The notes beneath the pieces were generated by a model. The model was not told where the DNA came from. It saw only the letters and a list, made by a program, of their open reading frames with translations, and made no database searches. A stretch of 64,000 nt of DNA from positions 199,392,001-199,456,000 of the forward strand of contig OZ024742.1 of assembly GCA_964016885.1 (NCBI GenBank), written 5' to 3'. How positions within the stretch are numbered: the first letter of the stretch is position 1; each line of letters opens with the position of its first letter. The DNA comes from Eledone cirrhosa (taxonomy: Eukaryota). Below are positions 1 through 64,000 of the stretch, piece after piece. The translations under genes were made by a program, and so were the position numbers.

Positions 1-286
1 GAAACTCCAGTCTGGAACCCCTATCCTGCTCAGAACATTGAGCTCCTGGAAACTGTTCTAAGACGTGCAATCAAGCGAATACCTTTCACCAGGCATCTAC
101 CATACTCTGAACGCTTGGTTCCCTGGGCATGTAAACTGTTTTGATAAACACCCACAAAATTATTAACCATCTTTCCAACATCAACCTGGAGCACCTTTTT
201 GAATTCCATGTGTCTAACACACGTGGTAGCCAAAAAAAAAAAAAAAAAATTATTTTGGATTAATGAAAATTATTGCGTAAAGTATG

Positions 287-380
287 TGCTCTAGGTGAGG
301 ATTGAAATCGCGACCTTCAGATTTCTCTGATTTCAGATTGCATTATGAGACTGACGTACTACCTACTGCAATACCAATGC
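287..380 (-). pseudogene. Degenerate elongator tRNA-Met(CAT) with 21-nt intron; representative copy, one per unit (94 nt; other + strand starts 1703, 3119, 4514, 5924, 7340, 8756, 10151, 11569, 12986, 14401, 15797, 17213, 18632, 20046, 21442, 22855, 24252, 25646, 27056, 28451, 29869, 31288, 32703, 34120)
   Basis: Reverse complement GCATTGGTATTGCAGTAGGTAGTACGTCAGTCTCATA[ATGCAATCTGAAATCAGAGAA]ATCTGAAGGTCGCGATTTCAATCCTCACCTAGAGCA matches the animal tRNA-Met(e) body. It has an acceptor mismatch, G10>T and B-box G53>T. Confidence 0.85.
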
Positions 381-403
381 AACTGAAATAAAATAAAATA
401 GAA

Positions 404-475
404 AGGGGACACCCGGGATTGAACCAGGGACCTCTCGATCTGCAGTCGAATGCTCTACCACTGAGCTATATCCCC
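404..475 (-). tRNA. tRNA-Cys(GCA) copy 1
   Basis: GGGGATATAGCTCAGTGGTAGAGCATTCGACTGCAGATCGAGAGGTCCCTGGTTCAATCCCGGGTGTCCCCT folds into a full cloverleaf with A/B boxes and a U73 discriminator, followed by TTTT terminators. Confidence 0.97.
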
Positions 476-559
476 AGGTGAATGAAGTGTTGTGGGAGTT
501 TTCGCTATATCTCATTCAAACGCCAACTCTCTTAAACAGCTACTGACACACACACACCA

Positions 560-1642
560 CACTGTCGTCCAGTCAGTCTTACTTGTTGCATTGCCAAACT
601 GACGGAATCCTGTGTTGTAGAAACACTCTGCAACTTCTGCAATTCTCACGGTCATATCCGTCTCTTGCAATTTGGATTTAGCTCCAGCTGCCGTGATCAA
701 CTCATCGAGTTTCTTGAAGGCATCACCCGGATCACTGATGGCGGCTCATGAGTGGATGGTGTTTTCCTTGACTTTGCTAAAGCTTTTAGTCTGTTCCACA
801 CAAAACACTTATGGTAAAACTCTCTGCAAAGGGGTGAAAAGATTATCTTTTTAACTGGTTGAAGTTCTTCATTCTCAGTTAAAAAGAGGTAGTCGCGGTG
901 CTCGGACAGCATGCTTCGCCCTTTGAGATGTCATCTGATGTACAGCAGAGATCTGTTGTTGGTCCCCTTTGGTTTGTTGTATATATTAATGTCATAGATG
1001 TCAACTTAAGAATGCTACAATGATGAAATACGCAGATGACATCAAGCTGTATCTCGAGATAAAAAGGGCAGATTCTGAACACTATAGATCTTTCTTGTAA
1101 CCAGACCTGGACACAATGCAGCAATGGATCACGGACTGGCAACTCAAGCTGGCTTTGGACACGTGTACCACCATGCATTTTGGGAGGAAAACCCAAAGTT
1201 CGCATACTCCCTCCACAACACTAATATCAAGAAATGTTCTTGTGAACGTGACCTGGGCATTATGTCGGCAGCGGTTTGCGTTGGACAAAGCACACCTTTA
1301 AAATTGTCAAGAAGGCCGAGAGCGTCTTGGCGTCACTCAGTAAGACCTTTGTCAGTCGCTCTCCAGCTATTTATTTAAAGCTGTATATAGCTATGATGCG
1401 GCCACATTTAGAATTTGAAACTCCAGTCTGGAACCCCTATCCTGCTCAGAACATTGAGCTCCTGGAAACTGTTCTAAGACGTGCAATCAAGCGAATACCT
1501 TTCACCAGGCATCTACCATACTCTGAACGCTTGGTTCCCTGGGCATGTAAACTGTTTTGATAAACACCCACAAAATTATTAACCATCTTTCCAACATCAA
1601 CCTGGAGCACCTTTTTGAATTCCATGTGTCTAACACACGTGG
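560..1642 (+). mobile_element. Decayed CR1/L2-type non-LTR retrotransposon RT fragment; representative copy, one per unit
   Basis: Frameshifted motifs RPVSLT..IAKL, QFGF, FLDFAKAF, S(G/D)VQQRSVVGP, YADDIKLY, ERDLGI, RPHLEF(A/E)TPVWNPY, LPYSERL. Contains stops and indels and breaks off before an A-tract. Confidence 0.93.
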
Positions 1643-1819
1643 TAGCCAAAAAAAAAAAAAAAAAATTATTTTGGATTAATGAAAATTATTGCGTAAAGTA
1701 TGTGCTCTAGGTGAGGATTGAAATCGCGACCTTCAGATTTCTCTGATTTCAGATTGCATTATGAGACTGACGTACTACCTACTGCAATACCAATGCAACT
1801 GAAATAAAATAAAATAGAA

Positions 1820-1891
1820 AGGGGACACCCGGGATTGAACCAGGGACCTCTCGATCTGCAGTCGAATGCTCTACCACTGAGCTATATCCCC
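1820..1891 (-). tRNA. tRNA-Cys(GCA) copy 2
   Basis: Same sequence as copy 1. Confidence 0.96.
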
Positions 1892-3235
1892 AGGTGAATG
1901 AAGTGTTGTGGGAGTTTTCGCTATATCTCATTCAAACGCCAACTCTCTTAAACAGCTACTGACACACACACACCACACTGTCGTCCAGTCAGTCTTACTT
2001 GTTGCATTGCCAAACTGACGGAATCCTGTGTTGTAGAAACACTCTGCAACTTCTGCAATTCTCACGGTCATATCCGTCTCTTGCAATTTGGATTTAGCTC
2101 CAGCTGCCGTGATCAACTCATCGAGTTTCTTGAAGGCATCACCCGGATCACTGATGGCGGCTCATGAGTGGATGGTGTTTTCCTTGACTTTGCTAAAGCT
2201 TTTAGTCTGTTCCACACAAAACACTTATGGTAAAACTCTCTGCAAAGGGGTGAAAAGATTATCTTTTTAACTGGTTGAAGTTCTTCATTCTCAGTTAAAA
2301 AGAGGTAGTCGCGGTGCTCGGACAGCATGCTTCGCCCTTTGAGATGTCATCTGATGTACAGCAGAGATCTGTTGTTGGTCCCCTTTGGTTTGTTGTATAT
2401 ATTAATGTCATAGATGTCAACTTAAGAATGCTACAATGATGAAATACGCAGATGACATCAAGCTGTATCTCGAGATAAAAAGGGCAGATTCTGAACACTA
2501 TAGATCTTTCTTGTAACCAGACCTGGACACAATGCAGCAATGGATCACGGACTGGCAACTCAAGCTGGCTTTGGACACGTGTACCACCATGCATTTTGGG
2601 AGGAAAACCCAAAGTTCGCATACTCCCTCCACAACACTAATATCAAGAAATGTTCTTGTGAACGTGACCTGGGCATTATGTCGGCAGCGGTTTGCGTTGG
2701 ACAAAGCACACCTTTAAAATTGTCAAGAAGGCCGAGAGCGTCTTGGCGTCACTCAGTAAGACCTTTGTCAGTCGCTCTCCAGCTATTTATTTAAAGCTGT
2801 ATATAGCTATGATGCGGCCACATTTAGAATTTGAAACTCCAGTCTGGAACCCCTATCCTGCTCAGAACATTGAGCTCCTGGAAACTGTTCTAAGACGTGC
2901 AATCAAGCGAATACCTTTCACCAGGCATCTACCATACTCTGAACGCTTGGTTCCCTGGGCATGTAAACTGTTTTGATAAACACCCACAAAATTATTAACC
3001 ATCTTTCCAACATCAACCTGGAGCACCTTTTTGAATTCCATGTGTCTAACACACGTGGTAGCCAAAAAAAAAAAAAAAAAATTATTTTGGATTAATGAAA
3101 ATTATTGCGTAAAGTATGTGCTCTAGGTGAGGATTGAAATCGCGACCTTCAGATTTCTCTGATTTCAGATTGCATTATGAGACTGACGTACTACCTACTG
3201 CAATACCAATGCAACTGAAATAAAATAAAATAGAA

Positions 3236-3307
3236 AGGGGACACCCGGGATTGAACCAGGGACCTCTCGATCTGCAGTCGAATGCTCTACCACTGAGCTA
3301 TATCCCC
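3236..3307 (-). tRNA. tRNA-Cys(GCA) copy 3
   Basis: Same sequence as copy 1. Confidence 0.96.
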
Positions 3308-4630
3308 AGGCGAATGAATTATTGTGGAAGTTTGCACTATATCTCATTCAAACGCCAACTCTCTTAAACAGCTACTGACACACACACACCACACTGTGGT
3401 CTAGTCAGTCTTACTTGCTGCATTGCCAATCTGACGGAATCCTGTGTTATAGAAACACTCTGCAACTTCTGCAATTCTCACAGCCATATACGTCTCTTGC
3501 AATTATGATTTAACTCCTGCTGTTGTGATCAACTCATCGAGTTTCTTGAAGGCATCACCCGGATCACTGATGGCGGCTCATGAGTGGATGTTTTTTTCCT
3601 TGACCTTGCCAAAGCTTTTAATTCTGTTCCACACAAAAATAATTATGGTAATACTCTCTGCAAAGGGGTGAAGAGATGATCTTTTTAACTGGTTGAAGTT
3701 CTTCTTTCTCAGTTAAAAAGAGGCAGTCGCGGTGCTAGGACAGCATGCTTCACCCTATGAGATGTCATCTGGTGTACAGCAGAGATCTGTTGTTGGTCCA
3801 CTTTGGTTTGTTGTATATATTAATGACATCGATGTCAACTTCCTGAATGCTACAATGATGAAATACGCAAATGACATCAAGCTGTATCTTGAGATAAAAA
3901 GGGCAGAACCTGAACACTATAGATCTTTCCTGTAATCAGACCTGGACACAATGCAGCAATGGATCACGGACTGACAACTCAAGCTGGCTGTGGACAAGTG
4001 TACCACCATGCATTTTGGGAGGAAAACCCAACGTTCGCATACTCCCTTCACAACACTAATATCGAGAAGTGTTCTTGTGAACGTGACCTGGGCATTACTG
4101 TCGGCAGCGGTTGGCGTTAGACAAAGCACTCCTCTAAAACTGTCAACAAGGCCGAGAGTGTGTTGGCGTCACTCAGTAAGACCTTTGTCAGTCTCTCTCC
4201 AGCTATTTATTTAAAGCTGTATATAGCTATGATGCGGCCGCACTTAGAATTTGCAACACCAGTCAGGAACCCCTATCCTGCTCAGTACATTGACCTCCTG
4301 GAAACTGTTCTAAGACGTGCAATCAAGCGAACACCCTCCATCAGGCATCTACCATACTCTGAACGCTTGGTTCCCTGGGCATATCAACTGACTTGATAAA
4401 CACCCACAAATTTATTAACCATCTTTCCAACATCAACCTGGAGCACCTTTTTGAGGTAGCCAAAAAAAAAAAAAGATTATTTTGGACTAATGAAAATTAT
4501 TGCGTAAAGTATGTGCTCTAGGTGAGGATTGAAATCACGACCTTCAGATTTCTCTGATTTCAGATTGTATTATGAGACTGACGTACTGCCTACTGCAATA
4601 CCAATGCAACTGAAATAAAATAAAATAGAA

Positions 4631-4702
4631 AGGGGACACCCGGGATTGAACCAGGGACCTCTCGATCTGCAGTCGAATGCTCTACCACTGAGCTATATCC
4701 CC
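4631..4702 (-). tRNA. tRNA-Cys(GCA) copy 4
   Basis: Same sequence as copy 1. Confidence 0.96.
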
Positions 4703-6040
4703 AGGTGAATGAAGTGTTGTGGGAGTTTTCGCTATATCTCATTCAAACGCCAACTCTCTTAAACAGCTACTGACACACACACACCACACTGTCGTCCAGT
4801 CAGTCTTACTTGTTGCATTGCCAAACTGACGGAATCCTGTGTTGTAGAAACACTCTGCAACTTCTGCAATTCTCACGGTCATATCCGTCTCTTGCAATTT
4901 GGATTTAGCTCCAGCTGCCGTGATCAACTCATCGAGTTTCTTGAAGGCATCACCCGGATCACTGATGGCGGCTCATGAGTGGATGGTGTTTTCCTTGACT
5001 TTGCTAAAGCTTTTAGTCTGTTCCACACAAAACACTTATGGTAAAACTCTCTGCAAAGGGGTGAAAAGATTATCTTTTTAACTGGTTGAAGTTCTTCATT
5101 CTCAGTTAAAAAGAGGTAGTCGCGGTGCTCGGACAGCATGCTTCGCCCTTTGAGATGTCATCTGATGTACAGCAGAGATCTGTTGTTGGTCCCCTTTGGT
5201 TTGTTGTATATATTAATGTCATAGATGTCAACTTAAGAATGCTACAATGATGAAATACGCAGATGACATCAAGCTGTATCTCGAGATAAAAAGGGCAGAT
5301 TCTGAACACTATAGATCTTTCTTGTAACCAGACCTGGACACAATGCAGCAATGGATCACGGACTGGCAACTCAAGCTGGCTTTGGACACGTGTACCACCA
5401 TGCATTTTGGGAGGAAAACCCAAAGTTCGCATACTCCCTCCACAACACTAATATCAAGAAATGTTCTTGTGAACGTGACCTGGGCATTATGTCGGCAGCG
5501 GTTTGCGTTGGACAAAGCACACCTTTAAAATTGTCAAGAAGGCCGAGAGCGTCTTGGCGTCACTCAGTAAGACCTTTGTCAGTCGCTCTCCAGCTATTTA
5601 TTTAAAGCTGTATATAGCTATGATGCGGCCACATTTAGAATTTGAAACTCCAGTCTGGAACCCCTATCCTGCTCAGAACATTGAGCTCCTGGAAACTGTT
5701 CTAAGACGTGCAATCAAGCGAATACCTTTCACCAGGCATCTACCATACTCTGAACGCTTGGTTCCCTGGGCATGTAAACTGTTTTGATAAACACCCACAA
5801 AATTATTAACCATCTTTCCAACCTGGAGCACCTTTTTGAATTCCATGTGTCTAACACACGTGGTAGCCAAAAAAAAAAAAAAAAAATTATTTTGGATTAA
5901 TGAAAATTATTGCGTAAAGTATGTGCTCTAGGTGAGGATTGAAATCGCGACCTTCAGATTTCTCTGATTTCAGATTGCATTATGAGACTGACGTACTACC
6001 TACTGCAATACCAATGCAACTGAAATAAAATAAAATAGAA

Positions 6041-6112
6041 AGGGGACACCCGGGATTGAACCAGGGACCTCTCGATCTGCAGTCGAATGCTCTACCACTG
6101 AGCTATATCCCC
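6041..6112 (-). tRNA. tRNA-Cys(GCA) copy 5
   Basis: Same sequence as copy 1. Confidence 0.96.
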
Positions 6113-7456
6113 AGGTGAATGAAGTGTTGTGGGAGTTTTCGCTATATCTCATTCAAACGCCAACTCTCTTAAACAGCTACTGACACACACACACCACACT
6201 GTCGTCCAGTCAGTCTTACTTGTTGCATTGCCAAACTGACGGAATCCTGTGTTGTAGAAACACTCTGCAACTTCTGCAATTCTCACGGTCATATCCGTCT
6301 CTTGCAATTTGGATTTAGCTCCAGCTGCCGTGATCAACTCATCGAGTTTCTTGAAGGCATCACCCGGATCACTGATGGCGGCTCATGAGTGGATGGTGTT
6401 TTCCTTGACTTTGCTAAAGCTTTTAGTCTGTTCCACACAAAACACTTATGGTAAAACTCTCTGCAAAGGGGTGAAAAGATTATCTTTTTAACTGGTTGAA
6501 GTTCTTCATTCTCAGTTAAAAAGAGGTAGTCGCGGTGCTCGGACAGCATGCTTCGCCCTTTGAGATGTCATCTGATGTACAGCAGAGATCTGTTGTTGGT
6601 CCCCTTTGGTTTGTTGTATATATTAATGTCATAGATGTCAACTTAAGAATGCTACAATGATGAAATACGCAGATGACATCAAGCTGTATCTCGAGATAAA
6701 AAGGGCAGATTCTGAACACTATAGATCTTTCTTGTAACCAGACCTGGACACAATGCAGCAATGGATCACGGACTGGCAACTCAAGCTGGCTTTGGACACG
6801 TGTACCACCATGCATTTTGGGAGGAAAACCCAAAGTTCGCATACTCCCTCCACAACACTAATATCAAGAAATGTTCTTGTGAACGTGACCTGGGCATTAT
6901 GTCGGCAGCGGTTTGCGTTGGACAAAGCACACCTTTAAAATTGTCAAGAAGGCCGAGAGCGTCTTGGCGTCACTCAGTAAGACCTTTGTCAGTCGCTCTC
7001 CAGCTATTTATTTAAAGCTGTATATAGCTATGATGCGGCCACATTTAGAATTTGAAACTCCAGTCTGGAACCCCTATCCTGCTCAGAACATTGAGCTCCT
7101 GGAAACTGTTCTAAGACGTGCAATCAAGCGAATACCTTTCACCAGGCATCTACCATACTCTGAACGCTTGGTTCCCTGGGCATGTAAACTGTTTTGATAA
7201 ACACCCACAAAATTATTAACCATCTTTCCAACATCAACCTGGAGCACCTTTTTGAATTCCATGTGTCTAACACACGTGGTAGCCAAAAAAAAAAAAAAAA
7301 AATTATTTTGGATTAATGAAAATTATTGCGTAAAGTATGTGCTCTAGGTGAGGATTGAAATCGCGACCTTCAGATTTCTCTGATTTCAGATTGCATTATG
7401 AGACTGACGTACTACCTACTGCAATACCAATGCAACTGAAATAAAATAAAATAGAA

Positions 7457-7528
7457 AGGGGACACCCGGGATTGAACCAGGGACCTCTCGATCTGCAGTC
7501 GAATGCTCTACCACTGAGCTATATCCCC
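7457..7528 (-). tRNA. tRNA-Cys(GCA) copy 6
   Basis: Same sequence as copy 1. Confidence 0.96.
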
Positions 7529-8872
7529 AGGTGAATGAAGTGTTGTGGGAGTTTTCGCTATATCTCATTCAAACGCCAACTCTCTTAAACAGCTACTGAC
7601 ACACACACACCACACTGTCGTCCAGTCAGTCTTACTTGTTGCATTGCCAAACTGACGGAATCCTGTGTTGTAGAAACACTCTGCAACTTCTGCAATTCTC
7701 ACGGTCATATCCGTCTCTTGCAATTTGGATTTAGCTCCAGCTGCCGTGATCAACTCATCGAGTTTCTTGAAGGCATCACCCGGATCACTGATGGCGGCTC
7801 ATGAGTGGATGGTGTTTTCCTTGACTTTGCTAAAGCTTTTAGTCTGTTCCACACAAAACACTTATGGTAAAACTCTCTGCAAAGGGGTGAAAAGATTATC
7901 TTTTTAACTGGTTGAAGTTCTTCATTCTCAGTTAAAAAGAGGTAGTCGCGGTGCTCGGACAGCATGCTTCGCCCTTTGAGATGTCATCTGATGTACAGCA
8001 GAGATCTGTTGTTGGTCCCCTTTGGTTTGTTGTATATATTAATGTCATAGATGTCAACTTAAGAATGCTACAATGATGAAATACGCAGATGACATCAAGC
8101 TGTATCTCGAGATAAAAAGGGCAGATTCTGAACACTATAGATCTTTCTTGTAACCAGACCTGGACACAATGCAGCAATGGATCACGGACTGGCAACTCAA
8201 GCTGGCTTTGGACACGTGTACCACCATGCATTTTGGGAGGAAAACCCAAAGTTCGCATACTCCCTCCACAACACTAATATCAAGAAATGTTCTTGTGAAC
8301 GTGACCTGGGCATTATGTCGGCAGCGGTTTGCGTTGGACAAAGCACACCTTTAAAATTGTCAAGAAGGCCGAGAGCGTCTTGGCGTCACTCAGTAAGACC
8401 TTTGTCAGTCGCTCTCCAGCTATTTATTTAAAGCTGTATATAGCTATGATGCGGCCACATTTAGAATTTGAAACTCCAGTCTGGAACCCCTATCCTGCTC
8501 AGAACATTGAGCTCCTGGAAACTGTTCTAAGACGTGCAATCAAGCGAATACCTTTCACCAGGCATCTACCATACTCTGAACGCTTGGTTCCCTGGGCATG
8601 TAAACTGTTTTGATAAACACCCACAAAATTATTAACCATCTTTCCAACATCAACCTGGAGCACCTTTTTGAATTCCATGTGTCTAACACACGTGGTAGCC
8701 AAAAAAAAAAAAAAAAAATTATTTTGGATTAATGAAAATTATTGCGTAAAGTATGTGCTCTAGGTGAGGATTGAAATCGCGACCTTCAGATTTCTCTGAT
8801 TTCAGATTGCATTATGAGACTGACGTACTACCTACTGCAATACCAATGCAACTGAAATAAAATAAAATAGAA

Positions 8873-8944
8873 AGGGGACACCCGGGATTGAACCAGGGAC
8901 CTCTCGATCTGCAGTCGAATGCTCTACCACTGAGCTATATCCCC
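8873..8944 (-). tRNA. tRNA-Cys(GCA) copy 7
   Basis: Same sequence as copy 1. Confidence 0.96.
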
Positions 8945-10267
8945 AGGCGAATGAGTTATTGTGGAAGTTTGCACTATATCTCATTCAAACGCCAACTCTC
9001 TTAAACAGCTACTGACACACACACACCACACTGTGGTCTAGTCAGTCTTACTTGCTGCATTGCCAATCTGACGGAATCCTGTGTTATAGAAACACTCTGC
9101 AACTTCTGCAATTCTCACAGCCATATACGTCTCTTGCAATTATGATTTAACTCCTGCTGTTGTGATCAACTCATCGAGTTTCTTGAAGGCATCACCCGGA
9201 TCACTGATGGCGGCTCATGAGTGGATGTTTTTTTCCTTGACCTTGCCAAAGCTTTTAATTCTGTTCCACACAAAAATAATTATGGTAATACTCTCTGCAA
9301 AGGGGTGAAGAGATGATCTTTTTAACTGGTTGAAGTTCTTCTTTCTCAGTTAAAAAGAGGCAGTCGCGGTGCTAGGACAGCATGCTTCACCCTATGAGAT
9401 GTCATCTGGTGTACAGCAGAGATCTGTTGTTGGTCCACTTTGGTTTGTTGTATATATTAATGACATCGATGTCAACTTCCTGAATGCTACAATGATGAAA
9501 TACGCAAATGACATCAAGCTGTATCTTGAGATAAAAAGGGCAGAACCTGAACACTATAGATCTTTCCTGTAATCAGACCTGGACACAATGCAGCAATGGA
9601 TCACGGACTGACAACTCAAGCTGGCTGTGGACAAGTGTACCACCATGCATTTTGGGAGGAAAACCCAACGTTCGCATACTCCCTTCACAACACTAATATC
9701 GAGAAGTGTTCTTGTGAACGTGACCTGGGCATTACTGTCGGCAGCGGTTGGCGTTAGACAAAGCACTCCTCTAAAACTGTCAACAAGGCCGAGAGTGTGT
9801 TGGCGTCACTCAGTAAGACCTTTGTCAGTCTCTCTCCAGTTATTTATTTAAAGCTGTATATAGCTATGATGCGGCCGCACTTAGAATTTGCAACACCAGT
9901 CAGGAACCCCTATCCTGCTCAGTACATTGACCTCCTGGAAACTGTTCTAAGACGTGCAATCAAGCGAACACCCTCCATCAGGCATCTACCATACTCTGAA
10001 CGCTTGGTTCCCTGGGCATATCAACTGACTTGATAAACACCCACAAATTTATTAACCATCTTTCCAACATCAACCTGGAGCACCTTTTTGAGGTAGCCAA
10101 AAAAAAAAAAAGATTATTTTGGACTAATGAAAATTATTGCGTAAAGTATGTGCTCTAGGTGAGGATTGAAATCACGACCTTCAGATTTCTCTGATTTCAG
10201 ATTGTATTATGAGACTGACGTACTGCCTACTGCAATACCAATGCAACTGAAATAAAATAAAATAGAA

Positions 10268-10339
10268 AGGGGACACCCGGGATTGAACCAGGGACCTCTC
10301 GATCTGCAGTCGAATGCTCTACCACTGAGCTATATCCCC
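10268..10339 (-). tRNA. tRNA-Cys(GCA) copy 8
   Basis: Same sequence as copy 1. Confidence 0.96.
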
Positions 10340-11685
10340 AGGTGAATGAAGTGTTGTGGGAGTTTTCGCTATATCTCATTCAAACGCCAACTCTCTTAAA
10401 CAGCTACTGACACACACACACCACACTGTCGTCCAGTCAGTCTTACTTGTTGCATTGCCAAACTGACGGAATCCTGTGTTGTAGAAACACTCTGCAACTT
10501 CTGCAATTCTCACGGTCATATCCGTCTCTTGCAATTTGGATTTAGCTCCAGCTGCCGTGATCAACTCATCGAGTTTCTTGAAGGCATCACCCGGATCACT
10601 GATGGCGGCTCATGAGTGGATGGTGTTTTCCTTGACTTTGCTAAAGCTTTTAGTCTGTTCCACACAAAACACTTATGGTAAAACTCTCTGCAAAGAGGGT
10701 GAAAAGATTATCTTTTTAACTGGTTGAAGTTCTTCATTCTCAGTTAAAAAGAGGTAGTCGCGGTGCTCGGACAGCATGCTTCGCCCTTTGAGATGTCATC
10801 TGATGTACAGCAGAGATCTGTTGTTGGTCCCCTTTGGTTTGTTGTATATATTAATGTCATAGATGTCAACTTCAAGAATGCTACAATGATGAAATACGCA
10901 GATGACATCAAGCTGTATCTCGAGATAAAAAGGGCAGATTCTGAACACTATAGATCTTTCTTGTAACCAGACCTGGACACAATGCAGCAATGGATCACGG
11001 ACTGGCAACTCAAGCTGGCTTTGGACACGTGTACCACCATGCATTTTGGGAGGAAAACCCAAAGTTCGCATACTCCCTCCACAACACTAATATCAAGAAA
11101 TGTTCTTGTGAACGTGACCTGGGCATTATGTCGGCAGCGGTTTGCGTTGGACAAAGCACACCTTTAAAATTGTCAAGAAGGCCGAGAGCGTCTTGGCGTC
11201 ACTCAGTAAGACCTTTGTCAGTCGCTCTCCAGCTATTTATTTAAAGCTGTATATAGCTATGATGCGGCCACATTTAGAATTTGAAACTCCAGTCTGGAAC
11301 CCCTATCCTGCTCAGAACATTGAGCTCCTGGAAACTGTTCTAAGACGTGCAATCAAGCGAATACCTTTCACCAGGCATCTACCATACTCTGAACGCTTGG
11401 TTCCCTGGGCATGTAAACTGTTTTGATAAACACCCACAAAATTATTAACCATCTTTCCAACATCAACCTGGAGCACCTTTTTGAATTCCATGTGTCTAAC
11501 ACACGTGGTAGCCAAAAAAAAAAAAAAAAAATTATTTTGGATTAATGAAAATTATTGCGTAAAGTATGTGCTCTAGGTGAGGATTGAAATCGCGACCTTC
11601 AGATTTCTCTGATTTCAGATTGCATTATGAGACTGACGTACTACCTACTGCAATACCAATGCAACTGAAATAAAATAAAATAGAA

Positions 11686-11757
11686 AGGGGACACCCGGGA
11701 TTGAACCAGGGACCTCTCGATCTGCAGTCGAATGCTCTACCACTGAGCTATATCCCC
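11686..11757 (-). tRNA. tRNA-Cys(GCA) copy 9
   Basis: Same sequence as copy 1. Confidence 0.96.
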
Positions 11758-13102
11758 AGGCGAATGAATTATTGTGGAAGTTTTCACTATATCTCATTCA
11801 AACGCCAACTCTCTTAAACAGCTACTGACACACACACGCCACACTGTCGTCTAGTCAGTCTTACTTGCTGCATTGCCAATCTGACGGAATCCTGTGTTAT
11901 AGAAACACTCTGCAACTTCTGCAATTCTCACAGCCATATACGTCTCTTGCAAATATGATTTAACTCCTGCTGCTGTGATCAACTCATCGAGTTTCTTGAA
12001 GGCATCACCCGGATCACTGATGGCGGCTCATGAGTGGATGTTTTTTTCCTTGACCTTGCTAAAGCTTTTAATTCTGTTCCACACAAAAATAATTATGGTA
12101 AAACTCTTTGAAAAAATGGGTGAAGAGATGATCTTTTTAACTGGTTGAAGTTCTTCTTTCTCAGTTAAAAAGAGGCAGTCGCGGTGCTAGGACAGCATGC
12201 TTCACCCTATGAGATGTCATCTGGTGTACAGCAGAGATCTGTTGTTGGTCCACTTTGGTTTGTTGTATATATTAATGACATCGATGTCAACTTCCTGAAT
12301 GCTACAATGATGAAATACGCAGATGACATCAAGCTGTATCTTGAGATAAAAAGGGCAGAACCTGAACACTATAGATCTTTCCTGTAATCAGACCTGGACA
12401 CAATGCAGCAATGGATCACGGACTGACAACTCAAGCTGGCTGTGGACAAGTGTACCACCATGCATTTTGGGAGGAAAACCCAACGTTCGCATACTCCCTC
12501 CACAACACTAATATCAAGAAGTGTTCTTGTGAATGTGACCTGGGCATTACTGTCGGCAGCGGTTGGCGTTAGACAAAGCACTCCTCTAAAACTGTCAAGA
12601 AGGCCGAGAGTGTGTTGGCGTCACTCAGTAAGACCTTTGTCAGTCGCTCTCCAGCTATTTATTTAAAGCTGTATATAGCTATGATGCGGCCACACTTAGA
12701 ATTTGCAACACCAGTCTGGAACCCCTATCCTGCTCAGAACATTGACCTCCTGGAAACTGTTCTAAGACGTGCAATCAAGCGGACACCCTCCATCAGGCAT
12801 CTACCATACTCTGAACGCTTGGTTCCCTGGGCTTGTAAACTGTCTTGATAAACACCCACAAAATTATTAACCATCTTTCCAACATCAACCTGGAGCACCT
12901 TTTTGAATTCCATGTGTCTAACACACGTGGTAGCCAAAAAAAAAAAAATTATTTTGGATTAATGAAAATTATTGCGTAAAGTATGTGCTCTAGGTGAGGA
13001 TTGAAATCGCGACCTTCAGATTTCTCTGATTTCAGATTGTATTATGAGACTGACGTACTGCCTACTGCAATACCAATGCAACTGAAATAAAATAAAATAG
13101 AA

Positions 13103-13174
13103 AGGGGACACCCGGGATTGAACCAGGGACCTCTCGATCTGCAGTCGAATGCTCTACCACTGAGCTATATCCCC
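13103..13174 (-). tRNA. tRNA-Cys(GCA) copy 10
   Basis: Same sequence as copy 1. Confidence 0.96.
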
Positions 13175-14517
13175 AGGTGAATGAAGTGTTGTGGGAGTTT
13201 TCGCTATATCTCATTCAAACGCCAACTCTCTTAAACAGCTACTGACACACACACACCACACTGTCGTCCAGTCAGTCTTACTTGCTGCATTGCCAAACTG
13301 ACGGAATCCTGTGTTGTAGAAACACTCTGCAACTTCTGCAATTCTCACGGTCATATTCGTCTCTTGCAATTTGGATTTAGCTCCAGCTGCCGTGATCAAC
13401 TCATCGAGTTTCTTGAAGGCATCACCCGGATCACTGATGGCGGCTCATGAGTGGATGGTGTTTTCCTTGACTTTGCTAAAGCTTTTAGTCTGTTCCACAC
13501 AAAACACTTATGGTAAAACTCTCTGCAAAGGGGTGAAAAGATTATCTTTTTAACTGGTTGAAGTTCTTCATTCTCAGTTAAAAAGAGGTAGTCGCGGTGC
13601 TCGGACAGCATGCTTCGCCCTTTGAGATGTCATCTGATGTACAGCAGAGATCTGTTGTTGGTCCCCTTTGGTTTGTTGTATATATTAATGTCATAGATGT
13701 CAACTTAAGAATGCTACAATGATGAAATACGCAGATGACATCAAGCTGTATCTCGAGATAAAAAGGGCAGATTCTGAACACTATAGATCTTTCTTGTAAC
13801 CAGACCTGGACACAATGCAGCAATGGATCACGGACTGGCAACTCAAGCTGGCTTTGGACACGTGTACCACCATGCATTTTGGGAGGAAAACCCAAAGTTC
13901 GCATACTCCCTCCACAACACTAATATCAAGAAATGTTCTTGTGAACGTGACCTGGGCATTATGTCGGCAGCGGTTTGCGTTGGACAAAGCACACCTTTAA
14001 AATTGTCAAGAAGGCCGAGAGCGTCTTGGCGTCACTCAGTAAGACCTTTGTCAGTCGCTCTCCAGCTATTTATTTAAAGCTGTATATAGCTATGATGCGG
14101 CCACATTTAGAATTTGAAACTCCAGTCTGGAACCCCTATCCTGCTCAGAACATTGAGCTCCTGGAAACTGTTCTAAGACGTGCAATCAAGCGAATACCTT
14201 TCACCAGGCATCTACCATACTCTGAACGCTTGGTTCCCTGGGCATGTAAACTGTTTTGATAAACACCCACAAAATTATTAACCATCTTTCCAACATCAAC
14301 CTGGAGCACCTTTTTGAATTCCATGTGTCTAACACACGTGGTAGCCAAAAAAAAAAAAAAAAATTATTTTGGATTAATGAAAATTATTGCGTAAAGTATG
14401 TGCTCTAGGTGAGGATTGAAATCGCGACCTTCAGATTTCTCTGATTTCAGATTGCATTATGAGACTGACGTACTACCTACTGCAATACCAATGCAACTGA
14501 AATAAAATAAAATAGAA

Positions 14518-14589
14518 AGGGGACACCCGGGATTGAACCAGGGACCTCTCGATCTGCAGTCGAATGCTCTACCACTGAGCTATATCCCC
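14518..14589 (-). tRNA. tRNA-Cys(GCA) copy 11
   Basis: Same sequence as copy 1. Confidence 0.96.
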
Positions 14590-15913
14590 AGGCGAATGAA
14601 TTATTGTGGAAGTTTGCACTATATCTCATTCAAACGCCAACTCTCTTAAACAGCTACTGACACACACACACCACACTGTGGTCTAGTCAGTCTTACTTGC
14701 TGCATTGCCAATCTGACGGAATCCTGTGTTATAGAAACACTCTGCAACTTCTGCAATTCTCACAGCCATATACGTCTCTTGCAATTATGATTTAACTCCT
14801 GCTGTTGTGATCAACTCATCGAGTTTCTTGAAGGCATCACCCGGATCACTGATGGCGGCTCATGAGTGGATGTTTTTTTCCTTGACCTTGCCAAAGCTTT
14901 TAATTCTGTTCCACACAAAAATAATTATGGTTTATACTCTCTGCAAAGGGGTGAAGAGATGATCTTTTTAACTGGTTGAAGTTCTTCTTTCTCAGTTAAA
15001 AAGAGGCAGTCGCGGTGCTAGGACAGCATGCTTCACCCTATGAGATGTCATCTGGTGTACAGCAGAGATCTGTTGTTGGTCCACTTTGGTTTGTTGTATA
15101 TATTAATGACATCGATGTCAACTTCCTGAATGCTACAATGATGAAATACGCAAATGACATCAAGCTGTATCTTGAGATAAAAAGGGCAGAACCTGAACAC
15201 TATAGATCTTTCCTGTAATCAGACCTGGACACAATGCAGCAATGGATCACGGACTGACAACTCAAGCTGGCTGTGGACAAGTGTACCACCATGCATTTTG
15301 GGAGGAAAACCCAACGTTCGCATACTCCCTTCACAACACTAATATCGAGAAGTGTTCTTGTGAACGTGACCTGGGCATTACTGTCGGCAGCGGTTGGCGT
15401 TAGACAAAGCACTCCTCTAAAACTGTCAAGAAGGCCGAGAGTGTGTTGGCGTCACTCAGTAAGACCTTTGTCAGTCTCTCTCCAGCTATTTATTTAAAGC
15501 TGTATATAGCTATGATGCGGCCGCACTTAGAATTTGCAACACCAGTCTGGAACCCCTATCCTGCTCAGTACATTGACCTCCTGGAAACTGTTCTAAGACG
15601 TGCAATCAAGCGAATACCTTTCACCAGGCATCTACCATACTCTGAACGCTTGGTTCCCTGGGCATATCAACTGACTTGAAAAACACCCACAAATTTATTA
15701 ACCATCTTTCCAACATCAACCTGGAGCACCTTTTTGAGGTAGCCAAAAAAAAAAAAAGATTATTTTGGACTAATGAAAATTATTGCGTAAAGTATGTGCT
15801 CTAGGTGAGGATTGAAATCACGACCTTCAGATTTCTCTGATTTCAGATTGTATTTTGAGACTGACGTACTGCCTACTGCAATACCAATGCAACTGAAATA
15901 AAATAAAATAGAA

Positions 15914-15985
15914 AGAGGACACCCGGGATTGAACCAGGGACCTCTCGATCTGCAGTCGAATGCTCTACCACTGAGCTATATCCCC
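15914..15985 (-). tRNA. tRNA-Cys(GCA) copy 12, acceptor-stem variant (G2.U71)
   Basis: One substitution at 15916. Confidence 0.9.
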
Positions 15986-17329
15986 AGGTGAATGAAGTGT
16001 TGTGGGAGTTTTCGCTATATCTCATTCAAACGCCAACTCTCTTAAACAGCTACTGACACACACACACCACACTGTCGTCCAGTCAGTCTTACTTGCTGCA
16101 TTGCCAAACTGACGGAATCCTGTGTTGTAGAAACACTCTGCAACTTCTGCAATTCTCACGGTCATATCCGTCTCTTGCAATTTGGATTTAGCTCCAGCTG
16201 CCGTGATCAACTCATCGAGTTTCTTGAAGGCATCACCCGGATCACTGATGGCGGCTCATGAGTGGATGGTGTTTTCCTTGACTTTGCTAAAGCTTTTAGT
16301 CTGTTCCACACAAAACACTTATGGTAAAACTCTCTGCAAAGGGGTGAAAAGATTATCTTTTTAACTGGTTGAAGTTCTTCATTCTCAGTTAAAAAGAGGT
16401 AGTCGCGGTGCTCGGACAGCATGCTTCGCCCTTTGAGATGTCATCTGATGTACAGCAGAGATCTGTTGTTGGTCCCCTTTGGTTTGTTGTATATATTAAT
16501 GTCATAGATGTCAACTTAAGAATGCTACAATGATGAAATACGCAGATGACATCAAGCTGTATCTCGAGATAAAAAGGGCAGATTCTGAACACTATAGATC
16601 TTTCTTGTAACCAGACCTGGACACAATGCAGCAATGGATCACGGACTGGCAACTCAAGCTGGCTTTGGACACGTGTACCACCATGCATTTTGGGAGGAAA
16701 ACCCAAAGTTCGCATACTCCCTCCACAACACTAATATCAAGAAATGTTCTTGTGAACGTGACCTGGGCATTATGTCGGCAGCGGTTTGCGTTGGACAAAG
16801 CACACCTTTAAAATTGTCAAGAAGGCCGAGAGCGTCTTGGCGTCACTCAGTAAGACCTTTGTCAGTCGCTCTCCAGCTATTTATTTAAAGCTGTATATAG
16901 CTATGATGCGGCCACATTTAGAATTTGAAACTCCAGTCTGGAACCCCTATCCTGCTCAGAACATTGAGCTCCTGGAAACTGTTCTAAGACGTGCAATCAA
17001 GCGAATACCTTTCACCAGGCATCAACCATACTCTGAACGCTTGGTTCCCTGGGCATGTAAACTGTTTTGATAAACACCCACAAAATTATTAACCATCTTT
17101 CCAACATCAACCTGGAGCACCTTTTTGAATTCCATGTGTCTAACACACGTGGTAGCCAAAAAAAAAAAAAAAAAATTATTTTGGATTAATGAAAATTATT
17201 GCGTAAAGTATGTGCTCTAGGTGAGGATTGAAATCGCGACCTTCAGATTTCTCTGATTTCAGATTGCATTATGAGACTGACGTACTACCTACTGCAATAC
17301 CAATGCAACTGAAATAAAATAAAATAGAA

Positions 17330-17401
17330 AGGGGACACACGGGATTGAACCAGGGACCTCTCGATCTGCAGTCGAATGCTCTACCACTGAGCTATATCCC
17401 C
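17330..17401 (-). tRNA. tRNA-Cys(GCA) copy 13, T-stem mismatch variant
   Basis: One substitution at 17339. Confidence 0.88.
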
Positions 17402-18748
17402 AGGCGAATGAATTATTGTGGAAGTTTGCACTATATCTCATTCAAACGCCAACTCTCTTAAACAGCTACTGACACACACACACCACACTGTCGTCTAGTC
17501 AGTCTTACTTGCTGCATTGCCAATCTGACGGAATCCTGTGTTATAGAAACACTCTGCAACTTCTGCAATTCTCACAGCCATATACGTCTCTTGCAAATAT
17601 GATTTAACTCCTGCTGCTGTGATCAACTCATCGAGTTTCTTGAAGGCATCACCCGGATCACTGATGGCGGCTCATGAGTGGATGTTTTTTTCCTTGACCT
17701 TGCTAAAGCTTTTAATTCTGTTCCACACAAAAATAATTATGGTAAAACTCTCTGAAAAAATGGGTGAAGAGATGATCTTTTTAACTGGTTGAAGTTCTTC
17801 TTTCTCAGTTAAAAAGAGGCAGTCGCGGTGCTAGGACAGCATGCTTCACCCTATGAGATGTCATCTGGTGTACAGCAGAGATCTGTTGTTGGTCCACTTT
17901 GGTTTGTTGTATATATTAATGACATCGATGTCAACTTCCTGAATGCTACAATGATGAAATACGCAGATGACATCAAGCTGTATCTTGAGATAAAAAGGGC
18001 AGAACCTGAACACTATAGATCTTTCCTGTAATCAGACCTGGACACAATGCAGCAATGGATCACGGACTGACAACTCAAGCTGGCTGTGGACAAGTGTACC
18101 ACCATGCATTTTGGGAGGAAAACCCAACGTTCGCATACTCCCTCCACAACACTAATATCAAGAAGTGTTCTTGTGAATGTGACCTGGGCATTACTGTCGG
18201 CAGCGGTTGGCGTTAGACAAAGCACTCCTCTAAAACTGTCAAGAAGGCCGAGAGTGTGTTGGCGTCACTCAGTAAGACCTTTGTCAGTCGCTCTCCAGCT
18301 ATTTATTTAAAGCTGTATATAGCTATGATGCGGCCACACTTAGAATTTGCAACACCAGTCTGGAACCCCTATCCTGCTCAGAACATTGACCTCCTGGAAA
18401 CTGTTCTAAGACGTGCAATCAAGCGAACACCCTCCATCAGGCATCTACCATACTCTGAACGCTTGGTTCCCTGGGCATATCAACTGACTTGATAAACACC
18501 CACAAATTTATTAACCATCTTTCCAACATCAACCTGGAGCACCTTTTTGAATTCCATGTGTCTAACACACGTGGTAGCCAAAAAAAAAAAAAGATTATTT
18601 TGGACTAATGAAAATTATTGCGTAAAGTATGTGCTCTAGGTGAGGATTGAAATCACGACCTTCAGATTTCTCTGATTTCAGATTGTATTATGAGACTGAC
18701 GTACTGCCTACTGCAATACCAATGCAACTGAAATAAAATAAAATAGAA

Positions 18749-18820
18749 AGGGGACACCCGGGATTGAACCAGGAACCTCTCGATCTGCAGTCGAATGCTC
18801 TACCACTGAGCTATATCCCC
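18749..18820 (-). tRNA. tRNA-Cys(GCA) copy 14, C48>T variant
   Basis: One substitution at 18774. Confidence 0.92.
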
Positions 18821-20162
18821 AGGTGAATGAAGTGTTGTGGGAGTTTTCGCTATATCTCATTCAAACGCCAACTCTCTTAAACAGCTACTGACACACACAC
18901 ACCACACTGTCGTCCAGTCAGTCTGACTTGCTGCATTGCCAAACTGACGGAATCCTGTGTTATAGAAACACTCTGCAACTTCTGCAATTCTCACAGCCAT
19001 ATACGTCTCTTGCAATTTGGATTTAAGTCCAGCTGCTGTGATCAACTCATCGAGTTTCTTGAAGGCATCACCCGGATCACTGATGGCGGCTCATGAGTGG
19101 ATGGTGTTTTCCTTGACTTTACTAAAGCTTTTAATTCTGTTCCACACAAAACACTTATGGTAAAACTCTCTGCAAAGGGGTGAAGAGATGATCTTTTTAA
19201 CTGGTTGAAGTTCTTCATTCTCAGTTAAAACAAGGTAGTCGCGGTGCTAGGACAGCATGCTTCGCCCTATGAGATGTCATCTGGTGTACAGCAGAGATCT
19301 GTTGTTGGTTCCCTTTGGTTTGTTGTATATATTAATGACATCGATGTCAACTTCAAGAATGCTACAATGATGTAATACGCAGATGACATCAAGTTGTATC
19401 TTGAGATAAAAAGGGTAGAACCTGAACACAATAGATGTTTCCTGTAATCAGACCTGGACAGAATGCAGCAATGGATCACGGACTGGCAACTCAAGCTGGC
19501 TGTGGACAAGTGTACCACCATGCATTTTGGGAGGAAAACCCAAAGTTCGCATACTCCCTCCACAACACTAATATCAAGAAATGTTCCTTGTGAACGTGAC
19601 CTGGGCATTATGTCGGCAGCGGTTTGCGTTGGACAAAGCACACCTCTAAAATTGTCAAGAAGGCCGAGAGCGTCTTGGCGTCACTCAGTAAGACCTTTGT
19701 CAGTCGCTCTCCAGCTATTTATTTAAAGCTGTATATAGCTATGATGCGGCCACACTTAGAATTTGCAACTCCAGTCTGGAACCCCTATCCTGCTCAGAAC
19801 ATTGAGCTCCTGGAAACTGTTCTAAGACGTGCAATCAAGCGAATACCTTTCACCAGGCATCTACCATACTCTGAACGCTTGGTTCCCTGGGCTTGTAAAC
19901 TGTCTTGATAAACACCCACAAAATTATTAACCATCTTTCCAACATCAACCTGGAGCACCTTTTTGAATTCCATGTATCTAACACACGTGGTAGCCAAAAA
20001 AAAAAAAATTATTTTGGATTAATGAAAATTATTGCGTAAAGTATGTGCTCTAGGTGAGGATTGAAATCGCGACCTTCAGATTTCTCTGATTTCAGATTGT
20101 ATTATGAGACTGACGTACTGCCTACTGCAATACCAATGCAACTGAAATAAAATAAAATAGAA

Positions 20163-20234
20163 AGGGGACACCCGGGATTGAACCAGGGACCTCTCGATCT
20201 GCAGTCGAATGCTCTACCAGTGAGCTATATCCCC
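20163..20234 (-). tRNA. tRNA-Cys(GCA) copy 15, D-loop G15>C variant
   Basis: One substitution at 20220. Confidence 0.88.
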
Positions 20235-21558
20235 AGGCGAATGAATTATTGTGGAAGTTTTCACTATATCTCATTCAAACGCCAACTCTCTTAAACAGCT
20301 ACTGACACACACACACCACACTGTGGTCTAGTCAGTCTTACTTGCTGCATTGCCAATCTGACGGAATCCTGTGTTATAGAAACACTCTGCAACTTCTGCA
20401 ATTCTCACAGCCATATACGTCTCTTGCAATTATGATTTAACTCCTGCTGCTGTGATCAACTCATCGAGTTTCTTGAAGGCATCACCCGGATCACGGATGG
20501 CGGCTCATGAGTGGATGGTGTTTTCCTTGACTTTACTAAAGCTTTTAATTCTGTTCCACACAAAAATAATTATGGTAAAACTCTCTGAAAAAATGGGTGA
20601 AGAGATGATCTTTTTAACTGGTTGAAGTTCTTCTTTCTCAGTTCAAAAGAGGCAGTCGCGGTGCTAGGACAGCATGCTTCACCCTATGAGATGTCATCTG
20701 GTGTACAGCAGAGATATGTTGTTGGTCCACTTTGGTTTGTTGTATATATTAATGACATCGATGTCAACTTCCTGAATACTACAATGATGAAATACGCAGA
20801 TGACATCAAGCTGTATCTTGAGATAAAAAGGGCAGAACCTGAACACTATAGATCTTTCCTGTAATCAGACCTGGACACAATGCAGCAATGGATCACGGAC
20901 TGACAACTCAAGCTGGCTGTGGACAAGTGTACCACCATGCATTTTGGGAGGAAAACCCAACGTTCGCATACTCCCTTCACAACACTAATATCGAGAAGTG
21001 TTCTTGTGAATGTGACCTGGGCATTACTGTCGGCAGCGGTTGGCGTTAGACAAAGCACTCCTCTAAAACTGTCAAGAAGGCCGAGAGTGTGTTGGCTTCA
21101 CTCAGTAAGACCTTTGTCAGTCGCTCTCCAGCTATTTATTTAAAGCTGTATATAGCTATGATGCGGCCACACTTAGAATTTGCAACACCAGTCTGGAACC
21201 CCTATCCTGCTCAGAACATTGACCTCCTGGAAACTGTTCTAAGACGTGCAATCATGCGAATACCCTCCATCAGGCATCTACCATACTCTGAACGCTTGGT
21301 TCCCTGGGCATGTCAACTGACTTGATAAACACCCACAAAATTATTAACCATCTTTCCAACATCAACCTGGAGCACCTTTTTGAGGTAGCCAAAAAAAAAA
21401 AAGATTATTTTGGAATAATGAAAATTATTGCGTAAAGTATGTGCTCTAGGTGAGGATTGAAATCGCGACCTTCAGATTTCTCTGATTTCAGATTGTATTA
21501 TGAGACTGACGTACTGCCTACTGTAATACCAATGCAACTGAAATAAAATAAAATAGAA

Positions 21559-21630
21559 AGGGGACACCCGGGATTGAACCAGGGACCTCTCGATCTGCAG
21601 TCGAATGCTCTACCACTGAGCTATATCCCC
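21559..21630 (-). tRNA. tRNA-Cys(GCA) copy 16
   Basis: Same sequence as copy 1. Confidence 0.96.
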
Positions 21631-22971
21631 AGGTGAATGAATTATTGTGGGAGTTTTCGCTATATCTCATTCAAACGCCAACTCTCTTAAACAGCTACTG
21701 ACACACACACACCACACTGTCGTCCAGTCAGTCTGACTTGCTGCATTGCCAAACTGACGGAATCCTGTGTTATAGAAACACTCTGCAACTTCTGCAATTC
21801 TCACAGCCATATACGTCTCTTGCAATTATGATTTAACTCCTGCTGCTGTGATAAACTGATCGAGTTTCTTGAAGGCATCACCCGGATCACGGATGGCGGC
21901 TCATGAGTGGATGTTTTTTTCCTTGACCTTGCTAAAGCTTTTAATTCTGTTCCACACAAAACACTTATGGTAAAACTCTCTGCAAAGGGGTGAAGAGATG
22001 GTCTTTTTAACTGGTTGAAGTTCTTCATTCTCAGTTTAAACAAGGTAGTAGCGGTGCTAGGACAGCATGCTTCGCCCAATGAGATGTCATCTGGTGTACA
22101 GCAGAGATCTGTTGTTGGTTCCCTTTGGTTTGTTGTATATATTAATGACATCGATGTCAACTTCAAGAATGCTACAATGATGTAATACGCAGATGACATC
22201 AAGCTGTATCTTGAGATAAAAAGGGTAGAACCTGAACACAATAGATGTTTCCTGTAATCAGACCTGGACAGAATGCAGCAATGGATCACGGACTGGCAAC
22301 TCAAGCTGGCTGTGGACAAGTGTACCACCATGCATTTTGGGAGGAAAACCCAAAGTTCGCATACTCCCTCCACAACACTAATATCAAGAAATGTTCTTGT
22401 GAACGTGACCTGGGCATTATGTCGGCAGCGGTTTGCGTTGGACAAAGCACACCTTTAAAATTGTCAAGAAGGCCGAGAGCGTCTTGGCGTCACTCAGTAA
22501 GACCTTTGTCAGTCGCTCTCCAGCTATTTATTTAAAGCTGTATATAGCTATGATGCGGCCACACTTAGAATTTGCAACTCCAGTCTGGAACCCCTATCCT
22601 GCTCAGAACATTGAGCTCCTGGAAACTGTTCTAAGACGTGCAATCAAGAGAATACCTTTCACCAGGCATCTACCATACTCTGAACGCTTGGTTCTCTGGG
22701 CTTGTAAACTGTCTTGATAAACACCCACAAAATTATTAACCATCTTTCCAACATCAACCTGGAGCACCTTTTTGAATTCCATGTGTCTAACACACGTGGT
22801 AGCAAAAAAAAAAAAAATTATTTTGGATTAATGAAAATTATTGCGTAAAGTATGTGCTCCAGGTGAGGATTAAAATCACGACCTTCAGATTTCTCTGATT
22901 TCAGATTGTATTATGAGACTGACGTACTACCTACTGCAATACCAATGCAACTGAAATAAAATAAAATAGAA

Positions 22972-23043
22972 AGGGGACACCCGGGATTGAACCAGGGACC
23001 TCTCGATCTGCAGTCGAATGCTCTACCACTGAGCTATATCCCC
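22972..23043 (-). tRNA. tRNA-Cys(GCA) copy 17
   Basis: Same sequence as copy 1. Confidence 0.96.
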
Positions 23044-24368
23044 AGGCGAATGAATTATTGTGGAAGTTTTCACTATATCTCATTCAAACGCCAACTCTCT
23101 TAAACAGCTACTGACACACACACACAACACTGTGGTCTAGTCAGTCTCACTTGCTGCATTGCCAATCTGACGGAATCCTGTGTTATAGAAACACTCTGCA
23201 ACTTCTGCAATTCTCACAGCCATATACGTCTCTTGCAATTATGATTTAACTCCTGCTGCTGTGATCAACTCATCGAGTTTCTTGAAGGCATCACCCGGAT
23301 CACGGATGGCGGATCATGAGTGGATGTTTTTTTCCTTGACCTTGCTAAAGCTTTTAATTCTGTTCCACACAAAAATAATTATGGTAAAACTCTCTGAAAA
23401 AATGGGTGAAGAGATGATCTTTTTAACTGGTTGAAGTTCTTCTTTCTCAGTTAAAAAGAGGCAGTCGCGGTGCTAGGACAGCATGCTTCACCCTATGAGA
23501 TGTCATCTGGTGTACAGCAGAGATCTGTTGTTGGTCCACTTTGGTTTGTTGTATATATTAATGACATCGATGTCAACTTCCTGAATGCTACAATGATGAA
23601 ATACGCAGATGACATCAAGCTGTATCTTGAGATAAAAAGGGCAGAACCTGAACACTATAGATCTTTCCTGTAATCAGACCTGGACACAATGCAGCAATGG
23701 ATCACGGACTGGCAACTCAAGCTGGCTGTGGACAAGTGTACCACCATGCATTTTGGGAGGAAAACCCAACGTTCGCATACTCCCTTCACAACACTAATAT
23801 CGAGAAGTGTTCTTGTGAACGTTACCTGGGCATTACTGTCGGCAGCGGTTTGCGTTAGACAAAGCACTCCTCTAAAACTGTCAAGAAGGCCGAGAGTGTG
23901 TTGGCGTCACTCAGTAAGACCTTTGTCAGTCGCTCTCCAGCTATTTATTTAAAGCTGTATATAGCTATGATGCGGCCACACTTAGAATTTGCAACACCAG
24001 TCTGGAACCCCTATCCTGCTCAGTACATTGACCTCCTGGAAACTGTTCTAAGACGTGCAATCAAGCGAACACCCTCCATCAGGCATCTACCATACTCTGA
24101 ACGCTTGGTTCCCTGGGCATATCAACTGACTTGATAAACACCCACAAATTTATTAACCATCTTTCCAACTTCAACCTGGAGCACCTTTTTGAGGTAGCCA
24201 AAAAAAAAAAAAGATTATTTTGGACTAATGAAAATTATTGCGTAAAGTATGTGCTCTAGGTGAGGATTGAAATCACGACCTTCAGATTTCTCTGATTTCA
24301 GATTGTATTATGAGACTGACGTACTGCCTACTGCAATACCAATGCAACTGAAATAAAATAAAATAGAA

Positions 24369-24440
24369 AGGGGACACCCGGGATTGAACCAGGGACCTCT
24401 CGATCTGCAGTCGAATGCTCTACCACTGAGCTATATCCCC
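24369..24440 (-). tRNA. tRNA-Cys(GCA) copy 18
   Basis: Same sequence as copy 1. Confidence 0.96.
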
Positions 24441-25762
24441 AGGTGAATGAAGTGTTGTGGGAGTTTTCGCTATATCTCATTCAAACGCCAACTCTCTTAA
24501 ACAGCTACTGACACACACACACCACACTGTGGTCTAGTCAGTCTGATTTGCTGCATTGCCAAACTGACGGAATCCTGTGTTATAGAAACACTCTGCAACT
24601 TCTGCAATTCTCACAGCCATATACGTCTCTTGCAATTTGGATTTAAGTCCAGCTGCTGTGATCAACTCATCGAGTTTCTTGAAGGCATCACCCGGATCAC
24701 TGATGGCGGCTCATGAGTGGATGGTGTTTTCCTTGACTTTACTAAAGCTTTTAATTCTGTTCCACACAAAACACTTATGGTAAAACTCTCTGCAAAGGGG
24801 TGAAGAGATGATCTTTTTAACTGGTTGAAGTTCTTCATTCTCAGATAAAACAAGGTAGTCGCGGTGCTCGGACAGCATGCTTCGCCCAATGAGATGTCAT
24901 CTGGTGTACAGCAGAGATCTGTTGTTGGTTCCCATTGGTTTGTTGTATATATTAATGACATCGATGTCAACTTCAAGAATGCTACAATGATGTAATACGC
25001 AGATGACATCAAGCTGTATCTTGAGATAAAAAGGGTAGAACCTGAACACAATAGATGTTTCCTGTAATCAGACCTGGACAGAATGCAGCAATGGATCACG
25101 GACTGGCAACTCAAGCTGGCTGTGGACAAGTGTACCACCATGCATTTTGGGAGGAAAACCCAAAGATCGCATACTCCCTCCACAACACTAATATCAAGAA
25201 ATGTTCTTGTGAACGTGACCTGGGCATTACTGTCGGCAGCGGTTGGCGTTAGACAAAGCACTCCTCTAAAACTGTCAAGAAGGCCGAGAGTGTGTTGGCG
25301 TCACTCAGTAAGACCTTTGTCAGTCTCTCTCCAGCTATTTATTTAAAGCTGTATATAGCTATGATGCGGCCGCACTTAGAATTTGCAACACCAGTCTGGA
25401 ACCCCTATCCTGCTCAGTACATTGACCTCCTGGAAACTGTTCTAAGACGTGCAATCAAGCGAATACCTTTCACCAGGCATCTACCATACTCTGAACGCTT
25501 GGTTCCCTGGGCATATCAACTGACTTGAAAAACACCCACAAATTTATTAACCATCTTTCCAACATCAACCTGGAGCACCTTTTTGAGGTAGCCAAAAAAA
25601 AAAAAAGATTATTTTGGACTAATGAAAATTATTGCGTAAAGTATGTGCTCTAGGTGAGGATTGAAATCACGACCTTCAGATTTCTCTGATTTCAGATTGT
25701 ATTATGAGACTGACGTACTGCCTACTGCAATACCAATGCAACTGAAATAAAATAAAATAGAA

Positions 25763-25834
25763 AGGGGACACCCGGGATTGAACCAGGGACCTCTCGATCT
25801 GCAGTCGAATGCTCTACCACTGAGCTATATCCCC
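25763..25834 (-). tRNA. tRNA-Cys(GCA) copy 19
   Basis: Same sequence as copy 1. Confidence 0.96.
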
Positions 25835-27172
25835 AGGTGAATGAAGTGTTGTGGGAGTTTTCGCTATATCTCATTCAAACGCCAACTCTCTTAAACAGCT
25901 ACTGACACACACACACCACACTGTCGTCCAGTCAGTCTTACTTGCTGCATTGCCAAACTGACGGAATCCTGTGTTGTAGAAACACTCTGCAGCTTCTGCA
26001 ATTCTCACGGTCATATCCGTCTCTTGCAATTTGGATTTAGCTCCAGCTGCCGTGATCAACTCATCGAGTTTCTTGAAGGCATCACCCGGATCACTGATGG
26101 CGGCTCATGAGTGGATGGTGTTTTCCTTGACTTTGCTAAAGCTTTTAGTCTGTTCCACACAAAACACTTATGGTAAAACTCTCTGCAAAGGGGTGAAAAG
26201 ATTATCTTTTTAACTGGTTGAAGTTCTTCATTCTCAGTTAAAAAGAGGTATTCGCGGTGCTCGGACAGCATGCTTCGCCCTTTGAGATGTCATCTGATGT
26301 ACAGCAGAGATCTGTTGTTGGTCCCCTTTGGTTTGTTGTATATATTAATGTCATAGATGTCAACTTAAGAATGCTACAATGATGAAATACGCAGATGACA
26401 TCAAGCTGTATCTCGAGATAAAAAGGGCAGATTCTGAACACTATAGATCTTTCTTGTAACCAGACCTGGACACAATGCAGCAATGGATCACGGACTGGCA
26501 ACTCAAGCTGGCTTTGGACACGTGTACCACCATGCATTTTGGGAGGAAAACCCAAAGTTCGCATACTCCCTCCACAACACTAATATCAAGAAATGTTCTT
26601 GTGAACGTGACCTGGGCATTATGTCGGCAGCGGTTTGCGTTGGTCAAAGCACACCTTTAAAATTGTCAAGAAGGCCGAGAGCGTCTTGGCGTCACTCAGT
26701 AAGACCTTTGTCAGTCGCTCTCCAGCTATTTATTTAAAGCTGTATATAGCTATGATGCGGCCACATTTAGAATTTGAAACTCCAGTCTGGAACCCCTATC
26801 CTGCTCAGAACATTGAGCTCCTGGAAACTGTTCTAAGACGTGCAATCAAGCGAATACCTTTCACCAGGCATCTACCATACTCTGAACGCTTGGTTCCCTG
26901 GGCATGTAAACTGTTTTGATAAACACCCACAAAATTATTAACCATCTTTCCAACATCAACCTGGAGCACCTTTTTGAATTCCATGTGTCTAACACACGTG
27001 GTAGCCAAAAAAAAAAAATTATTTTGGATTAATGAAAATTATTGCGTAAAGTATGTGCTCTATGTGAGGATTGAAATCGCGACCTTCAGATTTCTCTGAT
27101 TTCAGATTGCATTATGAGACTGACGTACTACCTACTGCAATACCAATGCAACTGAAATAAAATAAAATAGAA

Positions 27173-27244
27173 AGGGGACACCCGGGATTGAACCAGGGAC
27201 CTCTCGATCTGCAGTCGAATGCTCTACCACTGAGCTATATCCCC
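27173..27244 (-). tRNA. tRNA-Cys(GCA) copy 20
   Basis: Same sequence as copy 1. Confidence 0.96.
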
Positions 27245-28567
27245 AGGCGATTGAATTATTGTGGAAGTTTGCACTATATCTCATTCAAACGCCAACTCTC
27301 TTAAACAGCTACTGACACACACACACCACACTGTGGTCTAGTCAGTCTTACTTGCTGCATTGCCAATCTGACGGAATCCTGTGTTATAGAAACACTCTGC
27401 AACTTCTGCAATTCTCACAGCCATATACGTCTCTTGCAATTATGATTTAACTCCTGCTGTTGTGATCAACTCATCGAGTTTCTTGAAGGCATCACCCGGA
27501 TCACTGATCGCGGCTCATGAGTGGATGTTTTTTTCCTTGACCTTGCCAAAGCTTTTAATTCTGTTCCACACAAAAATAATTATGGTAATACTCTCTGCAA
27601 AGGGGTGAAGAGATGATCTTTTTAACTGGTTGAAGTTCTTCTTTCTCAGTTAAAAAGAGGCAGTCGCGGTGCTAGGACAGCATGCTTCACCCTATGAGAT
27701 GTCATCTGGTGTACAGCAGAGATCTGTTGTTGGTCCACTTTGGTTTGTTGTATATATTAATGACATCGATGTCAACTTCCTGAATGCTACAATGATGAAA
27801 TACGCAAATGACATCAAGCTGTATCTTGAGATAAAAAGGGCAGAACCTGAACACTATAGATCTTTCCTGTAATCAGACCTGGACACAATGCAGCAATGGA
27901 TCACGGACTGACAACTCAAGCTGGCTGTGGACAAGTGTACCACCATGCATTTTGGGAGGAAAACCCAACGTTCGCATACTCCCTTCACAACACTAATATC
28001 GAGAAGTGTTCTTGTGAACGTGACCTGGGCATTACTGTCGGCAGCGGTTGGCGTTAGACAAAGCACTCCTCTAAAACTGTCAAGAAGGCCGAGAGTGTGT
28101 TGGCGTCACTCAGTAAGACCTTTGTCAGTCTCTCTCCAGCTATTTATTTAAAGCTGTATATAGCTATGATGCGGCCGCACTTAGAATTTGCAACACCAGT
28201 ATGGAACCCCTATCCTGCTCAGTACATTGACCTCCTGGAAACTGTTCTAAGACGTGCAATCAAGCGAACACCCTCCATCAGGCATCTACCATACTCTGAA
28301 CGCTTGGTTCCCTGGGCATATCAACTGACTTGATAAACACCCACAAATTTATTAACCATCTTTCCAACATCAACCTGGAGCACCTTTTTGAGGTAGCCAA
28401 AAAAAAAAAAAGATTATTTTGGACTAATGAAAATTATTGCGTAAAGTATGTGCTCTAGGTGAGGATTGAAATCACGACCTTCAGATTTCTCTGATTTCAG
28501 ATTGTATTATGAGACTGACGTACTGCCTACTGCAATACCAATGCAACTGAAATAAAATAAAATAGAA

Positions 28568-28639
28568 AGGGGACACCCGGGATTGAACCAGGGACCTCTC
28601 GATCTGCAGTCGAATGCTCTACCACTGAGCTATATCCCC
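28568..28639 (-). tRNA. tRNA-Cys(GCA) copy 21
   Basis: Same sequence as copy 1. Confidence 0.96.
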
Positions 28640-29985
28640 AGGTGAATGAAATGTTGTGGGAGTTTTCGCTATATCTCATTCAAACGCCAACTCTCTTAAA
28701 CAGCTACTGACACACACACACCACACTGTCGTCCAGTCAGTCTTACTTGCTGCATTGCCAAACTGACGGAATCCTGTGTTGTAGAAACACTCTGCAACTT
28801 CTGCAATTCTCACGGTCATATCCGTCTCTTGCAATTTGGATTTAGCTCCAGCTGCCGTGATCAACTCATCGAGTTTCTTGAAGGCATCACCCGGATCACT
28901 GATGGCGGCTCATGAGTGGATGGTGTTTTCCTTGACTTTGCTAAAGCTTTTAGTCTGTTCCACACAAAACACTTATGGTAAAACTCTCTGCAAAGGGGTG
29001 AAAAGATTATCTTTTTAACTGGTTGAAGTTCTTCATTCTCAGTTAAAAAGAGGTAGTCGCGGTGCTCGGACAGCATGCTTCGCCCTTTGAGATGTCATCT
29101 GATGTACAGCAGAGATCTGTTGTTGGTTCCCTTTGGTTTGTTGTATATATTAATGTCATAGATGTCAACTTCAAGAATGGTACAATGATGAAATACGCAG
29201 ATGAGATCAAGCTGTATCTCGAGATAAAAAGGGCAGATTCTGAACACTATAGATCTTTCTTGTAACCAGACCTGGACACAATGCAGCAATGGATCACGGA
29301 CTGGCAACTCAAGCTGGCTTTGGACACGTGTACCACCATGCATTTTGGGAGGAAAACCCAAAGTTCGCATACTCCCTCCACAACACTAATATCAAGAAAT
29401 GTTCTTGTGAACGTGACCTGGGCTTTATGTCGGCAGCGGTTTGCGTTGGACAAAGCACACCTTTAAAATTGTCAAGAAGGCCGAGAGCGTCTTGGCGTCA
29501 CTCAGTAAGACCTTTGTCAGTCGCTCTCCAGCTATTTATTTAAAGCTGTATATAGCTATGATGCGGCCACATTTAGAATTTGAAACTCCAGTCTGGAACC
29601 CCTATCCTGCTCAGAACATTGAGCTCCTGGAAACTGTTCTAAGACGTGCAATCAAGCGAATACCTTTCACCAGGCATCTACCATACTCTGAACGCTTGGT
29701 TCCCTGGGTATGTAAACTGTTTTGATAAACACCCACAAAATTATTAACCATCTTTCCAACATCAACCTGGAGCACCTTTTTGAATTCCATGTGTCTAACA
29801 CACGTGGTAGCCAAAAAAAAAAAAAAAAAAATTATTTTGGATTAATGAAAATTATTGCGTAAAGTATGTGCTCTAGGTGAGGATTGAAATCGCGACCTTC
29901 AGATTTCTCTGATTTCAGATTGCATTATGAGACTGACGTACTACCTACTGCAATACCAATGCAACTGAAATAAAATAAAATAGAA

Positions 29986-30057
29986 AGGGGACACCCGGGA
30001 TTGAACCAGGGACCTCTCGATCTGCAGTCGAATGCTCTACCACTGAGCTATATCCCC
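29986..30057 (-). tRNA. tRNA-Cys(GCA) copy 22
   Basis: Same sequence as copy 1. Confidence 0.96.
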
Positions 30058-31404
30058 AGGCGAATGAATTATTGTGGAAGTTTTCACTATATCTCATTCA
30101 AACGCCAACTCTCTTAAACAGCTACTGACACACACACACCACACTGTCGTCTAGTCAGTCTTACTTGCTGCATTGCCAATCTGACGGAATCCTGTGTTAT
30201 AGAAACACTCTGCAACTTCTGCAATTCTCACAGCCATATACGTCTCTTGCAAATATGATTTAACTCCTGCTGCTGTGATCAACTCATCGAGTTTCTTGAA
30301 GGCATCACCCGGATCACTGATCGCGGCTCATGAGTGGATGTTTTTTTCCTTGACCTTGCTAAAGCTTTTAATTCTGTTCCACACAAAAATAATTATGGTA
30401 AAACTCTCTGAAAAAATGGGTGAAGAGATGATCTTTTTAACTGGTTGAAGTTCTTCTTTCTCAGTTAAAAAGAGGCAGTCGCGGTGCTAGGACAGCATGC
30501 TTCACCCTATGAGATGTCATCTGGTGTACAGCAGAGATCTGTTGTTGGTCCACTTTGGTTTGTTGTATATATTAATGACATCGATGTCAACTTCCTGAAT
30601 GCTACAATGATGAAATACGCAGATGACATCAAGCTGTATCTTGAGATAAAAAGGGCAGAACCTGAACACTATAGACCTTTCCTGTAATCAGACCTGGACA
30701 CAATGCAGCAATGGATCACGGACTGACAACTCAAGCTGGCTGTGGACAAGTGTACCACCATGCATTTTGGGAGGAAAACCCAACGTTCGCATACTCCCTC
30801 CACAACACTAATATCAAGAAGTGTTCTTGTGAATGTGACCTGGGCATTACTGTCGGCAGCGGTTGGCGTTAGACAAAGCACTCCTCTAAAACTGTCAAGA
30901 AGGCCGAGAGTGTGTTGGCGTCACTCAGTAAGACCTTTGTCAGTCGCTCTCCAGCTATTTATTTAAAGCTGTATATAGCTATGATGCGGCCACACTTAGA
31001 ATTTGCGACACCAGTCTGGAACCCCTATCCTGCTCAGAACATTGACCTCCTGGAAACTGTTCTAAGACGTGCAATCAAGCGAACACCCTCCATCAGGCAT
31101 CTACCATACTCTGAACGCTTGGTTCCCTGGGCATATCAACTGACTTGATAAACACCCACAAATTTATTAACCATCTTTCCAACATCAACCTGGAGCACCT
31201 TTTTGAATTCCATGTGTCTAACACACGTGGTAGCCAAAAAAAAAAAAAGATTATTTTGGACTAATGAAAATTATTGCGTAAAGTATGTGCTCTAGGTGAG
31301 GATTGAAATCACGACCTTCAGATTTCTCTGATTTCAGATTGTATTATGAGACTGACGTACTGCCTACTGCAATACCAATGCAAATGAAATAAAATAAAAT
31401 AGAA

Positions 31405-31476
31405 AGGGGACACCCGGGATTGAACCAGGGACCTCTCGATCTGCAGTCGAATGCTCTACCACTGAGCTATATCCCC
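31405..31476 (-). tRNA. tRNA-Cys(GCA) copy 23
   Basis: Same sequence as copy 1. Confidence 0.96.
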
Positions 31477-32819
31477 AGGTGAATGAAGTGTTGTGGGAGT
31501 TTTCGCTATATCTCATTCAAACGCCAACTCTCTTAAACAGCTACTGACACACACACACCACACTGTCGTCCAGTCAGTCTGACTTGCTGCATTGCCAAAC
31601 TGACGGAATCCTGTGTTATAGAAACACTCTGCAACTTCTGCAATTCTCACAGCCATATACGTCTCTTGCAATTTGGATTTAAGTCCAGCTGCTGTGATCA
31701 ACTCATCGAGTTTCTTGAAGGCATCACCCGGATCACTGATGGCGGCTCATGAGTGGATGGTGTTTTCCTTGACTTTACTAAAGCCTTTAATTCTGTTCCA
31801 CACAAAACACTTATGGTAAAACTCTCTGCAAAGGGGTGAAGAGATGATCTTTTTAACTGGTTGAAGTTCTTCATTCTCAGTTAAAACAAGGTAGTCGCGG
31901 TGCTAGGACAGCATGCTTCGCACTATGAGATGTCATCTGGTGTACAGCAGAGATCTGTTGTTGGTTCCCATTGGTTTGTTGTATATATTAATGACATCGA
32001 TGTCAACTTCAAGAATGCTACAATGATGTAATACGCAGATGACATCAAGCTGTATCTTGAGATAAAAAGGGTAGAACCTGAACACAATAGATGTTTCCTG
32101 TAATCAGACCTGGACAGAATGCAGCAATGGATCACGGACTGGCAACTCAAGCTGGCTGTGGACAAGTGTACCACCATGCATTTTGGGAGGAAAACCCAAA
32201 GATCGCATACTCCCTCCACAACACTAATATCAAGAAATGTTCTTGTGAACGTGACCTGGGCATTACTGTCGGCAGCGGTTGGCGTTAGACAAAGCACTCC
32301 TCTAAAACTGTCAAGAAGGCCGAGAGTGTGTTGGCGTCACTCAGTAAGACCTTTGTCAGTCTCTCTCCAGCTATTTATTTAAAGCTGTATATAGCTATGA
32401 TGCGGCCGCACTTAGAATTTGCAACACCAGTCTGGAACCCCTATCCTGCTCAGTACATTGACCTCCTGGAAACTGTTCTAAGACGTGCAATCAAGCGAAT
32501 ACCTTTCACCAGGCATCTACCATACTCTGAACGCTTGGTTCCCTGGGCTTGTAAACTGTCTTGATAAACACCCACAAAATTATTAACCATCTTTCCAACA
32601 TCAACCTGGAGCACCTTTTTGAATTCCATGTGTCTAACACACGTGGTAGCCAAAAAAAAAAAATATTATTTTGGATTAATGAAAATTATTGCGTAAAGTA
32701 TGTGCTCTAGGTGAGGATTGAAATCGCGACCTTCAGATTTCTCTGATTTCAGATTGTATTATGAGACTGACGTACTGCCTACTGCAATACCAATGCAACT
32801 GAAATAAAATAAAATAGAA

Positions 32820-32891
32820 AGGGGACACCCGGGATTGAACCAGGAACCTCTCGATCTGCAGTCGAATGCTCTACCACTGAGCTATATCCCC
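32820..32891 (-). tRNA. tRNA-Cys(GCA) copy 24, C48>T variant
   Basis: Same substitution as copy 14. Confidence 0.92.
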
Positions 32892-34119
32892 AGGCGAATG
32901 AATTATTGTGGAAATTTTCACTATATCTCATTCAAACGCCAACTCTCTTAAACAGCTACTGACACACACACACCACACTGTGGTCTAGTCAGTCTTACTT
33001 GCTGCATTGCCAATCTGACGGAATCCTGTGTTATAGAAACACTCTGCAACTTCTGCAATTCTCACAGCCATATACGTCTCTTGCAATTATGATTTAACTC
33101 CTGCTGCTGTGATCAACTCATCGAGTTTCTTGAAGGCATCACCCGGATCACGGATGGCGGCTCATGAGTGGATGGTGTTTTCCTTGACTTTACTAAAGCT
33201 TTTAATTCTGTTCCACACAAAACACTTATGGTAAAACTCTCTGCAAAGGGGTGAAGAGATGATCTTTTTAACTGGTTGAAGTTCTTCATTCTCAGTTAAA
33301 ACAAGGTAGTCGCGGCGCTAGGACAGCATGCTTCGCCCAATGAGATGTCATCTGGTGTACAGCAGAGATCTGTTGTTGGTCCCGTTTGGTTTGTTGTATA
33401 TATTAATGACATCGATGTCAACTTCAAGAATACTACAATGATGAAATACGCAGATGACATCAAGCTGTATCTTGAGATAACAAGGGCAGAACCTGAACAC
33501 TATAGATCTTTCCTGTAATCAGACCTGGACAGAATGCAGCAATGGATCACGGACTGGCTACTCAAGCTGGCTGTGGACAAGTGTACCACCATGCATTTTG
33601 GGAGGAATACCGAACGTTCGCGTACTCCCTCCACAACACTAATATCAAGAAGTGTTCTTGTGAATGTGACCTGGGTATTACTGTCGGCAGCGGTTTGCGT
33701 CGGACAAAGCACACCTCTAAAATTGTCAAGAAGGCCGAGAGTGTCCTGGCGTCACTCAGTAAGACCTTTGTCAGTCGCTCTCCAGCTATTTATTTAAAGC
33801 TGTATATAGCTATGATGCGACCACACTTAGAACTTGCAACACCAGTCTGGAACCCCTATCCTGCTCAGAACATTGATCTCCCGGAAACTGTTCTAAGACG
33901 TGCAATGAAGCGAATACCCTCCATCAGACATCTACCATACTCTGAACGCTTGGTTCTCTTGGAATGTCAACTGACTTAATAAACACCCACAAATTTATTA
34001 ACCATCTTTCCAACATCAACCTGGAGCACCTTTTTGAATTCCATGTGTCTAACACACGTGGTAGCCAAAAAAAAAAAAAAAATTATTTTGAATTATTGAA
34101 AATTATTGCGTAAAGTATG

Positions 34120-34213
34120 TGCTCTAGGTGAGGATTGAACTCACGACCTTCAGATTTCTCTGATTTCAGATTTGATCATGAGACTGACGTACTACCTACT
34201 GTACTACCAATGC
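34120..34213 (-). pseudogene. Terminal intron-containing tRNA-Met(CAT); best-preserved copy
   Basis: Intact B box (GAGTTCAATCC), paired D stem GTAC/GTAC and T stem GTGAG/CTCAC. Still has an acceptor A3.A70 mismatch, and G at position 37. Confidence 0.8.
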
Positions 34214-34236
34214 AACTGAAATAAAATAAAATAGAA

Positions 34237-34308
34237 AGGGGACACCCGGGATTGAACCAGGGACCTCTCGATCTGCAGTCGAATGCACTATCACTGAGCT
34301 ATATCCCC
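34237..34308 (-). tRNA. tRNA-Cys(GCA) copy 25, probably pseudogenised
   Basis: D arm reads GCTCAGTGATAGTGC: loss of the invariant GG plus a D-stem mismatch. Confidence 0.8.
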
Positions 34309-34392
34309 AGGTGCTATAAATTTTGTGGAACTTCTCGCTATATCTCATTCAAATGCCAACTCTCTTAAACAGCTACTGACACTCACACATCA

Positions 34393-35333
34393 CACTGTCG
34401 TCCAGTCAGTCTTTCTTGCTGCATTGCCAAATGGACGGAATCCTGTGTTATAGAAACACTCTGGAACTTCTGCAATTCTCACAGCCTTACCCGTCTCTTT
34501 GGATTTAACTCCAGCTGCTGTGATCAACTCATCGAGTTTCATGAAGATATCACACGGATCACTGATGGCGGCTCTTGGGTGGATGTTGTTTACTTTCACT
34601 TTGCTAAAGCTTTTAATTCTGTACCACACAAAAGACTTATGGCAACACTCTCTGCAATTACAACACTAATAACAAGAAGTCTTCTTGTGAATGTGACCTG
34701 GGCATTACTGTCAGCAGCGATTTGCGTTGGATAAAGCACATGGAAGAATGCCGAGGGTATTATGGAATCACTCAGCAAGACCTTTGTCTGCCGCTCTCCA
34801 GCTATCTATTTGCAGCTGTATATAGCTATGAACATTGACCTCCTGGAAACTGTTCAGAGACGTGCAACCATGCCAATACCCTTCATTAGGCATCTACCAT
34901 ACCCTGAACGCCTTACTTCCCTGGGCTTGGATACATTGAAACTCTGACATCTGGCAACTGATTTAGTAAACACCCATAACATTATTAACCATCTTGCCAA
35001 CAACAACTCTGAGCACCTTTTTGTATTTCATGTGTCTAACATCCCAGAAAACAGCACAGCTCCCATGACATTTTTTCACGCTCAGAGTTGCTGAAGCATG
35101 GAACAAACTACCTGCATCAGTTATTAGCTGTCGAGACACTGCACTCTTTAAAACCTCAATGCTTCCCGAAATTCTCAACACTACACCTGATATTCCGCCT
35201 CCATACACACACACACATGTATATCATGACTCGTACACTGTTCACTTCCCTGACATTTGTACATATACATGTACTATACATGCACCTTTGATGAGTTGTA
35301 GTGCACCTGAGCACTGTACACAATAATTTCATT
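34393..35333 (+). mobile_element. Terminal copy of the array LINE with internal deletions but native 3' end/UTR
   Basis: Same 5' truncation as array units; lacks the YADD core; 3' part aligns with the independent copy at 38550-39121. Confidence 0.85.
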
Positions 35334-35735
35334 GCAGTATCGGTAGAGGGTCGGACGCCATGCTTTGACGCAAAGAGTTACGGCCCTTCCCATTCTGAGT
35401 TCAAATCCCGCCGAGGTTAACTTTGCCTTTTATCCTTACGGGGTCGATAAAATAAAGTACCAGTAATACACTGGGTAATTGCTGGTCTTGTGCCAAAAGT
35501 AGAAACTATTATTATTATTATTATTGTGGATTGTCAGTATCGGTAGAGCATCAGACACCATGCTTTGATGCATAGAGTTATGGCCCTTTACGCTCTGATT
35601 TTAAACCCCACAGGTTAGCTTTGCCTTTCATCCTTACGGGTTTGATAAAATAAGACACCAGTAACGTACTCGGTCGATTTAATCGATCTCCCCTCAAATG
35701 ACTGGTCTTGTGCCTATACTAGAAATCATTGTTAT
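35334..35735 (+). mobile_element. Two tandem degenerate tRNA-derived SINE copies
   Basis: Repeated cagtatcggtagag...gagttcaaatccc...ctttgcctttcatccttacgggg...ataaaataa; first copy ends in an (ATT)n tail. Confidence 0.7.
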
Positions 35736-37800
35736 AATACATATATTATGGTACTCACTAGTGGACCCAGGCTGCCAATAATGACGACAGTGGCATTGTA
35801 TGTATTTAATTTTTGGAGTCCAAAGTTCGATTCCCAGCAGTGTGTCGTGTCCTGCAGCAAGACACTCTATTACACTTTGCCCCAGTCCTCTCAGCTGTCC
35901 CCAAAAGAGCTTCTTCTTGTGAACTTGTACGTATGTGTGTATGTCAGTCTGTTTATGTGTGGGAGTATGCCTGTGTATCTATGCGTCCGCATGTCTGTGT
36001 GTATGTGTGTGTGTGCGAGCGCGCGCATGTTTGCATTTGTATATTATTGTATTACAAAATTATCGTTTACTTTAATGGCTTCTCTGCACAAAAGAGTGAC
36101 ACCCACACAAGCTGTATTTGTAATTGGAAAGGACCAGCATTATCACAGTGTGTCACGTCGAATCTCACTTAGAATTATGTTAAGTGTGCACATATTTGTG
36201 GAATGCTTGGCTACTTATTCACTAATTTTACCGACAGGCTAATCTGTTATTTGAACCAACAGGAACACCTGCTGTGGGGTCGATGACGGAAGTCTAACAA
36301 CATTGGTATAAAACGAAACTGTTTAGACTTGAAAATGGAATTCACGTCCTTACGATCCTGAGCCGAACACTCTAGCCACTAAGCCACTTCTAACCACTAA
36401 GTTACGTGCTTTCACAGCTTTACTATACCAATGGAATGGATCGCCGTCAGTTTCGACAATGAGTATTCTAGTTGTTCGATCAATGAAACAGCCTACTCAT
36501 GAAATTAATGTGTCAGGGACTGAGCATTCTGTAGACACGTGTACCCACAATGTAAATTCTCAGAGTGATTCAGCGTGATACTGTATGATAAGGCTGGCCT
36601 TTTAAATTACTGGTATAATCCATCTCACGGGCTTCTAAACAGTCTCTGTCTGCTCACTTTCATTCACAAAACATGGGTTAACTCAAGGCGATGGTAAATG
36701 ACATTTATCCAAGATGCCCCGCAGTGGGATCGAACCCGGGAACTAATGATTGTGTAGCGATCTTCTTAACCTATCGGCCATGTTGCGTTCGGTAATTTTT
36801 CTAGGTCGTCTCCGTTGATTTTTTTAACAAACCAGAAATAGTCGTTTAGTTTACATATTGAGACCCCGACCCACCCTATTTATTTTATAACGTATGGGAT
36901 TTCTAGTAATGCACTTTTTTTGTTATGTATAATGGTTTTTAATGTATAAAGAAAATTAATTGTCGTAAGATTGCTACCACTTAAAATAAGATTTCGCCGG
37001 AGATAGATTAGCAAAATGTAATAAATAGGTGGGGGGTGGGGTGAAGTGGAATAAATAAGTGGGGTGGTGGGGGATCTGAGAAATTAATAAGCTTGGGAGG
37101 TGGGGGTGGACGATTATTCGAGACTCGAGAGTACAAGATTGTTGAAGTGTTATTTTAGGATGACTGAGTTACCTCCCTTAGACTACGCTCCCCCCCCCCC
37201 TCCCCGCATTCTTCGCCCGTAACCGCCAGAACAATGTGTTCGTAAACTGCAGGGCCAGAGTAACCACTAAGATAAAATAGATAGCCGTCTATGGCATAGA
37301 CTTTATAGAGCCCTTACTGAACCTTAAATTGATTTATCCAAGTTTTATACAAATTTGTTGAATTAAATTATAATACATATATAATAATTTCCCACCATCA
37401 ATAAATAAATTAAAACATCTTTGCTGCATAGCAGTGTTGTGAAAATATCTAAAGTGATGGTGAGGGTTGTGTTGTGCTATGACTTGTCACATGATTTGGT
37501 GTGGGTGAGTGTGGACTGTGTAGTGGAAAATACAGGCTTAGTTTTTGGTTAGTGTGGTCAGAGCAAGAAATGTAAAAAATTAGGTTTATCAGCTTACCTA
37601 ACTGTCAGTCAAAATTATTTTATTTTGGAAAGGAAAATAGGACCCCTAACTGGGAAAAGAGGTTGCACATTTTAGAGCTAGTCGAGGTTGCTAAATATCC
37701 AGGTGCTGGCTCTGTATATATAAATTCTTTGGACATTTTTATAATATATATCAATAGCATTTTGATTTGTTTTCAAAGTATATGCAGGCGAGTGTATATA

Positions 37801-37881
37801 CAGGGTGTCCCCCCCCCAAATGTATACACGCTTTGATTAAAATGATGTAGAAGTGCATATACATTTTTGGGGGACACCCTG
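37801..37881. mobile_element. 81-bp Tc1/mariner-type MITE
   Basis: TIRs CAGGGTGTCCCCC..AAATGTATA / TATACATTTTTGGGGGACACCCTG, flanked by TA on both sides. Confidence 0.8.
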
Positions 37882-38549
37882 TATACACACACACATATAT
37901 ATATATATGTATACATACACTTAAGATCTATATATACATGTATGCAAATCAAAATGGATGCACTAAAAACCTGTTAGACCATTACTCACCAGAGTACTTG
38001 ATACTTGGGGTAGTAGAGTATGGTTATATGAAAATGTACGGCTGAGCTCTTGCTGTTTCAATAGCAAGTTCCAAACTGAATTGCCAGTGTTTTGGCAGTA
38101 GAAATAGCTGTCGTCACCGGGGGCTACAATGTCTAAATATGGGCATACACTTTATACCCAGTTGTGAAAAGTCTTTAAGAATACCACAATGCATTCTATC
38201 TGATGTTCTAATGACTCTGCCAATTTGCCACCTGCAAGAAATATAAGGAGACTTATATAAACAGGAAGAAATAAATAAATGATGAAGGCTGCAATAATCA
38301 AAGATAAAGAAATAGAAGCAGAAAAATCATCAGAAAAAAAATACGAGTAGAAAAAAATTCTAGTAAAAAAAAAAAAAAAATAATATGCTGGAAAAAAAAA
38401 CACAAACTATAGTATAACAAATGAGAGGAGAGGTAAGTTATCAAAAGGGACCCTTTTAGAAGGATAAAACAGTAAATAAATAAAAAAGTAAATAAATAGA
38501 TGAACTCCTTGACTGTTGTCATCCACCCACTACATGTGATAGCTTTGTA

Positions 38550-39121
38550 ATGTTCTCAAAATATTGATCTCCTGGGAACTGTTCAGAGATGTGCAACTAA
38601 GCGAAAACCCTCCATCAGGCATCTACCATACTCTGAATGCCTTGCTTCCTTGGGCATGAGTACATTAAAGTTCCAACGTCTGGCAACTGACTTGGTAAAC
38701 ACCTACAAAATTATTAACCATCTTGCCAACAACAACCCTGAGCACCTTTTTATATTCCATGTGTCTAACACCTGTGGACAGGCTTACAAAATCAGAAAAC
38801 AGCACAGCTCCCATGACTTTCGGAAACATTTTTCAAGCTCAGAGTTGCTGAAGCCTGGAACAAACTAGCTGCATCAGTTGTTAGCTGTCAGGACACGGCA
38901 TCCTTCAAAACCTCCATGCTTCCCGAAATTCGCCAACACTACACCTGATATTCCCCCTCCTTACACACACGTGTGTGGAGTGTGTGCATATCATGACTCA
39001 TACACTGTTCACTTTCCTGACATTTATACATTATTCTCTGTACTATACATGCACTTTTGATGAGTTGTAGTGCACCTGAACACTGTACACAATATTTTTC
39101 ATTATTATTATTATTATTATA
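38550..39121 (+). mobile_element. 3' end of the same CR1/L2-type LINE family with (ATT)n tail
   Basis: Aligns with array LINE 3' part (VQR.ATKR.PSIRHLPYSE), then 3' UTR and (ATT)n. Confidence 0.88.
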
Positions 39122-39217
39122 AAAGACGATCAGACATGTTTTCAGATTACCATATAACTAACTTTCCAGATTGTCTGACAGATAGCCAGCTAAGACTTCC
39201 AGACTGCCACACTGACA

Positions 39218-39375
39218 ATGCCACGCCTTGTATCTGCCCGGTCGGATGTCACAGATGCAGATATGGACAAAGAAGCTCTGAGAGAATTCAAAGAATTGAA
39301 AGAGCAATATTATTTAATGGAGAATGATCGAAATGACTCCACTGAGAAAACCCAGAAAGTTCTTCGGAAATTCAG
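39218..39375 (+). CDS. ODAD1: ODAD1/CCDC114/CCDC63-family outer dynein arm docking complex subunit, coding exon 1
   Basis: MPRLVSARSDVTDADMDKEALREFKELKEQYYLMENDRNDSTEKTQKVLRKF(R); donor AG|GTAAG, phase 2, compatible with the next exon. Confidence 0.82.
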
Positions 39376-39416
39376 GTAAGAAAAACCTCTTCTTTTCATA
39401 CAGCACACCTATATGT

Positions 39417-39468
<52 letters not shown>

Positions 39469-39604
39469 CCATTTAACATCTATTTTCTATGCTTGCATGG
39501 GTTAGGTGAGTTGTCACATTATGAGATGAGTCAGCTCAGTTGACCATGTCTTGCTTATATGAAACTGTTTCTGGATGCCTTTCCTAACACCAACTGCATT
39601 ACAG

Positions 39605-39606
<2 letters not shown>
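39417..39606 (-). mobile_element. 3' tail of RTE-type LINE/SINE with (GAT)n tail
   Basis: Reverse complement of the recurrent gttggtgttaggaaggcatccag motif, ending in (GAT)n. Confidence 0.65.
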
Positions 39607-39661
<55 letters not shown>

Positions 39662-39901
39662 AAATAAGATTTTGCTTCAAGCATAGCTTTATACAATATG
39701 TATAGAAATTTCGTATTTCTGAAGAAATACGGTTTTAGGAAGCCGTAGCTATGCAAACACCAGGGGGGGGGGGGGGGGGGGCTAACGCCCTCTGGTGGTG
39801 TCCACCAGCAGAAGCAAGGGGGACAACCGTCTATGTATTTCAGGCTTGACTGGCCTTTGTCAGGACGATCCCTTCCACCGTTTGCGACTGCTGGACTTGA
39901 G

Positions 39902-39959
<58 letters not shown>

Positions 39960-40097
39960 CAGTCGTTTTAACATCCGCTTTCCTTGTTTTATATATATAT
40001 CCGCTTTCCTTGTTTTATATATATATATATATCTATATGTGATTGATGGCTGAGAGAAAATAGTACTCAATACTGAAGTAGAGTTTTAATATTCATG

Positions 40098-40147
40098 TTC
40101 TGTCTGATGACCCTGTGATAAACAGGTGAAACTCCAGAGTAACAAGA
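40098..40147 (+). ncRNA. Type I hammerhead ribozyme motif (GUA triplet)
   Basis: TGT-CTGATGA-C CCTGT GATAA ACAGG T-GAAA-CTC CA GAG-TA|ACA; the 3' half is repeated at ~40400-40425. Confidence 0.75.
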
Positions 40148-40442
40148 CTCACTATTTAGCCTTAATAAAATGAATATATACATATGAGTCTCAGGTTCAA
40201 TTGGGTGTAACCACAGTTAGTAAGGTACTGAATACAGGATTTCTTTTGAATCTGTCCAGGGGGGGATTCTTGTACTCTGAGTCACTTAATGCTAAGGAGA
40301 CTGAGATAAGCACCAGCCTAATAATGAGCCTCTGGCTTGAGACAGACTTAAGACTTTTTAAAACCTACATACAATCTTGTTATATTATTTTGTAAATATA
40401 CAGGTGAAACTCCAGAGTAACAGGACATTGATTCAACCTTAA

Positions 40443-40638
40443 CCCTTTACCATTTACATTACTTTATATTTACTATTATATTTTTGTGGTAAAACTTTAT
40501 CTCACATAATACTGAATCTATGAGATTTTGATATTATTTATTTTGAGAACAATACTTTAACATCCGTGTTATGGTTGGTTTGAACAGAAAGAGGTGAGTG
40601 AATTCTGTCCATATACGGCCAGTTTAAATGCTAAAGTG
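40443..40638. mobile_element. piggyBac-type MITE
   Basis: TTAA on both sides; imperfect TIR CCCTTTACCATTTA / TAAATGCTAAAGTG; second copy at 59318-59524. Confidence 0.7.
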
Positions 40639-40672
40639 TTAATAAAATTATTAATCTCTATTATGTTGGTAT

Positions 40673-41378
40673 CACAAAAACATCAAGCCTACACTGTAAA
40701 GTGGTTGTGTAGGTGTCATGACAAAAAGCACTCAGCCCACATTGTAAAGTGGTAGTGTAGGTGACACGATAAAAAGCACCCAGCCCACATTGTAAAGTGG
40801 TTGTGTAGGTGACACGATAAAAAGTTCCCAGCCCACATTGTAAAGTGGTTGTGTAGGTGACACGATAAAAAGTTCCCAGCCCACATTGTAAATTGGTAGT
40901 GTAGGTGTCACGACAAAAAGCACCCAGGCTACACTGTAAAGTGGTAGTGTAGGTGTCATAACAAAAAGCACCCAGCCCACATTGTAAAGTGGTAGTGTAG
41001 GTGACACGATAAAAAGCTCCCAGCCCACATTGTAAAGTGGTAGTGTAGGTGTCACGACAAAAAGCACCCAGGCTACACTGTAAAGTGGTTGTGTAGGTGT
41101 CATGACAAACAGCACTCAGCCCATTCTGTAAAGTGGTTGTGTAGGTGTCACGACAAAAAGCACCCAGCACACACTGTAAAGTGATTGTGTAGGAGAAATG
41201 GCAAAAAGCACCCAGCACACCCCGTAAATGTGGTTGGTGTTAGGAAGGGCATCCAGCGATAGAAACCAGTTTTATATGAGCAAGACACGGTCACCTGACC
41301 CAACTTGCCTCAAATGGGACAAACCCATCTAACCCATGCTAGCGTGGAAATTAAATCTTAAATGATGATGATGATGAT
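40673..41378 (+). repeat. 48-bp minisatellite (~11 units) within the 3' UTR of an RTE-type element ending in (GAT)n
   Basis: Unit acaaaaagcacccagcccacattgtaaagtggtagtgtaggtgtcacg; 16-aa periodicity in the ORF track. Confidence 0.85.
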
Positions 41379-41548
41379 ATGGTATTAAGTACTTATTCTC
41401 ATGATTGTCAATACAGCAGATCAAATTTTCTGACACAACGATACATTCTTAATCAAGTTCATGAAATATAACCCTGAGATGAGGTTCCTTCAGTGATCAA
41501 ATATTATCAACAAAATTCTTTATTTACATTGAATATTTATTTTTGTGA

Positions 41549-42090
41549 TACATACACACACACACACACACAACATACACATACTCACACACACACAGAC
41601 ACACACACAGCATACACATACTCATATACTCACACAGACACACACTCACACACTTACACACTCAGACACTGACACACACATTCATGCACATTCACGCACA
41701 CACACACACACAGATGCTCACACACATACATTCGCACACATGCACTCACAAACAGACACTCACACACGCACTTATACACACACACTCTCTCACACACACA
41801 CATACACACTGACACACACATACATACACATTCACACACACTCACACACACATACGCACATACACACACACACTTACACAACTCGCACACACACACTTAC
41901 ACACACACTCACACACTCACACACAAACTCACACATACACACCCACTCACATACACTCACACATACACACACACTCCCCCACACACACATACACTCACAG
42001 CCACACACACACACACTCACTCATGCACACTCACATACACACACACTCTCACACACAATCACACACACAATCACACACACACTCACAGAC
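41549..42090. repeat. Degenerate (CA)n microsatellite
   Basis: Seen directly. Confidence 0.95.
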
Positions 42091-42146
42091 AACATTATGA
42101 TCGTAAGTCCAACATCCTTACCACTAGGCTATGTGGCTCCACACAT

Positions 42147-42177
<31 letters not shown>

Positions 42178-42633
42178 AATAAAACACGAAAAAGATAGAT
42201 GGCATGTCAGACCTTGACTACTGGGGTCGACTAGAAAACTTGAAACTTTACTCACTCCAACGTCGCCGTGAGCGTTATATTATCTGCATGATGTGGAAAA
42301 TGTTCCATCATCACTGCCCAAATGATGTTGGCATCGCCTTCAAGATACACCCAAGGCTTGGGCCCCGTGCTATCCGTCCCATTCAAAAATCTAAATCGCA
42401 ACTCATAACAACAATACGGCACAATTATTTCACCTCAATCGGCCCTGCTCTCTTCAACATCACACCAGGACACGTCAAAACAGAAACTGACCACACAAAA
42501 TTCAAGAAGTCTTTGGACAAATTCCTCCAAGTAATCCCGGACAAACCACCCACACCCGGATATGTCTCCGCAAACAGTAATTCTCTTCTCGAATGGACCA
42601 TGGTGCCCAAATCCTGAATTGAAAGACTTCGCC

Positions 42634-42636
<3 letters not shown>
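42178..42636 (+). mobile_element. 3' fragment of a second CR1/L2-like LINE family
   Basis: [36 protein letters not shown]; related copy at 48200-48700. Confidence 0.85.
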
Positions 42637-42716
<80 letters not shown>

Positions 42717-42858
42717 TGTATGTATGTATGTATGTATGTATGTATGTATGTATGTATGTATGTATGTATGTATGTATGTATGTATGTATGTATGTATGTA
42801 TGTATGTATGTATGTATGTATGTATGTATGTATGTATGTACGTACATACATACATGCA
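42637..42858. repeat. (TA)n-(TATG)n microsatellite
   Basis: Seen directly. Confidence 0.97.
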
Positions 42859-42859
42859 T

Positions 42860-43200
42860 GGAGGCACATGGCTTAGTGGTTAGAGCATTGGCCTTGCAAT
42901 CGAAAGGTTGTGAGTTCAATTCTCAGACCGGGTGATGTGTTGTTTCCTTGAGCAAGACACTTTATTTCACATTGCTCCAGTTTACTCAGCTGTAGAAATG
43001 AGATGATAGGGACTGGGGTCTATATCATTCCACTGCAAAGTGGTCGTGGAGGTGCCATTGCAAAAAAGCACCCAGCACTCACTGTAAATGAGGTTGGTGT
43101 TAGGAAGGGCATCCAGCTGTAGAGATCAAGGCAGAATCAGTTCCCGTTCCACCCTTGCAAGCAGGGAAAAGCGGACGTAAAATGAAATGATGATGATGAT
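42860..43200 (+). mobile_element. Composite SINE: tRNA-derived head + core + RTE-type 3' tail
   Basis: A box TGGCTTAGTGG, B box GAGTTCAATTC, core ttccttgagcaagacacttt, tail ending in (GAT)n; full copy on the minus strand at ~61920-62263. Confidence 0.8.
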
Positions 43201-43239
43201 ACATACATACACACACACACATATATATATATATATACA

Positions 43240-43786
43240 CATGGTGGCTGCCAACTCGTTTTCGAGTACGGCCACTACTTTATATCCATGTAGGAGAACC
43301 CCTACCGATGCGCTGAACGAGTGTGACTTTTTAGTCCAGCCAGCGACCTGAAAACTCTGGTACAAACACTACACCTGTGACAATTATTGACACATAGTGC
43401 TGGGCCCTTGGTACCATGTGACGACAAGTGCAGAGAGATCTCCAGATATAAAGCAATGCCTGTGCCGTGAAGCTTTTATAGTGAGCAAAGGCACTGCACA
43501 AAGCCAGTCCCACTCTCTTAACCAAGATGATATTTACCAAAAAGAAGAACAAGTCAACATCATTGGATACCATCAGGGTTGCAGGTGTTTTCCTTCTCCT
43601 AGAATTCTGCTAAGGGGTCATCTCTCCCGGTGATTTTGGATGGCCATTGACTCTTAAGAGCTCCTTTGCCCTTTGACATGTTTTGTTTTTAGTCCTGCAG
43701 GATGTCCAAAGTCACCCTCCTCACTAAGAAACCTTGGTGGGGTTGCCAGTTTAGTCGCCAACGACCCGACCATGGGACAGGTTGTA
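43240..43786 (-). mobile_element. Non-autonomous RTE-derived element (~550 bp)
   Basis: 3' end encodes a relic C2H2 finger (CSVCTRVF.S.AGLKSH) and an RTE-like terminus; copies at 62301-62903 and 62937-63480. Confidence 0.75.
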
Positions 43787-44024
43787 CATATACATATACA
43801 TACACATATACACACATATATACATATATATATATATATACATACATATACATATATATACATATATATATATATACATATATATACATACATTTATATA
43901 TATACATATATATACATGCATTTATATATAAACATACATATACATACATATGTATATATATGCATGTATATGTATGTATACATATGTATATATATACATA
44001 CATACATATATATATATATTAATT

Positions 44025-44062
44025 GCCCTGATGAGTCCTTAATAGGACGAAACATTGTCGGC
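44025..44062 (+). ncRNA. Minimal type I hammerhead ribozyme (GUC triplet), Penelope-type remnant extending to ~44212
   Basis: GCC-CTGATGA-GTCC TTAATA GGAC-GAAAC ATT GTC|GGC has a complete core; flanked by (TA)n. Confidence 0.85.
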
Positions 44063-44209
44063 TAATAAAGACTTTTGATGTATTGAAGGCTTCTTTGTTT
44101 TACTCTCTTAATTTTTCGGCTCTGTTTAACTACATTGAGCTATACCTTTTACTGTCATTTCTATAATACGAAGAGGGTGTTTAACTCGAACACACTCCAG
44201 TATTTTAAC

Positions 44210-44291
<82 letters not shown>

Positions 44292-44479
44292 ATACATACA
44301 TATATATATATATACATATATATACATACATATGTATATATATGTATGTATATGTATGTATATATATGTATATATATACATACATACATATATATATATA
44401 TATACATACATATATATATACATAGATATATATATATATACATACATATATATATACATAGATATATATATATACATAC

Positions 44480-44514
<35 letters not shown>

Positions 44515-44544
44515 CATACATACATATATATATATACATACATA

Positions 44545-44735
44545 TAGGAACGAGTAGGACCCCGACGGCTGAGCTCAAGCCGTTTCGACGGCTAATTCTG
44601 TCCAGAATTAGCCGTCGAAATGGCTTGAGCTCAGCCGTCGCAGTCCTACTCGTTCCTATTACCCACTTTACTACCCTAAGTATTGAGTACTTTGGTGCGT
44701 TATGGTCCACCTGGTTCCTTACCAGATTTCCTCCG

Positions 44736-44738
<3 letters not shown>
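44545..44738. mobile_element. Miniature inverted remnant of the Penelope family at 49-54 kb (56-bp arms + 80-bp tail)
   Basis: Palindrome 44545-44658 matches the 3' half of the pLTR hammerhead; tail matches 53841-53920. Confidence 0.88.
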
Positions 44739-44771
<33 letters not shown>

Positions 44772-44928
44772 ACATACATACATAAATATACATACATACA
44801 TATATATATATATACATACATATGATGGCTGCCCCCTCGTTATCGAGTAAGGCCATTGCACGAGGAGAAAAAAAAAAGAAAAAAGAAAAAAAGAAAAAAA
44901 GAAAAAAAGAAAAAAAGAAAAAAAAAAG

Positions 44929-44979
<51 letters not shown>

Positions 44980-45167
44980 TACATACATACATACATACAT
45001 ACATACATACACACATATATATATACATACACACATATACATTAATAACAATAATAATAATAATAATAACGACAACAACAATAATAATAATATACATATA
45101 CATATATATATACACACGCACGCACACACATAAACATATCTATACACACACACACACACGATAGCAA

Positions 45168-48000
45168 CTAACAGCGCTGCGATCGAATGTGGCTTTTTAG
45201 CCCAGCCAATGATCTAAAATGTCTTGCACAGAGTCGGCAACCAAAACATTCACTGGGAATAATCGGCTGTGGTTGGAGTTCATGTACTTTTGCATGTCGC
45301 TTGAGCCTTCCTGCTGATTTACATTCTCTATCACATGTTTGGCAAGCATGATGAGTAGCATCTCCAACAGCAGCCTGGTAGTCAACCACTGGTCTTACTT
45401 TATGACTGCGAAGATGACTTTCGAGTCCAGCTTTGCTTAGGCAGAGTCTCGCACAGACGCTGCATGTCAGCACCATAGGAGGACCCTCGCCGTCTGCAAG
45501 TGCAACAGCAATGCCCTTCCTCACATCCCGCTTTACTTTCTCGTATGCGATTCGAGATGCCTCAAAGGCAACTTTTCCCTCATATACAGTCTTTCTCCAT
45601 TTATTACGATCAGCAGCAATATTTTCCCATGTATCAGCAGAGATGTTAGCGTCTTTCAAAGAGGCTTTCAAGGAATCCTTATACCTCTTTTTTGGTTTAT
45701 GTGGCGGTCGTTTTCCTTTAACCAACTCTCCATAAAAGAGTTGTTTTGGTATTCTAGAATCCTTCATCCTGGCAAGGTGACCACTCCAATGGAGTCGTTG
45801 CTTAAGCACAAGAGCTTCTATACTGTCACACATAGAGCTTTCCAAAATCTCGACATCACTGATGTGGTCCCTCCAGTGAACGCCATGGATCCGTCTGAGA
45901 CACATCTGATGGAAACGCTCCAATTGCTTAAGGTGGTGTCGATATGTGACCCAGGTCTCGCAGGCATAAAGAAGATAAGAGAGCACATATGCCTTGTACA
46001 CCTTTACCTTTGTCCTCCTGCATATGTCTCGCCGACCCCAGAGTCGCCTTTCTAGCTTTCCGAAAGCATCACTTGCTTTCCTAATTCTAAGTGAGATTTC
46101 ACTGTCAAGGTTGCTGTATCGATTGACAGTGCTTCCCAGGTAGACAAATTGATCAACCACTCCAAGTCGTTTACCATACACATAGATATTTGGTTCAGTG
46201 TACTGCTTACCAGGGGCAGGTTGGTACATGACGACGGTTTTCTTGAGACTGACAGTCAATCATAGGGCAGTGCAAGCGTCAGAAAATGCATTCAAAATGT
46301 GCTGCATATCACTCTCTGTGTGCGCTACAAGATCACAATCATCTGCATACAAGAGGTCTCTTATGATTGATGTAAATACTTTTGTCTTTGTAGCAAAGCG
46401 CCTGATGTTAAATATGCTGCCTGAGGTTCGATATCGGATGTAAATACCATGCTCGCAATTCTTGAATGCAATACAGAAAACCATTGCAGAAAACCATTGC
46501 CGTATTATAGAAATGACAATATCCCCCCGTTTCACTCCATTTTTTACTGAGATAGGCTCCGACATGTTACCTCTGACATTAACCCAAGCTTTCATGTCAT
46601 CATAGAAAGACCTAACTAAAGCAAGGAACTTATCAGGGCAACCAAGTTTCTGGAGAACCTTCCATAATGCATCTCTGTTAACAGTATCGAAAGCTTTTGT
46701 CAGATCGACAAAAACCTGATACAGATCCAAACCTTGTTCCATGCACTTCTCCTGGAGCTGTCCAGCTGAGAAGATCATATCAGTAGTGCCGCGTCCAGCA
46801 TGAAAACGAGATTGACTTTCAGGAAGAACACAATCTGCAATGTGTGTCAGCAGACGGTCCAGAAGCACCCTGCATAAAACTTTCCCTTCGATAGAAAGCA
46901 ATGATATACCTCTGTAGTTCCCACAATCATTCCTGTTACCCTTTCCCTTGTACTTGTACAAGACCACCATTACTGCATCTCTCCAGTCCTCAGGTACGGA
47001 TTCATTAGCCCATATCCCGCCAAACAAAGAGTGAAGATGTTGCAGGAGTCTCTCACCACCATATTGTAGGAGCTCAGCATGTATGCCATCCATACCTGGA
47101 GACCTTCCACTGTTCAGCTTCGAGATAACCACTGCATCCTCCACAAGCATCGGAGGTTCTGCGAGAGCTACTTTCACAGGACTTTCTGGAATGATATTGA
47201 GGAAATCTTCACTGACGACAGATGGCTGATTCAAAAGATTATCAAAGTGCTCTCGCCACCTTCGTAGAATTCCTTGTGAGTCACGAAGAAGTTCTTTGCC
47301 ATCCTTGCTGCGAAGCGGTGTCACCAGAGAAGAAGACGGTCCATAAACCTCACGCAAGAGACTGTACAACAGCTTTGTGTTATTGGAATCTGACGCAGTT
47401 TGTATCTCACCAGCCTTCTCACTCCACCACTGATCCTTCATCTGAGAAAGACTCCGCCTAACACGTGATTTTACATCCTTGAGTTCCTCATGCAACGTAT
47501 TCCTCTCCTGTGGTTTTGCCGTCAAGTAGCGTGACAGAGCACGCCTCTTATCAGCCAACAAGTCTTCTATATGTACATCATTCTCATATAACCAGTCCTG
47601 ATGTTTTCTCTGCACCAATCCCAGAACACGCATGCCTACATCATAAACCGACTTTTTAAGGGTCGGCCAATCCTCACCAAGATCTGCAGCCTGCATCTAT
47701 TCTTCCAATTTCCTCTTCACATTTTTATCCTTAAGATGAGCAGCATTCAATATTTTGGGCAGGGCAACACCAGGAGCCCGGATTTTACGTTTAGTGATTA
47801 GTTTCACTTTTGCGCGTACCAGGCGGTGGTCCGTCCAGCACTCAGCTCCACAAAGAACACGAACACACTGCACATCCTGTCTGTCACGCATCCTGACTAG
47901 GACGTAGTCCAAAAGATGCCATTCCTTAGATGCAGGATGCATCCATGTGGTCTTGAATTTGTTCTTTTGTTGGAACATGGTGTTGGTAACACACAGATCC
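45168..48000 (-). mobile_element. 5'-truncated RTE (BovB-like) LINE: end of APE domain, RT, C-terminal C2H2 fingers; two in-frame stops
   Basis: [46 protein letters not shown]. The three ORF-track ORFs share one frame, split by stops at 47697 and 46260. Probable 3' terminus displaced to ~44822-44862 by microsatellites. Confidence 0.95.
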
Positions 48001-48014
48001 ATACATATATATAC

Positions 48015-48059
<45 letters not shown>

Positions 48060-48078
48060 CATATATACATATATATAC

Positions 48079-48111
<33 letters not shown>

Positions 48112-48199
48112 CATATATACACACCTTGAATACTGTTGTCCACTGTGGTCACCCCATACGAAACAAAGTATCATGAAAGTTGAAGCACCCCAAAGGTCA

Positions 48200-48700
48200 A
48201 GTACAAAAAAGATAGATGGAATGACAGACCTTGACTATTGGGGTCGATTAGAAAAGCTCAAACTTTATTCTCTTCAATGTCGCCGTGAGCGTTACATTAT
48301 CTGTATGATGTGGAAAATATTCCATCAGCTTAGCCCAAATGATGTTGGCATCACCTTTAGTGTACACCCAAGGCTTGGGCCCCGTGCTATCCGCCCGCGA
48401 CAAAAATCTCACTCGCATCACATAACAACAATACGGCACAATTATTTCATCTCAATTGGCCCTGCACTCTTTAACATTACACCAAGACACATCAAAGCAG
48501 AGACAGACCCCATCAAGTTCAAGAAGTCTTTGGATAAATTCCTTCAAGAAATCCCGGATAAGCCTCCTACACCCGGATATGCCTCCGTAAACAATAACTC
48601 TCTGCTCGAGTGTAACACTGATTTGTAAGACTTCGCCAGATGGTGCTATTAAGTTAGACATGGCCTGGGCCAATACTGGCCGAAATTTATCAAAGTTATA
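48200..48700 (+). mobile_element. 3' fragment of CR1/L2-like LINE (same family as 42178-42636)
   Basis: LDYWGRLEKLKLYSLQCRRERYII. Confidence 0.85.
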
Positions 48701-48778
48701 CATATATATATATATATCATCATCATCATCACCATCGCTCAACGTCCATCTTCCACGCCTGCATGGGTATATATATAT

Positions 48779-49030
48779 ATGATGGATGCCCCCTCGTTAT
48801 CGAGTATGGCCATTGCACGATATACCATTATTAATAATAATTAATTAATTCTATCGTGCAATACCTGTGCGTGAAGATATTTTTAAAGTGAAGAAAGACT
48901 GTGCACTGAACCAATCCCACTCTCTGAGCGACAGTAGCTATAACCCGAAAAGAAGAAAAGATCAACAACAGCGGTTACTGAGCGGCAGGTTTTATAGGAG
49001 AAGGCAACTTAGGAAACTGGGATAACTGAT
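48779..49030 (-). mobile_element. Short RTE-related remnant
   Basis: Shares the RTE terminal motif gccccctcgttatcgagta.ggccattgcacga with 44822-44862. Confidence 0.55.
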
Positions 49031-49039
49031 ATATATATA

Positions 49040-49113
<74 letters not shown>

Positions 49114-49123
49114 AACCAGTAAG

Positions 49124-49217
49124 ACCCCGACAGCTGAGCTCAAGCCGTTTCGACGGCTAATTCTGGACTAAATGAAAATTTATCCTGGTATTTAAATAGC
49201 CGATCTTCTCAAGGGGT
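49124..49217 (-). ncRNA. Type I hammerhead ribozyme, U3:A8 core variant, GUC triplet
   Basis: ACCCC-TTGAGAA-GATCGGCTATTT..AATTAGCCGTC-GAAA-CGGCT TGAGCTC AGCTG-TC|GGGGT. Confidence 0.8.
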
Positions 49218-50346
49218 AATTCCATATATGGTCAAAGTGATTGTCAAAAATCAGTAGTAATTCTGTGGTTGCAAATTAGTAGGGGAGATGGTGGCTAAAC
49301 CTGCCAGTAGGAGAAAGAGGGGAGGGGTGGAGTAGACCCAATCAAGCGTTGGTAGTGCCAGCTACAGCTGGGCATGAGGTCAAAGAAGATACAGGGGAGG
49401 GGGAGGGGGAGGAGGTCGGAACGGTAGGTAGAACAATGGGGGGTAGAAATAGGAAAGAAAAAATACTGAGAGTGAAGAAAAGCAAATAAGTGTAAAGAAA
49501 AAAGTAAAGTAAATTAAATTCTACGACCTAGGTGTCAGGCTATTGTTAGGCGAGAATAAAATAAAGAAAGAAAGAAAGAAGTAAATAAATAAATAAATAA
49601 ATAAATAAGGAAATAAGTAAGAGAACTAGGTGGGACGGATAAGGCAAGGACCCTTTTAAGAGGTATAAGTACGTAAATGATACGGTGACGGGTCAACAAA
49701 AGGGGCCAAAATACTAAAGAGACTACCACGAAATAAACAATAAAGGTTTCCATCCCGGGCCAGCAACGACCCAGTGCAGCAAAGTGAACTTGTACGAGAT
49801 AATAATTCTGAGTCCCGAGAAAAATATATACTAATGCTAACTCTAAAAGATCTAAAACAAGCTACATGAAAGTTCGTACGAAATAAAGGTAGAATACGGA
49901 GAAATAAATTCAGAATCCACCCCGCCCAGAAGAAAAGCGAAGCAAGAAATACTGAAACGAAAAAATAAGGCATGTGCCACTAAGAAATATAGAGGGCACA
50001 GAGAATAGTGGGAGCGGTCGGAAAAAGGGGGAAAATATCCGGGGTCTAAGCCAACTGCTATAAAGGGCGGAGTCCGCCAAATCTATCAAAGGCTAGGGGA
50101 GGGGGGGGGGGGGTACTAAGGCTACATGGGGCCAAAGGGCAGCCTCGGGTGGGCGAGAAAAGACGCCGACAAAGGAGAAGAGCTGGGGTAGAAGGACAAA
50201 GGAGAGAGGGGGGAAGGAAATAAAGGAAGCGATAAAAGAATACAAAGAAGATCTTACGTCTTCCTTGGCAAGCAGGGGTTACCCATTGCAAAATCGGCAA
50301 CTGGGGTGTTATAGCCCTAGTCTACCCCCCCCGGGTCATTATGGGG

Positions 50347-52388
50347 TTAGAGGGCGAGGTAAGTCCTACGCAATCTATGTTTACATGCAGTAACCAGTTC
50401 ATCTTTCTTGTTTAGGAGTTGGTCCGTCGAAAACAGCATTTGTAAAGTTTCCTCCGAGCATAAATTGCACGGACGGCGTCCTCCCGTGGAAGAATTGGCT
50501 CTGGACAGTAATCTCCAAGTGAGATCATAGGTGATGTTGTTGTCCTTGAGGTCCCATATGTGGCCCGAAAGTGTAGTGGCGTGACGCCGGGCCGGGTTTC
50601 GGAAGGTATGTCTATGTTGGTATAGCCGGGTCTTGAAGTCACATGCGGTAAGTCCTATATAGGCTTTGTTGGAGGTATCCGTCCTCACGTTGCACTGGTA
50701 GATCACATTACGGTCTCTGCATCTATTGTCGAGTGGGCAAATAGATCTATCCGGGCAGTTACACCTCCTTGTCGGTTCTCCACTGCTAATTAGGTTATTT
50801 GTGCCATCGGGGTTGAGTTTTTTGTTGTTAGAGGAGACGATGTTTTGTGCGAAGTTTGGTGTAGTGCTGTAAGAGAGTTTGATGGTATTTTTGTTAATTA
50901 TGTTGTGGTAGCGGTGTTGTAATGGGAAGTGTTTTTCAATGAGCCTAAAGAATAGTTTCCCGATGGGAGTAGTCACCTCTGCGTTGTGGGGAGGATTGAA
51001 CCATGTTACATTGCGTGAGCGGCGGTGTCTCCTGCTGGTTCCGCTAATGGGAGCTGGACAGTAGGATATTTCCTCCCGGAAACCACTCCGCTTGAGGGCC
51101 TGGTTGTAATAAGGCGCATGTTCATCGAATATCCGCTCATTAGCTGACAAACGGGATATGCGGAGGGAGATGTTTTTGACCAGGTTGTTTGTGATGTTCC
51201 TAGGATGGTTAGATCGGCGGTGGATGTAGTGCAGATTGTCATTAGGTTTCCTGTATGGGTAGTACAGGTCGTTTTCGAGGTCGAGGGTTACGTCCAGGAA
51301 GTTTACTCGGGTCAGGGACGTTTGTAGGGTTATTTTAAATCCCCAGTCGCGGAAGAATCTGATTAATTGTTTCCGGACCCGATCTGTACTACTGGGGTTG
51401 TACCCTTTAAGGGTAAGGAGCCCATCATCACGGTACAATCCACCACCGAATGCAGGAAACATATCAGTGAGTTTGGCTATTAGGAATAATCCTATAAGAT
51501 CAGTGACCTCCGCCGAATCCGTGGCGCCCATGCTGACGTCGAAGGGTGAGTCGGGAGCTCATTTTATCCATTTAGAGTCGTCAAAGAGTAAGACTGTCTT
51601 CCTGGCGTGGAGGATGATTTTTCTTTCCTGGTCGGTGATGGGCACGAGTGTTTCGGCGAAGTCCAAGGCGGCAGTAAGTAGCGGTAAGGTGATTGAAGCA
51701 TAGTAGCTCTCTATGTCGAACTGTATGAATTTAGTTTCTCGTTTATCCTCCATATTGCTGAACCAGGAGATTACTTCCTGGGTGTTGATCCATAGGCTAA
51801 GTCGGGTGTGTTGCTTGACTTTTGGTATCACGCGGTCTAGGATTTTTTTGCTGATTCTCCCTATGTCGGACTTCGTTGGGTTAATAAGCCTGATGGAGGG
51901 TTTACGGTCAAAATCGGATTTATGGTCCTTCAGTGTGAAGTATGGTGTCCGTGGGTCTAGAGGTTCCGTGCGGTCGGCGACCCCGAGGCTGGAGGTGATT
52001 TGTTGTCCATCTCGATTTATGTCCTCGATACAAGAGTGGTTGGCCTTTTTATAGGTGGAGTTTAGGCTGCTCCTGATCAGTGTGTGGTATCTGTCAGGGT
52101 TGACAAAGTATAGGTTCCCAGTTTTATCCGAATGCACCATGATGTCATTTGTGTTATCATACTCTGTTAAGTTGCTACGGAGTTTTTGTAGGAATCGGTT
52201 GTGTCTGGGTTTAAATTTAATGTTCTTGACCAGTTGGAAGAGGTCATTCTCGAAGGGTGCGAGCAAGGGGTTCAGGGGCGGAGATTTGTAGGTAATAAAT
52301 CCGAATCTCTCCTTGGTGCCGAAGTCTTGGTTGTCGCAATATCTGTCATAGAAAAAAGTTCTCCATCTAAGTCTTTTCGCAAATAGAT
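50347..52388 (-). pseudogene. Penelope RT-GIY-YIG ORF, N-terminus truncated, single in-frame TGA at 51559-51561
   Basis: KRLRWRTFF, DKTGN, RLINP, FDIESYY, FDVSMGATDSAEV, LYRDDGL, FLDVTLDL, CNC..CPL..C, NVIY..YIG, CNLC.EE; both ORF-track pieces are in one frame. Confidence 0.93.
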
Positions 52389-53732
52389 CATATGGGACCT
52401 CAAGGACAACAACATCACCTATGATCTCACTTGGAGATTACTGTCCAGAGCCAATTCTTCCACGGGAGGACGCCGTCCGTGCAATTTATGCTCGGAGGAA
52501 ACTTTACAAATGCTGTTTTCGACGGACCAACTCCTAAACAAGAAAGATGAACTGGTTACTGCATGTAAACATAGATTGCGTAGGACTTACCTCGCCCTCT
52601 AACCCCATAATGACCCGGGGGGGTAGACTAGGGCTATAACACCCCAGTTGCCGATTTTGCAATGGGTAACCCCTGCTTGCCAAGGAAGACGTAAGATCTT
52701 CTTTGTATTCTTTTATCGCTTCCTTTATTTCCTTCCCCCCTCTCTCCTTTGTCCTTCTACCCCAGCTCTTCTCCTTTGTCGGCGTCTTTTCTCGCCCACC
52801 CGAGGCTGCCCTTTGGCCCCATGTAGCCTTAGTACCCCCCCCCCCCCCTCCCCTAGCCTTTGATAGATTTGGCGGACTCCGCCCTTTATAGCAGTTGGCT
52901 TAGACCCCGGATATTTTCCCCCTTTTTCCGACCGCTCCCACTATTCTCTGTGCCCTCTATATTTCTTAGTGGCACATGCCTTATTTTTTCGTTTCAGTAT
53001 TTCTTGCTTCGCTTTTCTTCTGGGCGGGGTGGATTCTGAATTTATTTCTCCGTATTCTACCTTTATTTCGTACGAACTTTCATGTAGCTTGTTTTAGATC
53101 TTTTAGAGTTAGCATTAGTATATATTTTTCTCGGGACTCAGAATTATTATCTCGTACAAGTTCACTTTGCTGCACTGGGTCGTTGCTGGCCCGGGATGGA
53201 AACCTTTATTGTTTATTTCGTGGTAGTCTCTTTAGTATTTTGGCCCCTTTTGTTGACCCGTCACCGTATCATTTACGTACTTATACCTCTTAAAAGGGTC
53301 CTTGCCTTATCCGTCCCACCTAGTTCTCTTACTTATTTCCTTATTTATTTATTTATTTATTTATTTACTTCTTTCTTTCTTTCTTTATTTTATTCTCGCC
53401 TAACAATAGCCTGACACCTAGGTCGTAGAATTTAATTTACTTTACTTTTTTCTTTACACTTATTTGCTTTTCTTCACTCTCAGTATTTTTTCTTTCCTAT
53501 TTCTACCCCCCATTGTTCTACCTACCGTTCCGACCTCCTCCCCCTCCCCCTCCCCTGTATCTTCTTTGACCTCATGCCCAGCTGTAGCTGGCACTACCAA
53601 CGCTTGATTGGGTCCACTCCACCCCCTCCCCTCTTTCTCCTACTGGCAGGTTTAGCCACCATCTCCCCTACTAATTTGCAACCACAGAATTACTACTGAT
53701 TTTTGACAATCACTTTGACCATATATGGAATT

Positions 53733-53826
53733 ACCCCTTGAGAAGATCGGCTATTTAAATACCAGGATAAATTTTCATTTAGTCCAGAATTAGCCGTCGA
53801 AACGGCTTGAGCTCAGCTGTGGGGGT
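53733..53826 (+). ncRNA. Second copy of the U3:A8 hammerhead with cleavage triplet changed to GUG
   Basis: Reverse-complement match to 49124-49217 except C17>G at 53821. Confidence 0.75.
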
Positions 53827-53918
53827 CTTACTGGTTCCTATTACCCACTCTACTACCTCAAGTATTGAGTACTTTGGTGCGTTATGGTCCACATGGTTCC
53901 TTACCACATTTCCTTCGT

Positions 53919-53969
<51 letters not shown>

Positions 53970-54209
53970 ATACATATATACGTGTATATATATATACACA
54001 TATATATATATGTATATATATGCATATATATACATATATATGTATATATGTATATATATACATATATATGTATACATATATATGTATATATATACATATA
54101 TATGTATATATATACATATATGTATGTATATATATATACATATATGTATGTATATATATACATACATGTATGTATATATATAAATATGTAATGTATGTAT
54201 ATATATACA

Positions 54210-54291
<82 letters not shown>

Positions 54292-54294
54292 TAT

Positions 54295-54788
54295 TCCGAC
54301 ATCACACACTTACACCTCTCCAAGACTGTCACTGGACCGAGACCTTTGGCGGTACTCAGTAACAGAGAAGACCCGCCTTACCTAAATATATAGTAAAACC
54401 TACTCCAGCCAGTAGGCATCTCTAACAAAATACACCCCGTCCCACCACCACCACCACCACCCCACCCACACCACCCCGTTCTATGTAAAGTTATGTTGGT
54501 GCCGCGCCATCCAGGCCGAAAAAAATGAGATCGTGTAGGTGTCACGACAAAAAAACACACAGTCCACGCTGTAATGTGGCCGTGTAGGCAACACGGTAAA
54601 AACCTCCCAGACCCACACTGTAAATGTGGTTGGTGTTAGGAAGGGCATCCAACTGTAGAAAACCTGCCAGACAGTCCTATGCGAGCAAGACAATCACTCT
54701 TGCCTCAAGTGGGACTACCCCCGTCCAAACCCATGCAAGCGTGGAACACGGACGTTAAACGTTAATGATGATGATGATGATGATGATA
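54295..54788 (+). mobile_element. 3' end of RTE-type LINE with (GAT)n tail
   Basis: Aligns with 57455-57930 (DRDLWR..., 3' UTR). Confidence 0.8.
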
Positions 54789-54799
54789 CATATACACAT

Positions 54800-55717
54800 A
54801 TATATTTAATCGATTTCCACGTGCTATTGAAATGCTGGGTAAATATTCTATAGCTGTTGATCGCGAATAGATGGCTGTCGTTTATTTATCTATTATTTCT
54901 TTATAGGTGCCTTTTAATCTTATAGCCTGGTTTAATTGGTTTTTTGTGTCGTTAATTATGCTGATTGGGAGAGGAAATGGTGTATATATCTTATCAAATG
55001 ATTCTATGGACATTCTTTATAGTATATTGCTCTGATTATTTAATTAATTAATTCATCATTGAGCCACATCGTGAATGGTTGCCAAAAACATATATATATA
55101 TATCTATGACTTTGTCTAGTTTGTGTATATGTAAATCTTTATATTTGATAATCTCCCATAAGGTTGAGATGCAATTTAGGCAATATTAGGCTGCGCTTTC
55201 TAGCAACCATCCCACTTGCCGTAAGGCACCAATCACATTCTTTCTAACTTGACCACTGCCACGTCACAGTTCTTAGCCATTTTGAATTCGTTTCTGGCGT
55301 GGATCATTTAAGAAAAATCTTCATCCAAGTGAGTCTGTTTCCTGATGATTTCGAAGTTCGAGAATTTATCCTTGATCGGATATTTCCAAAAGCGATTGAA
55401 ACCCCAAGGGGTAGAAACGTAATCCTAGTAGGTTTATATACATTTTTTCTTCTAACTTTAATTTTATACCTAATTGTGTATGGTTGACGATATATTTAAT
55501 CGATTTCCACGTGCTATTGAAATGCTGGGTAAATATTCTATAGCTGTTGATCGCGAATAGATGGCTGTCGTTTATTTATCTATTATTTCTTCATAGGTGC
55601 CTTTTAATCTTATAGCCTGGTTTAATTGGTTTTTTTGTGTGGTTGATTATGATGATTGGGAGATGAAATGGTGTATATATCTTATCAAATGATTCTATGG
55701 ACATTCTTTATAGTATA
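54800..55717. repeat. ~225-bp direct repeat (54800-55027 and 55490-55717) in TA-bounded segments
   Basis: atatttaatcgatttccacgtgc...ggacattctttatagtatat occurs twice. Confidence 0.85.
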
Positions 55718-55729
55718 TATATACATATG

Positions 55730-56266
55730 CATGATGCGTGTATACGAACAGCAATGTTAGAAGGTAGTGAGACCTGGGCGCAGAATGTGGACGACTTGCG
55801 TAGATTAGAAAGAAACGAAGCCTGCATGCTCCGATGGATGTGTAATAGTAAAATATGCGAACGGCAAAGCATAAATGAATTGAGAGAGAGACTGAGCATA
55901 AGAGGAATCAAACACTGTGTGCAGGAAAGGCGGTTGCGTTGGTATGGACATGTGATGCGTATGAAGGATGACAGCTGCATAAAAAGGTGCAGAGCAGTAG
56001 AGGTCAATGGAAATCGCGGAGTGGGGAGACCCAAGAAGGTGATAAAAGCCGACCTTACCCAATTACACCAAAAAAAGCGCCCAGCACTCACTGTAAATGA
56101 GGTTGGTGTTAGGAAGGCCATCCAGCTGTAGAAATCAAGCCAGAATCAGTTCCCGTATGAGCAAGACAAGGTCAGCCGACTGGACACTGCCCACAATGGG
56201 ACAACCTATCTAACCCATGCTAGCGTGGAAGAACAGACGCAAAACGGTGATGATGATGATGATGAT
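55730..56266 (+). mobile_element. RTE-type LINE 3' fragment
   Basis: [32 protein letters not shown], then 3' tail and (GAT)n. Confidence 0.85.
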
Positions 56267-56282
56267 ATGTATGTGTATGTGT

Positions 56283-56314
<32 letters not shown>

Positions 56315-56321
56315 GTGCATA

Positions 56322-56436
<115 letters not shown>

Positions 56437-56595
56437 ATTTGAATGGATACAGTTTAGTTGAAAGGAATTTATTGACACGTGTTTCTATTTTTCTCCGGAT
56501 TACTTTTGGAATTTCAACTGAAACCGTCGAGCAAACTCTACGTGAGCTGTCAATCTACTGTGTGTAATATTTATATTACAACACAACGGAAAATA

Positions 56596-56675
<80 letters not shown>

Positions 56676-56726
56676 GTATATATATATATATACATACATA
56701 CATACATATATATATATATACATATT

Positions 56727-57930
56727 ATGTAGGAAGGAAAATAGGGCACTGGTCCCATCTGGGAAATGGCCATGCTCAGTGTGTAGGAAAGGAGTAGGCA
56801 GAAACTCCATTTTATGTTCCAAATGCAAAGTATGGGTGCATAAAAGATGTAGTGGGATCACAGGTAAGCTATCTAAGAATATAGATTTTATATGTGACCG
56901 GTGTTCAGGTGCAATAAGTAGCAGCAAGTGCCCACAGAATACTAGCCCATTCCATTGCACAGATGGTTCTATAGAAATAGTGGACACCTTCCGTTACCTG
57001 GGTGACAAAATCAGCAGTGGTGGAGGGTGCTCTGAAAGTACAGTAGCTAGAGTCAGAACGGGATGGAAAAAGTTCAGAGAGCTTATACCACTATTGGCCG
57101 CTAAAGGTTTCTCTCTAAAAATGAAAGGCAGGCTGTATGATGCCTGCATACGAACAGCAATGTTACACGGCAGTGATACTTGGGCATTGTGTGCAGAGGA
57201 TCTATGCAGACTGGAGAGGAACAAAGCTTGCATGCTCCGTTGGATGTGTAATACGTGAACGGCAAAGCATAAATGAACTAAGTGAGAAATTAGGAATAAG
57301 AGAAATCAGATGCTGTTTACTCGAGAGAAGACTACGTTGGTATGGTCACGTGATGCGCATGAAAGACGACAGCTGTATAAAAAAGTGCAGGGCGATCAAA
57401 ATAGATGGTAGCCACGGAGTAGGCAGACCCAGAAAAACCTGGGACGACTTGATAAATTCCGACCTCACACACTTACACCTCTCCAAGACAATGTCACTGG
57501 ACCGAGATCTTTGGCGCTACGCAGTAATACAGAAGACCCGCCTTGCCTAAGTGCAAAGCAAAACCTACAGTCAGTAGGCACCTCTTACCAAAATACACCC
57601 CCGTCCTACTACCCCCACCCATCCACACTACCCCCTTTTGATGTAAAGTTATGTTGGTACCACAACATCCAGTCCTAAATAATGAGGTCGTGTAGGTGTC
57701 ATGACAAAAAACACACAGTCCACGCTGTAATGTGGCCGTGTAGGTAACACGGTAAAAACCTCCTAGTCCACACTGTAAATGTGGTTGGTGTTAGGAAGGG
57801 CATCCAGCCGTAGAAAACCCGCCAGACAGTCCTATGCGAGCAAGACAACCAATCTTGCCTCAAGTGGGAAAATGCCCGTCCAAACCCATGCTAGCGTGGA
57901 AGATGGACGTTAAACGATGATGATGATGAT
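56727..57930 (+). mobile_element. RTE-type LINE 3' part with PHD-like Cys/His finger, frameshifted
   Basis: [50 protein letters not shown]; (GAT)n tail. Confidence 0.9.
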
Positions 57931-58005
57931 ACTATTCAAACAGAACTTAAAACGATAAGTTCTTGTTTTTTGGATATGTCACTATTTATAAAACAAGTTT
58001 TGTAT

Positions 58006-58061
58006 TTTATCTGATGAGAGCGTACCAACATTTTTGGTATCCTTGAAATATATATAATAGA
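58006..58061 (+). ncRNA. Minimal type I hammerhead motif (AUA triplet)
   Basis: TTTAT-CTGATGA-GAG CG TACCAA..TTGGTA TC CTT-GAAA-T ATAT A-TA|ATAGA; palindromic stem III loop. Confidence 0.65.
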
Positions 58062-58136
58062 CTAAATATGGTTTTATAAAGATAGTTTCCATTTATTAAT
58101 ATCATTGATATATACATACATATATACACATATATA

Positions 58137-58194
<58 letters not shown>

Positions 58195-58373
58195 AGTATG
58201 TATGTATACGTACATACATATATGTATACAGACGTACAGTAGTATGTATATATATATACATACATGCACACATATATACATGCACGCATTGGTTTACCGA
58301 ACATTTATTATAATGCTCGGTTTATTTGTAAACAAACAAACAGCCCGAATTACGCCATACAGTGTTTAGGCAA

Positions 58374-58435
58374 CCTTTGTTCTGTCCTACGCCATCTTGT
58401 TTTTAAAAACAAGATGGCGTAGGACAGAACAAAGG
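58374..58435. repeat. Perfect 62-bp palindrome
   Basis: CCTTTGTTCTGTCCTACGCCATCTTGTTTTT|AAAAACAAGATGGCGTAGGACAGAACAAAGG. Confidence 0.95.
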
Positions 58436-58466
58436 AGAGGCACAAAAACAAAGAAAAGAATCCCCA

Positions 58467-58509
58467 GTCACTGAAGAGGTCACAGAATGTGTGACGAAAG
58501 AACTTTGAC
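58467..58509 (+). ncRNA. Minimal type I hammerhead-like motif
   Basis: GTCA-CTGAAGA-G GTCACA GAATG TGTGAC-GAAA-G AA C-TT|TGAC; CUU triplet and minimal stem III. Confidence 0.6.
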
Positions 58510-59148
58510 AATATATGAACAATCGTCTGGTTGTGAAACCAACCAACCAACTGCAAATTTATAAATTTAATTTATAATAAATTGAAGTGAAAGCAACTGG
58601 TGCATGTGTTTCTTATTGGCAACATGACCCTCCCAAAGCATAACAATATATATATATATATATACATACATACATACATACATATATATATGTATATATA
58701 TATGTACATTTAGTAATGATGGTCTTAAGAATGAGTACTTAATTCTTCTTCTTTCACTTATTCCTGAGAGAGTCACGGGGAAGAGTCCTCAAACACACCT
58801 TCCATCATGTCCTGTCAAGCAACCATTTCCAACTGATCTGGCTAGATTCCCAAGTGAGACCAGCCATGCTCCTAGATGTTATCCAACCATCTTGCTTGGG
58901 ATCTACTCCTGGGTCTCCTGTCGGTTGGTTTTGCCTGTAATATCTGTCAAGTGATTCTTTCCTGAGACTTTAGTATAGATTGATATATGCTTCATTAAAG
59001 CCAAGCTTGAATCTTGTTACTTTGAAGTTTCTTCTCTCTACTCACATATATCTAATAAATGTAAAGTGAATATTTTTTTGTGTATTGTTAACTGGTCAGT
59101 GTGTCTCTTATATGACATAGTTGTAAATCTTTATATATTTTTATCAAG

Positions 59149-59279
59149 ATATGAAATTTCTATACTGGAAGCTGAGAGAGAAGAACTAAACAAGGAACTT
59201 TCCCTTGCTGAATGTGAAAGTAACCAGCGGATGGACATAAAAAATGCTGCACTATTGAAGAATTTATCTGAAACAAAAG
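59149..59279 (+). CDS. ODAD1: ODAD1/CCDC63-family coding exon 2
   Basis: AG|A TAT..: YEISILEAEREELNKELSLAECESNQRMDIKNAALLKNLSETK; GT donor; phases 2/1 fit neighbouring exons. Confidence 0.85.
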
Positions 59280-59317
59280 GTAAAATTAAGTCATTTATAA
59301 AATCTACAATAGATTAA

Positions 59318-59524
59318 CCTTTTAGCATTTACATTATTCTATATATTTTTTTAATTGTATTTTCACGATAGAGGCTTTACCTTACATAATTATCTCACAT
59401 AATATTGAATCTACAAGATTTTGATGTTATTCATTTTGAGAACAATGCCTTAATGTAGGTATGAGTGACCAGTTACATTCAGTTTGAACAGAGGCTGGAT
59501 ACGGTCGGTTTAAATGCTAAAGAG
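59318..59524. mobile_element. piggyBac-type MITE
   Basis: TTAA flanks; TIR CCTTTTAGCATTTA / TAAATGCTAAAGAG. Confidence 0.72.
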
Positions 59525-59894
59525 TTAAATAAGGGCAGTGAATTAGCAGTGTTGTTAGAGTATTGCACAAAACAACTTGTGGTATTTGTTCTGGTTTTCT
59601 ACACCAAGTTCAAATCTTGTTGAGGTCAACTTTGCCTTGCACCCTTTCAGGGACGAGTAGTTTTCTTACTAAACAATACAAAGTTTTCAATTTTCTAAGA
59701 TAAAAAAATTATGAATCTTGGGTAATGACCGAAAGAATACGATTGCGAATATAAGCAAAGTGTCTTTGGAGTAATGTTATTCGATAGAGTGCATAGCTCA
59801 GAGATCAAAGTCACTCCAGAGAGAGCCACTACTTCTCTGAATTAAGAGATCACAGCTTCAATACTATGGGCAACCTTGTCTCCTCCTCCTCCTC

Positions 59895-60140
59895 CTCCTC
59901 CTTCTTCTTCTTCCACATATTTCTGAGAGGGAGAGGGTTGTGGGAAAGCAGAGTCCTCAAATACTCCCTCCAGCGGGTCCTCTCAGAAGCAACCATCTCC
60001 AACTGATCAAGCTGGATTCCTAAGTGAGACCAGCCAAGCTCATGGATGTTATCCAACCATCTTGCTCAGGGTCTACCCCTGGGTCTACTGCCAGTTGATT
60101 TTGCCTGTAATCTGTCCAGCGATTCTTTCCAGAGCCATTC
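59895..60140 (-). mobile_element. RTE-type LINE 3' fragment (related copy at ~58745-58965)
   Basis: RWLDNIHELGWSHLGI..RTRWR, then (AAG/GAG)n tail. Confidence 0.7.
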
Positions 60141-60311
60141 TAACCAATTGATAATGTCATTCTCTCACTCATCAACACATCACTGTTTTGAGTACCACCG
60201 GTTTGAGTTAACAAGGGAGACAATTTGGTCACCCAGCCTGCTAGAAGTGGCAGACAAGTCTCCCTCAAATTATCCCTTACATATAATTTCAATGTGGGTT
60301 TTCTTTTACAG

Positions 60312-60493
60312 ATAATATTGATGAATGTATACAGAAAGAGAGAGAAATAATCAATAGTTTGGAGCAGCAGATAACAGAATGGATGAGAAAACAAAAAGAA
60401 TGGAACCAAGCCCATGGGGGGATTGAGAAGAACTTAAAATATAGCATTGCCACAGATAAGACTATTATGGTGATGGAGAATCGCTTGGATCAT
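60312..60493 (+). CDS. ODAD1: ODAD1/CCDC63-family coding exon 3
   Basis: ttttacag|AT..: DNIDECIQKEREIINSLEQQITEWMRKQKEWNQAHGGIEKNLKYSIATDKTIMVMENRLDH|gtaagt. Confidence 0.88.
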
Positions 60494-60967
60494 GTAAGTC
60501 TGGTACTATATTCAATTGGTTGGGATTTTGACTAGGTACTAGTTAGTAGTCTGTAGAGTTCCAGAAAAAAAAAATTTGGATTTCTGTGAGATACATAAAC
60601 AAATTAATTCAACTATATTTTACAGACAGAAGTTATACAATGATGGAAATATGAAAAAAAAGACAAAAATAAAATTATGCAAGGAAAAAATGGTGGGAAG
60701 AGGTAAAGAAGGGCAGATCTGGTAGTATAGGAAAGTAGAGGAAAGGGCTATAAATGTCATGGGTTCAATTCCTTGACTGCTTCTTAACTCAGCACTATGA
60801 CTGCATCACATTAAAAGATAAGTCTACTTTAGTTTACTGCAAATTTTCACAACAATCTCTCTTCTAGAAGAAATACTATAAATGTCTGAATGAACCCATT
60901 TTTAGATAGTTTCCGCTAAATTATTACAAGATGTTGAGAGTTAATTTATGTTGATTTGTCATTACAG

Positions 60968-61149
60968 TCTTGCAAGAAATTCAACCATTATTTGACTGAA
61001 AATCGTCACCTCCGCCAAAAAATTGATTCGTTGAAGGCTGAGAAGGAGAAGTTTGATGTGATACATCAAAAACTTGAGAAAGAGTATCACTATATACGGC
61101 AGGACATCACTAGACTGGTGGAGGAATCAACACATGCTTATGGATATCG
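60968..61149 (+). CDS. ODAD1: ODAD1/CCDC63-family coding exon 4 (gene continues past the window)
   Basis: tacag|SCKKFNHYLTENRHLRQKIDSLKAEKEKFDVIHQKLEKEYHYIRQDITRLVEESTHAYGYR|gtaag; fits the family pattern ENRLD..F...L..N..LR..ID.L....S..AY..R. Confidence 0.9.
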
Positions 61150-61198
61150 GTAAGATGATATGCTCATATATATATATATATTATATGTGTGTGTATAT

Positions 61199-61730
61199 AT
61201 CATCATCATCATCATCATCCCCGTTTTATGTCTGTTCTTCCATGCTAGCAAGGGTTAAACGGGTTGTCCTGTTGTGGGCAGTGTCCGGTTGGCTGACCAT
61301 GTCTTGCTCATACAGGAACTGATTCTGGCTTGATTTCTACAGCTGGATGCCCTTCCTAACACCAACTTCATTTACAGTAAGTGCTGGGTGCTTTTTTCCG
61401 TGGCGCTACACGTCCACTTTACAGTGTGGGCTGAGTGCTTTTTTGCCGTGGCACCTCCACGACCACTTTGCAGTGGGAGGGGGTGGGGGCATATTGTCTA
61501 TATGCTTCAGCTTCGGCTTGTACCCGTGGGGGGTTCGGGTCTTCTGCTTTACTGTGTGACGCCAGAGGTCACGGTCGTGAGAGGTGTAATTGGGTAAGGT
61601 CGGCTTTTAACACCTCATCCCAGGTCTTCTTGGGCCTCCCCACTCTGCAGCTTCCATCGACTTCTAGTGCTCTGCACCTTTTTATGCAGCTGTCATCCTT
61701 CATACGCATCACATGTCCATACCAACGCAA
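61199..61730 (-). mobile_element. RTE-type LINE 3' fragment
   Basis: Reverse strand LRWYGHVMRMKDDSCIK..GRPKKTW plus tail and (GAT)n. Confidence 0.82.
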
Positions 61731-61870
61731 GAGAGAGAGAGAGAGAGAGAGAGTGTGGTTCTGAGACCGAGGAGACGTCTAAACATGGCAGCACTCATTG
61801 CAAGGGGAGATGCAGAGTGGGTATAGAGATAGGTAAAGTCCTGACTGTTTGGTGCTGTTTTTTGGATTTT

Positions 61871-61919
<49 letters not shown>

Positions 61920-61922
<3 letters not shown>

Positions 61923-62263
61923 CATCATTTCATCATTTCATTTTACGTCCACTTTTCCCTGCTTGCAAGGGTGGGACGGGAACTGATTCTGGCTTGATTT
62001 CTACAGCTGGATGCCCTTCGTAACACCAACCTCATTTACAGTGAGTGCTGGGTGCTTTTTTGCCGTGGCGCCTACACGTCCACTTTGCAGTGGAATGATA
62101 GGGACTGGGGTCCCTATTATCTCATTTCTACAGCTGAGTAAACTGGAGCAATGTGAAATAAAGTGTCTTGCTCAAGGAAACAACACATCACCCGGTCTGA
62201 GAATTGAACTCACAACCTTTCGATTGCAAGCCCAATGCTCTAACCACTAAGCCATGTGCCTCC
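61920..62263 (-). mobile_element. Composite SINE (copy of 42860-43200)
   Basis: Reverse-complement match along the full length. Confidence 0.8.
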
Positions 62264-62300
62264 ATATATATATACATATACATACATACATACATACATA

Positions 62301-63480
62301 CATGGTGGCTGCCAACTCGTTTTCGAGTACGGCCACTACTTTATATCCATGTAGGAGAACCCCTACCGATGCGCTAAACAAGTGTGACTTTTTAGTCCAG
62401 CCAGCGACTTGAAAACTCTGGTACAAAGACTACACTTGTGACAATTATTGACACATAGTGCTGGGCCCATGGTGCCATATGATGACAAGTGCAGAGAGAT
62501 CTCCAGATATAAAGCAATGCCTGTGCCGTGAAGCTTTTATAGTGAGCAAAGGCACTGCACAAAGCCAGTCCCACTATCTTAACCAAGATGATATTTACCA
62601 AAAAGAAGAACAAGTCAACATCATTGGATACCATCAGGGTTGCAGGTGTTATATCAGAGTTTTCCTTCTCCTAGAATTCTGCCTTGACAAAGGCTAAGGG
62701 GTCATCTCTCCCGGTGATTTTGGATGGACATTGACTCTTAAGAGGTCTTTTGCCCTTTGACAGGTTTTGTTTTTAGTCCTGCAGGATGTCCAAAGTCACC
62801 CTCCTCACCAAGAAACCTTGGTGGGGTTGCCAGCCAACGACCCGACCATGGGACAGGTTGTACCGGGATACATGTTACCAGTAGCACCAACTGGAGACCC
62901 GACATATACATACATATATATATACATACATATATACATGGTGGCTGCCAACTCGTTTTCGAGTACGGCCACTACTTTATATCCATGTAGGAGAACCCCT
63001 ACCGATGCGCTGAACGAGTGTGACTTTTTAGTCCAGCAGGCGACTTGAAAACTCTGGTACAAACACTACACTTGTGACAATTATTGACACAGGCCCATGG
63101 TACCATGTGACGACGAGGGTAGAGAGATCTCCAGATATAAAGCAATGCCTGTGCCGTGAAGCTTTTATAGTGAGCAAAGGCACTGCACAAAGCCAGTCCC
63201 ACTCTCTTAACCAAGATGATATTTACAAAAAAGAAGAACAACTCAATATTATTGGATACCATCAGGGTTGCAGGTGTTATATCAGTTTTCCTTCTAGAAT
63301 TCTGCCTTGACAAAGGCTAAGGGGTCATCTCTCCCGGTGATTTTGGATGGCCATTGATTCTTAAGAGCTTCTTTGCCCTTTGACAGGTTTTGTTTTTAGT
63401 CCTGCAGGATGTCCAAAGTCACCCTCCTCACCAAGAAACCTTGGTGGGGTTGCCAGTTTAGTCGCCAACGACCCGACCAT
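62301..63480 (-). mobile_element. Two tandem copies of the non-autonomous RTE-derived element
   Basis: 62301-62903 and 62937-63480 match 43240-43786. Confidence 0.8.
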
Positions 63481-63514
63481 GAGACATACATACATACATA
63501 CATACATACATACA

Positions 63515-63614
<100 letters not shown>

Positions 63615-63752
63615 AGTTTATCCCGGGTTCAACCAAGGGTAACCACAGTAAGTAAGGTAATCAATAGGAAGCAGAATATAAATATTTAATATATTTAACA
63701 TAGAAATGGCTTCTACAGGACTAGAACTGTTTCATTCGGGAAAAATCATCAG

Positions 63753-63803
63753 GGCTTCCTGATGATTTCTCTCGAATGAAACAGTTCTAGTCCTGTAGAA
63801 GCC
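63753..63803 (+). ncRNA. Type I hammerhead motif (GUA triplet) inside a 130-bp imperfect palindrome (63691-63820)
   Basis: GGCTTC-CTGATGA-TTTC TCTC GAAT-GAAA-CAG TTCTAGTC CTG-TA|GAAGCC. Confidence 0.75.
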
Positions 63804-63858
63804 ATTTCTATATTAAATATATATATGTATATATATATAATGATATATATATATCATT

Positions 63859-63905
<47 letters not shown>

Positions 63906-64000
63906 TTAACATCTGTTTCCCCAGCTAGCAAAGGTAGTTCTGTATTAGCATGGTCACCTGATCTGGCATTGCTCACAACATGACAACCTATCTAATTCAT

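What the first reader, a model, noticed from the sequence alone, without database searches (positions are those of the whole stretch)
1..34308. Satellite-like tRNA-Cys gene array with a dead LINE as spacer
Seen: at least 25 tandem ~1.4-kb units, each with a tRNA-Cys(GCA), an adjacent degenerate tRNA-Met and ~1.1 kb of decayed CR1/L2-type RT on the opposite strand. By eye about 19 of the Cys genes are identical, even between spacer types that differ at dozens of sites. Known: tandem tRNA arrays occur in animals and protists. Inference: selection acts on tRNA-Cys only while the Met gene and LINE hitch-hike, so this may be a dosage-amplified single-isoacceptor locus that repeat masking would hide as LINE. 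A link to demand from Cys-rich proteins such as C2H2 zinc fingers is speculation.
Basis: partly seen in the sequence, partly recalled or inferred. Interest (0 to 1): 0.75.

Follow-up and report, generated by a model that had tools for sequence, protein, structure and literature searches.

The report
Cysteine tRNA array with dead passengers
This is a real 44-unit tandem repeat holding about two-thirds of this animal's cysteine tRNA gene copies, each beside a broken methionine tRNA gene and a dead retrotransposon piece; it likely grew by ordinary unequal crossing-over with selection likely keeping the cysteine gene intact, like the arrays for other tRNAs in the same genome, and nothing points to a special cysteine demand.

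Summary
Observation confirmed and extended. The array has 44 units of about 1.4 kb (25 in the window, 19 to its left); 19 of 25 Cys genes in the window and 31 of 44 overall are identical. Short-read depth is 20-39 times single copy, so it is not an assembly artefact. Cys picks up rare variants at the spacer's rate (16/72 vs 189/1084 sites), but none has spread to 5 or more units (0/72 vs 91/1084, p=0.005), which fits purifying selection. The 20 bases upstream are three times more variable, as in active tRNA genes. The Met copy is a pseudogene, but its 21-nt insert is the normal intron of this genome's elongator Met genes. The LINE is a passenger caught by one duplication. The dosage-for-cysteine idea is not supported: motif counts are Cys 57, Trp 66, Met 66, His 45, Phe 28, and Trp, Met and His have their own arrays. 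Earlier notes of this scan reported such arrays (Met, Val, Pro, Thr) and the Met intron on other DNA. Verdict: new member of a known kind; no RNA data.

The parts
1..34308 (.). Window part of the tandem array: 25 of 44 units of 1.38-1.43 kb; the array begins 26.3 kb left of the window; alternating A/B unit types with mosaics
   Evidence: (distance lower at even lags)
404..475 (-). tRNA-Cys(GCA), representative of the 19 identical copies in the window (others start at 1820, 3236, 4631, 6041, 7457, 8873, 10268, 11686, 13103, 14518, 21559, 22972, 24369, 25763, 27173, 28568, 29986, 31405); all 21 stem pairs form
390..398 (-). Two T4 runs just 3' of Cys, likely the Pol III terminator (inferred)
   Evidence: sequence
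476..495 (-). Inner 5' flank (-1 to -20) of Cys, hypervariable across units, with three alleles at -14 and four at -12
506..545 (-). Low-diversity upstream block (-31 to -70), pi 0.010; possible promoter-proximal element (inferred, p about 0.02-0.08)
287..380 (-). Elongator tRNA-Met pseudogene, 9-12 changes from the intact gene in four units examined, broken acceptor, D and T pairs, G53T in the B box of internal units
323..343 (-). 21-nt intron at position 37/38 of the Met pseudogene, 2-5 changes from the intron of intact Met genes on contig C8
561..1641 (+). Dead LINE fragment (RT domain and C-terminal part of ORF2), about 85% identical to dispersed copies; repeated in every unit
1642..1664 (+). 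Unit junction: LINE cut off and joined to the short motif plus poly(A) that also stands at the unique left flank
15914..20234 (-). Four consecutive units whose Cys genes each carry one private change (15914, 17330, 18749, 20163)
34120..34213 (-). Terminal Met pseudogene, keeps G10 and G53, Rfam 47.4 bits
34237..34308 (-). Terminal tRNA-Cys with two changes (G18A, A22T), Rfam 55.3 bits
34394..35333 (+). Right-flank copy of the same LINE, internally deleted, running on to the element's 3' end: the likely parent of the spacer

Best explanation
This is a 44-unit tandem tRNA-Cys gene array that likely began with one 1.4-kb duplication of a Cys gene, its already decayed Met neighbour and most of an old LINE insertion, and likely grew by unequal crossing-over. 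Shown: the unit anatomy, the junction (the LINE is cut and joined to the left-flank motif in the units inspected, while the right flank keeps the LINE's 3' end), alternating and mosaic unit types, and the variant spectrum. Inferred: most Cys copies are transcribed by Pol III from their internal A/B boxes and end at the T run; new mutations hit Cys as often as the spacer, but units with a damaged Cys gene have not spread, so selection acts on the array's total output, not on each copy, and end units decay. The LINE and the Met pseudogene hitch-hike. Copy number is likely set mostly by drift, as for this genome's other tRNA arrays, not by cysteine demand.
For: 44 units, spacings and boundaries. 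Mosaic A/B map, with a switch between the Cys 5' flank and Met in units 20, 21, 24, 25. Cys alleles in 5 or more of 43 units: 0/72 vs LINE 91/1084, p=0.005; holds for thresholds 4-10 (p=0.003-0.03), for the window's 24 complete units at thresholds 2-8, and for distinct haplotypes; none of 12 non-overlapping 72-site LINE windows is at zero. Rare alleles equal: 16/72 vs 189/1084, p=0.34. Inner 5' flank 15 alleles in 20 sites vs 280 in 1084, p=4e-4, most alleles at -12/-14, the place that PMC6130373 reports for active tRNA genes (passages read). Met differs from the intact gene at 7 positions in all 44 units. Mutant Cys genes: 0 of 16 central units, 13 of 28 outer units. Depth 20-39 times single copy on the main Met-Cys contig in three runs of one sample. 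Other tRNA types are arrayed too.
Against: No RNA or Pol III data: the run search gave no RNA run of this organism. Variable sites overall are not fewer in Cys (p=0.47) and thresholds 1-3 are not significant for all 43 units; the threshold and the centre-versus-end split were chosen after seeing the data. Cys vs Met is not significant (p=0.13), and Met's 7/73 fixed changes are significant only against 0/72 (p=0.013), not against 1-3/72. The quiet zone extends over the 23-nt spacer and the first 19 nt of Met. The flank variants are not mainly C>T, and the 3' flank is not raised, unlike the published pattern. One individual only.
Confidence: 0.7

Rival explanations
1. Neutral macrosatellite: the array is silent or dispensable, and Cys looks uniform by chance or because exchanges between units concentrate in the Cys-spacer-Met block.
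For: Rare variants hit Cys at the spacer rate; one copy has 7 changes and 4 broken pairs. A recombinant class switches type within the Cys block. Met is also about half as variable as the LINE (pi 0.026 vs 0.045). 18 Cys motif hits lie outside the array and Phe does with 28.
Against: Common variants stand 4 nt upstream of Cys and resume 43 nt downstream, a sharp edge for a conversion tract; p=0.003-0.03 across thresholds 4-10; the 5' flank is hypervariable as in active genes; all stems and both promoter boxes of the majority Cys are intact while Met lost them.
Confidence: 0.2
2. Adaptive dosage amplification: the array was selected to raise tRNA-Cys supply for cysteine-rich proteins such as C2H2 zinc fingers.
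For: 39 of 57 Cys motif hits are in this array; without it Cys would have 18. Cys genes appear constrained.
Against: Trp, usually the rarest amino acid (recalled), has 66 hits and Met 66 outside this array; His 45; Phe 28, so number follows having an array, not demand. For the Arabidopsis Ser-Tyr-Tyr array the same dosage test was negative (PMC2886086 section 17). Codon use was not measured here.
Confidence: 0.07
3. Assembly artefact: a few real units were over-expanded.
For: Three sets of units are letter-identical (13=17, 19=23, 20=21=25); the runs used may be the assembly's own sample.
Against: 39 distinct haplotypes among 43 units, no N gaps, depth 20-39 times single copy on one contig and 35-70 times summed over the bin.
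Confidence: 0.03

Closest known systems
Arabidopsis chromosome 5 tRNA-Cys(GCA) cluster (PMC10701932; abstract and outline seen)
   Same: tRNA-Cys genes in tandem units, with a tRNA pseudogene and transposon remains in the cluster; variable unit number.
   Different: Four units of 0.4 kb with Helitron traces and a Cys pseudogene; here 44 units of 1.4 kb in an animal, with a LINE fragment and a Met pseudogene in every unit, holding most Cys genes.
Arabidopsis chromosome 1 tRNA-Ser/Tyr/Tyr array (PMC2886086; abstract and section 17 read)
   Same: Unequal crossing-over, concerted evolution, non-functional genes towards the ends, no support for dosage selection.
   Different: Three tRNA genes per unit; here one intact gene plus a dead one, and a LINE-derived spacer that serves as a neutral yardstick.
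Human 1q23.3 tRNA variable number tandem repeat (PMC4041453; abstract and outline seen)
   Same: Animal tRNA macrosatellite of similar unit number (9-43), tRNA genes conserved and spacer not.
   Different: 7.3-kb GC-rich unit with a conserved CTCF site; copy-number variation is shown there and untested here.
Transcription-associated mutagenesis at active tRNA genes (PMC6130373; passages read)
   Same: Raised variation in the 20 bases upstream, peak 12-15 nt upstream, conserved gene body.
   Different: There the 3' flank is raised too and C>T/G>A dominate; neither is seen here.
Other tRNA arrays of this genome: Met on C2, Trp on C4, His on C3
   Same: Tandem kb-scale units built around one tRNA type.
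   Different: No RT remnant was detected in the 20 kb each of Trp and Met array tested with two LINE proteins, so the LINE spacer is a local accident.

Membership tests
Tandem tRNA gene array (tDNA macrosatellite, homocluster) | Head-to-tail units each with a structurally intact tRNA gene | tested here: met
   44 of 44 units have a Cys gene called by ARAGORN, all with GCA; 40 of 44 have no broken stem pair
Tandem tRNA gene array (tDNA macrosatellite, homocluster) | Signs of unequal crossing-over and homogenisation (mosaic units, higher-order repeat, divergent ends) | tested here: met
   A/B alternation, mosaics, divergent terminal units
Tandem tRNA gene array (tDNA macrosatellite, homocluster) | tRNA gene more conserved than spacer | tested here: met
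   pi 0.014 vs 0.045; common variants 0/72 vs 91/1084, p=0.005; total variable sites not different
Tandem tRNA gene array (tDNA macrosatellite, homocluster) | Pol III transcription of array copies | not testable with these tools
   No RNA run of the organism offered; only the indirect 5'-flank signal
Tandem tRNA gene array (tDNA macrosatellite, homocluster) | Copy-number variation between individuals | tested here: inconclusive
   RAD-seq runs of two other samples have no reads on the tRNA part; depth data come from one sample
tRNA-derived SINE or SINE chain | Dispersed high-copy element with tRNA-like head and target-site duplications | tested here: not met
   Cys motif hits are confined to 5 places; the repeat unit includes 5' flank and an antisense LINE piece, so it was copied as DNA
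Active or domesticated LINE | Open ORF2 or constraint on the RT frame | tested here: not met
   Longest plus-strand stop-free frame 79-159 aa per unit; frameshifts; only residues 553-933 of a 972-aa relative covered
CR1/L2 group of LINEs | Placement in an RT tree with named clade members | not tested
   Best relative is an unnamed endonuclease-plus-RT ORF2; the CR1-like label rests on recalled motifs
Intron-containing elongator tRNA-Met | Insert between positions 37 and 38 shared by intact genes | tested here: met
   100 of 100 listed motif hits (103 in all) carry a 21-22-nt insert, none is intron-less; intact genes on C2, C5, C7, C8

The most novel reading that the evidence does not exclude
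Most of this animal's tRNA-Cys comes from one LINE-spaced macrosatellite whose size is held up by selection, and a single assembled array already shows both forces at work: Pol III transcription mutating the 5' flank and array-level selection stopping damaged Cys copies from spreading, with the LINE and the Met pseudogene as built-in neutral controls. The genome would then run its tRNA supply largely from single-type macrosatellites, with an elongator Met intron that a 2026 review treats as lost in animals.
Probability: 0.25. Interest if true: 0.5.

Novelty: new member of a known kind. Interest (0 to 1): 0.27.

Why it matters
It is an ordinary kind of locus, but an unusually clean one: every unit carries its own neutral control, so selection on a multicopy tRNA gene can be read from one assembly. 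If expression is confirmed, about two-thirds of this animal's tRNA-Cys genes sit in a unit that is about three-quarters LINE sequence, and tRNA gene number here would follow array history rather than amino-acid demand. The Met intron is the more surprising fact, and it is genome-wide, not special to this array.

Tried and rejected
Tandem Repeats Finder does not see the array (period limit 500). A first His motif found nothing; a second one worked. ARAGORN with a lowered threshold and long introns gave only spurious calls. A control on the C2 Met array gave an implausible comparison because my type sorting was unreliable; not used. Thermodynamic folding was uninformative (z from -0.5 to -1.4) and my Met range was one base off. 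A homologue search with a neighbouring RTE-type element gave no useful organism name; the organism was not identified here, and 'mollusc' comes from earlier AI notes only. PDB searches with two putative exons right of the array found nothing. The lone Cys copy on C8 matches the array's T arm, but it may derive from the array, so it is not a safe outgroup. Rejected: SINE chain, domesticated RT, LINE spacer as a general design (absent from the Trp and Met array stretches tested), Met insert as decay. Paper searches listed no study of nuclear tRNA arrays or Met introns in cephalopods or molluscs; only the top 10-25 titles of each were seen, subscription papers are not held, and no supplements were read, so genome-paper supplements may hold tRNA counts.
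Full report
Observation. ARAGORN finds 25 tRNA-Cys(GCA) genes on the minus strand between 404 and 34308, spaced 1394-1419 bp apart; 19 of 25 are identical. Rfam scores them at 55-67 bits and also picks up the last Met-like gene at 47 bits. The window lies at G000:C3:199392001-199456000 of a 3.0-Gb genome. Fetching 80 kb to the left shows 19 more units: 44 in all over about 61 kb, without N gaps. 31 of 44 Cys genes are identical and all 44 keep GCA. Contigs from three runs of one sample give the main Met-Cys contig a depth of 176-210 against 5-10 for unique flank, a ratio of 20-39 (35-70 when all contigs in the bin are summed). The tool warns that such depth is not a copy number and the sample may be the assembly's own, but it argues against an artefact.

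Anatomy. On the minus strand each unit reads: about 85 nt of unique 5' flank, Cys (72 nt), a 23-nt T-rich spacer with two T4 runs, a 94-nt Met-like gene, about 40 nt and a poly(T) run; the rest, about 1.08 kb, is a LINE fragment on the plus strand. The fragment matches residues 553-933 of an unnamed 972-aa endonuclease-plus-RT protein at 33-47% identity with frameshifts, hits Pfam RVT_1 weakly, has no stop-free frame over 159 aa in any of 43 units and is about 85% identical to dispersed copies. The label CR1-like rests on recalled motifs. In the internal units inspected the LINE is cut at the same point and joined to a short motif plus poly(A) that also stands at the unique left flank, while the right flank carries the same LINE, internally deleted, on to its 3' end. 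So the LINE likely inserted once, about 86 nt upstream of Cys, and one tandem duplication captured most of it. Two unit types (86 differences in 1389 sites) alternate, distances are lower at even lags, and many units are mosaics, as unequal crossing-over would give.

The Met gene. It differs from the intact elongator tRNA-Met at 7 positions in all 44 units and at 9-12 in the four units examined, with broken acceptor, D and T pairs and loss of G53 in internal units: a pseudogene that was decayed before amplification. Its 21-nt insert is not decay. A genome-wide motif search gave 103 hits; all 100 listed carry a 21-22-nt insert after position 37, 37 in this array and 63 elsewhere, including intact genes on C2, C5, C7 and C8. 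A 2026 review suggests that this intron may be an ancestral feature lost in animals (PMC13578239, passages read). Two earlier notes of this scan had reported the intron; I had seen it before those look-ups.

Selection. Over 43 complete units, pi is 0.014 in Cys, 0.026 in Met and 0.045 in the LINE. The number of variable sites is not lower in Cys (14/72 vs 257/1084, p=0.47), and rare alleles occur at the LINE rate (16/72 vs 189/1084, p=0.34). No Cys allele is shared by 5 or more units, against 91 of 1084 LINE sites (p=0.005); the 12 non-overlapping 72-site LINE windows hold 1-8 such alleles. The result holds for thresholds 4-10, for the window's units alone at thresholds 2-8 and for distinct haplotypes, and fails for thresholds 1-3 on all units. 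The threshold was chosen after seeing the data; the partial left-end unit, eight edge columns and an (AC)n tract were left out. Met is intermediate and differs significantly from neither the LINE (p=0.23) nor Cys (p=0.13). Common variants sit 4 nt upstream of Cys and resume 43 nt downstream. Mutant Cys copies lie in 13 of the 28 outer units and 0 of 16 central ones, like the Arabidopsis array, where non-functional genes lie towards the ends (PMC2886086 section 17). My reading: single copies are nearly free to decay, but damaged copies have not been amplified.

Activity. No RNA run was on offer. Indirectly, the 20 bases upstream of Cys hold 15 alleles against 280 in 1084 LINE sites (p=4e-4), with most alleles at -12 and -14. 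PMC6130373 reports a peak of variation 12-15 nt upstream of active tRNA genes (passages read). Against this, the 3' flank is not raised and C>T changes do not dominate.

Dosage. A relaxed Cys motif finds 57 places: 39 in this array, 15 in a looser cluster on C13, one each on C8, C27 and C998. The array isoform differs from the main C13 isoform at three T-arm positions, each state also seen in Cys genes elsewhere. Equivalent recalled motifs give Trp 66 (49 in one array on C4), His 45 (23 in one cluster on C3, 17 of them at 2.2-kb spacing), Phe 28 and elongator Met 66 outside this array (58 on C2). These are exact-motif counts, not tRNAscan counts. Cys is mid-range, and number follows whether a gene was caught in an array. 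The zinc-finger link has no support; codon use was not measured. The Trp and Met array stretches tested show no RT remnant, so a LINE spacer is not a design feature.

Comparison and verdict. The closest cases are the Arabidopsis tRNA-Cys cluster with transposon remains and a pseudogene (PMC10701932, abstract and outline), the Arabidopsis Ser-Tyr-Tyr array and the human 1q23.3 tRNA repeat (PMC4041453, abstract and outline). PMC4536317 and PMC4090602 were read as passages only and did not settle the distribution of Met introns in animals. Six paper searches listed nothing on mollusc or cephalopod nuclear tRNA arrays. Earlier scan notes describe Met, Val, Pro and Thr arrays in this genome; none covers this locus. 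It is a new member of a known kind: real, probably functional for Cys, with passengers; interest 0.27.

Noticed in passing
G000 C2:102.03-102.14 Mb, C5, C7, C8 (L028-L064): All 100 listed elongator tRNA-Met motif hits carry a 21-22-nt intron at 37/38; no intron-less copy was listed. 58 lie in one cluster on C2 with a 2.4-kb two-gene repeat.
   Followed up: partly
G000 C4:353.39-353.49 Mb (L067, L068): tRNA-Trp tandem array, 49 of 66 genome-wide motif hits.
   Followed up: partly
G000 C3:277.556-277.595 Mb: tRNA-His array with a 2.24-kb period, 17 hits.
   Followed up: no
L024:5157-5228 and 6437-6509; L020:2910-2981: Cys-type tRNA bodies in the C13 cluster with changed anticodons (GCT, ACA) and other damage; likely pseudogenes.
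   Followed up: partly
L027:4678-4749 (C8): A lone Cys copy with the array's T-arm variant, a 3-nt duplication at its 3' end, directly followed by a tRNA-like SINE head; possibly a retrocopy of an array transcript.
   Followed up: partly
window 45168-47696, minus strand: Nearly intact RTE-type LINE ORF (one stop between two long frames) ending in C2H2 zinc fingers; about 50% identical to unnamed proteins with RT and zinc-finger domains.
   Followed up: partly
window 49535-53414: Penelope-like element by recalled motifs: RT and GIY-YIG-like frames at 50347-52437 (minus) between two near-identical repeats of about 0.9 kb in the same orientation.
   Followed up: no
window 39263-39375 and about 59168-59317, plus strand: Two putative coiled-coil exons 5 kb and 25 kb right of the array; recalled resemblance to dynein docking-complex proteins was not confirmed by PDB searches.
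   Followed up: partly
window 40674-41236: 48-bp tandem repeat, 11.7 copies, built from a piece of a common dispersed element.
   Followed up: no
window 35334-35500 and the array's left boundary: The same very abundant SINE flanks both ends of the array in opposite orientations; at the left end it interrupts the Met 3' flank.
   Followed up: partly
Met 3' flank in each unit, about window 261-284, minus strand: About 20 nt resembling the extreme 3' end of the spacer's LINE family, in the tRNA orientation (seen by eye); a possible second tiny insertion.
   Followed up: no
window 62197-62254, minus strand: Weak partial Rfam tRNA hit (31 bits), likely a SINE head.
   Followed up: no
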